This document shows, one piece after another, positions 1 to 64,000 of a stretch of DNA of 64,000 nt (its first letter is position 1; each line of letters starts with the position of its first letter). Source of the stretch: an uncultured Chloroflexia bacterium (GTDB taxonomy: Bacteria; Chloroflexota; Limnocylindria; Limnocylindrales; CSP1-4); assembly GCA_963834915.1 (NCBI GenBank), contig CAWIDI010000003.1, positions 259,174 through 323,173 on the forward strand. The letters are read 5' to 3'. A program made the translations under genes and the position numbers. Under the pieces are notes generated by a model. That model was not told the DNA's origin. It searched no databases and worked only from the letters and a program-made list of their open reading frames with translations.

Positions 1-2
1 GC

Positions 3-629
3 TATGACACCGCGAAGATCAAGGAGACGCCCACCAGCAGCAAGGCCCTCTGGGACCCGCGCTGGGCCAAGCACATCGGGATGCTCGACGACTACCAGGA
101 GGTCTTCGGCCTGGCCCTGATCCAGCTGGGCTACGACGCCAACACGTCGGACCTGGGCCAGCTCGACGAGGCGCTGGCGCTGCTGGAGCAGCAGAAGCCG
201 CTCGTCCGCGAGTACACGACCAATACCCGCCAGATGATGGCCAGCGGCAACAACTGGATCGGCCAGATCTGGGGCGCGGACATCTACACGATCCAGGAGT
301 CCAACGAGAACGTCCTGTACTACATCCCGGAAGAGGGCGGCGTGAAGGGCTCGGACACGATGGCGATCTTCTCCGGGGCACAGCACCCGATCGCCGCCCA
401 CCTGTTCATCAACCACATGCTCGACGCGCACGTCAGCGCCGACAACACCAACTTCATCTACTACATGGGGCCGAATGCCGCGGCGAAGGAGTTCATCGAC
501 CCGGCGATCCTCGCCGATCCGAGCGTCAACCCGGACCAGGCGATCGTCGCGAAGCTGCAGGAGCTGATCGACCTCGGCCCGGATCTGCGGGATCAGTACC
601 AGCAGCGCTGGCACCAGCTTGGCCGTTGA
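3..629 (+). CDS. potD: Spermidine/putrescine ABC transporter substrate-binding protein (5'-truncated by window edge)
   Basis: Frame open from base 3. MLDDYQEVFGLALIQLGY, YYIPEEG and AHLFINHML motifs are typical of PotD/PotF; two PotB/C-like permeases follow. Confidence 0.85.
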   Translation, partial: YDTAKIKETPTSSKALWDPRWAKHIGMLDDYQEVFGLALIQLGYDANTSDLGQLDEALALLEQQKPLVREYTTNTRQMMASGNNWIGQIWGADIYTIQESNENVLYYIPEEGGVKGSDTMAIFSGAQHPIAAHLFINHMLDAHVSADNTNFIYYMGPNAAAKEFIDPAILADPSVNPDQAIVAKLQELIDLGPDLRDQYQQRWHQLGR

Positions 630-1563
630 GCCCCCGGGCGACGACCTGACGGTCCCGGGGCCCGCCGGCGGCGGCGAGGTCGCCGGCGGGGAAGTCGCCG
701 CCGGCAAGGCCCCGCTGGGCAACCGGATCGCCTCCGCGCTCCTCCTGGTGCCAGGGCTCGCCTGGCTGTTCATCTTCTTCGTCGTGCCGCTGGCGATGAT
801 CTTCGTCGTCAGCTTCGGGTCGAGGGGCCCGCACGACACCATCTCGCTCGACCCGCTCTCGCTCGACAACTACCGCCGGGCATTCGACCCGGCGTTCCTG
901 CCGACCTTCCTGAACTCGCTGCGCTACGCGGCCGCGACGACCATCCTGTCGCTCGCGATCGGCTACCCCGTGGCGTACTGGATCAGCCGCTATGGCGGGC
1001 GCAACAAGACGCTGCTGCTGGTCATCGTGATGCTCCCGTTCTGGACAAGCTACCTCATCCGGACCTACGCCTGGCAGATCGTCCTGCGCGACAACGGGGT
1101 CATCAACTCGATCCTCATGGGCCTGGGCATCACGAGCGAGCCGCTCATCCTGCTGAACACGGACTTCTCGGTGATCCTGGGCATGACCTACGGGTTCCTG
1201 CCGTTCGCGATCCTGCCGCTCTACGTCTCGATCGACCGGCTTGACCCGGCGCTCGTGGCGGCGGCCCGCGACCTGTACGCGAGCGGCCGGTCCGCGTTCC
1301 TGCACGTCACCCTGCCGCTGACGATGCCGGGCATCATCGCGGCGAGCATCCTGACGTTCATCCCGGCCATCGGCGACTTCGTGACGCCCGACCTGCTGGG
1401 CGGCTCCGAGACCACGACCATCGCCAAGGTCGTGCAGGAGCTCTTCCTCCAGGGACGCGACTGGCCGTACGGGGCGGCACTCGGCTTCCTGCTGATGCTG
1501 ATCACGCTGGGTGGCACGCTGCTCGCGATCGGGCCGCTGCGGCGCGAGGTCGCCGGCGTATGA
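619..1563 (+). CDS. potB: Polyamine ABC transporter permease
   Basis: Multi-TM protein with MLPFWTSYLIRTYAW, an EAA-like loop (AAARDLYAS) and DWPYGAA. Confidence 0.88.
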   Translation: MAVEPPGDDLTVPGPAGGGEVAGGEVAAGKAPLGNRIASALLLVPGLAWLFIFFVVPLAMIFVVSFGSRGPHDTISLDPLSLDNYRRAFDPAFLPTFLNSLRYAAATTILSLAIGYPVAYWISRYGGRNKTLLLVIVMLPFWTSYLIRTYAWQIVLRDNGVINSILMGLGITSEPLILLNTDFSVILGMTYGFLPFAILPLYVSIDRLDPALVAAARDLYASGRSAFLHVTLPLTMPGIIAASILTFIPAIGDFVTPDLLGGSETTTIAKVVQELFLQGRDWPYGAALGFLLMLITLGGTLLAIGPLRREVAGV

Positions 1564-1573
1564 GCGCGTTCCG

Positions 1574-2398
1574 ATGAAGCCGCGCAACCGCTGGCTGTCC
1601 GCCTACGCCGTGATCGTCTACTGCTTCCTGTTCGCCCCGATCGTGGTCCTGATCATGTTCTCGTTCAACACGTCGCGGCTCAACTTCCAGTGGGAGGGCT
1701 TCACCCTCGACTGGTACCCGACGCTGTTCCAGAACCGGCGGCTGCTGGATGCCGTGTCGGTCACGCTGCGGCTCGCGTTCGTGGCGGTCATCGCCTCGAC
1801 CGCCATCGGGACGCTCCTGGGCCTGGCCCTCGCGCGGGTGCGGTTCCGCGGCCGCGCCGCCGCGGAGACGCTGCTGCTGGTGCCGATGGTGACCCCCGAG
1901 ATCATCATGGGCCTGAGCCTGCTGGTCTTCTTCTTCCAGTTCTTCGGCGCACGCGGGTCGTTCGCGCAGCTGGCGCTCGCCCACATCACCTTCTGCATCA
2001 GCTATGTCGCGATCGTCGTGCGCGCCCGCGCCGCCGGCATGAACCCGCAGCTCGAGGAAGCGGCACGCGACCTCGGCGCCTCCGCGTTCGGGGCCTTCCG
2101 CTACGTCACGCTGCCGTTGATCCGGCCGGCGATCGTGTCCGGGGCGCTGCTCGCGTTCGCGCTCTCGTTCGACGACTACGTCGTGACGACGTTCAATGCC
2201 GGCGTCGGGTCATCCACGCTCCCGCTGTTCATCTACGGCAAGGTCAAGTTCGGGGTGACCCCGGAGATCAACGCGATCTCGACGATCATCGTGGCCGTGA
2301 CCGCGGTCGCCGTCCTGGTCGCCTGGCGCCTCAACCGACGACGCGACGACGTGGCCGCCGTGGTCCCCGAGCCGGAGGCGGAGCCACTCGGCGGCTGA
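1574..2398 (+). CDS. potC: Polyamine ABC transporter permease
   Basis: FLFAPIVVLIMFSFN, LEEAARDLGA, FALSFDD and TPEINA motifs. Start reassigned to ATG 1574. Confidence 0.88.
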   Translation: MKPRNRWLSAYAVIVYCFLFAPIVVLIMFSFNTSRLNFQWEGFTLDWYPTLFQNRRLLDAVSVTLRLAFVAVIASTAIGTLLGLALARVRFRGRAAAETLLLVPMVTPEIIMGLSLLVFFFQFFGARGSFAQLALAHITFCISYVAIVVRARAAGMNPQLEEAARDLGASAFGAFRYVTLPLIRPAIVSGALLAFALSFDDYVVTTFNAGVGSSTLPLFIYGKVKFGVTPEINAISTIIVAVTAVAVLVAWRLNRRRDDVAAVVPEPEAEPLGG

Positions 2399-2424
2399 CA
2401 CCGGGCCTCGACTACCATCCGCGG

Positions 2425-3618
2425 ATGGACGCCACCTCCGCGCCCATCCTGGAGATCGGGCTCATCCTCCTGGCCGCGGTCGTGGGCGGCTGGGTCGCCC
2501 GGCGGCTCGGGCTGCCGGCGATCGTCGGATACCTGGCGGTCGGCCTCGGGTTCTCGCCGTTCACCCCGGGCTATGTCGCGGACCACACCCAGCTCGAGCT
2601 GCTCGCCGACGTCGGGGTCGTCCTGCTCCTCTTCGAGGTCGGCATCGAGGTCGATATCGCCCGGCTGTGGCGCGACCACGGTCCCCTGCTCTGGGCGGCG
2701 CCGCTGCAGGTCGTGCTCTCGATGGCGATCGCGGGCGTCGTGCTGTACGCGACCGGCCTCGAGCCGACGACCGCGGCCCTGGTGGGCCTATGCGTGGCGC
2801 TCTCCTCGTCGGTCGTCATCGTCAACATCACCGTCAGCCGGCGGCGCACGACGGACCGGCCGACCGAGATCGCGCTGATCGGCTGGAGCGTGATGCAGGA
2901 CCTGGTCGGCGTCGCGATGGCCGCGATCCTGCTTGCGCTGATCTCGCCCACCGGCACGTCCATCGCGGTGACGCTGGCCGGGGTCGCGGCGTTCGGGGCC
3001 ACGATCGTGATCGTGGCCCGGATCGTGCCGATCGTCCTTCGCCGGCTGCGCGACGAGCACGACCTGTTCCTGATCACCTCGGTCGCGACCGGGCTGACGC
3101 TCGCCGGGCTGGGCGCCGTGGTCTTCGGCGTGCCGCTCGCGCTGGCGGCCTTCGTGAGCGGTCTGGCCGTCACCGAGAGCCGCGACGCGGCCGAGGCCCG
3201 CCGCCGGCTGCTGCCGTTCCGGGATGTCTTCGCGGTGCTGTTCTTCGTCGCGATCGGCACGCTCGTCGATCCGGGCCGGCTCATGGAGGGGCTGCCGTGG
3301 CTCGGGCTCCTGCTGCTGCTCATCCTGGTCGCCAAGGTCGGCGTGGCCTGGGCCCTGACCCGGCTCTCCGGGTTGAAGGTCCGGCCGATCCAGCTGGCGG
3401 TCGGCCTCGGCCAGATGGGCGAGTTCAGCTTCGTGCTGGCCTCGTCGGCCGTCGCCGCGGGCGCCATCGAGGCGGTCCTCTACGTGGAGATCATCGCCGC
3501 GGTCGCGGTGAGCATCGCCATCAGCTCGGTCGTGGTCCGGTACGTGCCGCCGGGCGCCCGTCGTGAGCCGCCGGCGGTCCCGCCGACCGTGCCGGCCGTA
3601 CCGGCCGCGGCGGCGTAG
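2425..3618 (+). CDS. Cation:proton antiporter, CPA2 family (no C-terminal TrkA domain)
   Basis: About 12 TM helices; [21 protein letters not shown] and [10 protein letters not shown] motifs. Start ATG 2425. Confidence 0.85.
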
Positions 3619-3622
3619 CCGG

Positions 3623-4498
3623 ATGTCGGTCGGGATCTTCCGGGTCGCGTTGCCTGACGGCACGGCTCGCCTCGCTCGGGGCACCACGGATGGCGGGCCG
3701 GCCAGGCTCCTGGACCGAGACCTGACCGTGGCCCGCCTCCTTGCCGGGGATGCGTCGCGGTTCCGCGAGGCCTGCGCCGGGGCCATCGACCCCGACGGCT
3801 CCATCCCGGCCGGCACCCGCATCCTGGCCCCGGTCGACACGCAGGAGGTCTGGGCCGCGGGCGTCACCTACCGCCGCAGCCGCGACGCCCGCAAGGACGA
3901 ATCGACCAGTGCCGACGTCTACGACCGCGTCTACGTCGCCGAGCGGCCGGAGCTGTTCTTCAAGGCACCCGCGTGGCGCGTCTCGGGTCCGGGTGCAGCG
4001 GTCGGGGTTCGGGCCGACTCGAGCTGGGACGTCCCGGAGCCGGAGCTCGGGCTGGTCGTCGCCGAGGACGGGACGCTCGCGGGCTTCGTGATCGGCAACG
4101 ACATGTCGTCGCGGAGCATCGAGGGCGACAACCCGCTCTACCTCCCCCAGGCGAAGATGTACGACGGGGCGTGCGCCCTCGGTCCGTGCCTCGTTCCGGC
4201 TGGCGCCGTGGCGGCACCGTTCGGGATCAAGCTCACCATCGAACGCGGCGGCGAGACCGCGGTGACCGCGTCGACCTCCACCTCCGAGATCACACGTCCG
4301 TTCGCGACGCTGATCGATCACCTGACGAGGGCGCTGACGATCCCCGACGGCGCGGTGCTGCTGACCGGGACCGGCATCGTCCCGCCGACCGACTTCACGC
4401 TCGCGGCCGGCGACGTCATCCATGTCGCCATCGACGGGCTCGGCGAGCTCGTGAACCCGGTCGTCGTCGTGGGCCGTGACCCGAGGAGGAGCACATGA
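3623..4498 (+). CDS. Fumarylacetoacetate hydrolase family protein (2-keto-3-deoxy-pentonate dehydratase-like)
   Basis: [42 protein letters not shown] and LLTGTG motifs. Confidence 0.85.
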
Positions 4499-4926
4499 TC
4501 CGAGGCAAGCTGATCCATCCGGAGATCCTCGCGGCCCTGGCGGCCGCCGGGCACGGCTCCACCGTGCTGATCACCGACGGGAACTTCCCGCACGCCACGG
4601 CGCCATCGATCGAGGCGCCGCGCGTCTACCTCAACCTCAGTCAGGGGCTCCTGACGGTGTCGCAGGTGCTCGACGTGCTCGTCGAAGCGATCCCCATCGA
4701 ACGCGCCGCGCTGATGGATCCGCAGGACCCGGCCGAACCGACACCGCCGGCGCACGCCGACCTGCTCGGCCGACTGCCGGCCGGCATCGAAGTCGATCGC
4801 TTTAGACGCATGGACTTCTACCCTGCGACGAACACCGACGACCTCGCGCTGGTCATCGCGACCGGCGACATGCGCTTCTACGCGAACGTGCTGCTGACCA
4901 TCGGAGTCGTCGGCACCGGAACGTGA
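4495..4926 (+). CDS. RbsD/FucU family sugar mutarotase/pyranase
   Basis: [18 protein letters not shown] and [11 protein letters not shown] motifs; ATGA overlap with the upstream gene. Confidence 0.85.
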
Positions 4927-5777
4927 TGCCCGTGGAGGTCCGTCACCATGCCGACGTCGAGTCGTTCCTCGCCGTGGCCGGCGACTTCCTCGGCGCGCGC
5001 GAGGCGGAGCACAACCTGATCTTCGGCATCGCCGCCAGCCTCCGCGAGGCGCCCGAGCAGTACACCGACGCCCCGTTCCTCGCGACCGTCGAGGCCGGCG
5101 GCGCCGTCGTGGCGGCGGCGATCCAGACGCCGCCGTTCCGCCTGATCCTGTCCGAGATCGACGACCCGGCGGCCATCGCGGCGCTCGCCGCCGACACGCT
5201 CGACCGGGATCTGCCGGGCGTCCTCGGCCCGGTCGGGATCGTCGAGGCGTTCGTCGCGGCCAGGACCGCTGCCGGGGGTCCCACCGCCACACCAGGCCTG
5301 TCCGAGCGGATCCTCGGTCTGACGGCCGTCCGGCCGCCGAGGCACGTCTCCGGGGCGTCCCGACTCGCGTCTCCGGCCGACCGCGACCTCATCCGGTCGT
5401 GGCTGGACGGCTTCATGCACGACGCGTTCGGGGAGGCGGATCCCGCGGAGGTGGCGTCGATGACCGACCGCTGGATCGCGGGGCGCGGCCGCACCCTCCA
5501 CCTCTGGGAGGATGGCGACCCGGTCTCGCTGTGCGGGATCGGCGGCCCCACGCCCGACGGCATCCGGATCGGCCCGGTCTACACGCCGCCCGCGTCGCGC
5601 GGTCGCGGGTATGCCAGCGCCCTGGTGGCCGCGGTGAGCCAGGCGGCGCTCGACAGCGGCCGGCGATTCTGCTTCCTGTTCACGGACGCGGCGAACGCGA
5701 CCTCGAACCACATCTATGAGGAGCTCGGCTACGAGCACGTCCGCGATGTCCGGATCTACGAGTTCGACCGGCGCTGA
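4923..5777 (+). CDS. GNAT family N-acetyltransferase
   Basis: C-terminal VYTPPASRGRGYA acetyl-CoA motif and NATSNHIYEELGY. Confidence 0.85.
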   Translation: MMPVEVRHHADVESFLAVAGDFLGAREAEHNLIFGIAASLREAPEQYTDAPFLATVEAGGAVVAAAIQTPPFRLILSEIDDPAAIAALAADTLDRDLPGVLGPVGIVEAFVAARTAAGGPTATPGLSERILGLTAVRPPRHVSGASRLASPADRDLIRSWLDGFMHDAFGEADPAEVASMTDRWIAGRGRTLHLWEDGDPVSLCGIGGPTPDGIRIGPVYTPPASRGRGYASALVAAVSQAALDSGRRFCFLFTDAANATSNHIYEELGYEHVRDVRIYEFDRR

Positions 5778-5801
5778 CCGCCTGATGGCGCCGGCTGGCG
5801 G

Positions 5802-7106
5802 TCAGCCGCCCGGCGCGGCCGCCCTGGCGCGGGCACCCAACCGGTCGCGCGCCGGCTCGCCGTCGCTTGCGCCCTCGGCAGGGACATCCGCCGTCGGGCG
5901 CGCGATCCGCGTCGACCAGGCCGACTCGCCCGCGTAGCGGTCGGCGACCATCTGGTCGAACGCGTGGACCGACGCCTCGGCGTTCGTGAACCGTCCCACG
6001 ACCCACGACGACGAGCCCGTCCCGCGCTGCTGCAGCTCGCAGACGTGCCAGTCCTGGCGGTTGGTGAGGTCCCAGAACGCGACCGCATCTGACGGGTCGA
6101 AGCCGGGTGCCGCGATCGTTGCGGGCTCGAACAGCCAGTCGCACACGACCAACGTCCGGTCCGGACCCTGGGGCACGAGCCGGTGGACCAGCAGGTAGTC
6201 CGGGTGGATCGAGACGAAGGCCATCGGCCACAGGACGTAGTAGTAGACGCGGCGCTCGTCGACCGCGGTGATGCCGCGCATCGAGGGACGGCCGTTCGCC
6301 GACCCGTTCGCCGACCCGTGCCCCGCGCCGCCGGCGGACCCATCACCCAGCGACATCGTCTCGGCCGAGTCGACCAGCTCCATCCAGCCGCCCTGCCACG
6401 CGCCGTCGGGGTCGAAGTCGCCGCCGAGGTCGTACGGGGTCAGCTTGTTGAGCTGCGGGTGGACGCCCGGGCAGTGGTAGCACTCGCTGTAGTTCTCGGC
6501 CACGAACTTCCAGTTGGCGGCGACGTCGTACTCGACCCGCTTCGCGGAGCGAAGCGCGCCGAAGTCGAAGCGGTCGAGGTGCGTGACGAGGTCGCCCAGC
6601 TGCGCGGCCAGCGGCCGAGCCTCCGGGTCGAGGTTGAGGAACACGAAGCCCTGCCACGTCTCCAGTCGGACCGGCGCGAGCCCGAACGCGTCCAGGCTGA
6701 AGTCCTCGAGGTCGTCGGTGTGCTTGGCCCGGATCAGCGACCCGTCGAGGTCGTAGATCCAGGCGTGGTACGGGCACTGGAAGCGGACGACCTTGCCGCA
6801 GGCATCCTCGGCGACCGGGGTCCCGCGGTGCCGGCAGACGTTGAAGAACGCACGCAACGTCCCATCCCGCCCGCGGGCCACGATGATGCTCTCGCCCTCG
6901 AGCTCGACGAGGGTGTAGGTCCCCGGCTCGGGCGCGTCCTCATCGCGGGCGACCATGATCCAATCGCGGCGCAGGATGTTCGCCCGCTCCCACTCGAGGA
7001 TGGCGGGGTCGTGGTAGGCGCGCTTCGGCAGCAGCGAGGCCGCGCGGTACTCGCGGCGGATGCTGGCGAGCTCGTCAGTGGTGATCGGCGCCGTGGCGCC
7101 GGGCAT
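5802..7106 (-). CDS. Rieske non-heme iron oxygenase alpha subunit (betaine/choline/carnitine oxygenase-like)
   Basis: Rieske CRHRG...CPYHAW and mononuclear Fe site NWKFVAENYSECYHCPGVH. Start reassigned to ATG 7106. Confidence 0.88.
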   Translation of the reverse strand: MPGATAPITTDELASIRREYRAASLLPKRAYHDPAILEWERANILRRDWIMVARDEDAPEPGTYTLVELEGESIIVARGRDGTLRAFFNVCRHRGTPVAEDACGKVVRFQCPYHAWIYDLDGSLIRAKHTDDLEDFSLDAFGLAPVRLETWQGFVFLNLDPEARPLAAQLGDLVTHLDRFDFGALRSAKRVEYDVAANWKFVAENYSECYHCPGVHPQLNKLTPYDLGGDFDPDGAWQGGWMELVDSAETMSLGDGSAGGAGHGSANGSANGRPSMRGITAVDERRVYYYVLWPMAFVSIHPDYLLVHRLVPQGPDRTLVVCDWLFEPATIAAPGFDPSDAVAFWDLTNRQDWHVCELQQRGTGSSSWVVGRFTNAEASVHAFDQMVADRYAGESAWSTRIARPTADVPAEGASDGEPARDRLGARARAAAPGG

Positions 7107-7225
7107 GGGGGTCAAGTGCGGTCCTCCAGGGCAGGGTCGGGCCAGCGCGGCCCGCGCGAACGGCCCGTCAGGGCCGGATGGGACGAGGTGCGGTTCGAGA
7201 CCGGATCCGGGTCCGGTCCGAGAGG

Positions 7226-8398
7226 TCAGCCCAGTGGGACCGCCTTCTTCGGATCCAGGAACGGGATGGCCGCGGTCCGGGCAGGCCAGCGCCCGCCGTC
7301 GGGCGCTTCGATCTCGAGCGGGTTTCCCGGACCGGAGAGACCGATGGGCACCCACACGTAGCCGATGTTCTTGTTCAGCCGCGGCGACCAGATCAGGTCG
7401 GTGACGGTCCCGACCGGCTCGCCGTCGTGACGGGCCACGCACTTGCGCGACAGCTCGAACGGGAGCGCCTCGCCGTCGACCTCGATGCCGACGAGCTTGC
7501 GGTCGACGCCCTTGACGCGGATCTCCTCGAGCGCTGCCTTGCCGATGTAGTCGGCGTCCTGGACCTCGACGAGGCGCTCGAGCCCCATCACGTGGAAGGG
7601 CGTGTCGTTGATCGTGATATCCGAGCCGTAGTTGAAGATGCCGGCCTCGATGCGGCGCGCCTCGCACGGCGCGATCGGGCGGATCTTGTGCGGCTTGCCG
7701 GCCTCCATGACGCGGTCCCAGAGGTCGCCGCCGCGCGACGGGTCGCGCAGGTAGATCTCATAGCCGACCTCGCCGGTCCAGCCCGTCCGGCTGATGACCA
7801 CGGGGATGCCGTCGACCTCGGTGGTCAGCGTCCAGTAGTACTTGATGTCGTCGATCTGCGGCCCGAAGACGGTCCGCATCGTGTCCTTGGACTTCGGTCC
7901 CTGGACCTGGATCGGGTAGACCTCGGGCTCGCGGACCGTGACGTCCAGCCCGCTATGGATCGCGACGCCGCGCGCCCACAGCCCCGCGTCCGAGTCGGCC
8001 AGCGCCATCCACCAGCGGTTCTCCTCGATCCGCAGCAGGACGGGGTCGTTGACGATCCCGCCGTCCTCGGCGGTCACGATCATGTACTTGCCCTGCCCGA
8101 CGGCGCACTTGGTCAGGTCGCGCGAGGTCAGCGAGTTCGTGAACGCCGACGCGTCCGACCCGGTGATCTCGACGATGCGCTCGACCGAGACGTCCCAGAC
8201 CGTCACGTCGTTGAGCAGCGCCCAGTACTCCTCGACCGGGTCCGCGTAGTAGCCCGGGAGGTACATGTGGTTGTAGATGTCGTATGCGCTGCAACCCGCG
8301 GCCAGGGTCTTCTCGAAGAACGGCGAACGCCGGTACCACGGGCCGAAATAGAGCGTGGACGCGGCCGTCGTGGCGGGTTCGGTCACGGGGCTGGACAT
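7226..8398 (-). CDS. GcvT-family THF-dependent methyltransferase, DmdA-like
   Basis: YNHMYLP, VWDVSVER, NDPV, ALADSD, VQGP and SRTGWTGEVGYEIY motifs. Confidence 0.8.
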   Translation of the reverse strand: MSSPVTEPATTAASTLYFGPWYRRSPFFEKTLAAGCSAYDIYNHMYLPGYYADPVEEYWALLNDVTVWDVSVERIVEITGSDASAFTNSLTSRDLTKCAVGQGKYMIVTAEDGGIVNDPVLLRIEENRWWMALADSDAGLWARGVAIHSGLDVTVREPEVYPIQVQGPKSKDTMRTVFGPQIDDIKYYWTLTTEVDGIPVVISRTGWTGEVGYEIYLRDPSRGGDLWDRVMEAGKPHKIRPIAPCEARRIEAGIFNYGSDITINDTPFHVMGLERLVEVQDADYIGKAALEEIRVKGVDRKLVGIEVDGEALPFELSRKCVARHDGEPVGTVTDLIWSPRLNKNIGYVWVPIGLSGPGNPLEIEAPDGGRWPARTAAIPFLDPKKAVPLG

Positions 8399-8495
8399 CG
8401 AGCGAGGACCTCCTGACTGGGTCCCGAGATGGTCGGCCAAGGGATTTCTATTGCCTCTCGCGTTCCATCAGGCGGACCACGTGGCGGTCAGGTGC

Positions 8496-8989
8496 TCACC
8501 TGCCCGAACAGGCTCGGCCAACCGGGTGATCGAGCACGCCCGACATCAGGATCCCGAACGCGCCCTGGTACTCCATCGGCTCCTCGAATCGTGGCGCTCG
8601 ATGACGGTGGCCCGTCGTCCGACGAACGGTAATGCCGAGAGACGACCGGGTCGGTAGGTCTGGATGACGCGCCCCAGCCGGACGGCACCTGGACCGAGGA
8701 TGTCGACGAACAACGCGTCCGTCCGAGACCGCTGGGAGTCCGCGAAATACCCGTCGTAGACAAGCGCGCCGTGAGAACCTTCGTTGATCCGCCGCTCAAG
8801 GTCCTGACGCGCTCCGATCAGGCTCACCGGGATCGACGGGCCTTCGTAGCGGTACAGGTCGAACCGTTCCCTGTCGTCGGGCATCACGATCGCCAAGGTG
8901 CAGAGCGCGCCACCGTGTTCGATCGAGCCGATCGCGTGGGCGAGCGCGAACCCGGCCGTGCGAAGCGCCGATGCGACGTCCGTCCCCAT
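8496..8989 (-). CDS. Hypothetical protein, probably frameshifted near 8597
   Basis: ORF 8546-8989. A protein-like continuation (PRFEEPMEYQGAFGILMSGVLDHP) runs in another frame to TGA at 8496. Confidence 0.5.
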
Positions 8990-9039
8990 GACGGCGAAGT
9001 ATGCGCGGCCGAATTGAGGATCCTGGGCCCGGATCCCGT

Positions 9040-9102
9040 CAGATGGTCATGAGGCGGTCGTTCGTCACGTCGTTGGCGGCAGATGACCATGAGGTGGTCG
9101 TT
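9040..9102. repeat. Pair of imperfect 23-bp direct repeats, 40-bp period
   Basis: CAGATGGTCATGAGGCGGTCGTT (9040-9062) and CAGATGACCATGAGGTGGTCGTT (9080-9102), 3 mismatches, intergenic. Confidence 0.7.
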
Positions 9103-9254
9103 TGGCCACGACCGAGTCTGCCGTCGTGCGTGGACGAGCGTGGAGTCGGCCGCCACGCCTGACGGACTCGGGACGAAGGACCGCCTGAGGGACATCTGGC
9201 ATGAGCGGGGGGTCAGACGGGCACGGCCGCGACCTGTTGCGCACCGGCCGCCGT

Positions 9255-9869
9255 TCAGCCGACCCAGAGCGACCCGGCGTCCAGCCCCAGCTCTCCCTCC
9301 GCCGCGCCCGTCGTCCAGCGGATCACGTCGTCGCGGGAGATCGTCGTCCCGTGCGCGACGACCTGGAGCGCGAGCCCGTCGAGCAGCGACAGGATCCGCC
9401 ACGCCGCGCCGGCGGGGTCCGCGCATCGGAAGGCGCCGCTCGCCACGCCCCCGCGGATCGTCCGCTCGAGCAGCGCCTGCCACTCCAGGTTCAGCCGCCT
9501 CGACGTCGCCTGGATCGCCGGCCGGCGTGCCGCCTCGGCCCAGGCATCGAGCCACAGCTGGAACGCCCAGTCCTTGTCGGCCGGCGTGTAGGTCCGGAAG
9601 AAGACCCGCAGGCCCTCGACCGGGTCGGCCGCCTCCCCCATCAGCCGTGCCGAGACCTCGAGGTCCTGCCGCGCGACCTGCTCGAACGCGGCCGCCAGCA
9701 CGTCGTCCATCGAGTCGAAGTAGTGGTGGATCAGCCCGCTGGAGGTGCCCATCACCGCGGCCACGTCGCGGACCGTCGTCGACGCCAATCCCTTCACGAC
9801 CGCCACCTCCAGCGCCGCCGTCACGATCGCCTCGCGACGCTGCTCGGGCGGCATCCGGGTGGCACGCAT
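9255..9869 (-). CDS. TetR family regulator, BetI-like
   Basis: N-terminal HTH TTVRDVAAVMGTSSGLIHHYF; BetI-type C-terminus (LWLDAWAEA, LLDGLALQ). Confidence 0.88.
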   Translation of the reverse strand: MRATRMPPEQRREAIVTAALEVAVVKGLASTTVRDVAAVMGTSSGLIHHYFDSMDDVLAAAFEQVARQDLEVSARLMGEAADPVEGLRVFFRTYTPADKDWAFQLWLDAWAEAARRPAIQATSRRLNLEWQALLERTIRGGVASGAFRCADPAGAAWRILSLLDGLALQVVAHGTTISRDDVIRWTTGAAEGELGLDAGSLWVG

Positions 9870-9890
9870 GACGCGCAGCGTAGGACGATA

Positions 9891-9906
9891 TTGCGCGTGC
9901 GTCCAA
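9891..9906. promoter_or_regulatory. Candidate TetR operator
   Basis: Imperfect palindrome TTGCGCGTGCGTCCAA in the divergent tetR/gcvT-like intergenic region. Confidence 0.35.
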
Positions 9907-10003
9907 CACGGGATATCGTGCCCGGACGACCGGCACGCATCGTCGTGCCCGGGCCGCGCACGCGACGCGACCGCACCACCCGAGGCAAGAGGGCCAGCAC
10001 GGC

Positions 10004-11203
10004 ATGATCCGGACGACCCCGTTCCACGAGCGCACGGCGGCGCTCAACGAGACCCAGCTCTGGAGCCACTGGTCGGGCACCCTGGCGGCGGACCGCTACC
10101 AGATGTCCGACAAGTTCGAGTACTTCGCGGTCCGCAATGCGGCCGGGATCTTCGACTCCAGCCCGCTCTACAAGTACCGCATCGCCGGCAAGGACGCCGA
10201 GGCGTTCCTCGCCGGGGTCCTCGCCCGCGACATCCGGGCGTGCCCGCCCGGCCAGGCGCAGTACACCTGCTGGCTCGACGACGGCGGCTTCGTCATCGAG
10301 GACGGGGTCATCCTCCATACGAAGAAGGACGAGTACCTCCTCACCTCGGCCGAGCCCAACTTCGCGTACTTCGCGGACCGCATCGGCCGGATGGCGGTCA
10401 CGATCGAGGAGGTCAGCGAGGGGATCGGCACGCTGGCGCTGCAGGGCCCGCGCTCGCGCGACCTGCTCGCCCGCCTCGTCCCGCAGATGCGCGACATCCC
10501 CTACTTCGGGGTGACGACCGGCGAGATCGGCGGCGCGGCGGTGACCGTGAGCCGTACCGGCTACAGCGGCGACCTGGGCTACGAGATCTGGATCGAGCAG
10601 CCCGACGCGCTGCACGTCTGGGACACGCTCTGGGACAGCGTCGACGGCCACGGCGTCCTGCCGTTCGGGCTCGCCGCGCTCTACATGCTGCGCATCGAAG
10701 CCGGGCTGCTGCTCCTGGACGCCGACTTCGACTCCAGCCGGTTCGCCTGGAACGACGCGCACAAGTCGACCCCGATCGAGCTCGGCTGGGCGTGGATGTT
10801 CAAGGACCTCGCGGCCGACGACCGCGCCTTCATCGGCCGCAAGGCCCTCGAGCACGAGATCGCGAACAAGACGTCGCGCTGGGCGATGCGCGGGCTCGTC
10901 GTCGACTGGCGGGACTACGATCGCGTCTATAACGACGCCGGGCTGATCCCGCCCAAGGACCACAGCCCGATCGTCGAGGACTGGATGTGCTACGACGATG
11001 ACTACGAGCGCGTCGGCTACGCGACGAGCTTCATGTACTCGCCGATGCTCCAGCGCCACATCGCGATCGCCCGGGTCAAGCCGGAGTTCGCGAAGCTCGG
11101 CACCAAGGTGAACCTCGAGTTCACCGTCGACCACCACTACGAGCAGGTCGCCGCGCACGTCGCCCGGCTGCCGCTCTACAACCCAGAGCGAAAGACGGCC
11201 TGA
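10004..11203 (+). CDS. Aminomethyltransferase (GcvT family)
   Basis: RTTPFH, AVRNAAGIFDSS, LALQGP, SRTGYSGDLGYE and LRIEAG motifs. Confidence 0.88.
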   Translation: MIRTTPFHERTAALNETQLWSHWSGTLAADRYQMSDKFEYFAVRNAAGIFDSSPLYKYRIAGKDAEAFLAGVLARDIRACPPGQAQYTCWLDDGGFVIEDGVILHTKKDEYLLTSAEPNFAYFADRIGRMAVTIEEVSEGIGTLALQGPRSRDLLARLVPQMRDIPYFGVTTGEIGGAAVTVSRTGYSGDLGYEIWIEQPDALHVWDTLWDSVDGHGVLPFGLAALYMLRIEAGLLLLDADFDSSRFAWNDAHKSTPIELGWAWMFKDLAADDRAFIGRKALEHEIANKTSRWAMRGLVVDWRDYDRVYNDAGLIPPKDHSPIVEDWMCYDDDYERVGYATSFMYSPMLQRHIAIARVKPEFAKLGTKVNLEFTVDHHYEQVAAHVARLPLYNPERKTA

Positions 11204-11204
11204 C

Positions 11205-12896
11205 ATGACGATGACTGCGAGCAAGAAGGCGGCCGCGAAGCCGTCCGCCAAGCCGGCCAAGCCGACCTCCACGAAGTCGACCCGCTCGACCTCGAAGGCC
11301 GACCGGACCTACGACGCGATCGTGGTCGGCGGCGGCCACAACGGCCTGGTCAATGGCGCCTACCTGGCCAAGTCCGGCCTGAAGACCCTGATCATCGAGC
11401 GCCGCCACCTGGTCGGCGGCGCCGCGATCACCGAGGAGCTCCGCCCGGGCTTCTGGTTCACCACGTTCTCGTATGCCCTGAGCCTGCTGCGGCCGGACAT
11501 CATCCAGGACCTGGAGCTGACCAAGCACGGCTTCATGCCGCTGCTGATGTCGACGACCTTCGCCCCCGACGGCGAGGGCGACTACCTGCTGTTCACCCAG
11601 GACCACGGGCAGAACCAGAAGGAGATCGCGCGGCACTCCAAGCACGACGCCGACGCGTACGACCAGTACAGCCACGACATGGAGATGGTCTGCCAGGCCA
11701 TCAAGCCGCTGCTTGACATGGTCCCGCCCGACATCTTCAGCGACGACCCCGAGGAGCTGATAGCCCTCGCGTCGCTGGGCTCGCGCTTCAAGAAGCTCGA
11801 CAAGCGCGTGCTCCACAACGCGGTCCGCCTGCTGACCGGCAGCGCGGCCGACTTCCTCGACGACTACTTCGAATCGGACCTGCTCAAGGGCTACCTCGCC
11901 TCGTCGAGCATCATCGGCACCAAGGTCGGGCCGCGCTCGCAAGGCTCCGGTCTCGTGCTGCTCTACCACTCGATCGGCGAGCACGACGGCGAGTTCGGCT
12001 CGTGGGCGTTCCACAAGAAGGGCAACGGCGGCTTCACCCAGGTGCTCAAGCGCGCCGCGGAGGCATTCGGCGCCGAGATCATCCTCGAGTCGCCCGTCGA
12101 TTCGGTCATCACCAAGGACGGCCGGGCGACCGGCGTGGCCCTCGCGGACGGGACCGAGTACTACGCTGACACCGTGGTCAGCGCGCTCGACCCGCGGCGG
12201 ACCTTCCTCGAGCTGGTCAACCCCCGCGAGCTGCCCGACGACCTCGTCGAGAACATCCAGCGGTTCCGCTTCCAGGGCACCTCGTCCAAGGTCAACTTCG
12301 CGCTCGACGGGCTGCCGAAGTACCCGGGCATGGGCGACCGCGGCGACCAGTTCCGCGGCTTCACCAACATCGGCCCGTCGATGGACTACCTGGAGCGCGC
12401 CTTCGACGACGCGAAGTACGGCTGGTACAGCGCGAACCCGTACATCGACATGGCGGTCCAGTCGACGATCGACCCGGACATGGCGCCTCCCGGCAAGCAC
12501 GTCCTGTCGTGCTTCATCCAGTACACGCCATACCACCTGCGCGAGAGCGACTGGGACACCGAGAAGGAGAACCTGGGCGACACGGTCCAGCGGACCCTCG
12601 AGAAGTTCTTCCCGGGCTTTGGCGACCTGGTCCTCCAGCGCGAGGTGGTCACGCCGCTCCACATCGAGCGGACGGTCGGCCTGAGCGAGGGCAACATCTT
12701 CGCCGGGGAGTTCTTCGCCCCGCAGATGTTCTTCTTCCGGCCGGCACCGGGCTGGTCGCAGTACCGGACCCCGATCGACGGCTACTACCAGTGCGGCTCG
12801 GGCACCCACCCGGGCGGCTGCGTGATGGGCGCGCCGGGCAAGCTCGCCGCCGGCCAGATCCTCAAGGACCGGGCCAGGGCGGCGGCGCGGGCCTGA
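11205..12896 (+). CDS. Phytoene dehydrogenase-like (COG1233) FAD-dependent oxidoreductase
   Basis: VVGGGHNGLV...ERRHLVGGA FAD motif, MAPPGKH and YQCGSGTHPGGCV. Starts 1 bp after the upstream stop. Confidence 0.85.
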   Translation: MTMTASKKAAAKPSAKPAKPTSTKSTRSTSKADRTYDAIVVGGGHNGLVNGAYLAKSGLKTLIIERRHLVGGAAITEELRPGFWFTTFSYALSLLRPDIIQDLELTKHGFMPLLMSTTFAPDGEGDYLLFTQDHGQNQKEIARHSKHDADAYDQYSHDMEMVCQAIKPLLDMVPPDIFSDDPEELIALASLGSRFKKLDKRVLHNAVRLLTGSAADFLDDYFESDLLKGYLASSSIIGTKVGPRSQGSGLVLLYHSIGEHDGEFGSWAFHKKGNGGFTQVLKRAAEAFGAEIILESPVDSVITKDGRATGVALADGTEYYADTVVSALDPRRTFLELVNPRELPDDLVENIQRFRFQGTSSKVNFALDGLPKYPGMGDRGDQFRGFTNIGPSMDYLERAFDDAKYGWYSANPYIDMAVQSTIDPDMAPPGKHVLSCFIQYTPYHLRESDWDTEKENLGDTVQRTLEKFFPGFGDLVLQREVVTPLHIERTVGLSEGNIFAGEFFAPQMFFFRPAPGWSQYRTPIDGYYQCGSGTHPGGCVMGAPGKLAAGQILKDRARAAARA

Positions 12897-12924
12897 GGCA
12901 GCCGCCGGCCGGGCCGACATCACC

Positions 12925-13392
12925 GTGCCGACACCCTGGGAGCTGCGCCTCCTCGAGCTGACGACGTCCCTGCGCACCTGGCTGCTGGAGCAGCTGACCG
13001 ACGACGAGCTGGCCTTCGCCGTGCCGGGCAACCCGCCGCTCGGGGAGCTGTGCGTCGCGATCGGCGACACGGAGCGGGCGTATGCCGACGCCTATCGGAC
13101 GCGGCGGCTGACCTGGGTGAAGACCGACGACCCGGGCCTCGCCCGCAGCGTGACCCGGCTGCAGGCCTGGTACGCCGAGCTGGACGCCGACCTGCTCGCG
13201 GCGATCGGGGCCATCCCGGAGGCAGAGTTCGCATCCGGGGTCGTGGTCCGTGGCGACGGCTTCGAGATGCCACTCGGCGGCCACTTCCACACGTACCGCG
13301 AGGCGCTGCTCCTCTTCTACGGCCACGCCGACGTGTACCTGCGGGCGATGGGCAAGCACCGGAGCGAGCACTGGGAGGACTGGATCGGCTGA
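12925..13392 (+). CDS. Hypothetical protein, DinB/YfiT-like helical fold
   Basis: LEQLTDDELAF...PLGEL pattern and terminal GHADVYLRAMG resemble DinB family ends. Confidence 0.55.
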   Translation: MPTPWELRLLELTTSLRTWLLEQLTDDELAFAVPGNPPLGELCVAIGDTERAYADAYRTRRLTWVKTDDPGLARSVTRLQAWYAELDADLLAAIGAIPEAEFASGVVVRGDGFEMPLGGHFHTYREALLLFYGHADVYLRAMGKHRSEHWEDWIG

Positions 13393-13418
13393 GGGCTCGC
13401 GCGGCCCCGAAACGGATC

Positions 13419-13456
13419 GACGGCGGGCTCCCCCCAAGGGAGACCCGCCGTCTTGT
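13419..13456. terminator. Hairpin between convergent genes (likely terminator)
   Basis: GACGGCGGGCTCCC...GGGAGACCCGCCGTC stem followed by TTGT. Confidence 0.55.
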
Positions 13457-13486
13457 GGCTCCGGACCGCCGAGGCCCGGAGAGGGG

Positions 13487-13987
13487 CTAGCTCTTGATCG
13501 GCTCGCCGTCCGCGCCGAGGACCCACCACTTGCCGGGGCCGACGTTCTGGCCGTTGACGTCGCCCGCGGCCTTGTCGTTGGCGAAGGTGTACAGGAAGTA
13601 GTCGCCGTACTTGACCTGGTTGCCCTTGCCATCGGTCCGGGCGACGACCGACAACTTGGACGCGTCGAGGCCCGTGCCGGCCGTGGGTGAGTCGGAGATC
13701 AGCGCCGGCCACGTGGCCAGGCACTTGTCGGCGCAGGTCGGCGCCGCCTGCCCGTCATCCGGCACGAACATGTAGAGCGTCATGCCCTTGCCGTCGACGA
13801 TGATCTTGCCCAGCGACGAGTCGGCGAGGGCGATCGTGGTCCCGGCCGCCGCCGGTGCCGATGCGGAGGCCGCCGGCGGCGCCGCCGATGGCGCCGCGCT
13901 CGGTGCGGTGGTGGCGCCGCTGCTCGAGCAGGCCGCGAGAACGGCGGTCATGCCGATCGCCAGCGCGATGAGTCGATGCTTCTGCAT
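13487..13987 (-). CDS. Lipoprotein with Yx(FWY)xxD repeats (COG4315)
   Basis: Lipobox LAAC; two repeats (GMTLYMFVPD, YFLYTFAND); CADKCLATWP. Confidence 0.85.
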   Translation of the reverse strand: MQKHRLIALAIGMTAVLAACSSSGATTAPSAAPSAAPPAASASAPAAAGTTIALADSSLGKIIVDGKGMTLYMFVPDDGQAAPTCADKCLATWPALISDSPTAGTGLDASKLSVVARTDGKGNQVKYGDYFLYTFANDKAAGDVNGQNVGPGKWWVLGADGEPIKS

Positions 13988-14028
13988 CCCGATGTCTCCT
14001 CCTGGATCGCTTGGTCGTCCCACACCCG

Positions 14029-14056
14029 GTACGCTCGACGGCGCCTGACCGGTTTC
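14029..14056 (-). promoter_or_regulatory. ECF-sigma-type promoter
   Basis: GAAACC-N16-GCGTAC on the minus strand, about 40 nt upstream of the lipoprotein start. Confidence 0.45.
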
Positions 14057-14071
14057 GGACGTGCCCAGGAG

Positions 14072-15760
14072 TCAGTCGAGGATCACCCGCTCGTGCCAGT
14101 GCGGGACGTGCGTGGCATAGCCCAGGTCGCGCACCTTCGGCTCGATCGCGATCTGCGCCTCCGGGTCGCCGTGGACGAGGAAGACCTTGCGCGGGTAGCC
14201 AGGATCGCCGGGCCGTTTCCCGGCACCGAACCCGCGCAGCCAGTCGAGCAGCTCGCCCTCGTCCGCGTGAGCGGAGAAGCCGCTGATCGAGCGGATCTGG
14301 CAGCGGACCGTGCGCGGCTGCCCGTCGATCTTCACCTCGGTCGCCCCGGCCTGCAGGTGCGACCCGAGCGTGCCCTGCCCCTGGTAGCCCACGAAGAGGA
14401 TCGTCGCGGCGGGGTCGTCGATGAGGTTCCGGAGGTGGCCGACGACGCGGCCGCCGGTCAGCATCCCGTTGGAGGCCACGATCATGTACGGACGTGGCGA
14501 CTGGGCGATGGCCTGCGAGGCCTTCACGTCGTTGGTGACGGTCTGGTTCGGGTAGTCGAGCGGGCTGCCGCCCTCCCGCAGCAGCTTCGCGGTCTCCTCG
14601 TCGTAATCGTCGGGGTGATGGCGGTAGACATCGGACGCCTTTGACGCCATCGGCGAATTGAGGAAGAGCGGGAGCAGTGGGATCTCGCCCCGGTCGATGA
14701 GCCGGTCGAGCTCCCACACGATCTCCTGCGTCCGGCCGATCGCGAACGATGGCACCAGCAGCACGCCCTTCGCGTCCGACACCATGCGCACGGTCTCGGC
14801 GAGGATGCGCACCGCCTCCTCGGACGGCTCGTGCTCACGGCCGCCATAGGTCGATTCGACGAGGACGTAGTCGGCGCCGGTCTGCGGCGTCGGGTCGCGC
14901 AGGATCGGCGTGCCGGGGCGACCGAGGTCGCCCGAGCAGACGATGATCCGCTCGTCGCCGCCCGGCTTGTCCGTGATGGTCAGGCGGATGATCGCGGAGC
15001 CGAGGATGTGGCCCGCGTCCATGAACAGCGCCTTGACCCCGGGCGCCACCTCGATCTCCTGTCCGTACTCCACGGGCCGGAAGCTCGCCAGCGACCGTTC
15101 GGCGTCGCGCGCCGTGTAGAGGGGCGCATCGAGGTCCACGACGAGGTGCGGCGGCTGGGCGCGGAGGTCCGCCTCGGGGTCGCTCGGCCACGTCGCGGGG
15201 GCGGTGGCGGTCGGGGCGGGGTCGGTCGGGGCGGGGGCAGCGGCGGCGGGGGCAGCGGCGGCGGGCGCCGGCATCGGCTCGATGGTGGTCGCGACGTGCT
15301 CGCCGGTGGCCGCATTGCCGATCACGCCGTCCTCGCCGTCCGCCGCCAGGGCGAGCGCCGCCGCATAGCGGTCCTCCTGCTCGCGGTCCTCCGCCGCGGC
15401 TTTGTCGGGATGGCGCTTCTCCCAGCGGTCGCCGCGCTTCGCGAACTCCTCGTGGAGCTTGCCGGAGTCGAGCAGGACCAGGGTCGCCAGCTCGATCGTG
15501 CCCGAGGTCGCGTGGATCGGGCCGCGGTAGCCGGCCTTGACCAGGTTGGGGAGCAGCCCGCAGTGATCGAGGTGGGCGTGGGTCAGGAGGACCGCATCGA
15601 GCGTGGCGGGGTCGAAGTCGAACGGGATCCGGTTGCGGATCGACTCGTTGGGGCTTCCCTGGAACATGCCGCAATCGATGAGGACCCGGGCTTGCTCGGT
15701 GACCAGCAGGTGCTGCGACCCGGTGACGGTCGTCGCGCCGCCCAGGAAGTGGATCTCCAT
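14072..15760 (-). CDS. MBL-fold beta-CASP metallo-hydrolase (RNA-processing, COG1236)
   Basis: FLGGATTVTGS, DCGMFQG, THAHLDH, AGHILGS, ESTYG, FSAHAD and LVHGD motifs. Confidence 0.9.
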   Translation of the reverse strand: MEIHFLGGATTVTGSQHLLVTEQARVLIDCGMFQGSPNESIRNRIPFDFDPATLDAVLLTHAHLDHCGLLPNLVKAGYRGPIHATSGTIELATLVLLDSGKLHEEFAKRGDRWEKRHPDKAAAEDREQEDRYAAALALAADGEDGVIGNAATGEHVATTIEPMPAPAAAAPAAAAPAPTDPAPTATAPATWPSDPEADLRAQPPHLVVDLDAPLYTARDAERSLASFRPVEYGQEIEVAPGVKALFMDAGHILGSAIIRLTITDKPGGDERIIVCSGDLGRPGTPILRDPTPQTGADYVLVESTYGGREHEPSEEAVRILAETVRMVSDAKGVLLVPSFAIGRTQEIVWELDRLIDRGEIPLLPLFLNSPMASKASDVYRHHPDDYDEETAKLLREGGSPLDYPNQTVTNDVKASQAIAQSPRPYMIVASNGMLTGGRVVGHLRNLIDDPAATILFVGYQGQGTLGSHLQAGATEVKIDGQPRTVRCQIRSISGFSAHADEGELLDWLRGFGAGKRPGDPGYPRKVFLVHGDPEAQIAIEPKVRDLGYATHVPHWHERVILD

Positions 15761-15810
15761 CGACGGCATGGTGACAGGGAACCGAGACGGACGCCGACTA
15801 GACTCGGCCG

Positions 15811-16248
15811 ATGCGGCGGATCGCGGTCCTCGGGCCGGTCGTGGCCCTCCTTGTCGGCGCCTGTATCGGGCCGCTCGCAGGCCGTGGGCCACTCGCGCCG
15901 GACGCCTACGACCTCCACATCGAGAACGGGACGACCCTCCTGGTCGCGATCGTCGTCGACGGCCGTCCTGCCGCCATCGCCGCGGCAGGTCAGGGCCTGA
16001 CCATCGCGAGCGGCGCACTGCCGAGCGGCACCTATGTGCTCGAGGCGACGACGCCGACGGGACGCGTCCTCTCGAAGCACCAGATCCATCTGGACAAGGT
16101 GACGCGGAGGGAGGCGGACGGGGTGACCACCGAGAGCGGTGACGGCTTCCGCGTCGACCTCAGTTGTGGCCGCCTCGACGTGTGGGTCGGCGTGCCGATG
16201 CTTGGCCCCGCGCCTGGTCCAGGCACGCCCGGTGACTGTGCTCCCTGA
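15811..16248 (+). CDS. Hypothetical lipoprotein
   Basis: Signal peptide with lipobox VGAC; beta-rich; C-terminal LSCG...GDCAP. Confidence 0.6.
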   Translation: MRRIAVLGPVVALLVGACIGPLAGRGPLAPDAYDLHIENGTTLLVAIVVDGRPAAIAAAGQGLTIASGALPSGTYVLEATTPTGRVLSKHQIHLDKVTRREADGVTTESGDGFRVDLSCGRLDVWVGVPMLGPAPGPGTPGDCAP

Positions 16249-16282
16249 ACGGTCGGTCGTGCGCCGGAGCTCGGACGGTGTT

Positions 16283-16358
16283 GCCGGATGCCACCCGGGG
16301 TGGCACTAGCCGCCATCGGCCATCCAGCTCTCGCCAGATGCCACCGGGGGTGGCGCTA
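16283..16358. repeat. Two REP-like palindromes, 50-bp period
   Basis: TGCCACCCGGGGTGGCA (16289-16305) and TGCCACCGGGGGTGGCG (16339-16355) share GCCrGA and CTA flanks. Confidence 0.7.
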
Positions 16359-16573
16359 CGGCCCGTTTGGCAGGCTTTCCAGGCGTCCGGCGTGCTGACG
16401 GGCAGCGATCTGCTGGCTACGGCCACGACGGGTGGCGTATGGCAGGAACGCGGGTCCCGGAACGGCCCACGGCGGCCACAGCGCCACGGCGCCACGCCGG
16501 CCACGGCCCGCCACGGACCCGGCGACACGGGCCTGCCGACACGCCTCGGACCCCGAGCAGATACCGTGTCCCC

Positions 16574-17596
16574 ATGAAGAAGATCGGGTTCCTGTCGTTC
16601 GGCCACTGGTCGGACTCGCCCTATTCGCAGGTGCGGTCCGCCTCCGATGCCCTCATCCAGTCGATCGAGCTGGCCGTCGCCGCCGAGGAGCTGGGCGCGG
16701 ATGGCGCGTACTTCCGCGTCCATCATTTCGCCCGCCAGCTCGGGTCGCCGTTCCCGTTGCTCGCCGCGGTCGGGGCGCGGACCAGCCGCATCGAGATCGG
16801 CACCGCCGTCATCGACATGCGCTACGAGAACGCGTTGTACATGGCCGAGGACGCCGGCGCCGCGGACCTGATCGCGGGCGGGCGGCTGCAGCTCGGCATC
16901 AGTCGCGGCTCGCCGGAGCAGGTCATCGACGGGTTCCGCTACTTCGGCTACGTCCCCGAGGAGGGCGAGGATGACGCGGCGATGGCGCGCCGCCGGACCG
17001 AGGCGTTCCTCGACGTCCTGCGTGGCGAGGGCTTCGCGCCGCCGAACCCACGGCCGATGTTCCCGAACCCGCCCGGGCTCCTCCGCGTCGAGCCGTACTC
17101 CCCGGGGTTGCGCGACCGGATCTGGTGGGGCGCCGCGTCGGACGCGACGGCCGTCTGGGCGGCCAAGCTCGGCATGAACCTGCAGAGCTCGACCCTGAAG
17201 TTCGACGAGACCGGCGAGCCGCTGCATATCCAGCAGCGCAAGCAGATCGAGGCCTTTCGGGCGGCGTGGACTGCGGCGGGCCACGAGCGCGAGCCGCGGG
17301 TCTCGGTGAGCCGCAGCATCTTCGCCCTCGTCGACGAGCGCGACCGAGCGTACTTCGGCCACGAGACGAATGACCAGGATTCGATCGGCTACCTCGACGC
17401 GCAGACGCGGGCGATCTTCGGGCGCTCGTATGCCGCCGAACCCGACGTGCTCGTCAAGCAGCTCGCCGAGGACGAGGCGATCCAGGCGGCCGACACGCTC
17501 CTGCTGACGGTCCCGAACCAGCTCGGCGTGGACTACAACGCCCACGCCATCGAGAGCATCCTGAAGTTCGTCGCGCCGGAGCTGGGCTGGCGCTGA
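16574..17596 (+). CDS. LLM class flavin-dependent oxidoreductase
   Basis: MKKIGFLSFGHW, GADGAYFRVHHFA, IEIGTAVIDMRYEN and GRLQLGISRG motifs. Confidence 0.9.
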   Translation: MKKIGFLSFGHWSDSPYSQVRSASDALIQSIELAVAAEELGADGAYFRVHHFARQLGSPFPLLAAVGARTSRIEIGTAVIDMRYENALYMAEDAGAADLIAGGRLQLGISRGSPEQVIDGFRYFGYVPEEGEDDAAMARRRTEAFLDVLRGEGFAPPNPRPMFPNPPGLLRVEPYSPGLRDRIWWGAASDATAVWAAKLGMNLQSSTLKFDETGEPLHIQQRKQIEAFRAAWTAAGHEREPRVSVSRSIFALVDERDRAYFGHETNDQDSIGYLDAQTRAIFGRSYAAEPDVLVKQLAEDEAIQAADTLLLTVPNQLGVDYNAHAIESILKFVAPELGWR

Positions 17597-17682
17597 GCGC
17601 CTGGCGCTGAGCGGTGGCACGCCGGGCGGCTGGCAGGCTGGCCGGCTGGCGAGCGGTGGAGCCGAGCTGCGGGCCGGGCGGC

Positions 17683-19553
17683 CTACAGCGGGATGACCAC
17701 CAGGGCGTCGACGGCGACCGCCAGGAACAGCAGCGACAGGTAGCTGATCGAGTACTTGTAGAGCGCGATCGCGCCGGCCGTCGACGCCTCCTCGGAGGCG
17801 CCGCGGCGCCACAGCTTGTAGGCCTGCCACAGGAAGACGGCCCCGAGGACGACCGCCGCCACGAGGTAGATCGCGCCCATCCGCGCGACCGCGAAGAGGA
17901 TCAGCGAGATCGCGACCATGAGGATCGTGTAGAGGCCGATCTGGCGGGTGGTCTCGGGGATCCCCTTGACGACGGGGAGCATCGGCACGCCGGCCGCCGC
18001 GTAGTCCTTGCGGATGCGTAGCGAGAGCGCCCAGAAATGCGGTGGCGTCCAGTAGAAGACCAGGGCGAAGAGGAGCAGGGCCGGGATGCCGACGCTCCCC
18101 GTGACCGCGGCCCAGCCGATGACCGGCGGGAGGGCGCCGGCGGCACCGCCGATCACGATGTTCTGGGTGGTCGTGCGCTTGAGCATGATGGTGTACACGA
18201 CGACGTAGAACGCGATCGCCAGCAGGGTCAGGAACGCGGCCAGCAGGTTCACGAACCAGGCCATCACGACGAACGAGATCACGCCGAGGGCCAGGCCGAA
18301 GACGACCGCGCGTTCCGGGTCGACCTGATGGGCGGGAAGCGGCCGGCGCCGGGTCCGCATCATCAGCAGGTCGATGTCGCGGTCCAGGTAGCAGTTGATC
18401 GCATTGGCGCTGCCCGCGGCAAGCGTCCCGCCGACCATCGTCCAGACGACGAGGATCCCCCACGAACCCCATGCGATGCCGGGGACCTCACGGGTGGCGA
18501 GCACCATGGCCGGGACCGTGGTGACCAGCAGCAGCTCGATGATCCGCGGCTTGGTCAGGGCGATGTAGGCACGGACGGTGTCACCGGTCGTGCGCGGCGC
18601 GGCGTCCGCCGGACCGTCGTCGAGGTGGCCCTGGCCGCCACCCGGGGCGATCTCCCCGGCGCGCGAACCGACCCGGGCCGTGTAGTAGCTGCTGACGACC
18701 AGCGCCGCCATCAGGGCCCAGATCACCGCGCCGAGCGCGAGATGGAGCGTCTGCGTCCACGCGGCGAGCTTCGTCAGGACCTGCGCGCCGCCGATCAGCA
18801 CCTGGATGACGAAGAGGCCGGCCGCCGTCAGCGCGCGAGCCGGACGATCGCCGGATGGTCGCGCTGGGTCCGCCACGCGAACAGGGCCACGATCCCCACG
18901 ATGATGCCGACCACGACCGCGATCCAGCGGTGCAGGACATGCGCGCTGGTCAGGTCGGTCACCTGCGGGACCAGCGTCCCGCCCATCAGCGGCCAGTCCG
19001 GGAAGACCAGGGCGGACTCGGTGGCGGTGACGTGCGATCCGAAGAGCAGGAGCGCGAAGGTCGCCACGGCCCCGAACGCGGCCAGGATCGTGAACCGCTG
19101 GCTCGCACCGCGGCCGCCGATGCGGGCCGGATAGCCGGCACGGATGGTCACGTAGACGAGCAGCCCGACCAGGCTCATCGCCGCCGCGAGGTGTGCCGTG
19201 ACGGACTCGCCCGAGTTGCCGAGCCGGACGGTCTCGCGGCCGAGCCAGGCCTGGAACCCGACCAGCAGGACGGCCGCGAGCGTCGGCCACAGGATCGACG
19301 GGCGGTCGCGATGGTCGCGGATGGCCAGCACGGCCATGCCCAGGATCTCGAATCCGACGATCACCGCGACGCCGCGATGGACCCATTCGATCCATGCCTT
19401 GGGGTCGTCGAGGGGCGGGATGATCTGGCCGTGACAGAGCGGCCAGTCCGGGCAGCCGAGGCCCGACTCGGTGGCGCGCACGATGACGCCGATCGTGACC
19501 AGCGCAAGCGTGGTCAGCAGGGTCGCCAGGGCGAGGCGTTGGAATCGAGTCAC
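17683..19553 (-). CDS. ctaB: Heme A synthase (CtaA/COX15)-heme O synthase (CtaB/CyoE) fusion, frameshift near 18830
   Basis: N-part has GLGCPDWPLC, EWVHR and HVLHR. C-part has LTKPRII, DRDIDLLMMRTRRRPL and WTPPHFWAL. The last CtaA helices (QVLIGG, HLALG) lie in the CtaB frame. Confidence 0.85.
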
Positions 19554-19636
19554 GAGGTCGCCATTCTATCTCCGCCGGCTCCCGGCCCTCGCCCCGGATA
19601 CGGCAAGGTTGGGCGACCAGCGCTACCCTTCGGTCC

Positions 19637-20635
19637 ATGCCACGTCCCCGATCGATCGCCACGGTGCTGGCGGTCGCCCTCATCGCCGCGGCCTGCGGGT
19701 CGCCGACCTCCTCCCCCACGGCCGCGCCCAGTGCGTCCGCCGACGCTGGCGCCCTCTGCCCGAGCGCCCCGGAGGTCACCTCGACGCCGGCCGGCTGGGA
19801 GGCGCCATCGACCACGCCCGCCACGATCCCCTTCCTCGTCAGCAACCAGGTCGCCTGCGGCCAGGCGCGGCTGCTGCTGCTGTTCCTCGACAGCCAGAAC
19901 CGCGTCGTGAGCGCGCCCGACCGCACCGCATCGGTCGCGTTCTACGACCTCGGCCGTGACCCGGGGAAGGCCGTCGCGACCGCCGACGGCACGTTCATCT
20001 GGACGATCCCGAACGACCGCGGCATGTACATCCTCGACGTCGCGCTTCCCGAGGCCGGGACCTGGGGCGCCGAGGTGACCACCGAGGCGCCTGGCGCGCC
20101 CAAGGAGACGACACGCCTCCAGTTCGACGTCCACGACACGTCCTTCACCGTCCAGGTCGGCCAGAAGGCGCCCGCCACGAAGACCCCGACGCTCGCCGAC
20201 GTCGGTGGCGACGTGCACAAGATCTCCACCGACGCGAACCCGAACCCGGCCTTCTACGAGACCTCCGTCGCCGATGCGATCGCCGCGAAGAAGCCGTTCA
20301 TCCTCGTCTTCGCGACGCCCAAGTTCTGCAAGAGCGCCCAGTGCGGTCCGACCCTCGACCAGCTCAAGCCGATCGCCGCGGCCAACCCTGGCGTGACATT
20401 CATCAACGTCGAGCCCTACGAGCTCAAGCTGGTCGACGGACAACTGCAACCGGTCCTGACCACGGCCGACCCGCCGGACCTGACGCCCACCACGACCACG
20501 CTCGAATGGGGATTGACCAGCGAGCCGTGGATCTTCGCGGTGGACGCGAACGGCGTCGTGCAGAAGTCCTACGAGCTGATCGCGTCACCGGCCGAGATGG
20601 ACGCTGCGATCAAGGCGATCGCGCCAGCCCGCTGA
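19637..20635 (+). CDS. Lipoprotein with C-terminal thioredoxin-like domain
   Basis: Lipobox AAAC; KPFILVFATPKFCKSAQCGP and EWGLTSEPWIF. Confidence 0.7.
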   Translation: MPRPRSIATVLAVALIAAACGSPTSSPTAAPSASADAGALCPSAPEVTSTPAGWEAPSTTPATIPFLVSNQVACGQARLLLLFLDSQNRVVSAPDRTASVAFYDLGRDPGKAVATADGTFIWTIPNDRGMYILDVALPEAGTWGAEVTTEAPGAPKETTRLQFDVHDTSFTVQVGQKAPATKTPTLADVGGDVHKISTDANPNPAFYETSVADAIAAKKPFILVFATPKFCKSAQCGPTLDQLKPIAAANPGVTFINVEPYELKLVDGQLQPVLTTADPPDLTPTTTTLEWGLTSEPWIFAVDANGVVQKSYELIASPAEMDAAIKAIAPAR

Positions 20636-21003
20636 GGCGCGATCTCCGCGCCCGCGGGCGCATCCTCGAGGCGGATCGCCTGCAACGTCCCGCTGCTGTC
20701 GCGATACCAGACCCGGACCTTGCTGCCCAGGCCCTGGTGCTCGACGAGATGCCCGGGCGGGAACTCGACAGCATTCTCGAGCGCTGACAGGTCGAACTCG
20801 AGGGTCCGCCCATCGTCGGACCGGAGCGTGAAGCCGCGGACCTTGGTCAGCCCGGACGAATCGACGCCGACCACCACGCCCTGGACCATCGTCGTGCCAG
20901 GCGGCGGGCCGCTGGTCCCGCCCAGGAGCACCATCGCCCCGATCGTGACGACGACCAGCCCGAGGATGGAGGCGAGGAAGACGTTCCGGGTGGTTCGGTC
21001 CAC
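20569..21003 (-). CDS. Hypothetical membrane-anchored protein (OB-fold-like)
   Basis: N-terminal TM followed by a beta-rich domain; starts 3 bp after the pyrE stop. Confidence 0.6.
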   Translation of the reverse strand: MDRTTRNVFLASILGLVVVTIGAMVLLGGTSGPPPGTTMVQGVVVGVDSSGLTKVRGFTLRSDDGRTLEFDLSALENAVEFPPGHLVEHQGLGSKVRVWYRDSSGTLQAIRLEDAPAGAEIAPQRAGAIALIAASISAGDAISS

Positions 21004-21006
21004 GGG

Positions 21007-21685
21007 TCAGGCGTGGGTCCCGGTGCTCCCCGGCGCGTGGAGCGGCATCCCGTCGGCGCAGCGCGGACAGGTCGCCACTCCCGGCTCGTAGGTCGGCAGG
21101 TCGAGCCCCCAGAGCGAGCGGAGCGGATAGACGCGCCCGGTGGTCGGCGACGTCAGCGTCGGGTGCCCGCCACCGCGGTCCACCAGGACCGCGCACTCGA
21201 CGATCTCGCCGCCCAGCGCCTCGACGGCCGGGATCATCGCCAGCAGCGAGCCGCCGGTGGTCAGGATGTCGTCGACCAGGAGGACGCGCTCGCCGGGCTC
21301 GATGCGGAAGCCACGCCGGAACTCGCGCCGGGTCGATCCCGTCGTCGTCGCGGACCTCCTCGGCGAAGATGCTGCGGAGCCCGAGCTGACGCGCGGTCTC
21401 GAAGGCGAGGATGACGCCGCCGGTCGTCGGCCCGGCCACGAGATCGGCCAGCGCGGGCCGGTCATCGTCGCCGGCCACGGTCGCCGCGAAGTAGCCGCAC
21501 AGCTCGCTGGTCGCGGCCGGGTCCGAGAGGACCGCGAACTTCTCGACGTACGCGTCCCCGTGCCGGCCGCTCTTGAGCAGGAAGTGGCCCTCGCGGAAGG
21601 CACCCGAGGCGCGGAAGATCGCCTCCGTGCGCGCGGCGATGACGAGTCGGGCGGTGGCGTCAAGGGCCGGTCGGATCGTGGTCAT
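21007..21685 (-). CDS. pyrE: Orotate phosphoribosyltransferase, frameshift near 21338
   Basis: GHFLLKSGRH in one frame; PRPP motif VLLVDDILTTGGS in the next. Confidence 0.88.
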
Positions 21686-21735
21686 GCCGGCAAGTGTAGG
21701 TCGGTCGCTCCGACGGGCGCCGGGCCGCCCGACGG

Positions 21736-22737
21736 TCAGGGGTGGTACTCGACCCCGTTGGCCGACGGCGCCGCGGGTCGCTTCGGCAGGGCGGTCCCGA
21801 CCAGGTCCCGGTACGAGGTCACGCCGCGCGTCCGGCACGCGTCCGCGAGCTCGTCGACCAGGCGGACCGGCAGCGTCGGGTCGGCGAAGATCGCCGTGCC
21901 AACCTGGACCGCGACGGCTCCGACGGCCAGGAAGTCGAGCACGTCCGCCAGCTCCGTGACGCCGCCGATGGCCACGATCGGGATCTTCACGGCCTGCGCC
22001 GCCTCGTACACGACGCGCAGCGCGACCGGCTTGATGGCCGGGCCGGACAGCCCGCCGTAGACGTTCCCGAGGAGCGGCCTGGTCCGGTCCGGTGCGACGG
22101 CGATCCCGGACAGCGTGTTGATGGCGGTCAGCGCATCCGCACCCGCGTCGGCGATGGCCTTCGCGATCGGCCGGATGTCCGAGACGTTCGGGGAGAGCTT
22201 GACCAGCAGCGGCAGGTCCGTGGCGCGGCGGACGGCGGCGGTGACCTCGCCGGCCGCGCCGGCATCGATGGCGAACTGGAGCCCGCCGCGACCGACGTTG
22301 GGGCACGAGATGTTCAGCTCGATGCCCGCGATCCCGGGCACTCCGTCGAGCCGCCGGGCGACCTCGACGTAGTCCTCGACCGACTCGCCGGCGATGTTGA
22401 CGATGACCGGGACCTTCCAAGCCGTCCAGGTGTCCGCGTACTTGGCGATCACGGCATCGACGCCGGGGTTCTGCAGCCCGATCGAGTTGAGCATCCCGCC
22501 CGGCGTCTCGGTCACGCGCGGCGTCGGGTTGCCGATCCGTGCCCGCAGGGTCGTGCCCTTGCAGCAGATCGCGCCGAGCCGGTCGATCTCGACGACATCG
22601 CCGTACTCGACGCCGTAGCCGAAGGTCCCCGACGCGACGAGGATCGGGTTGGCGAGGACCAGGCCGCGTCCGAGGTCGACGGACAGGTCGATCTCGGTAT
22701 CGGCGGCCAGCGGCCCGGGGCCGCCGTGCACGGTCAC
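21736..22737 (-). CDS. pyrD: Dihydroorotate dehydrogenase B, catalytic subunit
   Basis: ASGTFGYG, NSIGLQNPG, ELNISCPN, VKLSPN and GGLSGPAIKP motifs; GTGA overlap with pyrK. Confidence 0.93.
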   Translation of the reverse strand: MTVHGGPGPLAADTEIDLSVDLGRGLVLANPILVASGTFGYGVEYGDVVEIDRLGAICCKGTTLRARIGNPTPRVTETPGGMLNSIGLQNPGVDAVIAKYADTWTAWKVPVIVNIAGESVEDYVEVARRLDGVPGIAGIELNISCPNVGRGGLQFAIDAGAAGEVTAAVRRATDLPLLVKLSPNVSDIRPIAKAIADAGADALTAINTLSGIAVAPDRTRPLLGNVYGGLSGPAIKPVALRVVYEAAQAVKIPIVAIGGVTELADVLDFLAVGAVAVQVGTAIFADPTLPVRLVDELADACRTRGVTSYRDLVGTALPKRPAAPSANGVEYHP

Positions 22738-23603
22738 GACCACGCGCCGTCCCAGGCGATCTCCTCGGCCGCGAAGACCGGACCTTCGCGACAGACGCGC
22801 TGCGGGACGCCGCTCGTGCTCATCACCACGCAGCCCAGGCACGCCCCGACCGCGCAGCCCATGTTCTGCTCCATCGACACCTGGAGGAACGCCTTCCGGC
22901 GAGCGGCCGGCGAGCCGACCGGGTCGGACTTGCCGCCGCCGCGCTTGCGGCCGAGCTTCGCGACGCCGAGTCGCTGCTGGCGGCCGGCCGCGAGCCGCGC
23001 GAGGGCGGCCAGCATCGGGGCCGGCCCGCAGGCGAAGGCCTGGTCCGCCCAGCCCTCGTACGTGGCGACCAGGTCGGTCACGTAGCCGTGGTGGCCGAGC
23101 GAGCCGTCGTCGGTCGCGACGATGTACTCGACCTCGTCGGGGAGCAGGCTCGAGGGATAGACCTCGCGCGAGCTGGCCGCCCCGAACAGCAGCGTGACCT
23201 GACGGCCGTCGCGGATCGCCTCGTCGGCCAGCAGACGGACGCCGGCCATGCCAAGGCCGCCGGCGATGAGCAGCAGGTGCTGGCTCCGCGAGTCGACCTC
23301 GAACGGCCGGCCGAGTGGCCCCAGGAGGTCGACGCTGTCACCGGGTCGGAGATGCGTGAACCACTCGGTCCCGCGGCCCACCACGCGGAAGTGGATCGTG
23401 ATCGTGCCGGTCGCCGCGTCGATCGTGTTCAGCGAGAACGGCCGGCGCAGGACCATCCCGGAGAAGTCGCCGGTCCGGACATGGACGAACTGGCCCGCCC
23501 GCGAACCCGTCGCGATCTCCGGGGCGTGGTAGGCCTGGAGCCACTGACCCGGGAGGATCTCTCGACTCTCGACGAGCTCCGCCGCGGCGAGCCGCATCGT
23601 CAC
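22734..23603 (-). CDS. pyrK: Dihydroorotate dehydrogenase electron transfer subunit
   Basis: LRRPFS, GPLG, GGLG and ACGP motifs; [2Fe-2S] motif CAVGACLGC...RVC. Confidence 0.92.
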   Translation of the reverse strand: MTMRLAAAELVESREILPGQWLQAYHAPEIATGSRAGQFVHVRTGDFSGMVLRRPFSLNTIDAATGTITIHFRVVGRGTEWFTHLRPGDSVDLLGPLGRPFEVDSRSQHLLLIAGGLGMAGVRLLADEAIRDGRQVTLLFGAASSREVYPSSLLPDEVEYIVATDDGSLGHHGYVTDLVATYEGWADQAFACGPAPMLAALARLAAGRQQRLGVAKLGRKRGGGKSDPVGSPAARRKAFLQVSMEQNMGCAVGACLGCVVMSTSGVPQRVCREGPVFAAEEIAWDGAWS

Positions 23604-24655
23604 GCGGTCGGCTCGCCCTCCTTGGCGTCGTCGTCGTCCGGGTCCTCGTCGTCGGCGTCCTCGTCCGCGTCTTCGTCGTCCTCCGCGGGCTCGACGGCGG
23701 CGACGGTGTCGTCCGCGTCGTCGTGATCGGGAGCCGCGGCCCCGGCGCCGGTCTCATCGGCCTCCGCCGGTAGCTCCGGCGCGACCGAGGGATAGGCCTC
23801 GGCCAGCGAGTCCGCCAGGTCGCCGAAGACATCGGTCGGGTCGTAGAACTCGACGAGCTCGTCGGCGCTCGTCAGCGAGCGCCAGCCACCCTCGGCATCC
23901 TCCGGGATCACCTCGGCGCGGAAGACGCCGGTGCCGGTCAGGACCAGCCGCTCGTCGTCGTCGTCGACGATGATCAGCTCGCCCACGACGCTGCTGAGGC
24001 CGGCGGCGGCACCCTCGAACTCGGACAGGATCCGGGCTTCGTTGCGCTGGCTCCGCTCCTGGTACTCGAGCGCGAGGTCGTAGAGCCGATGCGCGGCGGC
24101 TTCGTCGTCGTCCGTGTCGAGCGGCATCGACTGGCCGGCCGCCCACGAGTCGGCGGCCGCGGCGTAGGGGTCCTCGGCCGAGGTCGAGAGCGTCTCCTCG
24201 ACCGAGATGCCGGCAGCGGCAAGGACGTCCTCCTCGCCGGTCGGCTCGGCGCCGAGGCCCGCGGCCTCGCGGGACGCCTCGGCGAAGGCGGCGTAGATGT
24301 CGGCCGGGTTGTACAGCTCGACCAGCTCGGAGGCGTGCTCGATGACCTCGGTCTCGCTGACCCACTCTCCGGTGATGTCGTCGAGGTACCGGCTGCGGCT
24401 GCGGAACGAGAGGTCGGGCGCGATCGACAGGTAGTCCGGCTCCTCGTCGATCAGGGTCAGACCGCCGATGGCGGCGATCCGCTCCTTGTGCCGATCGAGG
24501 AACTTGCGCAGTTGCTCAGTGGACTGGACGAGGAAGTCGGAACGTTCGAGGCCGGCGTCGGACGCCAACTCACCGAGCAGGTCGTTGTGGCCATCCATGG
24601 TTGGTCTCCCGTTCGGTTCGTCGCCTTGTGGTCGCGCGTCGCGTCGCATGCTCAT
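23600..24655 (-). CDS. Highly acidic hypothetical protein with a duplicated domain
   Basis: 351-aa ORF with two ELVE(L/F)Y(N/D)PxD repeats and an Asp/Glu tail; GTGA overlap with pyrK. Confidence 0.75.
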   Translation of the reverse strand: MSMRRDARPQGDEPNGRPTMDGHNDLLGELASDAGLERSDFLVQSTEQLRKFLDRHKERIAAIGGLTLIDEEPDYLSIAPDLSFRSRSRYLDDITGEWVSETEVIEHASELVELYNPADIYAAFAEASREAAGLGAEPTGEEDVLAAAGISVEETLSTSAEDPYAAAADSWAAGQSMPLDTDDDEAAAHRLYDLALEYQERSQRNEARILSEFEGAAAGLSSVVGELIIVDDDDERLVLTGTGVFRAEVIPEDAEGGWRSLTSADELVEFYDPTDVFGDLADSLAEAYPSVAPELPAEADETGAGAAAPDHDDADDTVAAVEPAEDDEDADEDADDEDPDDDDAKEGEPTA

Positions 24656-24670
24656 CGGATGCTCCTCGGG

Positions 24671-24997
24671 TCAGGGATGGTATTCGAGATCGGGGCCCAT
24701 CCGTTCTCGCAGGAACATCGAGTGATGGCGCTCGAAGATCCATTCGCCCGCTCGATGGCCGAGCGCGCGGGTGGCCTCGTCGGCCTCGAGCTTGTCCAGG
24801 GTCGCGTAGTCGGGCAGGTCCAGCAGGATCACGTTGTCGAAGTCCCAGCCGTGGGCGACGTTGAACCAGCCGATGAAGCGGATGCCGAACTTCTCTTCGT
24901 AGTCCTTCACCTGCCTCGGGAAGATCGTTCGCATGAAGAACTTGAAGAACGGATCGCGGCCGCGGCGGACGGAGAAGTAGGTCGCGAGCACGGGCAC
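24671..24997 (-). CDS. Small hypothetical protein (NIPSNAP/Dabb ferredoxin-like)
   Basis: AGGAGG SD then GTG at 24997; FGIRFIGWFNV...DNVILLDLPDYATLDKL. Confidence 0.65.
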   Translation of the reverse strand: MPVLATYFSVRRGRDPFFKFFMRTIFPRQVKDYEEKFGIRFIGWFNVAHGWDFDNVILLDLPDYATLDKLEADEATRALGHRAGEWIFERHHSMFLRERMGPDLEYHP

Positions 24998-25198
24998 GTT
25001 CGGGCGTTCCTCCTGGGCGGACGAGGGTCGGCTCGCGCCGGCCCGCCCGGTATTGTCGCACGGGGCCGCTCGTGCGCGGTCGTGCGTGGGGAATGGCAGT
25101 GCCGGAGGCGTCGCGGGCGTTGGGCGGCCCGCGCCGTTCGGTGGTCCCGCGACCGAACGTGGTCGCGGTCCGCCGACCCGGCAGGACGACCACCAGGA

Positions 25199-25362
25199 GA
25201 CCGTTATGGCCGGTCCACGCCCGCCGTCCGAGTCCAGATGACCTGCCTCGGGGGCTCCGGCGGCCGATCCGAGCGTGCTCTGGCCTCTCCAGCCCGAGCG
25301 GATCACCTACTTCTGGACAGGGAACGGCCATTGCGTTCTCCCCATGACCGTTATGGCAGGTC
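25199..25362. repeat. Pair of 17-bp direct repeats with palindromic ends
   Basis: GACCGTTATGGCCGGTC (25199-25215) and GACCGTTATGGCAGGTC (25346-25362). Confidence 0.65.
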
Positions 25363-25520
25363 GGCCGCGCCAACGGCCAGTCGGCCGCGCCAACGGCCAG
25401 TCGGCCGCGCCAACGGCCAGTCGGCCGCGCCAACGGCCAGTCGGCCGCGCCAACGGCCGGTCGGCCGCGCCAACGGCCAGTCGGCCGCGCCAACGGCCAG
25501 TCGGCCGCGCCAACGGCCGG
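25361..25520. repeat. Tandem repeat, 8 x 20 bp
   Basis: Unit TCGGCCGCGCCAACGGCCAG; copies 5 and 8 end in GG; no spacers. Confidence 0.97.
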
Positions 25521-25530
25521 GCGGCCTGCC

Positions 25531-26011
25531 CTACGGGTCGGAGCGATCCCGCTGGTGCTCGGGATCCTGCTCGGCCGGAGGCGCGGATGCCGCGTCCTCG
25601 AGCTCGCCGACCGTCTTCGTGGCACTCCCCATCGGTCGGCGGCGGGTCCGGCGGTCGGCGGCCACGAGCCGCAGCAGGAAGATGATCGTCTGGCCGGTGA
25701 CCAGCAGCAGGAAGATGACGATGAAGAGCAGGGCCGCACTCACGGCGGGGGGCCAATCCCACGCGACGCTCAGCGGGGTGAGGACGACGAGGATCGCGAG
25801 CACCACGACCTGGAACCGGAAGCAGCCGAGGCCCGGGCCGCGCTCGGGCTCGAGCTCGGCCCCCTTGTACTGGATCGGGCCGGTCGGCCGGGGCCGGCGC
25901 GGGGGCGTCGGGTCGACGGACAGGGTCGTTGGGCGGCGGCTCAGGCTCCGGCTGCGGTCCCGGGGACCCAGCGTCCGGCCCGTCCGCGGGCACCCCGCCC
26001 TGGTCCGTCAC
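25531..26011 (-). CDS. Hypothetical 2-TM membrane protein, probable frameshift near 25922
   Basis: GTG start overlaps the ybaK-like stop. A Pro-rich N-terminus shifts into the IQYKGAELEPERGPGLGCFRFQ + TM frame. Confidence 0.55.
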
Positions 26012-26529
26012 GAGGCGTCCGCCCGTGGCGCCGGCTCGGTCGCGAGGCCCTCGACCACTTCGACACCGGGCAGCGCCCGCAGGATCGATGGAGTGGACAC
26101 GACCTTCCACGACCGCGACCCGCCGCCGAGCACGATCCGCTCGCGGTCCATGACCCGCGCGTCGACCCAGATCGGCAGGTCGGCCGGCAGCCCGAACACC
26201 GTCACGCCGCCCATCTGCATCCCGGTGAGGGCCGCGGTGTCCTCGGCCGGGGCGAACGACGCCTTGCGCGTCCCGAGGCGGTCGCGGACCGCGCGGTTCA
26301 CGTCGAGCCGGTACGGCGCCAGCGTCACGCAGGCGGCGTAGCGCGGGGGATCGGACTTGCCGATCACCACGATCGTGTTGGCCGAGTCCTCCGGCGGGAA
26401 CCCGTAGGCGGCGCAGAACGCGGCCGTGTCGGCCAGGGCCGGATCGCAGGCGAACAGCTCGTATGGCACGCCGAGGCCGGTGAGCTGCCCATCGAGCCAG
26501 CGGCGACCGGCCTCATCGTGATCCTGCAC
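26008..26529 (-). CDS. YbaK/EbsC aminoacyl-tRNA deacylase family protein
   Basis: LADTAAFC, RKASFA, TGMQMGGVTVFG and GGGSRSWK motifs. Confidence 0.85.
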   Translation of the reverse strand: MQDHDEAGRRWLDGQLTGLGVPYELFACDPALADTAAFCAAYGFPPEDSANTIVVIGKSDPPRYAACVTLAPYRLDVNRAVRDRLGTRKASFAPAEDTAALTGMQMGGVTVFGLPADLPIWVDARVMDRERIVLGGGSRSWKVVSTPSILRALPGVEVVEGLATEPAPRADAS

Positions 26530-26586
26530 GGTGCGAAGGGTACGACGCGCGAGCCGCGGACATCGGCGGCGACTACCATCGAGCCG

Positions 26587-28230
26587 ATGGCCGACCGACC
26601 CTCGACCCAGCATCCGACCGCGCCGCCCGACATCGACGCCTACCTGGCCCGGTTCGACTGGCACCCCGAGCCGGAGCTCGTCGCTTACCGCGACGAAGGC
26701 GCCTCTCGAGTCGCACTCGAACAGCTCGGGGCGGACACCTGGGCGGCCGCCCTCGCCTTCCTCTACGAACAGGCCAGCGAGCGGGCGATGGGCGACGCCT
26801 CACCGTACGAGCAGCTGCGCCGCCAGTACTACGGCGGCGGCACCGGCCCCGGCCCGGCGCCGCTCGACCCGATGCCGTCGAGGGATGTCCTCGCCGAGTT
26901 CACCCGGCGTCTGGCGGGCGGCCAGATGGCCTCGCAGCATCCGCGCCAGTTCGGGTACTTCACGCCGCCGCCGCTCCCGATGTCGATGATGGGCGAGCTG
27001 CTCGCCCAGATGACCAACCAGGGCGTCGACGTCTGGCACGCCGGCCCGCTCGCGTCGTTCGTCGAGGAGGAGGTCGTCCGCTGGCTGTGCGACCTGGTCG
27101 GCTTCGATGACGGCTCGTTCGGCCTGCTCACCTCGGGCGGCGTGATGGCCAACTTCATGGGGCTGGCGATCGCCCGCGACCTGCGCCTCGGTCAGCTGCT
27201 CGGGACGGGGCGTCCGCCGCGCGGCGGCGAGCTCGATGGCTGCCGCGCCTATGCCAGCGACCAGACGCACTTCTCCGTGGGGCGGGCGCTGGACCTCCTC
27301 GGCTTCCCGTCGGAGACCCTCGTGATCGTCCCGTCGGATGACCGGTTCCGCCTGCGGGGTGCGCCCGTCGCCGAAGCGATCGCGCGCGACGTCGCCGATG
27401 GCCTGACGCCGTTCGCGATCTCGGCCGTCGCGGGCTCGACCAACACGGGCTCCGTCGACGCCGTCGGGGAGCTGGCCGACGTGGCCGCCGAGCACGGGCT
27501 GTGGCTGCATGTCGACGCGGCTTACGGCGGCGGCGCGCGGCTCTCCGAACGCGACGCCGGACGGGTCCCGGACCTCGAGCGAGCCGATTCGGTCACGGTG
27601 GACCCGCACAAGTGGTTCTTCCAGGCCTACGACATCGGCGGGCTGCTGGTCCGCGATGGCCGTCACCTGGCCGCGACCTTCGGCGGCCGCAGTCCCGAGT
27701 ACTACCGCGGCGGCGAGGGTGCCGGGCCGGGAGCCGCGGAGGCGGCGCCGGGCGACCGGGACGACGCCGCCGACGACACCGACGAGCACGGCGACCAGCT
27801 CAACTTCTACAAGCTCAGCTTCGAGGGCACCCGCCGCTGGCGCGCGCTCAAGCTCTGGATGTCGTGGAAGCACCTCGGGACGAGGGGGTTCGGGCGGCTC
27901 ATCGAGGCCAACGACGACCTCGCGGCGCTCCTCGCGCAGCGCTGCTCGGAAGCCGATGACTTCGAGGCACTCCCCGAGGTGCCGGACCTGTCCGTGGTCT
28001 GCTTCCGGCACCTGCCGGGCGGGCGAGCGGCGGCGGCCGCGATGGATCCGCACCGACTCGATGCCCACCAGGACCGCCTGCAGCGCGCACTCGAGCTCTC
28101 GGGCGACGGCTGGCTGACGACGACCCGACTCCGCGGCGCGACCTATCTCCGGGCAGGGATCGTGAACTACCTCTCGACCGAGGACGACATCGACCACCTG
28201 CTCGAGACGCTGCGGCGTCTCGCAGGCTGA
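26587..28230 (+). CDS. Group II PLP-dependent amino acid decarboxylase
   Basis: TSGGVMAN, SDQTHFS, AGSTNTG, WLHVDAAYGG and PLP lysine motif DPHKW. Confidence 0.9.
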   Translation: MADRPSTQHPTAPPDIDAYLARFDWHPEPELVAYRDEGASRVALEQLGADTWAAALAFLYEQASERAMGDASPYEQLRRQYYGGGTGPGPAPLDPMPSRDVLAEFTRRLAGGQMASQHPRQFGYFTPPPLPMSMMGELLAQMTNQGVDVWHAGPLASFVEEEVVRWLCDLVGFDDGSFGLLTSGGVMANFMGLAIARDLRLGQLLGTGRPPRGGELDGCRAYASDQTHFSVGRALDLLGFPSETLVIVPSDDRFRLRGAPVAEAIARDVADGLTPFAISAVAGSTNTGSVDAVGELADVAAEHGLWLHVDAAYGGGARLSERDAGRVPDLERADSVTVDPHKWFFQAYDIGGLLVRDGRHLAATFGGRSPEYYRGGEGAGPGAAEAAPGDRDDAADDTDEHGDQLNFYKLSFEGTRRWRALKLWMSWKHLGTRGFGRLIEANDDLAALLAQRCSEADDFEALPEVPDLSVVCFRHLPGGRAAAAAMDPHRLDAHQDRLQRALELSGDGWLTTTRLRGATYLRAGIVNYLSTEDDIDHLLETLRRLAG

Positions 28231-28232
28231 CC

Positions 28233-29321
28233 TCAGCCGGGCGGTGTATCCAGCGGCGCCGGCCGCTCGCAGGTCGACGCGATCGCGACCTCGCTGTGCG
28301 TGGCCGCGGCCGTCTCGGTCGCGAGCAGCACGTCGAGCGCGTGGAACGCGAACGCGCCCGACGCCCGCGGCGACCGGCCCTCGCGGATCGCGGCGATCAT
28401 GTCGGCCAGGCCGATGCCGCGGCCGACGCTCCCGTCGAACCGCAGCGGCACGTCTGACCAGTCATCCGAACCCATGCGCCGCAGATGGACGGCGCCGTCG
28501 AAGCGGTTCGGGTCGCCCAGGCTGAGCGAACCCTCGGTCCCATGGATCTCGATGTGCGGCGAGGCGCTCGCGACGACGTCGAACGACGCGGTGAACCCGC
28601 CGATCGCCCCGGAGGCGAACCGGTAGACCGCGACCGCGTGCGTCGGGACCTCGGCCGTGAACGACTCGCCCGTCCGTGGCCCGGCACTGATCGTGCGCCG
28701 GACGCCCATCCCGCGCGCCTCGGCGGAGACCGCGACGATCGGGCCGAGCAGGCTCACCAATCCCGCGACGTAGTACGGGCCGACATCGAGCAGCGGGCCG
28801 CCGCCCGGACCGTAGAAGAAGTCGGGGTTCGGGTGCCAGCGCTCCGGTCCCGGATGCATGACCGCGGCGTTGGCCCCGATCGGCTCGCCGATGGCCCCCT
28901 CGTCGATCATGGCGCGGGCCGTCTGCAGGCAACCACCCAGGAACGTGTCCGGCGCTCCGCCGACGACGACCCCGGCCGCCGCGCCGTCCGCGAGGATCGC
29001 CGCCGCATCCGCCCGGGTCGTGGCGAAGGGCTTCTCGGAATAGAGGTGCTTGCGGGCGGCGATCGCCGCTCGCGAGATGCCGACGTGGGCGGTCGGGGGC
29101 GTGAGGTTGAGCACGATCTCGATGTCCGGATCGGCCAGCAGCGCGTCGACGGCCATCGCCGGGAAGCCGCCCTTGGCCGAGAGTGCCGCGGCCCGGCCCG
29201 GGTCGATGTCCGCGCAGGCGGCCAGCTGGATCGAAGGCAGCGTCGCGCAGCCGCGCAGGTACAGGTCGGTGACGTTCCCGCAGCCGACGATGCCGACCCT
29301 GGCGGGCCGGACCTCGGTCAC
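28233..29321 (-). CDS. Gfo/Idh/MocA family oxidoreductase
   Basis: GIVGCG, KHLYSEKP, APDTFLG and GGGPLLDVGPYY motifs. Confidence 0.9.
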   Translation of the reverse strand: MTEVRPARVGIVGCGNVTDLYLRGCATLPSIQLAACADIDPGRAAALSAKGGFPAMAVDALLADPDIEIVLNLTPPTAHVGISRAAIAARKHLYSEKPFATTRADAAAILADGAAAGVVVGGAPDTFLGGCLQTARAMIDEGAIGEPIGANAAVMHPGPERWHPNPDFFYGPGGGPLLDVGPYYVAGLVSLLGPIVAVSAEARGMGVRRTISAGPRTGESFTAEVPTHAVAVYRFASGAIGGFTASFDVVASASPHIEIHGTEGSLSLGDPNRFDGAVHLRRMGSDDWSDVPLRFDGSVGRGIGLADMIAAIREGRSPRASGAFAFHALDVLLATETAAATHSEVAIASTCERPAPLDTPPG

Positions 29322-30118
29322 CTGGCGGCTCCGCGCCCGAGGCCGCGCGACGCGAGGTACTCGTAGCTGTCGCGGACGGCGTCCATCGGGTCCCCGTCGC
29401 AGTGGTCGAATTCGACGATCAGCCAGCCGATCCCGGGCAGGGCGTCCCCGGCCTCGACCGCGCCGCCGACGTCGATCACGCCCTGGCCGACCGCGACGTT
29501 GACGAACGGCTCCGCGCCCGCGTCGCTGGGGAGCGTCTCGCCGTCCTTGATGTGGAGCGAGACGACCCGCTCGCCGAGCTCGGTGATCACCGGCCCCGGC
29601 TCGAGCCCGCCCACCTGGACCCAGAAGATGTCGACCTGGAAGACGACCGCCGGGTCGACCAGCTGGAGCAGCCGGCGGTAGACCGGGATGCCCTCGAGCG
29701 GGCGCATCTCGGCCGCATGGTTGTGGTACCCGAGCGACAGCCCGTGCCGCGCGGCGACCGCGGATGCCGCGTTCAGCCGGTCGGCGAAGGCATCGACCAG
29801 GTCCACGGAGGTGAACCCGCTCCCCGACAGGATGATCGACGACGAGCCGAGCTCCGCGACGGCAGCCGACGCCCGGTCGAACGAGTCGAGGTCGTCGAGC
29901 CGCGTCCACGTGTGCGAGCTCGCGACCTGCAGGCCGGCGGCCTCGATCGCCCGGCGAGCGGCGACCGGGTCGCCACCGGGGACATCGACGGTCTCGACCC
30001 CGAGGAAGCCGATGTCCGCGATCGCGGCGAGCGCGGCCGGGTCCAGGCCCAGCCCCGCCACGCCCGGCTTGGTCGTGTCGCGGAAGGTGTAGAGCTGGAC
30101 GGCGAGCGGCTTCGGCAT
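29318..30118 (-). CDS. Sugar phosphate isomerase/epimerase (AP endonuclease 2 TIM barrel)
   Basis: VQLYTFR, YHNHAAE, QVDIFW, LHIKD and IVEFD motifs. Confidence 0.88.
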   Translation of the reverse strand: MPKPLAVQLYTFRDTTKPGVAGLGLDPAALAAIADIGFLGVETVDVPGGDPVAARRAIEAAGLQVASSHTWTRLDDLDSFDRASAAVAELGSSSIILSGSGFTSVDLVDAFADRLNAASAVAARHGLSLGYHNHAAEMRPLEGIPVYRRLLQLVDPAVVFQVDIFWVQVGGLEPGPVITELGERVVSLHIKDGETLPSDAGAEPFVNVAVGQGVIDVGGAVEAGDALPGIGWLIVEFDHCDGDPMDAVRDSYEYLASRGLGRGAAR

Positions 30119-31437
30119 TCAGTCGGCCCCTGTCTTCGGCTTGGATCGGGCGGCCAGGCGGTCCTGGAGGCGGAACCACTCCCCGGCGACCGGCAGGAAC
30201 CAGGCGCGGCCCTCGTAGGGAGCGGGCACGAGCGGGAAGGAGAGGCGGCTCAGGGCCGGCGCCTTGCCCCCGGCCATCCACTCCCCGGCCTTGGTGCCGA
30301 GGTAGGTCATCAGCGCCACGCCCGTCCCGCAGCAGCCGACCGCGTACATCACGCCGTCCTTGGTCCGGCCCATGTGCGGCATCCGGTCGAACGTGAAGCC
30401 GACGTTGCCGCCCCAGGCGTACTCGATGCGGTACGGGGCGAGCTGCGGATGCACCATGAGCAGGCCCTTGTGCAGGATCGACGCGGTCCGGTCGATCGTC
30501 GTCGGCAGCATCGAGGCGCGCCCGCCGAAGACCATCCGTCGGTCGGCGCTGAGGTGCCAGTAGTAGAGGTAGTTCTTGGTGTCGAAGAACGAGCGGCCGT
30601 GCGGGAGAGCTCCCGTGCCAGCTCCTCGGGGAGCGGCTCGCTGGCGATGATGTAGCTCTTGATCGCGATGATCCGCCGCCGCAGCGAGGGCGCGACCCCG
30701 TCCGTGTAGCCGTTCGTGGCGACGAACACGTCGCGCGCCAGGATCGCGCCGCGATCCGTCTCGACCACGAAGCGGCCATCGGCCTGCTTGCGGATCGAGG
30801 TCGCCCGGACGCCCTCGTGGAGGTCCGCGCCGGCGCGGTCCGCGGCCGCGGCGAGACCCGCGAAGTAGCGGCCCGGGTGGACCAGGGCGCTATCCGGGAC
30901 CGCGAGGGCGCCGTAGTAGGCGTCCGAGCCGATCTCCTCGCGGATCCGGTCCTTCGGGATGAGCTCGGCCTGCACCCCGACCGATGCCAGGCTCTTCTGC
31001 GTCTCCTCCAGGTCGTGCACATGGGAGGCGCCGTAGGCCAGCTCGAGATGGCCGTTCTCGCGGAAGTCGCAGTCGATGGCCTCGTCGGCGATGAGGCGCT
31101 TGATCAGCTCGTACGACTCGAGCGTCTCCTGGTAGAGCGCCCGCCGGTCTCCGGGCCGTACTTCTTGAGCAGCGCGGTCGGCCCGAGCTTGTACCGGCAT
31201 GGACGATCCCGCCATTGCGGGTCGAGGCACCCCAGCCGAGCGTGTGGGTCTCGAGGAGCGTGACCGCGGTGCCGCGTTCGCGAGCTCGCGCGCCGCGTTG
31301 ATCCCCGTGTAGCCGCCACCGATGACGACGACATCCGCCGTGTCCGGGAGCGCGCGACCGGATCGGTCGGGCAGCGGCGGCATCGTCGTCTGCCAGTACG
31401 AGCGCCGCTCGTAGTCGTTGCGCTGCGTCCCATCCAC
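30119..31437 (-). pseudogene. FAD-dependent oxidoreductase (PuuB/DAAO family) interrupted by about 4 frameshifts
   Basis: VIGGGYTG, GASTRNGG, VATNGY and YAWGG motifs spread over three frames; breaks near 31275, 31195, 31142 and 30604. May be sequencing error. Confidence 0.75.
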
Positions 31438-31513
31438 GGCCTGAGCCTAGCCGAGCCACCGATCGGGCGTATCGTCGGCCTGCGGTATGCATCGCCGATC
31501 TCACGCCGGACGG

Positions 31514-31540
31514 TGAACCGACGGCTGCCCGCCGGCATCT
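31514..31540 (+). promoter_or_regulatory. ECF-type (auto)promoter
   Basis: TGAACC-N15-GCATCT directly upstream of the sigma gene SD. Confidence 0.45.
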
Positions 31541-31567
31541 GGTGTTCGAACGCCGCAGGAGGGACCC

Positions 31568-32110
31568 ATCCGACCCGCGACCGACCCGGCGACCATCGAC
31601 CGGGCACGCCACGGCGACCCCGACGCGTTCGAGGAGATCGTCAGCGCGCACATGGATGCCGTCTACCGCCTCTCGTTCGCGATCCTCGGCAACGAGGCCG
31701 ATGCACGCGACGCCGCCCAGGAGACCTTTGTCACCGCGTGGCGGCAGCTCGGCAAGCTGCGCGATCCCGATCGGTTCGACGCCTGGTTGCAGCGGGTCGC
31801 CGTCAATGCGGCGCGCATGACGCACCGGGCGCGTCGGCGCCGCGGCATCCGCGAGATCGCGTCGAGTGAGATCGAGCGGTCGGCGGCCGACCCCCTCGCC
31901 GGACCGACCGACGCGGATCGCCTCGAACGCGCGCTCGCGGCGCTCGACATCGACCAGCGCTCGATCCTCGCGCTCCACCACCTCGAGAGCCGGTCGGTGG
32001 CGGAGCTCGCCGGGATCCTCGGGATCCCCGAGGGCACGGTGAAGTCACGGCTCTACACCGCGCGACGGGCGCTGCAAGCCGCCCTGGACGTTGACGGAGC
32101 CGACCGATGA
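31568..32110 (+). CDS. ECF RNA polymerase sigma factor (apparent ATC start)
   Basis: In-frame DRARHGDPDAFEEIV precedes ATG 31652; DAAQETF and GTVKSRL motifs; AGGAGG lies 5 nt before ATC 31568. Confidence 0.85.
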   Translation: MRPATDPATIDRARHGDPDAFEEIVSAHMDAVYRLSFAILGNEADARDAAQETFVTAWRQLGKLRDPDRFDAWLQRVAVNAARMTHRARRRRGIREIASSEIERSAADPLAGPTDADRLERALAALDIDQRSILALHHLESRSVAELAGILGIPEGTVKSRLYTARRALQAALDVDGADR

Positions 32111-34151
32111 CGAGCGCTTCGTGGGACGACGCCCGCCTCGATGCGGCGTTCGAGGAACTCGCTCGAGCCCACCCGACCCCAAGGGACCTCGTCGCCACGA
32201 CGACGTCGGCCCTTACGGCACCGAAACGGTCGCCGATCGCTTGGCGCGGCCTGATCGCCTCGACCGCGCTGGTCGTCGCCACGATCGCGGTCGTCGGCGG
32301 CGTCATCCTCGGCTACGGCGTGCTTCGGCCGGCCGTCCCGTCCGGCGCCTCGCCGACCTTCATCGACGGCCCGAGCCCGGACCTGCGAACGCTCGATGCG
32401 GGCACCTTCCGGTTTGACTTTCCGGCGTCCTGGCACGCCATGGCCGCCAAGCTCGTGGGCAGCGGCGGCGGGTCGCCGGTCGCCCTGCTTGGGACCGAGA
32501 CGGTCGACGCCGCATGCCGATCCGGCGACACGGTCGACATGGACTGCATCTACCAGCTGCCCCTCGCACCGGGGGCCATCCGCGTCGAGGTCTCGACCGA
32601 GGGCATCCGAGGAGGGACCATCTTCGGCCGTCAGGACATCGAGAATGGGACGACGACCCGCCCGTCGATCGGCACGATGCCAGCCGTCCTCGACACGTTC
32701 GACCCCGCACCCGGCAGACTACTACCGCGAAGAGGCCTCGCGGCGCTGGTCGATCGCGACGCCAGGCAACCTCGGCCAGGTGGTGTCGATCGAGCTCCTT
32801 GCGAGGGAGTGGCCCAACGCCGGGACGGGGACCACCACCGCGGATGTCGATGCGATCTCCAGGGTCATGATCGACAGCTTCCGGTTCACGCCACCGCCGG
32901 CGCCCCTCCCCGCGGAACGCGCCGCCGCGATCGCCGCGGGCCATGCCGCCCTCCAGGCCGCGGCCGCCTCGTTCCGGTCCGGCTACGCCCCACCCGGCAA
33001 CAGCCAGTCGATCTATTTCGACTGCCTCGACCCCGCGCCCGAGGTCCTATCCGATGCCGACGTGCGCTTCGGCCCCGGCGGCGACCTCGGCGGTCTCGTC
33101 CACCTCGAGTGCTCGTGGTCGATCGCGGCCGAGTCCCCGGCGATCTGGCGGGTCGACGCGACCTACCGATGGGCGGTCGGCGACGCCGGGGGCGTCTACG
33201 TCGAGACCCGCTGGCTCGATGCTGGAGGCATCGAGATCGGATCGACGTTCCGCGGCGACCCACCGCCCATGGTGGGGCCGGTCGCGACCGAAACCGGACC
33301 TCCGGCGACATCCGGCACGACGGAGCCGCCCGGTACCCCCATCCCGTCCGATGCAGTGCTCGGACTGCCGGTCCTGACCGTGGCCGATGCGATCGCCGTG
33401 CGCGATGGCGGCGTCGACGGCCGGGAGATCGCGGTCCGCGGCTGGTACCGCGATGCGCCGGCAGTGCCATGTCCGAATCTCCTGGGCCAGCTCGTCATCT
33501 ACCAGCTCGACGCCACATGCCCCGAGCAGTTCATGTGGCTGATGCAGGACCCGGAGGCCTTGCATGTCGTCAGCGGCGATATCGACACCACGGCGCCACC
33601 GGTCGGCCCGGCCCTGAACCCCGAGATGGAAGGGCTCGACACCGGCTGGATCCCGGCGCGCACCGGCGTCGCGCCCGCGCCACTCGTCGACGTGCTGATG
33701 GTCGGCCATTTCGATGACCGGCGGGCGTCGTTGTGTCGTGGCGCTGAGCAGCGCTGCCGCGACCGCTTCGTCGTCGACCGGGTCTCGTCCGCGGACGGCG
33801 TCCTGCTGCCGACGAGCAATACCACCGAGAAGGGCGACGGGGCCGGCACTGCGAAGCCCGCCGTCGTCTCGACGGTCGAAGGCCTTGCAGCAGATGCGCC
33901 GATCCTCTCGATCCTGACGGTTCGGCTCGACCGCATCGATTGGTGGGAACCGTCCCTCCGAGAACGTCCCGGCACCGTCATGGACGCCGCGCCCAGCCGA
34001 CTCTCCATGGTCCGCGTCCTGGACGGCGAGCGCCCCACGACCTACCTGGTCGACGAAGAATTCCGGCCGGGTCTGGACGATCGGCGATGTGCCATTGTCG
34101 CCCGTCCAGGTGGCGGGACCCGGGGTGCTCGGACCATCGACCCAACCCTGA
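32107..34151 (+). CDS. Membrane-anchored anti-sigma-like protein, frameshifts near 32703 and probably 34061
   Basis: ATGA coupling to sigma; short cytoplasmic N-terminus, one TM and a long Cys-containing extracellular region that continues in a second frame. Confidence 0.6.
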
Positions 34152-34176
34152 CACCCCGCGCGTCGAGCGCGACGGA

Positions 34177-35571
34177 TCAGTCGCCGGGCGCCTCGTAGGC
34201 GACGCCGCCGCCGGCCATCGTCACGAGCACCCGCCCGAGCAGGTCGCGGCCGAGCAGCGGGGAGTTCTTGCCGCGCGACAGGAGCGCCTCGGCGGTGACG
34301 GTCCAGCGATCGGAGCGATCGAAGACGACCAGGTCCGCCGGCTCTCCCTCGACGAGCCCGACCGCACCGAACCGCCGGGTGCGCTCGCCGAGCACCGATG
34401 CCGGCCCGATGGTCAGCAGCTCGATCGCGCGGAGCAGCGTCAGGTGGCCCGCGTCGACGAGCTCGAGCAGCAGGCCGAGCGCGGTCTCGATGCCGCTGAT
34501 CCCGTTCGCGGCGCTGCCGAATTCGACCGCCTTGTCGACCTCGCTGTGCGGTGCGTGGTCCGTGACGACCGCGTCGGCGGTCCCGTCGAGCAGGGCGACC
34601 AGGCACGCCGCCGCGTCCACCGGGCCACGCAACGGTGGGTTGACCCGCGTCGCCGTCGAGTAAGGCGCCGCGACGAGCGCGCCATCGGCCCACGGGTCGC
34701 GGGCCATCCCGTCGTCATCGAGGGCCTCCCACGACCAGCGCCGCGCCCCGGCGACCCACTCGTCGGTCAGGAGGAGGTGGTGCGGCGTGACGTCGCAGAT
34801 GACCGGCAGGTCGCGCGCCTTCGCGTCGCGGATCAGGTCCAGCGACGCCGCCGTCGAGACGTGGGTCAGGTGCAGCCGCGCCCCCGGGACATCGCCGACG
34901 ACGCCCTCGAGGATCGCGATCGCCCGCCCGACGGCGCCGGACTCGGCCGCGGCAGGCCAGCCGCGCAGCCCCAGCACCGTCGCGACGAATCCCTCGTTGC
35001 GCCTCCGCGCCGTCGGTCAGGCTCGGGTCCTCGGGATGGTCGATGATCGGCAGCCCGAGCGCGCCGGCGTAGGCCAGCGCGTTGCGCAGGATCGCGGCGG
35101 AACGGACGGGGGCGCCGTCGTCGCTGAAGCCCACGACCCCCGCATCCGCGAGCTCCCCGATCGCGGCGAGGGTCTCCCCCGCCCGGCCGGTCGTGACCGC
35201 GCCGATCGCGAGCAGCTCCACGGGAGATCCGGACGCGGCAGCCGACGCCTGGATCCGCGCGAGGACCCCGGGCTCATCGAGAGTCGGCGTCGTGTTGGGC
35301 ATCGCGCAGACCGTGGTGAAGCCGCCGTGTCCGGCGGCCGCGAGGCCGCTGGCGATGGTCTCCGCATCCTCGTTGCCCGGCTCGCGGAGGTGCGCGTGCA
35401 GATCGATGAAGCCAGGGGCGACCACGACGCCACTCGCGTCGATCCCCTCGGCCTCCGCGCCGGTCAGCCACGTCACGGCCTCGAGGATCCCGTCGCGGAC
35501 GACGATCTCGCCAGGGCCTTCCCGGCCCGCGGCCGGATCGACCAGCCAGGCCCGCCCGATATCGAGGTCCG

Positions 35572-35575
<4 letters not shown>
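34177..35575 (-). CDS. pyrC: Dihydroorotase, frameshift near 35000
   Basis: PGFIDLHAHLREPG, MPNT, HVST, TPHHL, TDHAPH and SRGKNSP motifs across two frames. Confidence 0.9.
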
Positions 35576-37270
<1,695 letters not shown>

Positions 37271-37323
37271 CGCGGACAGGATACCGCGCGGAGCGCCGAC
37301 TCGGGGCGTGGCGCGCCCCTCGG

Positions 37324-37878
37324 TCAGTAGATGGAGACCGTGACGGTGGTCGTGCCGGACCACGACGGACAGCCGCAGATCTGGAAGAAGTCCTTCTTGT
37401 CCAGATCGATGATCCGGCTCGTGGACTGCGGCCCGTAGTCGTTCACGACCCGCTCGACGCACCCGGCACCGCCGCACACGATGATCACCGTGCCGCGAGG
37501 GAGGCGCATGGCCGTCAACCCCTCGTTGTAGAAGGTCGCGACACCGGTCAGCGTGGACTTCGGCGGCTTGCGCACCTTGCCAGCGGCGCCGTCCGGCTGG
37601 TCGAGCGAGACCCGCGTCGTCGGCCCGTGCCTGGGGGCCGCGCCGCGCTCGATGAACGAGGCACCCTGCGTGACCGCCCCGGCGGCCGCGGCGGCCGCGT
37701 CGAAGCCGCCGATGGTGATCGGACGGCGCGCGTCGGACGTATTCGGCAGTGGCTGGAGCGCGCCGGCCGGAACGGGGTCGATGGGACGGGGCGTCCCGGA
37801 ACCCGCGAGGCCAGGTAGCGCGCCCAGGGCGAGGGCGGCGGTGAGCACCGACCCTACGACCAACCTGCTGGGTCGCAT
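37324..37878 (-). CDS. Secreted RlpA-like double-psi beta-barrel protein
   Basis: Signal peptide; GVATFY, LPRGT, VNDYGP and RIIDL motifs. Confidence 0.7.
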   Translation of the reverse strand: MRPSRLVVGSVLTAALALGALPGLAGSGTPRPIDPVPAGALQPLPNTSDARRPITIGGFDAAAAAAGAVTQGASFIERGAAPRHGPTTRVSLDQPDGAAGKVRKPPKSTLTGVATFYNEGLTAMRLPRGTVIIVCGGAGCVERVVNDYGPQSTSRIIDLDKKDFFQICGCPSWSGTTTVTVSIY

Positions 37879-37932
37879 GGGACCGTGACGATACGCCGGT
37901 CGGGCCGGGTTCGCACGGCGCTCGCGCGCGGG

Positions 37933-39744
37933 TCAGCGGACGACGACGACGCCCTCGCCGGGCACGCTCTCGACGCTGCCCACGCCATCACCAGACCAGG
38001 CGACGATCTGGACGCGGCTGCCCTCGGCATCCTGCCCGTGGGGCGTCGCCCAGGCCAGCCGGCCATCTCCGATCGAGAACCCGGGGAGTGCCGGGACATC
38101 GGTCGGGGCGCCATCCGGGTGGTGAAGCGTCCCGGCCGCACGATCCAGCCGGAAGAGCGTCAGCCGGCCGATGCTCGGATCGGTCGCGTCGGCGGTCCAG
38201 ATCGCCAGCCAGTCTCCGCTGTCGTCCCAGCGCACGTCGAAGTCGCCGATCTGCTGCTCCTCGCCGACGACCGCCTTGCCCGTCGTGGCGGGGGCGTCGT
38301 CCGCCGGCCAGGCGATGAGCCGCAGGCTGCCCGTGGCGGGGGTGGTCTCGAGACCAGCCGCGTCGGAGCGGACCGTGCCGTCCCACGCGACGGCGTACTG
38401 CCCGGTGGGATCGAGGTTCGGCCGCCAGACCGTGGCGGCCAGTGCCGTCTGGGTACCGCTGGCCGGGTCGATCGCGACCGCCTCCGGGGCCACCTCGGCA
38501 CCGGCGGCCGCGCCATCGGGCAGGCGGCTCGCGATGATTCGCGACCCCTGCCACGACGCGAAGACCGAGCCGTGGTCCGCGGTCAGCGCGCGGGCCTGGC
38601 CATCGCCGACGCGCCAGACGTAGACGTCGGGGCCCGTCGAGCCGTCGGATGGACGGGCCGTGAAGGCGAACCAGTCGCCGTTCTGCGAGAACGCGGCCGA
38701 CTGGCCGACGACCTTGACCCCGCTGGCGATGGCGAGCGCGGTCGCGACGGTGGGTTCCGGCGTCAGGGACGGTGTCGGCGATGGCGAGGCGCTCGGCTCG
38801 ACGGACGGGGTCGGGGATGCGGCATCGGTCGCCGTCGGCGTCGGCGTGGCCGCGGGCGTGGGGCTCGGCGGGTTCGCGCTCGCGGAGTCGGACGGGGTCG
38901 CGCCGGTGCTGGCGGTCGCGACCGGGGTCGGGCTCGGCGACGCGGTGACCTTGGGCGTCGCGGTCGGCTTCGGCGTGGCGGTCGGCGACGGCGATGCGGT
39001 CTGGCGGGCCAGCTGCGTGGTCACGAAGACCTGGTCCCCGCCGGCAGGGTCGGAGCCGACGATGATCGCATGCTGCTCGTCCGGGGCGTTGATGATCGTC
39101 CTGGGCGCCGTTTCCAGGTTCAGGGAGTGCGTCGGGTTCTCGCCGACGTCCGCGCAGTCGGGCTTGTCGCCCGCCGGGCAGACCTGCTTGACGGCCGTCT
39201 GATAGGCCTGCATCCCGTCGCCGGACGTGGCGACCCAGTGGACATCGCCGGCACTGACGGTCATCGGCGTGGCGGCGGCGGTGACCGGTCCGTGGCTGCC
39301 GAGCGCCGCGACGGACGGACCCGGCGCCAGGACGCCCGGGCCGAGCCAGCCGCCCGAGAGCGCCGTCGCCCCGAGCACGATGGCGATGACCGCGATCCCG
39401 CCGACCATGCCGACGGGGAACCGGAAGCCACGGCGGGCACCGCCGCCCTTTGGAAGCAAACGCCCGCGGTGGCCCGCCTCGTGTTCGATGCCGGCCGCGG
39501 TGCGCGCCCACAGGTCGCGCGGCGCCTCAGGGGCGACATCGCGCAGGCCGCGGAGCGCGACCTGGTCGGCGGTATAGGCCGCCGCGACAGCGCGACAGGG
39601 GTCGCAGCCGGCCAGGTGGGCATCAAGCCAGACCGATTCGGCCGGCGCGAGTGCGGCGTCCATCCGCTCGGCGGCACGGACCCGGGCGCGCTCATGCACG
39701 GAGTCCCAATGGTCGGGTCGCCTGGGCACCCGGGCGAACCTCAT
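37933..39744 (-). CDS. Zinc-binding anti-sigma factor with extracellular TolB-like beta-propeller
   Basis: ZAS motif HLAGCDPC, TM, Pro/Thr linker and AFSQNGDWFAF repeats; ATGA overlap with sigma. Confidence 0.8.
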   Translation of the reverse strand: MRFARVPRRPDHWDSVHERARVRAAERMDAALAPAESVWLDAHLAGCDPCRAVAAAYTADQVALRGLRDVAPEAPRDLWARTAAGIEHEAGHRGRLLPKGGGARRGFRFPVGMVGGIAVIAIVLGATALSGGWLGPGVLAPGPSVAALGSHGPVTAAATPMTVSAGDVHWVATSGDGMQAYQTAVKQVCPAGDKPDCADVGENPTHSLNLETAPRTIINAPDEQHAIIVGSDPAGGDQVFVTTQLARQTASPSPTATPKPTATPKVTASPSPTPVATASTGATPSDSASANPPSPTPAATPTPTATDAASPTPSVEPSASPSPTPSLTPEPTVATALAIASGVKVVGQSAAFSQNGDWFAFTARPSDGSTGPDVYVWRVGDGQARALTADHGSVFASWQGSRIIASRLPDGAAAGAEVAPEAVAIDPASGTQTALAATVWRPNLDPTGQYAVAWDGTVRSDAAGLETTPATGSLRLIAWPADDAPATTGKAVVGEEQQIGDFDVRWDDSGDWLAIWTADATDPSIGRLTLFRLDRAAGTLHHPDGAPTDVPALPGFSIGDGRLAWATPHGQDAEGSRVQIVAWSGDGVGSVESVPGEGVVVVR

Positions 39745-40409
39745 CGTGGCTGCCCGTCGGGACCGGGGCCGGAGGCCGTCAGCGGGCCGTCCTCGGCCGC
39801 GGCCTCGGCAGCGCGCTCGGCCGCGAGGGCCTGGCGGAGGCTCTCGCGGGCGCGGGTCAGCAGAGCTCGCGCGGCGACGTGGCTGACGCCCAGGGCGGCG
39901 GCCAGCTCGACGCCGGTCAGGTCGTGGAGCTCGGCGAGCAGCAGGGCCGCCCGCTGGCGCTCGGGGATCCGCTCGAGGGCTCGCTGCATCGGGCCCGAGA
40001 GCCGCGCGTCCATCGCCAGGTGCTCGGCGGAGGGTGCCGCCCCATGCGACTCGCCGGTCCACGGGAAGAAGCGGACGATCTTGCGCCGGCGGATCTCATC
40101 GAGGGCGACGCGGTGGGCGATCTGGTACAGCCACGCCCGGGCGTTCTCGGGCTTCTCGAGCGTCTCGTAGTTCTTGTAGGCCTTGATGAAGGCGTCCTGC
40201 GTCATGTCGGCGGCGACCTCGGGGTCGCGCATCATGCGCAGGAGGTACGCGAAGATCTCGTTATGGTGCTTGGCGAACAGCGTCTCGACGAAGATCGCGG
40301 CCTCGTCGCGGTCCCAGGTGCCGCTCACCGGTCGTCCCAGGCGTGACCGGATACCCGTCGATCCGGTGAGGGCGTCGCTGAGGTCGGCGAAGGGACGGTC
40401 GATAGCCAC
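39741..40409 (-). CDS. ECF RNA polymerase sigma factor
   Basis: DMTQDAFIKAY, AWLYQIA and region-4 ERIPERQRAALLL...LLTRARESL. Confidence 0.9.
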   Translation of the reverse strand: MAIDRPFADLSDALTGSTGIRSRLGRPVSGTWDRDEAAIFVETLFAKHHNEIFAYLLRMMRDPEVAADMTQDAFIKAYKNYETLEKPENARAWLYQIAHRVALDEIRRRKIVRFFPWTGESHGAAPSAEHLAMDARLSGPMQRALERIPERQRAALLLAELHDLTGVELAAALGVSHVAARALLTRARESLRQALAAERAAEAAAEDGPLTASGPGPDGQPR

Positions 40410-40474
40410 GTAGGCTCCGTGCGGAGGATGGGACGCGGCGCACGACGATATCGGGTCGCGCTCGCATGGCCAAG

Positions 40475-40500
40475 GACGCCGGACCTCCCCCCGGTGTGAC
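40475..40500 (-). promoter_or_regulatory. ECF-type promoter
   Basis: GTCACA-N16-CGTC on the minus strand upstream of the sigma gene. Confidence 0.45.
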
Positions 40501-40527
40501 GCGGGCGGGTGCCCGGCTCATCGCCGT

Positions 40528-41532
40528 TCAACCCGTCGCACCTCCCGCGGCGTCGACCCGACCGAGCAGTTCCTCGACGGCGTCTTCTGGCGAGACGGGA
40601 TTCACCGGCAATCCGGTTCCCAGCTCGAGACCGGCGATCTCGCGGAGGCGCGGGTGGATCTCCCAGTGCCAGTGGTAGGTCGAGTCGACCTGCTCGCGCA
40701 GCGGGGCCGTGTGGAGGACGAGGTTGTAGGGCGGCCCGTCGAGGCTGTCGGCGAGCCGGGAGAGGACCTGGCGGAGCGCCTCGGCGGTGGCCGCGATGTC
40801 GGCGGCGCCGATCCGGCCGAAGTCCGCCTCGTGCCGGCGGGGCACGACCCAGACCTCGAACGGGGAGCGCGAGGCGTACGGCGCGAAGGCCACGCTCCCG
40901 GCGTCCTCCCAGACGAGCCGCTCGGGCCGGCGGACCTCGTCGCGCACCAGCCGGCAGAACGGGCACTCCCCCTCGCGGATGACGAACCGCGCCGCGCCGC
41001 CGAGTTCCTCCGCGATCCGGTGCGGGATCTGGGGCAGGTCATAGAGGTCCAGGCAGAGGTGGTTGGTCCGTGCCCCGGCCTGCACGCCCCAGTTCTGGAC
41101 GACCGTCAGGTACTCGGTCTGGGCCGTGGCCTTGGCGGCCGCGATGGCGTCGCGCGCATGGGCCAACAGCGCCTCGATCAGCTCGTTGCCGACGGCATGG
41201 AGTGATCGGTGCTCGTGCGGCGGCGCGACGATCGTCTGCCAGCTGCCGGTCGCGCGCGCCTGCGCGAGCGAGACCTGGGCGAGCCCCTGGTCGCGGTCGA
41301 GCTCGCGGGCCTCGTCGCCGGTGCCGATGACGTGGAACGCGAAGTCGCGCAGCATCCGGACGCGGACGCCGTCGCCCTCCGGCGTCGAGCAGTTGGCGCA
41401 GCCGAACAGGTGGTCGTCGAGCGCCTCGGCCGGTCGCGCGAAGCGGTCGCGATGGAAGGCCCGGTCGACGACGGTCGCGACCCACCACCCGGTGATCGGG
41501 TCCTTGCGGAGTTCGAACAGGCCGCCGGGCAT
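40528..41532 (-). CDS. GalT-fold (galactose-1-P uridylyltransferase-like) protein with altered active site
   Basis: ELRKDPITGWWV, CPFC, PYASRSPFEVW, YHWHWEIHPR and AGLELGTG motifs; HPH replaced by HLC. Confidence 0.8.
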   Translation of the reverse strand: MPGGLFELRKDPITGWWVATVVDRAFHRDRFARPAEALDDHLFGCANCSTPEGDGVRVRMLRDFAFHVIGTGDEARELDRDQGLAQVSLAQARATGSWQTIVAPPHEHRSLHAVGNELIEALLAHARDAIAAAKATAQTEYLTVVQNWGVQAGARTNHLCLDLYDLPQIPHRIAEELGGAARFVIREGECPFCRLVRDEVRRPERLVWEDAGSVAFAPYASRSPFEVWVVPRRHEADFGRIGAADIAATAEALRQVLSRLADSLDGPPYNLVLHTAPLREQVDSTYHWHWEIHPRLREIAGLELGTGLPVNPVSPEDAVEELLGRVDAAGGATG

Positions 41533-41537
41533 GGCGG

Positions 41538-42281
41538 TCAGTCCGGCTCGCCGGGCTGGACGATCAGGGGGGCGTCGATGGCGACCGCGAACGAGCGGGC
41601 AAAGACGTCGGCGGCATGCGCGACGCCGTCGATGCACGGGACCGCGGCCCCGTCGCCGAGCTCGCGGGCGATCGAGGTGGAGATCGTGCCGGGCATCCCG
41701 CACGGGTCGATCAGCTCGAAGTCGTCGAGGTCGACCGAGATGTTGAGGGCGATCCCGTGGTAGCTGACGCCGCGCTCGACACGGAGGCCGAGCGCGCCGA
41801 TCTTGCGCGGGGCCGGCCCGTCGGGGTCGCACCAGCAGCCGGGATGGCCGTCACGCCGGGCGGCCGCGACCCCGTGGGCGGCACACGTCTCGACGAGGGC
41901 CGCCTCCAGCGCCCGGACGAACGGCCGCAGCAGGAGCCCTCGCTCGTGCAGCGCGATGATCGGATACGCGACCAGCTGGCCGGGTCCGTGGTAGGTGACC
42001 TCGCCGCCGCGCTCGACCCGGACGACCTCGATGCCGCGCCGCTCCAGCTCCGCCTCGGTGGCGCGGACATGGGACGGGTCGCTGTTGCGCCCGAGGGTCA
42101 GGACGGCGGGGTGTTCGAGCATCAGCAGCTGGTCGCCGATCAGCCCCTCGGCACGCTCGCCGACGAGCCGTTTCTGCAGCGCGTGCGCGGACCGATAGCC
42201 GCGCCGGCCCAGCCAGCGGGCGACCAGCGGCGACGCGGTCGACGAGGGGACGGAGGGTGGGGCGAGGACGGTGGCATCCAC
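41538..42281 (-). CDS. lipB: Lipoyl(octanoyl) transferase
   Basis: LEHPAVLTLG, RGGEVTYHGPGQLVAYP, KIGALG, HGIALN and PCG motifs. Confidence 0.93.
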   Translation of the reverse strand: MDATVLAPPSVPSSTASPLVARWLGRRGYRSAHALQKRLVGERAEGLIGDQLLMLEHPAVLTLGRNSDPSHVRATEAELERRGIEVVRVERGGEVTYHGPGQLVAYPIIALHERGLLLRPFVRALEAALVETCAAHGVAAARRDGHPGCWCDPDGPAPRKIGALGLRVERGVSYHGIALNISVDLDDFELIDPCGMPGTISTSIARELGDGAAVPCIDGVAHAADVFARSFAVAIDAPLIVQPGEPD

Positions 42282-42341
42282 GTCCGCACGATAGCAGGGC
42301 ACACGGTCCGGGCCGTCAGGACGTCTGCGGCCGAGCGGGCG

Positions 42342-43239
42342 TCAGGCCCCGAAGATCCGCTCCATCGCGGACACGATCGCGCGGCCGTCGCGGCCGCCCG
42401 GGTCCTTCTCCGGGTTGTAGCAGGAGATCGACCAGCCCGCGAGCCGCGGATCGCGGGCGACCGGCGAGACGAGCTCGACGAGCTCGTCCCAGTCCAGGCC
42501 GCCGGAGATCAGGTAGTCGGTCGCGGGGAAGACGTCCTGGTCGAGGACGTCGAGGTCGATGTGGAGCCACAGGTGCTCCGACCCGTTGGCGACGTGCTCG
42601 ACGGCGGCCCGTCCGACGGCGCCGGGGCCGGTCGAGCGGATCGTGGCGGCGTCGGCATCGAAGAGCCCGGCCGCGCGCTTGGCCGGCAGCTGGTCCGCGA
42701 TGTCCTCCAGCTCCTCGAGGTCGTGGTAGCCGAGGATGGCGATGGCGCTCGTCGGGGTCACCGGCACCGGCGTGACGCGGTCGACCCATGGCGCGGGGCC
42801 GTCACCGAGCAGGACCGCGATCGGCATGTCCGCGGCCTCGCCCGTCGGCGACGTCACGCCATCGTAGAAGTCGAGGTGGCCGTCGACGTAGACCAGACCG
42901 ATCTGCCCGAGCACGTCCCGCGCGCCCGGCGAGCGTCCCGGGAAGGAGCGCGCAGCAGCCGCCCAGCACGAACGGGCGCTCGCGCGCGCGCACGAGGTCC
43001 GCGACGGCGCCGCGAAGGGTGTCGGTGGTGGACAGCACGCCATCGATGCCGACGAGGCCCGTCGCCGCGTCGCGGTCGTGGTCCGGGATGCGGACATCGA
43101 GGTCGCCGCGGTCCGGCCAGCCGAGACGGTCCAGCCCCGCCCGGCGGACCGCGTCCGGCGACAACTCGGTCCCGTGCGGCTCCGCGCGGCCGAGACCGAC
43201 CGAATCGATCGGGACTCCGATGGTCGTGAAGGTCTGCAC
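42342..43239 (-). CDS. Arginase/ureohydrolase family protein, frameshift near 42925
   Basis: VLGGCC in one frame; VDGHLD and HIDLDVLD in the next. Confidence 0.82.
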
Positions 43240-43244
43240 GCCTC

Positions 43245-45590
43245 CTAGCGTATCGGCGGCCGGCGCCGCCGAGGAACGGTCCCGGCCCGTGCGCCCGCTG
43301 GGACGGCCTGCGCCGTGTCCGCAGGGCGGTAGCCGGAGCGCTCCAACGCCCGGCCGTAGGGATCGCCGACGACGACCGGGGTCGGCTCGGTGCCGGCGAC
43401 GGCCGGGCGGGCCAGGTCACGTGCGGCCGTCATGCGCAGCGCGTCATCGTGCCGACTCGGCGCTGCGGAGGACCCGACGGCAGACGACATCACGACGGCC
43501 GGGCTGCCGCTCGGCCCGCCGGACGTCGGCATGCCGCCCTTCGGGTACGGCTGGACCTGCGCGACCAGGCTGCGCCCGAGCATCCGCAGCAGGACCGCGG
43601 TCAGGGTGTCGGGGTCGTCGTCGAACTCGCCATGCCCACGCGCCGCGGACCGGTCGACGGGGGCCGGCTCGGTGTTCGGGCCGATGACCACGCTGCCCGG
43701 ACCGCCGATGAGGTCCCGGAATGTCCCGGTCGTCCCGCTCGGGAGCCGGACGGGCATCGTCAGGTACTTGGACAGCCCGACCATCGGGACCTCGGCAAGG
43801 GGTCGTCCGTCCGGCCCGCGACCGAACGGTCCGTCCCGCTCGAGCGAGCGCGACACGAGATACAGCAGCGACTTGTGATACAGCGCGACCGGTGGCCCGG
43901 GGCACTGGTCGGCGTCCTCGGCCGAATCGGTCAGGTCGAAGGTCGTGAACCGTCGGAGGCGGCCGTTCCGCAGCGTCGGGATGACCGTCTGGGCGAATTC
44001 GTCGATCGTGATCGCGCCGCCCATGAGCTGCATCGATTCGACCGGCAGCCCCGCCGCGCCCAGCCGGCGCAGCGCCGCGGCAAGCACGACCGAGCCCGCA
44101 CTGTGGCCCACGAGATGGATGTGCAGCTCGCCGGGATGGGCCTTGGAATACGCCGACAGCTGCTCGATCAGCAGCGTGACGCCCGGGTTCGGCCCGGGGT
44201 CGCGACGGTTCCAGTCGATGGACGCCGCCGGCTCCTTGAGCGGGTCGGACGCCATCCGCGCATTGGTCTTCATCTCCTCCCAGAGCGGACCGAAGCGACG
44301 GGCCTTGTTCTCGATGAAGCGGTCGACCCCTTCCCACAGGCCGTCGAGCGGGCCGCCGAACGGCAGCACGTCGGAGATGACGCCCTTGAGGAACGACAGG
44401 ATCGTCGAGATGGCGCCGCTCTCCCAGACGATGTGGACCGGGTAGACGCGGTTGGCGAGCCACCACGAGATCATCCGGTCGGCGACGCGGATGCCGCCGT
44501 CCTCGTCGACGAGGCCCCCGTGCGCGTACAGCACCACGTGGCGCGTCGCGACGCCGGTGTCCTTGATCCAGCGGCCGTGCTGGCTGCTCATCTCGGCCAC
44601 CAGGTCCTTGATCTGGCGCGGGCTCGACTGGACCTTGCCGCCGGCCGACGGGAGCCCGCGGGCCTCGACATCGACGACGTACTTCGGCAGCCGGGCGAGG
44701 TCCGGGCCGACGGTGGAGATCACGCCGTCGCCGGCGGGGACCGTCCATTGCCGCGGGCGGACGAACAGGGTCTGCGGGACGCCTGGCCGCGCGACCCAGG
44801 CGTCGTAGGCGTTGTCGAGCCAGTCCTCGTACGGGAGGGTCGCGTAGCCGTTGTGGCCCCAGCCCGTTCCCCACGAGTTCTGGATGAGGAAGCCGACCTC
44901 GTTGTAGCCGGCGATCAGGAACGCGTGGCCGCCGAGCGGGGACGTCGAGCCGGAGCGGTCGATGACGCTGATGCCCTTGCCGCCATCCTTGGCGTACTCG
45001 CGCGGCGTCTTCCAGCCGTCGTGGATCGCCGCCGAGACGGCGATGGCGTTCAGCTCGCCGACCGCCGACTGGAGGTCGTCGATGCGCTGGACGTTGACCC
45101 GGTAGTAGGCGCCGAGCGGGACATCGGCGCACTCGCGCATGAACGCGGGATCGGTCAGGTCGCGGCCCTTGCTGCGAGGTCCCCAGGTCGCGGTCTGGCA
45201 GACGCCGTGGCGGTGCCAGCCCTTGAACGCGCCGCGCAGCGACGACCCGGCGTCGGCCGTGCCGGGGAACTCGTCGTAGCGGCGGGCGAGGGCGTAGAGC
45301 ATGTAAGGGCTGACCGTCGTGGTCGTCGTCCGCGGGGCGCCGTGCGCCGGGACCTTCGCCGGATCCTCGGCGAGGACCGTGTCGATGAGCCCGGCGACCG
45401 CGTGTCCGGTGCACGAGTTGCCGACCTGGTCGAGGATCGGCACACCGGCCCGCTGGTCGAGCGTCCTGGGCAAGACCTGGAGCCTCGGCCGGTAGATCAG
45501 GTCCCGCTCGTCGAACGGGTCGGGGAGCGCATCGGTCTGGAACGTCCGGGTGCCGATCTTGACTTCGTCGGGGACGTGGCTGCGGGCCAT
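43245..45590 (-). CDS. Papain-like C1 cysteine peptidase fused to an alpha/beta hydrolase
   Basis: DQVGNSCTG (Gln/Cys), GGHA and QNSWG; then YAHGGL, GHSAG and HGEFDDD. Confidence 0.85.
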   Translation of the reverse strand: MARSHVPDEVKIGTRTFQTDALPDPFDERDLIYRPRLQVLPRTLDQRAGVPILDQVGNSCTGHAVAGLIDTVLAEDPAKVPAHGAPRTTTTTVSPYMLYALARRYDEFPGTADAGSSLRGAFKGWHRHGVCQTATWGPRSKGRDLTDPAFMRECADVPLGAYYRVNVQRIDDLQSAVGELNAIAVSAAIHDGWKTPREYAKDGGKGISVIDRSGSTSPLGGHAFLIAGYNEVGFLIQNSWGTGWGHNGYATLPYEDWLDNAYDAWVARPGVPQTLFVRPRQWTVPAGDGVISTVGPDLARLPKYVVDVEARGLPSAGGKVQSSPRQIKDLVAEMSSQHGRWIKDTGVATRHVVLYAHGGLVDEDGGIRVADRMISWWLANRVYPVHIVWESGAISTILSFLKGVISDVLPFGGPLDGLWEGVDRFIENKARRFGPLWEEMKTNARMASDPLKEPAASIDWNRRDPGPNPGVTLLIEQLSAYSKAHPGELHIHLVGHSAGSVVLAAALRRLGAAGLPVESMQLMGGAITIDEFAQTVIPTLRNGRLRRFTTFDLTDSAEDADQCPGPPVALYHKSLLYLVSRSLERDGPFGRGPDGRPLAEVPMVGLSKYLTMPVRLPSGTTGTFRDLIGGPGSVVIGPNTEPAPVDRSAARGHGEFDDDPDTLTAVLLRMLGRSLVAQVQPYPKGGMPTSGGPSGSPAVVMSSAVGSSAAPSRHDDALRMTAARDLARPAVAGTEPTPVVVGDPYGRALERSGYRPADTAQAVPAGARAGTVPRRRRPPIR

Positions 45591-45864
45591 GGGACGGACC
45601 TCCGAGCTGGGAACGAGGTGCCAGTCAGCCTATCGACCCCGCGTCGCGGTGGCGTCGCGGAGGCGTAGCCGTGCAGCATCCTTGCGCGGCCGGCTGGCTA
45701 CCCCGGCATGACGGCTGGACCAGGAAGTTGTCCTAACTCATCTCTTCAGCAGAATGCACTTGACCTGAGTCTTTATCGACGGCACCGTCATGAAGGGCCG
45801 TCGAGGCGGCTCGCTCCGACCCTGGGCACCACCGATCGGCCTGCGGCACCCCGAGGAGACGTCG

Positions 45865-47058
45865 ATGATCCAGTCCGATGGCCTGCGTGTCGCGAACCGG
45901 ATGCAGACGATCGGGACTGAGAGTGCGTTCGAGGTCAGTGCCCGAGCGCGCGCGCTCGAGGCGACCGGGCGCTCGATCATCCATCTACAGATCGGCGAGC
46001 CCGACTTCGATACGCCGGCCCAGGTCCGCGAGGCGGCGAAGCAGGCACTCGATGACGGCGCGACCCACTACGCGCCCTTCGCTGGCATCCCCGCCCTGCG
46101 GAACGCGATCGCCGCGGACGTCGCGTTGCGCAAGGGCGTCACGGTGGACCCGTCACAGGTCTTCGTTACGGTCGGCGGCAAGGGGGTGATGCTGTACGCC
46201 ATCCTCGGCCTGGTCAATCCGGGCGACGAGGTCCTCGTGCCAGATCCCGGCTATCCCATCTACGAGTCGCTGACCCGATTCGTCGGGGCGACGCCCATAC
46301 CCATCCCCATCCGCATGGAGCACGACTTCCGGCTCGACGTGGACGAGCTGGAACATCTGATCACGCCGCGGACCCGGGTGCTGTTCATCAACTCACCGGC
46401 CAACCCGACTGGTGGGGTGCTCACCCGGGAGGACCTCACGCGCATCGCAGTCCTGGCCGTCGAGCACGACCTGTGGGTCGTTAGCGACGAGATCTACGGG
46501 CGGATCCTGTACGACGGCCACGAGCACGTCTCGATCGCGTCGCTGCCGGGGATGGCCGATCGGACGATCATCCTTGACGGCTTCTCGAAGACGTTCGCGA
46601 TGACCGGCTGGCGGCTCGGCTACGCCGTCGTCCCACCGTCTCTCGTCGCGACGTACGGCCAGCTCGTCATCAACACCATCTCGTGCGCGCCGACCTTCGC
46701 GCAGATCGGCGCGGTCGTCGCCCTCACCGGGCCGCAGGACGACGTCGAGATGATGGTCGACGAGTTCAAGGCACGGCGCGACCTCGTGGTCGACGGGCTC
46801 AATGCGATCCCGGGCATCCGTTGTGCGCAGCCGGTCGGGGCGTTCTACGTCTTCCCGTCGATCGCCGGGACGAGTCTGTCGGGGCAGGAGCTTGCCGACC
46901 GTCTGCTCCAAGAGGTGGGCGTCTGCGTGCTGCCGGGCACGGCATTCGGCGGCATCGGCACCGAGCACATCCGCATCTCGTATGCAAACTCGCGTGAGAA
47001 CCTGACCGAGGCACTCCGACGGATCGACGCGTTCGTCGGTGGACTGTCCCGTGGGTAA
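45865..47058 (+). CDS. Class I/II PLP aminotransferase (aspartate aminotransferase-like)
   Basis: [18 protein letters not shown] and [14 protein letters not shown] motifs. Confidence 0.92.
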
Positions 47059-48040
47059 CGCCGACCGTCCACGCGTATTCATCGCCCGGATCATCCCGGA
47101 CGAAGGTCTCGAGGCCGCACGAGCCGCCTGCGACGTCGATCTCTGGGACGATCCGCTGCCGCCACCGCGGGACCAGCTCCTGCGCCGGGTCGCCGGTTGC
47201 GATGGGGTGCTGACACTGCTCACGGACCGGGTCGATGAGGACTTCCTCGACGCCGCCGGACCGCAGCTCAAGGTCGTGAGCAACTACGCGGTTGGCTTTG
47301 ACAACATCGACGTCGACGCATGTGCGCGGCGTGGGGTTGCGGTCGGCAACACGCCTGGCGTCCTGACCGACACGACCGCCGACCTCGCGTTCGCCTTGCT
47401 CATGGCGGCTGCTCGCCGACTGCCTGAAGGCGACCGTTACGTGCGCGATGGCCAGTGGGAGACGTGGGGTCCCCTCCTGATGCTTGGCCCCGATGTCCAC
47501 CACTCGACGATCGGGATCGTCGGCTTCGGGCGGATCGGTCAGGCGGTCGCGCAGCGCGCGGCCGGGTTCGGCATGCAAGTCCTGTACCACGATGTGCAGG
47601 AGCTCCCGAGGAACGTCACCGAGCCGCTCGGTGCGTCCTACGTGTCCCTCGAGGCTCTTCTCGCCAGGAGTGACTTCGTCTCGCTGCACGTCAACTTGTC
47701 ACCCGAGACGCGGCACCTGATCAACGCCGGGACGCTGTCTCGGATGAAACGGACGGCCGTCCTGGTGAACACGTCTCGCGGGCCGGTCGTCGACCATGTC
47801 GCCCTCGCTGACGCACTGAAGGACGGGACCATCTGGGCGGCGGCGCTTGACGTGACCGACCCGGAGCCGATCCCCGCAGACCACCCGCTCGTCGGACTGC
47901 CGAACTGCCTGATCGTGCCGCACATCGCGTCGGCATCGCGCGCGACCCGCGGTCGGATGTCCTCGATGGCGGCCGCCAACCTGGTCGCCGGTGTCCAAGG
48001 TCGCCCGCTGCCAACCCCGGTCATCGAGGGCGGGGCGTAG
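47051..48040 (+). CDS. D-2-hydroxyacid dehydrogenase (glyoxylate reductase / D-glycerate dehydrogenase)
   Basis: [31 protein letters not shown] and PHIAS motifs. Confidence 0.9.
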
Positions 48041-48221
48041 CGACGGGCACGTCGCGGTCCGACCGGCGAGGCGGAGGACCGCTCGATCCGCGCGCGCCTC
48101 GACGGCCTGCGCACGGCGAGCGGTCGGGGCTCTGCCCAGTGCTCAGAGCTGCCGCACCGTAAGTGCTGGATGTGCTCACGTAGCGGTGACGGGCAGCTGT
48201 CGCCCGAGCGCTTCGCTCAGT

Positions 48222-49700
48222 TCAGGAGGCCTCGCGCAGCCGGATCCACACTGTCTTCGTCTCCTGATACTGGTCATGAGCCGAAAGGGATTTGTCTCGG
48301 CCGCCGAAGCCGGACTGCCGATAGCCCCCGAACGGCGTTCCCGCGTCGCCTTCGGAGTAGCAGTTGACGCTGACGGTGCCTGCCCGGATGCGGCGCGCCA
48401 TCCGATGCGCCCGGCTCAGATCGTCGGTGTACAGCGATGCCGCGAGGCCATACGGCGAGTCGTTCGCGATGCGGATCGCCTCGTCCTCAGTACTGAAATC
48501 GATGACGGAGAGCACCGGCCCGAAGATCTCCTCCTGGGCGATCCGCATGTCATTCGTCACGCCGTCCAGCACGGTCGGCTCGACGAACCATCCGCCGGAT
48601 GACTCGCGCACGCGACGTCCCCCTGCGACCAAACGGGCGCCAGCCGCCCGCCCGACCCCGATGTAGTCCAGGACACGCTCCATGTGCGGCAAGGAGATCA
48701 GCGCGCCGATCCTGGTTTCCGGATCCATGGGGTCGCCAACGATCCAATCCCCGCGGATGATCGTGACAAGGCGCTCGAGCAGGGCGTCCTTCTGGTCGCG
48801 GTGGACGATCAAACGAGCACCGGCAGAGCAGTTCTCACCCATGTTCCAGAAGATCGCGTTGGCGACATGCGCGACGATGTCATCCAGGTCGGCCACGTCA
48901 TCCATGACCACCTGAGGACTCTTGCCACCCATCTCCAAGCTGATCCGCTTCAGATTCGATTCAGCCGAGTAGTGGAGGAAGCGACGTCCGACCTCGGCCG
49001 ATCCAGTGAACGCGACCATGTCGACGTCGTCGTGTCGTCCGAGCGCCTGGCCGACCTCGTCTCCGGTCCCGGTGACGACGTTGATGACACCTGCCGGTAA
49101 GCCCGCCTCGGACGCCAGCTCCGCGATCCGCAGGAGGCTCAACGATGTGTAGCTCGCGGGCTTGATCACGATGGCGTTGCCGGTGGCCAGGGCTGGACCG
49201 AGCTTCCAAGCGGCCATCAGTGCGGGGTAGTTCCATGGGATGACGGCGCCGACGACACCGATCGGCTCGCGCCGGATCATGGCCATCGCGTCGTCCGCCG
49301 TGGGCGCGATAGCGTCGTAGATCTTGTCGATGGCCTCCGCGTGCCACCGGATCGTGTTGGCGGTCTCCGGGATGTCGATGGTTCGGCAATCCTGCACAGG
49401 CTTGCCGGAGTCAAGACTCTCGGTGATCGCGAGTTCTTCGGTGTGCGCGTCGATGGCGTCCGCGACCGCGATCAGCACCTGCTTCCGCTCGACCGGGCTG
49501 AACGACTTCCAGGGACCATTCGACACGGCTTTGCGCGCTGCCCGCACCGCCCGGTCGACGTCGGCCGCGCCGCCGGCGGCGATGTCGGTCACGCGCCGAC
49601 CGGTCGAGGGGTCGAAGGTTGGGAGCGTGGCGCCGGATTCGGCGTTCACGAAGGCCCCTTCGATGAACATCCGCGTCCGGAGCTCGATGTCGACGCTCAT
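48222..49700 (-). CDS. NAD-dependent aldehyde dehydrogenase (PuuC-like)
   Basis: [30 protein letters not shown] and PFGGYRQSG motifs. Confidence 0.92.
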
Positions 49701-49933
49701 GCCGATTCGTCGATCACGGCGATGACGTCGCCGACCGCGACGACATCGCCGACCTCGGCGCGTCGCTCGGTCAGCACACCGCTCGTCGGCGCTTCGACCG
49801 CGGTGCTCACCTTGTCCGTCTCGACCTCGACCAATTCGTCACCCTTGTCGACCGGATCACCGACGGCCTTGAGCCATCCTGTGACGGTCGCTTCCTGCAT
49901 TGTCATGCCCCATTTGGGCAGGATCACGTCCAT
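49697..49933 (-). CDS. Stand-alone lipoyl-carrier domain
   Basis: LPKWGMTMQEA and EVETDKV lipoyl-lysine motif; 78 aa. Confidence 0.88.
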   Translation of the reverse strand: MDVILPKWGMTMQEATVTGWLKAVGDPVDKGDELVEVETDKVSTAVEAPTSGVLTERRAEVGDVVAVGDVIAVIDESA

Positions 49934-49946
49934 GACTACAGCACCC

Positions 49947-50642
49947 TCACCCTTGCATCAGCTGCGTAACGGCTTCGACGCCTTCAAGGGAATCACCGAG
50001 GGCCCGCAGGAATCGAGCGGCAGCGGCACCGTCGACCACTCGGTGGTCACTGGTCAGACAGAGCGTGACGCTCGGCGCCGTTGACACGACCCCGCCGCTC
50101 GCCCGGACACGCTCAGCGATGCGACCGACCGCGAGGATCCCGGCACTGGGAGGCACCAGCATGGCCGAGAAGGAGTCGATTCCGAGTGGCCCGAGGTTCG
50201 AGATCACGAATGTCGCGTCCGACATCTCCTCGGGACGCAATCGACCTTGGCCCGCAGCCTCCGTGAGCCGAACGCGCTCCACGCGGAACTCCTCGACCGA
50301 ACGTTGGTCAGCGTCGCGCACCACGACGACGATGAGACCCCTTGGCCCGTCGAGCGCCAAGCCGATGTGGACGTCATGGTGCCGGACGATCGCATCCCCG
50401 TCGAAGGATGCGTTGGACCCGGGGTGTCGGCGCAGCTGGCGGGCGACCGCCACCGCGAGGATGTCGGTGTACGACGGCCTGTCCGACCGCGACTCCCGGA
50501 GCCGTGCGACGGCTGAGAGATCGACGTCCAGGAAGACCGGGTATTGGGGGATCGACGCACTCAGGGTGGTCATCGTGACGACCGCCTGCCGGTGGCGCGA
50601 CAATCCGACTCGCTCGTCGAGGTCAGGACTTTCCACGGTCAC
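49947..50642 (-). CDS. 2-oxoacid dehydrogenase E2 catalytic domain only
   Basis: ATFVISNLG, ILAVG and DHRVVDG motifs; no lipoyl or E3-binding domain. Confidence 0.85.
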   Translation of the reverse strand: MTVESPDLDERVGLSRHRQAVVTMTTLSASIPQYPVFLDVDLSAVARLRESRSDRPSYTDILAVAVARQLRRHPGSNASFDGDAIVRHHDVHIGLALDGPRGLIVVVVRDADQRSVEEFRVERVRLTEAAGQGRLRPEEMSDATFVISNLGPLGIDSFSAMLVPPSAGILAVGRIAERVRASGGVVSTAPSVTLCLTSDHRVVDGAAAARFLRALGDSLEGVEAVTQLMQG

Positions 50643-51650
50643 TCAGGTAGCCGCGACGCCGACGGGCGTCGAGCGGGCATCGACCCCGAGCGTATCGAGG
50701 ATCGCCGCCCGCAGCTTCTCAGGGGAGACCAGCATCGCCGCTTCGAGCGGCGGGCTGAACGGCACAGGGACATCCTCCCAGGTGACGCGTCGGGGGGCCG
50801 CCTTCAGCGTCCCCCACTCGAGCTCGGCAGCGCGAGCGACGATCTCGCCGGCTGCGCCGCACGTCCGGCGAGCGTGGTCTGCCACGACGAGTCGTCCCGT
50901 CTTCCGGATTGACGCCGCGATCGCAGGCCAATCGAGTGGGGTTAGGGTCCGGGGGTCGACGACCTCGACGGAGTAGCCCTCACTCTCGAGTTCCTTGGCG
51001 AGATCGAGCGCCATCAGGACCAGGGGCCCGACAGCGACGACGGTGACATCGGTACCTTCGCGCTTCACGTCGGCCGACCCGAGCGGGATCTCGAATCGGT
51101 CCTCCGGGACCGGTCCCTTCTGCCCAGCGAGTGACAGGTCAACGAAGTAGATGACCGGGTTGGGGTCGCGCACGCTCGCTGCCATCAGGCCCTTCGCGTC
51201 GTACGGCGTACTCGGGTACACGACCTTGAGGCCAGACAGATGCATGAGCAGTGCATGCGGGGTCTCGGAGTGCTGCGCCGCGAGCGACCCTCCGGGACCG
51301 GAACCGGCCATGAAGACGGCCGGCAACTCGAACTGGCCGCCAGACATGTACCGCAATCGTGCAGCCTGATTCCCGAGCTGGTCCATCGTCAGATACATGA
51401 AGCTGGAGAACATCATGTCGAAGACGGGTCGAAGGCCACAGGCGGCGGCGCCGACCGACGCGCCGACGAGGACCTGCTCGGAGATCGGAGTGTTTCGCAC
51501 ACGGTCGGCGCCGAACCGGTCATATAGGCCCTTGGTGCCACCGATCGGCCCGACGACGACGTCCTCACCGATGACGATGACGGTCTCGTCGCGCTCCATC
51601 TCGTGGGCGAGCGCCTCCGAGATCGCCTTCGTGAAGTAGGTTTCGCGCAT
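50643..51650 (-). CDS. TPP-dependent dehydrogenase E1 beta (AcoB-like)
   Basis: IGEDV, NTPISE, AAQHS and VVDPRTL motifs. Confidence 0.9.
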   Translation of the reverse strand: MRETYFTKAISEALAHEMERDETVIVIGEDVVVGPIGGTKGLYDRFGADRVRNTPISEQVLVGASVGAAACGLRPVFDMMFSSFMYLTMDQLGNQAARLRYMSGGQFELPAVFMAGSGPGGSLAAQHSETPHALLMHLSGLKVVYPSTPYDAKGLMAASVRDPNPVIYFVDLSLAGQKGPVPEDRFEIPLGSADVKREGTDVTVVAVGPLVLMALDLAKELESEGYSVEVVDPRTLTPLDWPAIAASIRKTGRLVVADHARRTCGAAGEIVARAAELEWGTLKAAPRRVTWEDVPVPFSPPLEAAMLVSPEKLRAAILDTLGVDARSTPVGVAAT

Positions 51651-51661
51651 CTGATGTCCCC

Positions 51662-52660
51662 TTACGCAGCGGTTGGCGCGAACAGGTCGTCGGTGACCTC
51701 GCGGGGGTCCGGGAACGCACTTGCGTCGGCGAACTCCACAGCCGCGTCGACGCGAGACTGTTCTTCCTGGATGATCGATTCGAATGTCTCGTCCTCCACC
51801 GATCCCTCGGCGGCGAGGTAGCTCCGGATCGCGGCGATGGGATCACGAGCCATCCACGCCTGGACCTCGTCAGCCGGCCGCTTGGGAGCGCCGAAGGCCT
51901 CCTCGCCGTCCTCGTGGCCGCGGTGGCGGTACGTCACGGCTTCAATGAGCGTGGGGCCTTCCCCAGCGCGCGCCCGCGCCACGGCTTCGGCCATGACTGC
52001 TCTCATGGCCCGAACATCATTCCCATCGACCCGGGCGCCCGGGATCCCAAATGGCTCGCCGCGATCACAGATCCGCCCGGCCGTCACCTGCTCGCTCGGC
52101 ATCCATTCGTTGTACTGGTTGTTCTCGCAGATGAAGATGACGGGGAGACGCCAGATGGCGCTCAGATTCAAGGACTCCATCAGCACGCCCTGGTTGGCTG
52201 CGCCGTCCCCGAACAGGCTCACCGAGACGTTGTCCCGTCCAAGCACCTGATCGGACAACGCCGAACCGACGGCGATCGCGATCCCGCCACCGACGATCCC
52301 GTTCGCGCCGAGGATCCCGAGCGGCACGTCGCAGATGTGCATCGACCCGCCCTTGCCCTTGCAGTAACCGGTGACCCGGCCGAACAGCTCGGCCATCATG
52401 CGGTCGAGGTCCGCACCCTTGGCGATCACGTGACCGTGCCCGCGATGCGTGCTGGTGATGCGATCGCCTGTCCGCAGGACCGAACAAGCCCCGACGGCGA
52501 CGGCCTCCTCGCCGATGTAGAGGTGCGCCGACCCGGGGATCTTGCCGAGTGGCCGAAGCGCTTCAAGCTTCTCTTCGAACAACCGGATCCTCGTCATCAT
52601 GCGGAAGCAGGTCAGTAAGTCATCGCGATCGGCGATCACGCCCTCAGCGATCATCAGCAT
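51662..52660 (-). CDS. TPP-dependent dehydrogenase E1 alpha (AcoA-like)
   Basis: HLYIGEEA, STHRGHGH, GKGGSMH and TPP motif GDGA...ENN. Confidence 0.9.
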   Translation of the reverse strand: MLMIAEGVIADRDDLLTCFRMMTRIRLFEEKLEALRPLGKIPGSAHLYIGEEAVAVGACSVLRTGDRITSTHRGHGHVIAKGADLDRMMAELFGRVTGYCKGKGGSMHICDVPLGILGANGIVGGGIAIAVGSALSDQVLGRDNVSVSLFGDGAANQGVLMESLNLSAIWRLPVIFICENNQYNEWMPSEQVTAGRICDRGEPFGIPGARVDGNDVRAMRAVMAEAVARARAGEGPTLIEAVTYRHRGHEDGEEAFGAPKRPADEVQAWMARDPIAAIRSYLAAEGSVEDETFESIIQEEQSRVDAAVEFADASAFPDPREVTDDLFAPTAA

Positions 52661-52768
52661 GTCTCCTTCCTCGGTCCCGTCGCATCTCGATCGATGCGGG
52701 ATCGCCCTCGGCGACTTCGGCTCGCCGACCCGCGCAGGTACAGGCATGGACCCCCGAGCGCCGCATCG

Positions 52769-53326
52769 TCACGGAAAGACCGAGCTGGGAGCGAGGTCAG
52801 CCGGATGTCCGGACCATCCTTCGAGGATGACTTTCAACAAGGGTTCCGTGTCGAGGTAATAGAACTGACTCGCTCGTCCGAGTCGTCCCCCCATCAGCAC
52901 ACCCACGCCCGACCCGGCGAACAGGTCCCGCAAGGCGGCGGCCTTCTGATCGAGTGCCTTGACCTCGTCGTCTGTGGCTTCCCGCAACGGGCCGTCAGAT
53001 GCGGGTGGAAGGGAATAGTCCTCCGAGTCCAGCATCAAGTGGTGGAACCCCTCGCCGTGGGTCTCGAGCCACTCCTTGTAGATGCTGGGGCCCTCGCCGG
53101 GTTGGAGCAGCTCGAACCAGACCGGTCCGACCTGCGTCTCGGCCCCAAGCATCGTGAATTCGGCCGGCTCCCCGTGCAGTTCTGTCTCGTTCAGCCACGG
53201 ACGGCGGTACTCGTAGACATTCCAGGGGCCCCATCCCAGGAGTTCGTGGTACTTCTCCATCGTTGCTCGCAGGTCCTTAACGACGAGCGCGACCTGCACG
53301 ATCTTGAACGGTTGCTTCGTAGTCAC
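52769..53326 (-). CDS. VOC family protein (methylmalonyl-CoA epimerase/glyoxalase-like)
   Basis: QVALVVKDL, FELLQP, HGEGFHHL and YLDT...ILE motifs. Confidence 0.82.
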   Translation of the reverse strand: MTTKQPFKIVQVALVVKDLRATMEKYHELLGWGPWNVYEYRRPWLNETELHGEPAEFTMLGAETQVGPVWFELLQPGEGPSIYKEWLETHGEGFHHLMLDSEDYSLPPASDGPLREATDDEVKALDQKAAALRDLFAGSGVGVLMGGRLGRASQFYYLDTEPLLKVILEGWSGHPADLAPSSVFP

Positions 53327-53363
53327 AGCCGCTGCTCCCATCCAGGAATGTGGCCCCACGCAG

Positions 53364-53412
53364 AGGTGGACCGGTCAACCAGAACATAGCAATTGGTTTC
53401 TCTGGTCGTCAA
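53364..53412 (-). promoter_or_regulatory. Sigma70-like promoter plus FadR-type operator
   Basis: TTGACG-N18-TATGTT followed by TGGTTGACCGGTCCACCT. Confidence 0.7.
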
Positions 53413-53459
53413 GCGATTCGGGGACTAGCCCGGCTGATCGCCCTGCTGACCGTCAGGCC

Positions 53460-54779
53460 CTATTCGGTCCGCTCGATCACGAGCACCCAGTCCTGTGCCG
53501 ACGGCGGGACGAACTCGGCCTCCGCGGTCGTGGCACGGTCGTCTGCGGGCACGTCCTTGCCCGTGAGCGGATCGAACCAGGTGACCGAGACTCGTTGTCC
53601 GGCCATCTGACTGAGATCCAGGGTGATCGGCCGCGACATCGGCACGTAGACCATCGCCAGGCGTCCGTCAGGCGTTCGCGCCGCGCTCGCGAAATCCAGG
53701 CCGCGCAGCTCCCCGACTCCGGATGTGATGAACGGCGCGTGCGAGTCATCTCGCCACGGGACGTACTCGTCGCCACGGCTCAGGTCGGGGACGAGCTCCC
53801 ACCAGGCATGGCGGGCGAACAACGCATGCAAATGCATCTGTGCCACCCGTCCCGGCGAGTCGAGCATGGCCTGCCAGCCCGGTGCGAAGTTCCACATCCC
53901 ACGAGTGCCCATGAATTGTCCGGCGGCCCCGCACAAGATCGACCAATACGCTTGGCGCCTGATCTGGAGGTCGCTCGCGTTGTGGTCGTACTCGTACGTA
54001 GACTCGATCATGATGTTCGGCCGAGCCGGCGGGCGAAGGTAGTGCCGCAGGAGCGAGGCATGGACGATGTGGTAGGAATACGTGAAGTCGATCTCGAGCC
54101 ACGGATCGGCCGGGTACTGCTCGAACGGCGATGACTCAGGCAGGACGTGCGCACTGAATAGGTGCTTGTCGTCGACCTCGCCGATCCCGGCCGCCATCGC
54201 CCGGACATGCTCAAGCGCCGCCCCCGGATCCCGGTCCCCACCCATCGTCCAGACGATGTTCGAGAAGCGACCGAATCGCTCTCCCACGTAGCGGCCGTAC
54301 GAACGACATCCGTCGATCCCGTTGGCCAGGACCTCCGCGTTCCATCCGTCCGGCAAGTCATAGCCGTATTGCGGTCCGTACCCGTGGGGTTCCGGATAGC
54401 CGAGATAGGAAGGCACCAAGAAGACGACGATGCCGCGCTTCTCCGCCTCTCCGATGACCCAGTCCACGTGGGCCATGTACGCCTCATTCGGGGTCGCGAA
54501 GTCTCCCGCGACAAGGAATGGCTCATCGCCGTAGAGGTTCCGAGGCGGATCTGGCGCGAAGTACTTCTCGATCACGCTGACGATGATCGCGTTGAAGCCC
54601 TTGGCAGCGTCGTCATCGAGATACCGGATCGCGTCCTCTCGCCTGGTCGCAGCCACCAGAGACCACGCCGCATCACCCTGGATGAGGACGGGCCTACCGT
54701 CGGCGTCGACGAAGTACCGCCTTGTCGGACCGATACTCAGCGGAAAGGTCGGCGGCTGGCTCGTCTGCGAACTTGGCAT
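53460..54779 (-). CDS. DUF4038/GH140 (apiosidase-like) glycoside hydrolase with C-terminal beta domain, no signal peptide
   Basis: GDAAW, KGFNAI, NIVWTMGGD, ESTYE, IRRQAYWS and WFDP...DWVLV motifs. Start ATG 54779 with GGAGG SD. Confidence 0.75.
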   Translation of the reverse strand: MPSSQTSQPPTFPLSIGPTRRYFVDADGRPVLIQGDAAWSLVAATRREDAIRYLDDDAAKGFNAIIVSVIEKYFAPDPPRNLYGDEPFLVAGDFATPNEAYMAHVDWVIGEAEKRGIVVFLVPSYLGYPEPHGYGPQYGYDLPDGWNAEVLANGIDGCRSYGRYVGERFGRFSNIVWTMGGDRDPGAALEHVRAMAAGIGEVDDKHLFSAHVLPESSPFEQYPADPWLEIDFTYSYHIVHASLLRHYLRPPARPNIMIESTYEYDHNASDLQIRRQAYWSILCGAAGQFMGTRGMWNFAPGWQAMLDSPGRVAQMHLHALFARHAWWELVPDLSRGDEYVPWRDDSHAPFITSGVGELRGLDFASAARTPDGRLAMVYVPMSRPITLDLSQMAGQRVSVTWFDPLTGKDVPADDRATTAEAEFVPPSAQDWVLVIERTE

Positions 54780-54820
54780 CCATGACCTCCGACGGGCTGA
54801 CGTGCGGCGTCCATCGCCAC

Positions 54821-54871
54821 TGGTTGACCAGTCAGCCACTGACACTACTGGAGGGTCGGCAGCGATGTCAA
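54821..54871 (-). promoter_or_regulatory. Sigma70-like promoter plus FadR-type operator
   Basis: Minus-strand TTGACA-N18-TAGTGT, then operator (plus strand TGGTTGACCAGTCAGCCA, 54821-54838). Confidence 0.7.
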
Positions 54872-55033
54872 CGTGCGCTGTCTCAGATCGTTGTTGACAA
54901 CGTTCGAACTTCCTCCGATACCTGCCATGGCCTAGCAACACATAAGGCCACCTTCACCGTGTGGCAAGGCGAAGGAACTTGACCTCACGGTGCGGATGTC
55001 GGACGCTGCCGCCTCAGTCCGCGGAGACTTTCG

Positions 55034-55086
55034 TTGACATGCCCCCAGCGAAAGCCATACATTCGTACTGGTTGACCGGTCTGGCA
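55034..55086 (+). promoter_or_regulatory. Sigma70-like promoter plus FadR-type operator
   Basis: TTGACA-N18-TACATT, then TGGTTGACCGGTCTGGCA (55069-55086). Confidence 0.7.
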
Positions 55087-55172
55087 CCGTTGTCAGCTCG
55101 GAACAGGCAGTTCCACCGTGGTCCGAGCCGCGAGCTCGGCCGTCGAGACATCGGGCGATCGAGGAGGACGAC

Positions 55173-56867
55173 ATGACTGAGCTCGCGTCGGGATCGGCGT
55201 TCCCTGTCTTGGGTCGACTAGCTGGACGCCGACTGATGCAACGGACGGCCCTGCTCGTGGCGATGCTTGCGGTAGCCGGGTGCGGGTCGACGACATCGTC
55301 GGGCGCGCCGAGTGGCGCGGTCGCGCCGTCGGCCCCACAAGCCTCGGCCAGCGCGGCCGGCTCCGGCGTGCCGGTCGCGGGCACGTGCCAGCCGGGTGGG
55401 ACGTTAGTGATGGCCCGCGACCAGGAACCCGACACCCTGAATCCCCTGACCGGAACGTCCAACAACGGGACCATCTTCGCGAATATGCAGGTCTTCGAGC
55501 GGCTCGTCGAGCAGACTCCTGCTAGTCGCGATCCACAGCCTGGCCTAGCCAGTTCGTGGGAGGCGGCCCCGGACGGTCTGAGCTACACGTTCCACTTGCG
55601 CCCGAGCACGTTCTCGGACGGCAACCCGGTCACTGCTGAGGACGTGAAGTTCTCGCTGGGCCGCTTCATGGACCAGGAGATCAATCTCGCCGCCGGCTTC
55701 CTGGCGGTGAACATGAAGGATGTCGTGGTCGTCGATCCGTCGACGGTCCGCGTCGACATGAAGCAAGTCGACGGTTCCATCCTCGCGGCGCTGACGCTCA
55801 TGGAGGCGTCGATCCTGCCGGAGAAGGTCGTCACCGCACTCGGTGACGAAAAGTTCGGCGAAGCGCCGGTCGGCTCGGGACCGTTCATGGTCAAGCAGTG
55901 GACGCCGGGCCAGAGCCTCGAGCTCGTTCGAAATCCTCACTACGCCGTTGAAGGCAAGCCGTACCTCGACGGCGTGACGTTCCTGCTCGTGAAGGACGAC
56001 AACGCTCGGATCCTCAAGGCGCAGTCGGGAGAAGCGCAGATCGTGCAGTCGATCCCGATCTCTCAGTCGGCCACGATCCAGAATCTGGATGGCTGGAACT
56101 TGCTCAGCGAACCGATCCTGGCTCAGGACAATGTCTGGCTCAACCATTCGTGGGATGAGAACGGGAGCAAGCCGCTAGGTGACAAGCTGGTTCGACAGGC
56201 CCTGAATCTGGCCACGCCGAAGGACGACATCAACAAGCTCGTCTTCGGTGGCCTGGCATCGATCTCGAATACCGGAACGACGATCACGCAGTTCTGGGAC
56301 AAGGACATCCCGCCGTACGCGTACGACGTCGAGAAGGCCAAGCAACTCATGGCACAATCGTCCGCACCCAACGGCTTCACTCTTCCGATGTTGATCCCGG
56401 CCGGTGACGGGGTGGCCCAGCAGACCGCAGAACTCCTCCAGCCAGCGTGGGCCCAGATCGGCGTCACCGTCGATATCCAGCCCGTGGATGAGGCGGTCAT
56501 CTCTGACCGCACACGCGATCTGGACTACGGGGCGGCGATCCGCCCGGCGACCCAGGTCACCAGCGACACTCTGGACGACAGTGAACTGGCCTCGATCATG
56601 TACGACTGGGGCACGGACTGGAAGAGCTTCTTCTCGGACTACAAGTCGGACGAGGCATCCAAGCTTGTGCATGATGCCGTCGCCACGACCGACCTCGACG
56701 AACGCCGAGCGTTGTACTCGAAGCTGCAGAAGTTGACCTTGGAGGATGCGATCTCGGTGCCGCTGGTGATCCCGCCCGCCGTGACCGCCGTCGCTGACAA
56801 CGTCCAGGGATTCAAGACTCTGCCGGCGGGCTGGTGGCTCCTGCAAGACGTGTGCCTTACCAAGTGA
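55173..56867 (+). CDS. ABC transporter substrate-binding lipoprotein (Dpp/Opp family 5)
   Basis: Lipobox VAGC; PGLASSWE, FSDGNPVTAEDVKFS, PVGSGPF and VRQALN motifs. Confidence 0.9.
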   Translation: MTELASGSAFPVLGRLAGRRLMQRTALLVAMLAVAGCGSTTSSGAPSGAVAPSAPQASASAAGSGVPVAGTCQPGGTLVMARDQEPDTLNPLTGTSNNGTIFANMQVFERLVEQTPASRDPQPGLASSWEAAPDGLSYTFHLRPSTFSDGNPVTAEDVKFSLGRFMDQEINLAAGFLAVNMKDVVVVDPSTVRVDMKQVDGSILAALTLMEASILPEKVVTALGDEKFGEAPVGSGPFMVKQWTPGQSLELVRNPHYAVEGKPYLDGVTFLLVKDDNARILKAQSGEAQIVQSIPISQSATIQNLDGWNLLSEPILAQDNVWLNHSWDENGSKPLGDKLVRQALNLATPKDDINKLVFGGLASISNTGTTITQFWDKDIPPYAYDVEKAKQLMAQSSAPNGFTLPMLIPAGDGVAQQTAELLQPAWAQIGVTVDIQPVDEAVISDRTRDLDYGAAIRPATQVTSDTLDDSELASIMYDWGTDWKSFFSDYKSDEASKLVHDAVATTDLDERRALYSKLQKLTLEDAISVPLVIPPAVTAVADNVQGFKTLPAGWWLLQDVCLTK

Positions 56868-56925
56868 GCAACGTGAGGCTCGTGTGCCGCTGCCATCTCG
56901 GCCGCCACTCCCGTGAGCCTCATCG

Positions 56926-57858
56926 ATGATCAGGTACCTGGCACTGCGCGTCCTTCAGGCAGTGCCAGTCCTGATCGGGATCAGCATCATCTCGTTCATC
57001 CTCATCCGGCTGGTGCCCGGGGATCCGATCCTTACGATGCTCGGGCCCCGGGCCTCAGAGGCATCGATCGCCATCCTGCGCGCGAGATATGGCCTCGACC
57101 AGCCCCTGCCGGTCCAGTACATCGGCTTTCTGGGCGGCGTCGCCCAGCTTGACCTTGGCGACTCGATGGCGCTCCATCGACCAGTCGCCTGGTTGATCGC
57201 GACGCGTGCCGGGCCGACCTTCCTTCTCATCTTCTACGCGACCACGATCTCCTTCCTGGTCGCCCTTCCGTTGGCCGTGTACTCCGCAGTCAAGGCCAAT
57301 CGGCTGCCGGATCAGACGATCCGGGTCGTCATGATGGTCACCTTCGCGATGCCCGCCTTCTGGCTCGGGCTGATCTTGATCCTGGTGTTCAGCCTGAAGC
57401 TGCACTGGTTCCCGGCATCCGGTCTTGGCGAAGGTGTCCTGCCGTTGATCTGGAGCTTGACGCTGCCGGCGATCACGATCGGGCTCTATCTCGCCCCGGT
57501 GCTCATCCGCACGCTTCGCTCGAGCATGATCGAAAGCCTCAACGCCGACCACGTCGAGGCCGCGCGCGCGCGCGGGTTGTCCGAGGGTGTGATCCTGCGT
57601 CGCCACGTGCTTCGGACCTCGTTGATCGCAACGGTCACTATCGTCGGGGTCAATCTTGGGTTCCTGATCAGTGGCTCGGTCGTGGTCGAGAACGTCTTCG
57701 CCATCCCTGGCTTGGGCAGTCTGCTCGTGAACGCGGTGAGCACAAGAGACTTCCCCTTGATCCAGGGGATCGCCCTGTTTCTCGGTGTCGCGGTGGTCGC
57801 TCTCAGTCTGGCAACGGACCTGGTCAACGTCATGATCGATCCGAGGATCCGGAGTTGA
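56926..57858 (+). CDS. ABC permease, DppB-like
   Basis: PGDP, GLDQPLPVQY, ARARGL, VVENVFAIPGLG and RDFP motifs. Confidence 0.9.
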   Translation: MIRYLALRVLQAVPVLIGISIISFILIRLVPGDPILTMLGPRASEASIAILRARYGLDQPLPVQYIGFLGGVAQLDLGDSMALHRPVAWLIATRAGPTFLLIFYATTISFLVALPLAVYSAVKANRLPDQTIRVVMMVTFAMPAFWLGLILILVFSLKLHWFPASGLGEGVLPLIWSLTLPAITIGLYLAPVLIRTLRSSMIESLNADHVEAARARGLSEGVILRRHVLRTSLIATVTIVGVNLGFLISGSVVVENVFAIPGLGSLLVNAVSTRDFPLIQGIALFLGVAVVALSLATDLVNVMIDPRIRS

Positions 57859-58745
57859 ACGCTGGCGAGGCGACCCCCGGGCTCGACCACTTGGGGCTCG
57901 AGGCACCGCTCGCCACCGCGGGCGGGAGTCGGTTCGCGGAGGCAGGACTATGGGTCGGGCTCGCAATCGTCCTTGGCATCGCTGGGCTCAGCGTCGCGGC
58001 GCCCGTCCTTCCGATCCCGGATCCGAACGCGATCGACGTCGGGGCCGCCCTGATGCCACCGTCATTGAGCCACCTGTTCGGGACTGACAATCTCGGACGG
58101 GACATGTTTGCCCGCGTCGTCTACGGCGCACAGATCGACCTGCTCCTCGGGGTCGTCACGACCTACGTTTCACTCATCATCGGTGTGTCGGTGGGCGCCT
58201 TTGCCGGCTACTTCGGTGGCAAGCGCGACACCATCCTGATGCGTCTCGTCGACACCCTGATCGCGTTTCCGTTCATCGTGCTCGTGCTGGCGATCGTCGG
58301 TCTGGTGGGGCCTGGGCTGATCGGTGTCTACATTGGGATCATCATCGTGAGTTGGACCGTCTATGCACGCATCACGTACTCGGAGATGCTCGTTCTTCGC
58401 GAACGCCAGTTCATCCTCGCTGCCCAGACCCTCGGCTTCAGCGACGCGCGCGTGATCTTCCGGCATGCGATCCCGAACGCGCTCCGGCCAAACATCATCT
58501 TCTCGCTTTCCGACGTCGTCCTGAACATCCTGGCGCTGGCGGCCCTTTCCTACCTGGGTGTCGGCGTCAAGCCTCCGACGCCGGAACTCGGCGCCCTGAT
58601 CGCCGGCGGGCAGCAGTACCTCTTGACGGCGTGGTGGATCGCCACCTTGCCGGGTCTCGTGATCGTCGTGATCGGAATCGGATTCGTGCTCCTGGGCGAA
58701 GGCGTCGCCGACCGCTTCAGTTCACACCAGGTTTCAAAAGCATGA
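57855..58745 (+). CDS. ABC permease, DppC-like
   Basis: HLFGTDNLGRD, RHAIPN and LSYLGVG motifs. Confidence 0.9.
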   Translation: MNAGEATPGLDHLGLEAPLATAGGSRFAEAGLWVGLAIVLGIAGLSVAAPVLPIPDPNAIDVGAALMPPSLSHLFGTDNLGRDMFARVVYGAQIDLLLGVVTTYVSLIIGVSVGAFAGYFGGKRDTILMRLVDTLIAFPFIVLVLAIVGLVGPGLIGVYIGIIIVSWTVYARITYSEMLVLRERQFILAAQTLGFSDARVIFRHAIPNALRPNIIFSLSDVVLNILALAALSYLGVGVKPPTPELGALIAGGQQYLLTAWWIATLPGLVIVVIGIGFVLLGEGVADRFSSHQVSKA

Positions 58746-59752
58746 ATCAGGTCGCAGAACGGCTCGGGTCCGACGCGTCGCCGAGCAGGGCCCTGCTCGA
58801 GGTGGCCGGCCTCACGGTCGCGTTCCCGACGCCGCGGGGGATGATCTATCCGGCGAAGGACGTTTCATTCCGAGTCGATCCCGGACAGACGGTCGGGCTA
58901 GTCGGCGAATCCGGTTCGGGAAAGAGCGTCACGCTCCGAGCCATCCTCGGGCTGGTGCCGAAGCCTGGGCGTATCGTCCGTGGCCGGGTGATGCTCGACG
59001 GACGCGACCTCGTCGCGGCTGGTGAAGCCGTCCTGCGTGGTGTGCGCGGTACCGAGATCGCGATGATCTTCCAGGATCCGATGGCGAGCCTCAATCCTGT
59101 GCTATCGATCGGGGACCAGCTGTCAGAGACTCTCCGCATGAAGCTTGGTCTCAGCAAACGTGACGCGATGTCCCGCGCGGAGGAGTTGCTCAACCGCGTT
59201 GGCATCAGTCCGGCCAGGCGGCGATTGAAGGCGTACCCGCATCAGTTGAGTGGTGGCATGGCCCAGCGGGTCATGATCGCGCTCGCCATCGCTGGGAATC
59301 CGAAGGTCCTGCTTGCAGACGAACCCACCACCGCCCTCGACGTCAGCGTCCAGGACCAGGTCCTGTCCTTGCTTGAGGAACTTCGTCTGGAATCGGGGAT
59401 GAGCATGATCATCGTGTCGCACGACATGGGCGTCATCGCACGGTCGTGCGATTCGGTCGCCGTGATGTATGGCGGCAGCCTCCTCGAACGGGGCAGCGTC
59501 GATGAGGTTCTGCGCGAACCGAGGCATCCGTACACGAGGATGCTCCTTGGCGCCATCCCCGCGCTCAGACCGAACGTCGAGCGTCGCCAGCTGGCATCGA
59601 TCGCAGGGCAGTTGCCGGATCTCGCGAGCTTGACAGGTGGTTGCCCGTTCGCGGCTCGCTGCGCGTTCGTTCGGGATGACTGCTCTCGGATCCCGGTCAT
59701 GCTTGATGCCGAAGCCGGTGCGCACGGCTCGGCCTGCCCGTTCGTCGGATGA
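58742..59752 (+). CDS. ABC ATPase, DppD-like
   Basis: GESGSGKS, LSGGMAQR, ADEPTTALD and GCPFAARC motifs. Confidence 0.92.
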   Translation: MNQVAERLGSDASPSRALLEVAGLTVAFPTPRGMIYPAKDVSFRVDPGQTVGLVGESGSGKSVTLRAILGLVPKPGRIVRGRVMLDGRDLVAAGEAVLRGVRGTEIAMIFQDPMASLNPVLSIGDQLSETLRMKLGLSKRDAMSRAEELLNRVGISPARRRLKAYPHQLSGGMAQRVMIALAIAGNPKVLLADEPTTALDVSVQDQVLSLLEELRLESGMSMIIVSHDMGVIARSCDSVAVMYGGSLLERGSVDEVLREPRHPYTRMLLGAIPALRPNVERRQLASIAGQLPDLASLTGGCPFAARCAFVRDDCSRIPVMLDAEAGAHGSACPFVG

Positions 59753-60843
59753 CCGGCATGGATAACCTCCTGACCCTCGACGGCGTCATGAAGTCGTTCG
59801 CCACCGGAAGGAGCAGCCGCTCGAGCTCTGGCGGTCACCGACGGATCGTCGCCCTCGACGGGGTCAGCCTGGCCGTCAGCAAGCGGGAAGTCCTGGGACT
59901 CGTCGGCGAGTCGGGAAGCGGCAAGTCGACCCTTGCTCGCTGCGTGGTCCGTCTCGTGGAGCCCGACGCGGGCTCCATCCAGTTCGACGGTCAGGACGTC
60001 CTGCGGGCGGATTCCCGTTCGCTTCGCGTGATCCGCCGCCGGATGCAGTTGATCTACCAGGATCCGTACTCGTCGTTAAATCCAAGGCTACGCGTGGGGG
60101 ACGCGATCGCCGAAGCGGCCCGTGTCCACCGACTCGTCCATGGCCGCGACGAGGAGGACGCCCTCGTGGCGGAGTTGCTCGATGCCGTCGGCCTGTCCGG
60201 CACCGACGCGCGTCGCTACCCAAGGGAGATGTCCGGCGGTCAGCGACAGCGCGTCGCGATCGCCCGATCACTCGCAGTGAAGCCGGACATGCTGATCGCC
60301 GATGAGGCTGTCAGCGCACTGGATGTCTCGGTCCAGGCGCAGATCCTCAATCTCTTCTCGGCGCTTTCGTCCGATCGCCACCTCGCCATGATCTTCATTT
60401 CACATCAATTGGCGGTCATCGCCCAGTTGGCGCAACGGGTGGCGGTCATGTACTTGGGACGGATCGTCGAAGTGGGCGACACGTACGAGGTCTTCACGAA
60501 CCCCCAGCATCCGTACACGGCACTCCTGCTCGCGGCACATCCGACGGTCGAACAAACGCGCCATCGCAGCGCCCCGGTCCTGCAGGGGGAGATCCCGTCT
60601 CCTGATGCCATCCCGTCTGGGTGCCGGTTCCGGAGCCGGTGTCACCTCGCCCAGGCGATCTGCGAGACGGTCGATCCCCCGCCCGTCGACGTGGGCGATG
60701 GGCACATCTCGTGGTGTCATGTGGTGCCCCGGGCGCAAAGCGCCGATCGCGCGACGCCTGTGGGCGCCGGCTCGCTCCCGGCAGGGAGCAGCCCTGCGGA
60801 CCACGGGCATCCTGACCCGGGAATGTCAGAGGCCGCGCCGTGA
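59749..60843 (+). CDS. ABC ATPase, DppF-like
   Basis: GESGSGKST, MSGGQRQR, DEAVSALD and GCRFRSRC motifs. Confidence 0.92.
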   Translation: MTGMDNLLTLDGVMKSFATGRSSRSSSGGHRRIVALDGVSLAVSKREVLGLVGESGSGKSTLARCVVRLVEPDAGSIQFDGQDVLRADSRSLRVIRRRMQLIYQDPYSSLNPRLRVGDAIAEAARVHRLVHGRDEEDALVAELLDAVGLSGTDARRYPREMSGGQRQRVAIARSLAVKPDMLIADEAVSALDVSVQAQILNLFSALSSDRHLAMIFISHQLAVIAQLAQRVAVMYLGRIVEVGDTYEVFTNPQHPYTALLLAAHPTVEQTRHRSAPVLQGEIPSPDAIPSGCRFRSRCHLAQAICETVDPPPVDVGDGHISWCHVVPRAQSADRATPVGAGSLPAGSSPADHGHPDPGMSEAAP

Positions 60844-60916
60844 ACTGACGGATGGGTTCAGGAGGCCCTAGTCTCTCAACATCCTCCCGGACACGGGCCG
60901 ACGCATTGGGGGTGCC

Positions 60917-61669
60917 ATGACCGAGATCGACAATCTGGGCCCGCTCGGTCCCATCGCGAACTACCCACGCGACGCGCTTCCGGTCGAAGTCGCGAGGCGA
61001 ATCCTGACGTACCTCCTGGAGGGCCGTGTCGCACCAGGTCAATTGATCCCTTCCGAGCGCCAACTGGCCACCGCGCTTGGTGTCGGCCGGTCGATCGTCC
61101 GCGAGGCCCTGAAGTCCCTGACCCTGCTCGGCATCATCGAGGTGCGTCCAGGGATCGGGACCTTCCTTCGACGGATGGACTCAGCCGTGCTCCCGCAATC
61201 GATCGAGTGGGGATTGATGCTCGGCCAGCCCGGAATCGCGGACATGGTCGAAGCGCGTCGCTATCTCGAGGTCATCCTCGCCGAGCTGGCGGCGGCCCGG
61301 CGGACCGACGCTGACGTCGATGCGCTGCGCGCGTTCGTCGAAGAGATGAACGCGTCAGCAGATGACCCCCCGCGATACGTGCAGGCCGACATCGACTTCC
61401 ACTTGCGGGTCGCGCGTGCGTCCGGCAATGCGTCACTTGCCGGTGTCATCAATAGCATCCGTTCACTCCTGCAGGTGTGGATCGCACGTGTCACGGATGA
61501 CGGCGGGGTCAACCTGGATTCACGGCGCGAGCACCAGGACATCCTCGATGCGATCGAGCGCGGCGATCCGTCAGCCGCTCGGGACGCGATGAAGACGCAC
61601 ATGGATGCGGCCTATGCCCGTCTCGGAGATACGCTCCCATTTGACATCGAGAAGCTCGCGCGCTCCTGA
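60917..61669 (+). CDS. GntR/FadR family regulator
   Basis: PSERQLA...VGRSIVREAL HTH; FCD domain (ADIDFH, SGN, EHQDI). Confidence 0.92.
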   Translation: MTEIDNLGPLGPIANYPRDALPVEVARRILTYLLEGRVAPGQLIPSERQLATALGVGRSIVREALKSLTLLGIIEVRPGIGTFLRRMDSAVLPQSIEWGLMLGQPGIADMVEARRYLEVILAELAAARRTDADVDALRAFVEEMNASADDPPRYVQADIDFHLRVARASGNASLAGVINSIRSLLQVWIARVTDDGGVNLDSRREHQDILDAIERGDPSAARDAMKTHMDAAYARLGDTLPFDIEKLARS

Positions 61670-61709
61670 CGGTCGCCCGATGTGGGGTCCATCGTCCACA
61701 TACGGCATC

Positions 61710-62672
61710 TCAGAAGATCGCGATCGGATTCCAGGGCGATCCCGTCCCTCCCGGTAGCCGGAGCGGGATGCCCACCACGAGGAATGCATACCGGCCCTCT
61801 TGTTCGCACACCTGACCAAGATCTTCGAGTTGCAGGCTGTCAGCGGCGAGCATCCCCATCGCTGCGATCTGCAGGGCATGGATGGGGTCGGCCAGCCCGT
61901 CTACCGTGCTCGGCACCGTCTCACCATCTCCGTCGGGCAGGAACGCAGCGATCCCGCGTTCATGCATCCACGGAATGGTGTCCACATGGAGACCGGCCTT
62001 GCCCTCGCCAGCCGGCAGATCGCCGTTGTCCCACGGGCCGAGGGCGAGTCGACGTGCGTGATGACCCGTGCGGAAGACCAGGATGTCCCCCTCGTCCAGG
62101 TGCACACCCTGCGCGATCTCGCACGCCTCCATCTCCGATCGTCCGACGGCCTCGCCCGGTTCGAGCCAGTCGACTCCGCGGAACCGCGGGATGTCGATGA
62201 GGACGCCTCTGCCGACGACCCCATGCGCGTAGCTCTCGATACCCTGGGTCGTCGCGCCTCGACTGTTCAGGACATCGCCCGCGGGCTTCCCGTTATACGT
62301 CATGCCGCGATACGCGACGTGACACAGGGCGTCGACATGGGTGTGGCAGTCCCCATGGCAGGCGATTCCGAGAAAGTCCATGGCGAACTGCGGGCTGACG
62401 GCGCTCGAGTCGACGTCATAGCCCTGGCTGACGAGGTGGATCGCTGGGTTCGCGTTGTCCGGACCGGCGACTGTATTGATCGGAATCGCCATCGACACCT
62501 GACGCCCGGATCGCACGAGCCCTGACGCGGCCCGGATGTGTTCCGGACGAATGAGGTTGAGTGTGCCCAGCTGGTCGTCAAGGCCCCAGCGACCCCAGTT
62601 CTTCACCGATTCGAACAGGGCATCGAATTCGGCGATCGACACGCGGCTCGACGGGCGTTGCTCGAAAGTCAT
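61710..62672 (-). CDS. Cyclase family (kynurenine formamidase-like) metal hydrolase
   Basis: NWGRWG, HGDCHTHVDALCH, GRGVLID, RTG and GGTGSP motifs. Confidence 0.85.
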   Translation of the reverse strand: MTFEQRPSSRVSIAEFDALFESVKNWGRWGLDDQLGTLNLIRPEHIRAASGLVRSGRQVSMAIPINTVAGPDNANPAIHLVSQGYDVDSSAVSPQFAMDFLGIACHGDCHTHVDALCHVAYRGMTYNGKPAGDVLNSRGATTQGIESYAHGVVGRGVLIDIPRFRGVDWLEPGEAVGRSEMEACEIAQGVHLDEGDILVFRTGHHARRLALGPWDNGDLPAGEGKAGLHVDTIPWMHERGIAAFLPDGDGETVPSTVDGLADPIHALQIAAMGMLAADSLQLEDLGQVCEQEGRYAFLVVGIPLRLPGGTGSPWNPIAIF

Positions 62673-62756
62673 CCTGTGGCCTCCCGACGATCGATGAAGC
62701 GCCCGGCCAGACCACGCGGCCAGAACCTTGTGGTTGGCCAGCGCCCCGGCATGACA

Positions 62757-63527
62757 CTACGTTGCGGCCATTCCTCCGTCGACCACGAGCGCCGCCCCGG
62801 TGACATACGACGCTTCATCGGATGACAGCCAAAGGATCGCGGCCGCGACTTCGTCCGCAGATCCCATCCGCTTGAGCGGGACCTGGGACACCCAGAAGTC
62901 ACGTGCCTCGACGTCCCGCGTCAACGGCTCGTTCATCGGGGTGTCGATGACGCCGGGGACGACCATGTTGACGCGGATGTTGGCCTTCGCGTAATCGATG
63001 GCCATGACGCGCATGAGGGCGAAGACACCGCCCTTGCTTGCACTGTAGCTCGGCTCCTCGGTGGCGACGCCAAGGAAGCCGAGGTTCGAACCCAGGCATA
63101 CGACGGACCCGCCTCCCGACCGGAGGAGTTGCCCGATGCCGTGCTTGCAGGCAAGGAATTGACCGGTGAGGTTGACGTCGAGGACGTGCTTCCAGGTGCG
63201 GAGGTCCAGCTCGTGCACGTGACCTTCCTCGATCTCGATGCCCGCGCTCGCGACGACGATGTCGAGGCCGCCCCAGCTCGCACCAACCTGGTCCACGAGG
63301 AGGCTGATCTGCGACTCATCGGATGCGTCCGCGGCGAACGCCAGGCACTCGCCTCCGAGCTTCTGGATCTCGGATGCAACGTGGTCGAGTCCATTCTGAT
63401 TTCGCGCAACGATCGCGACACGCGCACCTTCGGCGGCCAGACGGGTGGCCACGGCGCGACCGATGCCTTTGCTCCCCCCGGTGACGAGGGCTCGCCTGCC
63501 TTCGAACCGACGACCTGAACCAGACAT
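62757..63527 (-). CDS. SDR family oxidoreductase
   Basis: TGGSKGIG, VNL, YSASK and PGVIDTPM motifs. Confidence 0.92.
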   Translation of the reverse strand: MSGSGRRFEGRRALVTGGSKGIGRAVATRLAAEGARVAIVARNQNGLDHVASEIQKLGGECLAFAADASDESQISLLVDQVGASWGGLDIVVASAGIEIEEGHVHELDLRTWKHVLDVNLTGQFLACKHGIGQLLRSGGGSVVCLGSNLGFLGVATEEPSYSASKGGVFALMRVMAIDYAKANIRVNMVVPGVIDTPMNEPLTRDVEARDFWVSQVPLKRMGSADEVAAAILWLSSDEASYVTGAALVVDGGMAAT

Positions 63528-63542
63528 CGCCTACTCCTCGAC

Positions 63543-63560
63543 TGGTTGACCGGTGACCCA
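63543..63560. promoter_or_regulatory. FadR-type operator (fourth copy)
   Basis: TGGTTGACCGGTGACCCA between the SDR SD and a minus-strand TACGAT -10-like hexamer (63564-63569). Confidence 0.65.
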
Positions 63561-63645
63561 TCTATCGTACAGACCTGGGCGACCGGTTGGTGAGCCGCGC
63601 TATCATCCCTGCCGTGGATCAGGCGCTCGACAAAGCGGAGGGTGT

Positions 63646-64000
63646 GTGTCCCTAGCCCCGGTCGGCCTACATGCGGTCGATCCCCGCGAGCACGAGTCGG
63701 TGTCGACGGAGGTCACACGGAGACTCGCGAGCTATCTGCTCGATGGCAATGTCCCTCGCGGAGAGCGCATCCCATCGGAGCGTCGGCTCGCGGAAGTCTT
63801 CGGGGTAGGGCGATTCGTGGTCCGCGAGGCCGTCAAGACGCTGGCGACGATCGGCATCGTCGAAGTCAGGCAGGGCGACGGTACTTACTACCGGCGCCGC
63901 GGCGACTCGGTGCTCCTTTCGACTGTCGTCGAATGGGGCTTACTGCTCGACTCCGGTCGCATCGAAGAACTGATCGAGGCGCGGCGATTGATCGAGGTCG
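63646..64000 (+). CDS. Second GntR/FadR family regulator (3'-truncated; absent from ORF track)
   Basis: GGAGG then GTG 63646; reads EVTRRLASYLLDG...IPSERRLAEVFGVGRFVVREAVKTL, a clear paralog of 60917-61669. Confidence 0.88.
   Translation, partial: MSLAPVGLHAVDPREHESVSTEVTRRLASYLLDGNVPRGERIPSERRLAEVFGVGRFVVREAVKTLATIGIVEVRQGDGTYYRRRGDSVLLSTVVEWGLLLDSGRIEELIEARRLIEV

Follow-up and report, generated by a model that had tools for sequence, protein, structure and literature searches.

A candidate operator-linked catabolic island with GH140-like hydrolases and a split lipoyl acyltransferase in a soil Chloroflexota genome

Closest described systems and gene content

The GH140 β-D-apiofuranosidase BT1012 of Bacteroides thetaiotaomicron (3KZS/5MSY) and the protein 8T9W both join a PF13204 barrel to a PF12904 β-sandwich. 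Bacterial D-apiose and D-apionate routes (Gerlt laboratory, 2018), which the ApnO paper (PMC13753588) summarises, have an oxidative start with a dehydrogenase and a lactonase. Acetoin dehydrogenase (AcoABC) and PDH complexes combine a heterotetramer-type ThDP E1 (alpha and beta) with an E2 whose acyltransferase core bears DHRxxDG, together with a lipoyl domain. In the Streptomyces QncN/QncL/QncM (SclQ1-4) system, a ThDP E1 and a lipoyl E2 cleave a ketose into a glycolyl unit. D-threonine aldolase, BhcC (D-3-hydroxyaspartate aldolase) and the DSD1 D-serine dehydratase family have PF01168 and PF14031 with an RPHxKxHK region. FadR-subfamily GntR regulators of acid regulons (NanR, LldR and UxuR/ExuR types) combine wHTH and FCD domains and use a palindromic operator over the promoter.

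We analysed a window of 64,000 nucleotides from a soil Chloroflexota MAG that is 68.7% complete. It carries an island with the following genes:

45790-47058, + strand: class I/II aminotransferase at the left border of the lower-GC island (PF00155, 254 bits)
47039-48040, + strand: D-isomer 2-hydroxyacid dehydrogenase, glyoxylate/hydroxypyruvate-reductase-like (PF02826 and PF00389)
48222-49700, - strand: aldehyde dehydrogenase (ALDH), last gene of its operon (PF00171, 554 bits)
49697-49933, - strand: stand-alone 78-aa lipoyl carrier (PF00364, 66 bits)
49947-50642, - strand: stand-alone E2 acyltransferase core (PF00198, 190.5 bits over profile positions 4-229 of 232)
50643-51650, - strand: ThDP-dependent E1 beta, E1b (PF02779 and PF02780)
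51662-52747, - strand: ThDP-dependent E1 alpha, E1a (PF00676, 247.8 bits)
52769-53359, - strand: VOC/glyoxalase-fold protein, whose gene opens the operon (PF13669, 33.9 bits)
53460-54779, - strand: GH140-like hydrolase a, GH140a (PF13204, 204.8 bits; PF12904, 51.3 bits)
55173-56867, + strand: family-5 solute-binding lipoprotein, SBP_bac_5 (PF00496, 283.6 bits)
56926-57858 and 57855-58745, + strand: two ABC permeases (PF00528)
58742-59752 and 59749-60843, + strand: two ABC ATPases with oligo_HPY tails (PF00005 and PF08352)
60917-61669, + strand: FadR-subfamily GntR regulator 1, fadR1 (PF00392 and PF07729)
61710-62672, - strand: PF04199 "cyclase"-family metal hydrolase (57 bits)
62757-63527, - strand: short-chain dehydrogenase, SDR (PF13561, 218.7 bits)
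63553-64000, + strand: 5′ part of FadR-subfamily regulator 2, fadR2 (PF00392 in the window; continues past its end)

The island is larger than first described: past the window, it goes on with a second GH140-like gene (GH140b), a LysR regulator, a lipoyl synthase and a PLP enzyme that resembles D-threonine aldolase. The family assignments of the preliminary description all hold.

Operator sites and regulators

A 13-mer, CTGGTTGACCRGT, occurs in four exact copies in the whole 2,541,764-bp assembly, where base composition predicts 0.11, and all four fall inside 10.2 kb. The sites and associated promoter-like sequences are as follows:

53412-53383, - strand: promoter-like TTGACG-18-TATGTT, with O1 directly after
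53370-53382, - strand: operator O1, exact, ahead of VOC-E1a-E1b-E2-lipoyl-ALDH
54820-54832, + strand: operator O2, exact, 40 nt upstream of the GH140a ATG
55034-55063, + strand: promoter-like TTGACA-18-TACATT, followed by O3
55068-55080, + strand: operator O3, exact, ahead of dppABCDF-fadR
63542-63554, + strand: operator O4, exact, between the divergent SDR-cyclase and fadR2 genes
63575-63587, + strand: weaker copy with 2 mismatches, between SDR and fadR2

These sites confirm the earlier claim that four transcription units carry the same operator. The operator assigned to the dppABCDF-fadR unit precedes dpp. As a correction, no separate operator was found for dppF-fadR1, which makes fadR1 the closing gene of that unit. 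A fifth copy with one mismatch, CTGGTCGACCGGT, lies directly upstream of GH140b. Allowing up to two mismatches, the window holds eight matches, whereas 100 shuffles averaged 2.11 and none of them reached eight. Outside the island there are three one-mismatch copies, all within ORFs.

The sequence at O2 is a 12-bp palindrome in itself, and the 13-mer site forms one half of a palindrome of 18 bp, TGGnnGACC followed by GGTCnnCCA. The longer palindrome is retained at orthologous positions in four further genomes (G659/L002, G817, G592 and G700); G659/L002 has 10 matches, with 0.84 expected. We conclude that the sequence establishes where the operators lie and that they are conserved, and that they support one operator-defined regulon covering the island units. 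Upstream of the PLP enzyme gene, lipA and the aminotransferase gene in the genome studied, no full operator was found, and hence their membership of the regulon is drawn from synteny.

The two GntR/FCD regulators are 45-46% identical. The whole fadR2 protein (L001:727-1548) has PF00392 and PF07729, and its true start is probably downstream of 63553. The island resembles described FadR-subfamily acid regulons in its wHTH and FCD domains, its palindromic operator over the promoter and its probable autoregulation. It differs in having two paralogous regulators plus a LysR regulator.

Distribution and enzymes of the island

The island has a GC content of 62-68%, compared with 71%, and the drop begins at about the aminotransferase gene. 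A tRNA-Gly(CCC) gene lies at the island edge in the genome studied (G000) and in G817, and 2 of 401 family genomes contain the E2 core. Together, these features indicate horizontal acquisition. GH140 relatives are similarly rare (2/401); the cyclase occurs widely, in 43 of 401 phylum genomes.

The preliminary description named a lack of co-occurrence in other genomes as evidence against it. We found that homologues do co-occur: the core set of Dpp importer, GH140, SDR, cyclase, FadR, PLP enzyme and LysR is present in five genomes of two genera. Whole-cluster synteny extends to L002/G659 (73-92% identity) and G817 (46-94%, with only FadR below 62%). Gene order differs among G000, G659 and G817, yet the core genes stay together. 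The VOC-E1-split E2-ALDH tail is confined to three genomes of one genus (g1). It was not found within 20 kb in g2 genomes or in any of 80 metagenome loci, two 29% E1b matches excepted. Hence, the tail may serve another purpose.

GH140a has no signal peptide and is predicted to be cytoplasmic, which agrees with the cytoplasmic hydrolysis proposed earlier. The binding protein is a lipoprotein (lipobox LAVAGC). Asp182 of the GGD motif and Glu259 are invariant across 22 relatives, and GH140a and GH140b are 57-59% identical. In alignment, the GGD Asp falls at the position of Asp187 in BT1012, and a Glu follows a β-strand. However, similarity to the characterised members is low (E of 5e-35 for 8T9W, named "Apiosidase" and the best solved relative, and 7e-21 for BT1012). 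Unlike BT1012, the island proteins are cytoplasmic, form a pair of paralogues, belong to no polysaccharide-utilisation locus and neighbour PLP, SDR and lipoate enzymes rather than pectin enzymes. Oligosaccharide import, as first suggested for the family-5 protein, is not favoured: its nearest solved relatives are AapF (9.7e-57), 5U4O and AgaA, and AapF and AgaA bind small amino compounds.

The SDR is generic by NCBIfam and PDB comparison. The cyclase matches 5IBZ at 1e-45, its profile search reaches isatin hydrolases at 6.5e-4, and H106, H112, D114 and H118 are invariant across 20 relatives. Its orthologues adjoin genes for VOC proteins (49-51% identity in G365, G109 and G091), SDRs, 2-hydroxyacid dehydrogenases, the PLP enzyme and amino-acid permeases. 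In functional terms, the VOC protein matches methylmalonyl-CoA epimerases only, and weakly (E of 0.0025; 26.7 bits).

The preliminary description called the E1/E2 system AcoAB-like, which was not borne out. The best scores of both E1 subunits are to PDH E1 models and fall below the equivalog cut-offs (E1a, 325.9 bits against 393.85 for TIGR03182; E1b, 280 against 321 for NCBIfam PDH E1 beta); the best solved relative of E1a is human PDH E1a (2.6e-57). The E2 core carries DHRVVDG and no lipoyl or E3/E1-binding domain; its 18 closest database relatives are likewise core-only (204-235 aa). The separate carrier has an ETDK lipoyl-lysine motif, and its stop codon overlaps the ALDH start by 4 nt. 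Unlike in AcoABC and PDH, the E2 core and the lipoyl carrier are separate proteins, and their genes stand in reversed order. The island has no E3 gene but does encode a lipoyl synthase, in both G000 and G659. Another E1a/E1b/E2 set is present in the genome, on C1.

The PLP enzyme is present in every genome that holds the core (5/5). It has PF01168, PF14031 and the conserved RPHxKxHK lysine region, and its best solved relative is D-threonine aldolase (3e-52). It scores 227 bits against the BhcC model, whose cut-off is 690. Where solved D-threonine and D-3-hydroxyaspartate aldolases have His-x-Asp, it has Tyr-x-Pro, and all 9 of the cluster-linked relatives compared share this Tyr. An aldolase reaction therefore cannot be assumed. 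At the left edge, the 2-hydroxyacid dehydrogenase (386.5 bits against a cut-off of 455 for NCBIfam glyoxylate reductase) has a 78% identical orthologue in the G817 cluster, and the aminotransferase orthologue there (77%) adjoins the VOC-E1 operon.

Substrate and possible route

In 39 metagenome loci with GH140 relatives, each 8 kb or longer, we counted SDRs at 19, class-III aminotransferases at 17, the PLP enzyme at 13 and amino-acid permeases at 10; these loci include near-duplicates (L075/L077, L044/L045 and L098/L100), and because SDRs are very common some counts may be inflated. G592 and G700 also carry a divergent glycine-cleavage P-protein pair next to the cyclase and PLP enzyme genes. 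The conserved PLP enzyme, the aminotransferases and amino-acid permeases beside GH140 relatives, and the amino compounds bound by the nearest solved binding proteins lead us to favour an amine-bearing glycoside over a neutral apioside.

On the lines of the preliminary description, a neutral apioside or other branched sugar would be imported and hydrolysed, oxidised by the SDR, opened by the cyclase, isomerised by the VOC protein, and cleaved by an acetoin-type E1/E2 into an acyl-lipoamide and an aldehyde for the ALDH to oxidise, with no amine involved. We regard this as unlikely. It draws on the GH140-like fold with its conserved catalytic Asp and Glu and its "Apiosidase" relative, on the translational coupling of ALDH to the E2 genes, which would fit an aldehyde product, and on dihydroxyacetone-kinase, RpiB, TIM and class-II-aldolase genes that adjoin cyclase and GH140 relatives. 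Genes of these kinds belong to tetrulose-type routes such as apiose route 3 (PMC13753588) and link related loci of the island genes to tetrulose metabolism. QncN/L/M and SclQ1-4 offer a precedent for the proposed tail, in that their ThDP and lipoyl/acyltransferase enzymes act on a sugar-derived ketose, not a 2-oxo acid; the likeness is one of function. The Streptomyces system is biosynthetic and delivers its unit to an ACP, whereas the island has a catabolic context and no ACP. However, no ApnO-like, OiaK/OiaC, RuBisCO-like, four-carbon-acid-kinase or split-transketolase gene of the known apiose routes was found in the island, and those routes contain no PLP or lipoate enzymes. The low GH140 similarity and the PDH-like E1 scores also count against this reading, which would leave the PLP enzyme, aminotransferases, permeases and glycine-cleavage-like genes unexplained.

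The E1 matches instead suit an ordinary 2-oxo-acid dehydrogenase, in which a PLP dehydratase or aminotransferase would make a 2-oxo acid (possibly pyruvate), E1/E2 would convert it to an acyl-CoA by oxidative decarboxylation, the VOC protein would be an acyl-CoA epimerase, as its weak matches suggest, and ALDH would act on a separate aldehyde. The family of the PLP enzyme also includes D-threo-3-hydroxyaspartate and D-serine dehydratases, and 2-hydroxyacid and FMN-dependent dehydrogenases in the G000 and G817 clusters fit lactate- or glycolate-to-oxo-acid steps. This too seems improbable, given that every score is under the PDH cut-offs, that the genome already has a second set, and that the split, domain-poor E2 with its own lipoyl synthase suggests a dedicated system. 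A mosaic, in which the island would bring separate functions under a shared regulator and not form one linear pathway, is very unlikely; an example would be peptide or opine-like Dpp uptake beside unrelated GH140, SDR/cyclase and E1/E2 activities. The differing distributions of the modules, the rearranged gene order and the resemblance of the binding protein to opine and amide binders would fit a mosaic. Against it, the same operator precedes every unit and is conserved across two genera, the core genes travel together, and GH140 and the E2 core seem to share contigs of 33.8 and 38.7 kb, the former apparently with the cyclase too (contigs paired by size only).

We hold, with about even confidence, that the island is a single, horizontally acquired catabolic regulon under repressor control for an amine-bearing glycoside; we infer the identity of the substrate and the order of the steps from protein families and gene neighbourhoods. 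The order proposed earlier, from SDR through ring opening by the cyclase to VOC and E1/E2, is not supported. FCD regulators usually respond to an acidic inducer. In the amine-bearing glycoside regulon, one or both FadR-type proteins would occupy the palindrome at or just downstream of each -10 region until an inducer, probably an acidic intermediate, appears. The lipoprotein-anchored ABC system would import a small glycoside-like compound, which both cytoplasmic GH140-like hydrolases would cleave. The SDR and PF04199 hydrolase, resembling a dehydrogenase with a lactonase or amidase, would oxidise the released unit and then open or deacylate it; an amino sugar, for example, would be oxidised to a 2-amino-aldonate. 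The fold-type-III PLP enzyme would act on the resulting α-amino-acid-like intermediate, which is why we propose that the substrate carries an amino group. In the g1 genus only, the remaining carbon fragment would pass through the VOC protein (as isomerase or epimerase), the ThDP E1, the split E2, served by the island's lipoyl synthase, and ALDH, yielding an acyl-CoA and a carboxylic acid. The edge aminotransferase and 2-hydroxyacid dehydrogenase would handle C2/C3 oxo- and hydroxy-acids. As the preliminary description held, we found no match to any described pathway; judged from its genes, the island would import and degrade a sugar-like compound through a combination of enzymes that appears to be undescribed.

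Gene content of the island and its shared operator

Every gene family named in the preliminary description was confirmed in place by ORF listing and Pfam. The unit running from the VOC gene to the ALDH gene is tightly packed: its genes lie no more than 21 nt apart and overlap by up to 4 nt. The Dpp/Opp-type importer is complete by Pfam (family-5 binding protein, two permeases, and two oligo_HPY ATPases), and its five genes are followed by a GntR/FCD regulator gene (fadR1). The binding protein (55173-56867) carries a lipobox; among solved structures it is closest to AapF, 5U4O (an unnamed protein), HbpA, and AgaA, which binds agropinic acid. The NCBIfam search gave no equivalog for any island enzyme, and PDB matches for the SDR and VOC proteins were uninformative. 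The island continues past the window end into locus L001 (window coordinate = L001 + 62,826), with these features in and beyond the window:

Island left edge: aminotransferase and 2-hydroxyacid dehydrogenase genes (Pfam)
53460-54779, - strand: first GH140-like gene (GH140a), starting at the ATG at 54779
Beyond the window end, L001: rest of the second regulator gene (fadR2), second GH140-like gene (GH140b), LysR gene, and lipoyl synthase gene (lipA)
C3:327468-328646 (in L001), opposite strand to GH140b-LysR-lipA: pyridoxal phosphate (PLP) enzyme of the D-threonine-aldolase/DSD1 family
C3:326367-327456 (L001:4368-5457): island copy of lipA, with GC3 of 0.99 versus about 0.75 in its neighbours
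C1:224428-225516: second copy of lipA, adjoining housekeeping E1a/E1b/E2 genes
L001:7567-7642 (about window 70,393-70,468): tRNA-Gly(CCC), on the island's GC boundary, as is a SnoaL-like ORF

A motif scan located four exact copies of CTGGTTGACCRGT, half of an 18-bp palindrome, at 53370, 54820, 55068, and 63542. No other exact copy exists in the assembly, for which composition predicts 0.11, and the shared operator proposed earlier was thereby upheld. Three copies with one mismatch elsewhere in the assembly are intragenic; those on contigs C5 and C7 were rejected as real sites and treated as chance matches because they lie within ORFs. A one-mismatch operator also precedes GH140b, whose product is 57-59% identical to that of GH140a. 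The palindrome is present at five island sites and kept in four other genomes, at orthologous positions in all of them (G659 and G817, of the same genus, and G592 and G700, of another genus); a perfect 18-bp palindrome, TGGGCGACCGGTCGCCCA, lies upstream of the SDR gene in both G592 and G700. The operators at 55068 and 53370 are immediately 3' of promoter-like hexamer pairs, the position expected for a putative repressor site. In the assembly under study, the stretches upstream of the aminotransferase gene and lipA held no operator, and the search upstream of the PLP gene gave a half site only. Both regulators combine an N-terminal GntR winged helix-turn-helix with a C-terminal FCD domain (Pfam), as in the FadR subfamily. 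The operator data support a single, presumably repressor-controlled regulon for the island, sharply delimited by an operator kept across two genera.

Extent, conservation, and origin

The window corresponds to C3:259174-323173 of an assembly from a soil-type Chloroflexota, not an actinobacterium; close relatives of one island protein carry the names Candidatus Limnocylindria or Limnocylindrales. The assembly (2.54 Mb in 8 contigs, 71% GC, 68.7% complete, 0.23% contaminated) drops in GC content from 70-76% to 61-70% between about window positions 45,800 and 70,000. On the left flank of the island, at window 43245-45668, long ORFs of 781 aa (- strand) and 739 aa (+ strand) overlap; their sole Pfam match is a weak papain-family hit of 23.2 bits, and the gene call is unclear. 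Just past the island on the other side, L001:9623-13306 (+ strand) encodes a 1,227-aa protein with three NPCBM domains, five Big_5 domains, and a CopC-like stretch, beside a 614-aa glucose/sorbosone-dehydrogenase-like protein (L001:7840-9684, + strand). Both of these genes have native GC content.

Homologues of the island genes co-occur in other genomes: the whole set in G659 and G817, and a core in G592 and G700. In the congener G659 (identical to G401; locus L002), synteny extends over the whole set (73-92% identity) apart from one rearrangement, and the order GH140b-LysR-LipA-PLP enzyme is the same. G817 has all parts in a different order, at 46-94% identity, FadR alone being below 62%; an aminotransferase gene and a 2-hydroxyacid dehydrogenase gene adjoin VOC-E1 divergently, and an FMN-dependent 2-hydroxyacid oxidase-type gene lies at the cluster edge with a tRNA gene. 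The core in G592 and G700 comprises the cyclase, PLP enzyme, LysR, SDR, FadR, Dpp, and GH140 genes at 50-76% identity; VOC, E1, E2, and ALDH genes were not found within 20 kb. There, a divergent glycine-cleavage P-protein pair adjoins the cyclase and PLP enzyme genes. The pair shares 34% identity with the canonical copy (170 versus 388 bits); it may decarboxylate a different amino acid in a lipoate-dependent manner, in place of the E1/E2 of the first genus. The same two genomes carry a conserved 415- to 438-aa protein that lacks Pfam matches, encoded between the SDR and FadR genes (L119:4551-5867, + strand, in G592; L121:6196-7443, + strand, in G700); it is 81-82% identical between them and has no homologue in the assembly under study.

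L117:13159-13234, G817: tRNA-Gly(CCC), about 1.3 kb from the cluster edge
G659: tRNA-Thr(CGT), about 4.5 kb from the ALDH end
L135:14081-17067, - strand, G700, and L134:18505-19905, - strand, G592: P-protein pair, two subunits

Among sampled genomes the parts are patchily distributed. The E2 core was found in 2 of 401 genomes of the family (E <= 1e-50), and relatives of GH140a in 13 of 391 genomes of the order (E <= 1e-80) and 2 of 401 of the phylum (E <= 1e-60). The cyclase reached 43 of 401 phylum genomes (E <= 1e-30; G145 and G344, flagged as unpublished, counted in). E1a matched 103 of the 401 at E <= 1e-90 (unpublished G344, G227, and G038 counted in), with a best non-self match of 54% identity, and no operon orthologous to that of E1a was found among these genomes. 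The unpublished genomes enter into no result other than these two tallies. Because lower GC content, tRNA flanks, and patchy distribution come together, the data indicate that the island was probably acquired horizontally; the tRNA-Gly(CCC) and tRNA-Thr(CGT) flanks look like its insertion sites.

The hydrolases, the PLP enzyme, and the E1/E2 tail

The GH140-like assignment of GH140a was upheld, both domains being found by Pfam. The apiosidase-like barrel (PF13204; cut-off, 26.5 bits) scored 204.8 bits in GH140a and 178.9 bits in GH140b, and the C-terminal beta-sandwich (PF12904) scored 51.3 and 39.4 bits, respectively. Asp182 of a GGD motif in GH140a aligns with the GGD of 3KZS (the position of the catalytic Asp187 of BT1012) and is invariant in 22 relatives. 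Glu259, after a strand, is likewise invariant in relatives and was tentatively matched to Glu284 of BT1012 through an alignment to 8T9W, the corresponding 3KZS stretch being unaligned. Similarity to characterised GH140 members is only distant, however, and beta-D-apiofuranosidase activity is putative at most. Since neither GH140 protein has a signal peptide and the binding protein has a lipobox, hydrolysis is predicted to be cytoplasmic.

The cyclase matches PF04199 at 57 bits (cut-off, 23.1), and a profile reaches isatin hydrolases at 6.5e-4, a distant likeness. A His/Asp metal motif is typical of this cyclase/kynurenine formamidase/isatin hydrolase family. H106, H112, D114, and H118 are invariant among 20 relatives of the island cyclase and may correspond to this motif; a metal hydrolase for an amide or a lactone would fit.

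The PLP enzyme has the features of its family (PF01168, PF14031, and the PLP lysine region) and is closest to D-threonine and D-3-hydroxyaspartate aldolases. Metal ligands in this family are His-x-Asp in aldolases and His-x-Cys in dehydratases. In an alignment to 4V15 and 6QKB, neither pair was present: the enzyme reads PGYAPST, against PSHVDPT in 4V15 and PGHCDPT in 6QKB. This replacement of His-x-Asp by Tyr-x-Pro, with the Tyr invariant in 9 of 9 cluster-linked relatives, places the enzyme, as judged by sequence, in a separate branch of the D-threonine-aldolase/DSD1 family. It might act as an aldolase, a dehydratase, or a racemase. A PLP- and Mn-dependent D-glucosaminate dehydratase with aldolase activity is said to have been described in old reports.

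E1 and E2 contain the expected motifs. The E1 alpha (PF00676) and E1 beta (PF02779/PF02780) domains are common to AcoAB, PDH, and BCKDH E1 enzymes and so do not discriminate between them. The best NCBIfam models were PDH E1 alpha and beta, with scores below cut-off, no AcoA-specific NCBIfam model matched, and the best solved relative of E1a is human PDH E1a; the "AcoAB-type" label given earlier therefore lacks support. An AcoC-type E2 is a single chain with its own lipoyl domain. In contrast, the island has two genes, one for a 78-aa lipoyl carrier and one for a 231-aa E2 core that lacks both lipoyl and binding domains, and the AcoC model was matched by the lipoyl protein only, over positions 6-79 of 372. 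The 18 best database matches of the E2 core were all core-only (204-235 aa). For a complex of the 2-oxo-acid/acetoin type, an E2 reduced to its core and accompanied by a separate carrier and a lipoyl synthase of its own is an unusual build, one that recurs in a small protein family. Plasmid relatives of E1a were generic only, at 46-50% identity. One plasmid locus (L116; Rhizobium sp. plasmid NZ_CP072144.1, 264519-293502) has an E1a/E1b/E2 set, with E1a 46.5% identical to that of the island, that immediately follows genes for a sorbitol/glucitol PTS, a sugar-binding regulator, and an oxidoreductase, an arrangement suggestive of another sugar-linked E1/E2 complex.

The two lipA copies are 99.1% identical over 1,090 bp, which could reflect either gene conversion between paralogues or an effect of assembling a genome from metagenomic data. 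A lipA gene, 84% identical, lies at the same place in G659, which argues that lipA is a member of the island.

Wider neighbourhoods and the proposed route

Among 16 fetched loci with cyclase relatives, VOC genes (35-51% identical) adjoin the cyclase in 4, which are four of the five loci with a cyclase at least 56% identical. 2-Hydroxyacid dehydrogenase genes occur in 5 of the 16 loci and SDR genes in 7; E1, E2, ALDH, and full-length GH140 genes occur in none. By Pfam, these loci also contain amino-acid permease, PLP enzyme, DUF4432, phosphotriesterase-family, and YhfZ-type genes, as well as a dihydroxyacetone-kinase/TIM/RpiB/class-II-aldolase/FGGY set. In 80 metagenome loci with GH140a relatives (45-56% identical), tblastn found SDR in 21, the PLP enzyme in 16, E1b in 2 (at 29% identity only), and the cyclase and ALDH in 1 each; VOC, E1a, and E2 were found in none.

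Gene families in the 39 metagenome GH140 loci that measure 8 kb or more, with family names taken from Pfam annotation of 7 loci; owing to near-duplicates among the loci, all values are upper counts
SDR: 19/39
Class-III aminotransferase: 17/39
TonB-type outer-membrane protein: 15/39
PLP enzyme: 13/39
Dak1: 12/39
Dak2: 11/39
Amino-acid permease: 10/39
DeoC-type aldolase: 9/39
ABM: 9/39
SMP30-type lactonase: 7/39

Judged by equal contig size only, GH140 and E2-core relatives appear to share JGI contigs of 33.8 kb and 38.7 kb, with a cyclase relative apparently also on the former, and GH140 and cyclase relatives appear to share one of 37.4 kb. A second variant recurs in five loci, L127 (G500), L129 (G599), L130 (G592:C7), L133 (G700:C7), and L019 (G365). 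In it, a GH140-like gene (47-48%; only partial in G365) is accompanied by genes for an SDR (55-59%), a YhfZ-type regulator, and a tandem-VOC fusion. G500 and G365 add a cyclase (73%), both annotated loci (G500 and G700:C7) have an ABC importer of family 8, and two loci also contain a DUF5060-bearing GH140 relative.

The preliminary description had suggested trying apiosides and other branched sugars as substrates and had proposed a succession of SDR, cyclase, VOC, and E1/E2. Neither a neutral apioside nor that order stands. Marker families of D-apiose catabolism (ApnO, OiaK/OiaC, RuBisCO-like protein, and split transketolase) were absent from the island proteins by Pfam, and the island contains none of the marker enzymes of the known D-apiose pathways covered in PMC13753588. 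Our best guess is instead an amine-bearing glycoside, because the island genes and their relatives are regularly accompanied by amino-acid permeases and PLP amine enzymes, joined in one genus by glycine-cleavage-like genes. Every step beyond family assignment and regulation is one that we infer. Three points survive from the earlier interpretation, namely, the regulon, the family assignments, and the absence of any described counterpart; the step order, the AcoAB label, and a neutral apioside substrate do not. On the last surviving point, we found no description of this gene combination in the main text of the mostly open-access literature searched, including PMC4032388 (DUF4038).

The conserved core suggests that import and cytoplasmic hydrolysis would come first, followed by oxidation and hydrolysis of a released unit and then by a PLP step on an alpha-amino-acid-like intermediate; in the simplest chemistry, an amino sugar would be oxidised to a 2-amino-aldonate. 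The VOC-E1-split E2-ALDH tail would be a genus-specific addition converting the leftover fragment to an acyl-CoA and an acid. It would cleave either a ketose or hydroxyketone, for which QncN/L/M offer a precedent, or a 2-oxo acid. To judge from the dihydroxyacetone-kinase and tetrulose-type genes of related loci, other lineages may handle a short sugar fragment in a different way.

Combining these steps, we put forward, as a long shot, a new route for amino-sugar-type glycosides in Limnocylindria-like Chloroflexota of soil and in other soil bacteria. GH140-like enzymes in the cytoplasm or the periplasm would release an amino sugar, which an SDR and a lactonase/amidase-type hydrolase would convert to a 2-amino-aldonate. 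The metal-site-less D-threonine-aldolase branch would split or deaminate this to glycine or a 2-oxo acid, and in one genus a dedicated ThDP-dependent E1 and a split lipoyl E2 with its own lipoyl synthase would cleave what remains, either a short ketose or an oxo acid, into an aldehyde and an acyl-CoA. If true, this would bring lipoate-dependent cleavage of sugar fragments into catabolism.

We rate the island as a substrate-specific catabolic regulon of a known kind with unusual parts, namely, the cytoplasmic GH140 pair, the metal-site-less aldolase relative, and the split E2 with its own lipoyl synthase. Its small set of components (a pair of regulators, a single binding protein, and a few enzymes) makes it a clean experimental system, and it would document the movement of an entire pathway to a site beside a tRNA gene in a phylum that has been little studied. 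Characterised members of GH140 are, to our knowledge, very few, and every one is linked to pectin from plants. That a large clade of GH140 proteins from soil is predicted to act in the cytoplasm, with PLP, SDR, and lipoate enzymes encoded alongside, implies a substrate different from the pectin type, probably one containing nitrogen.
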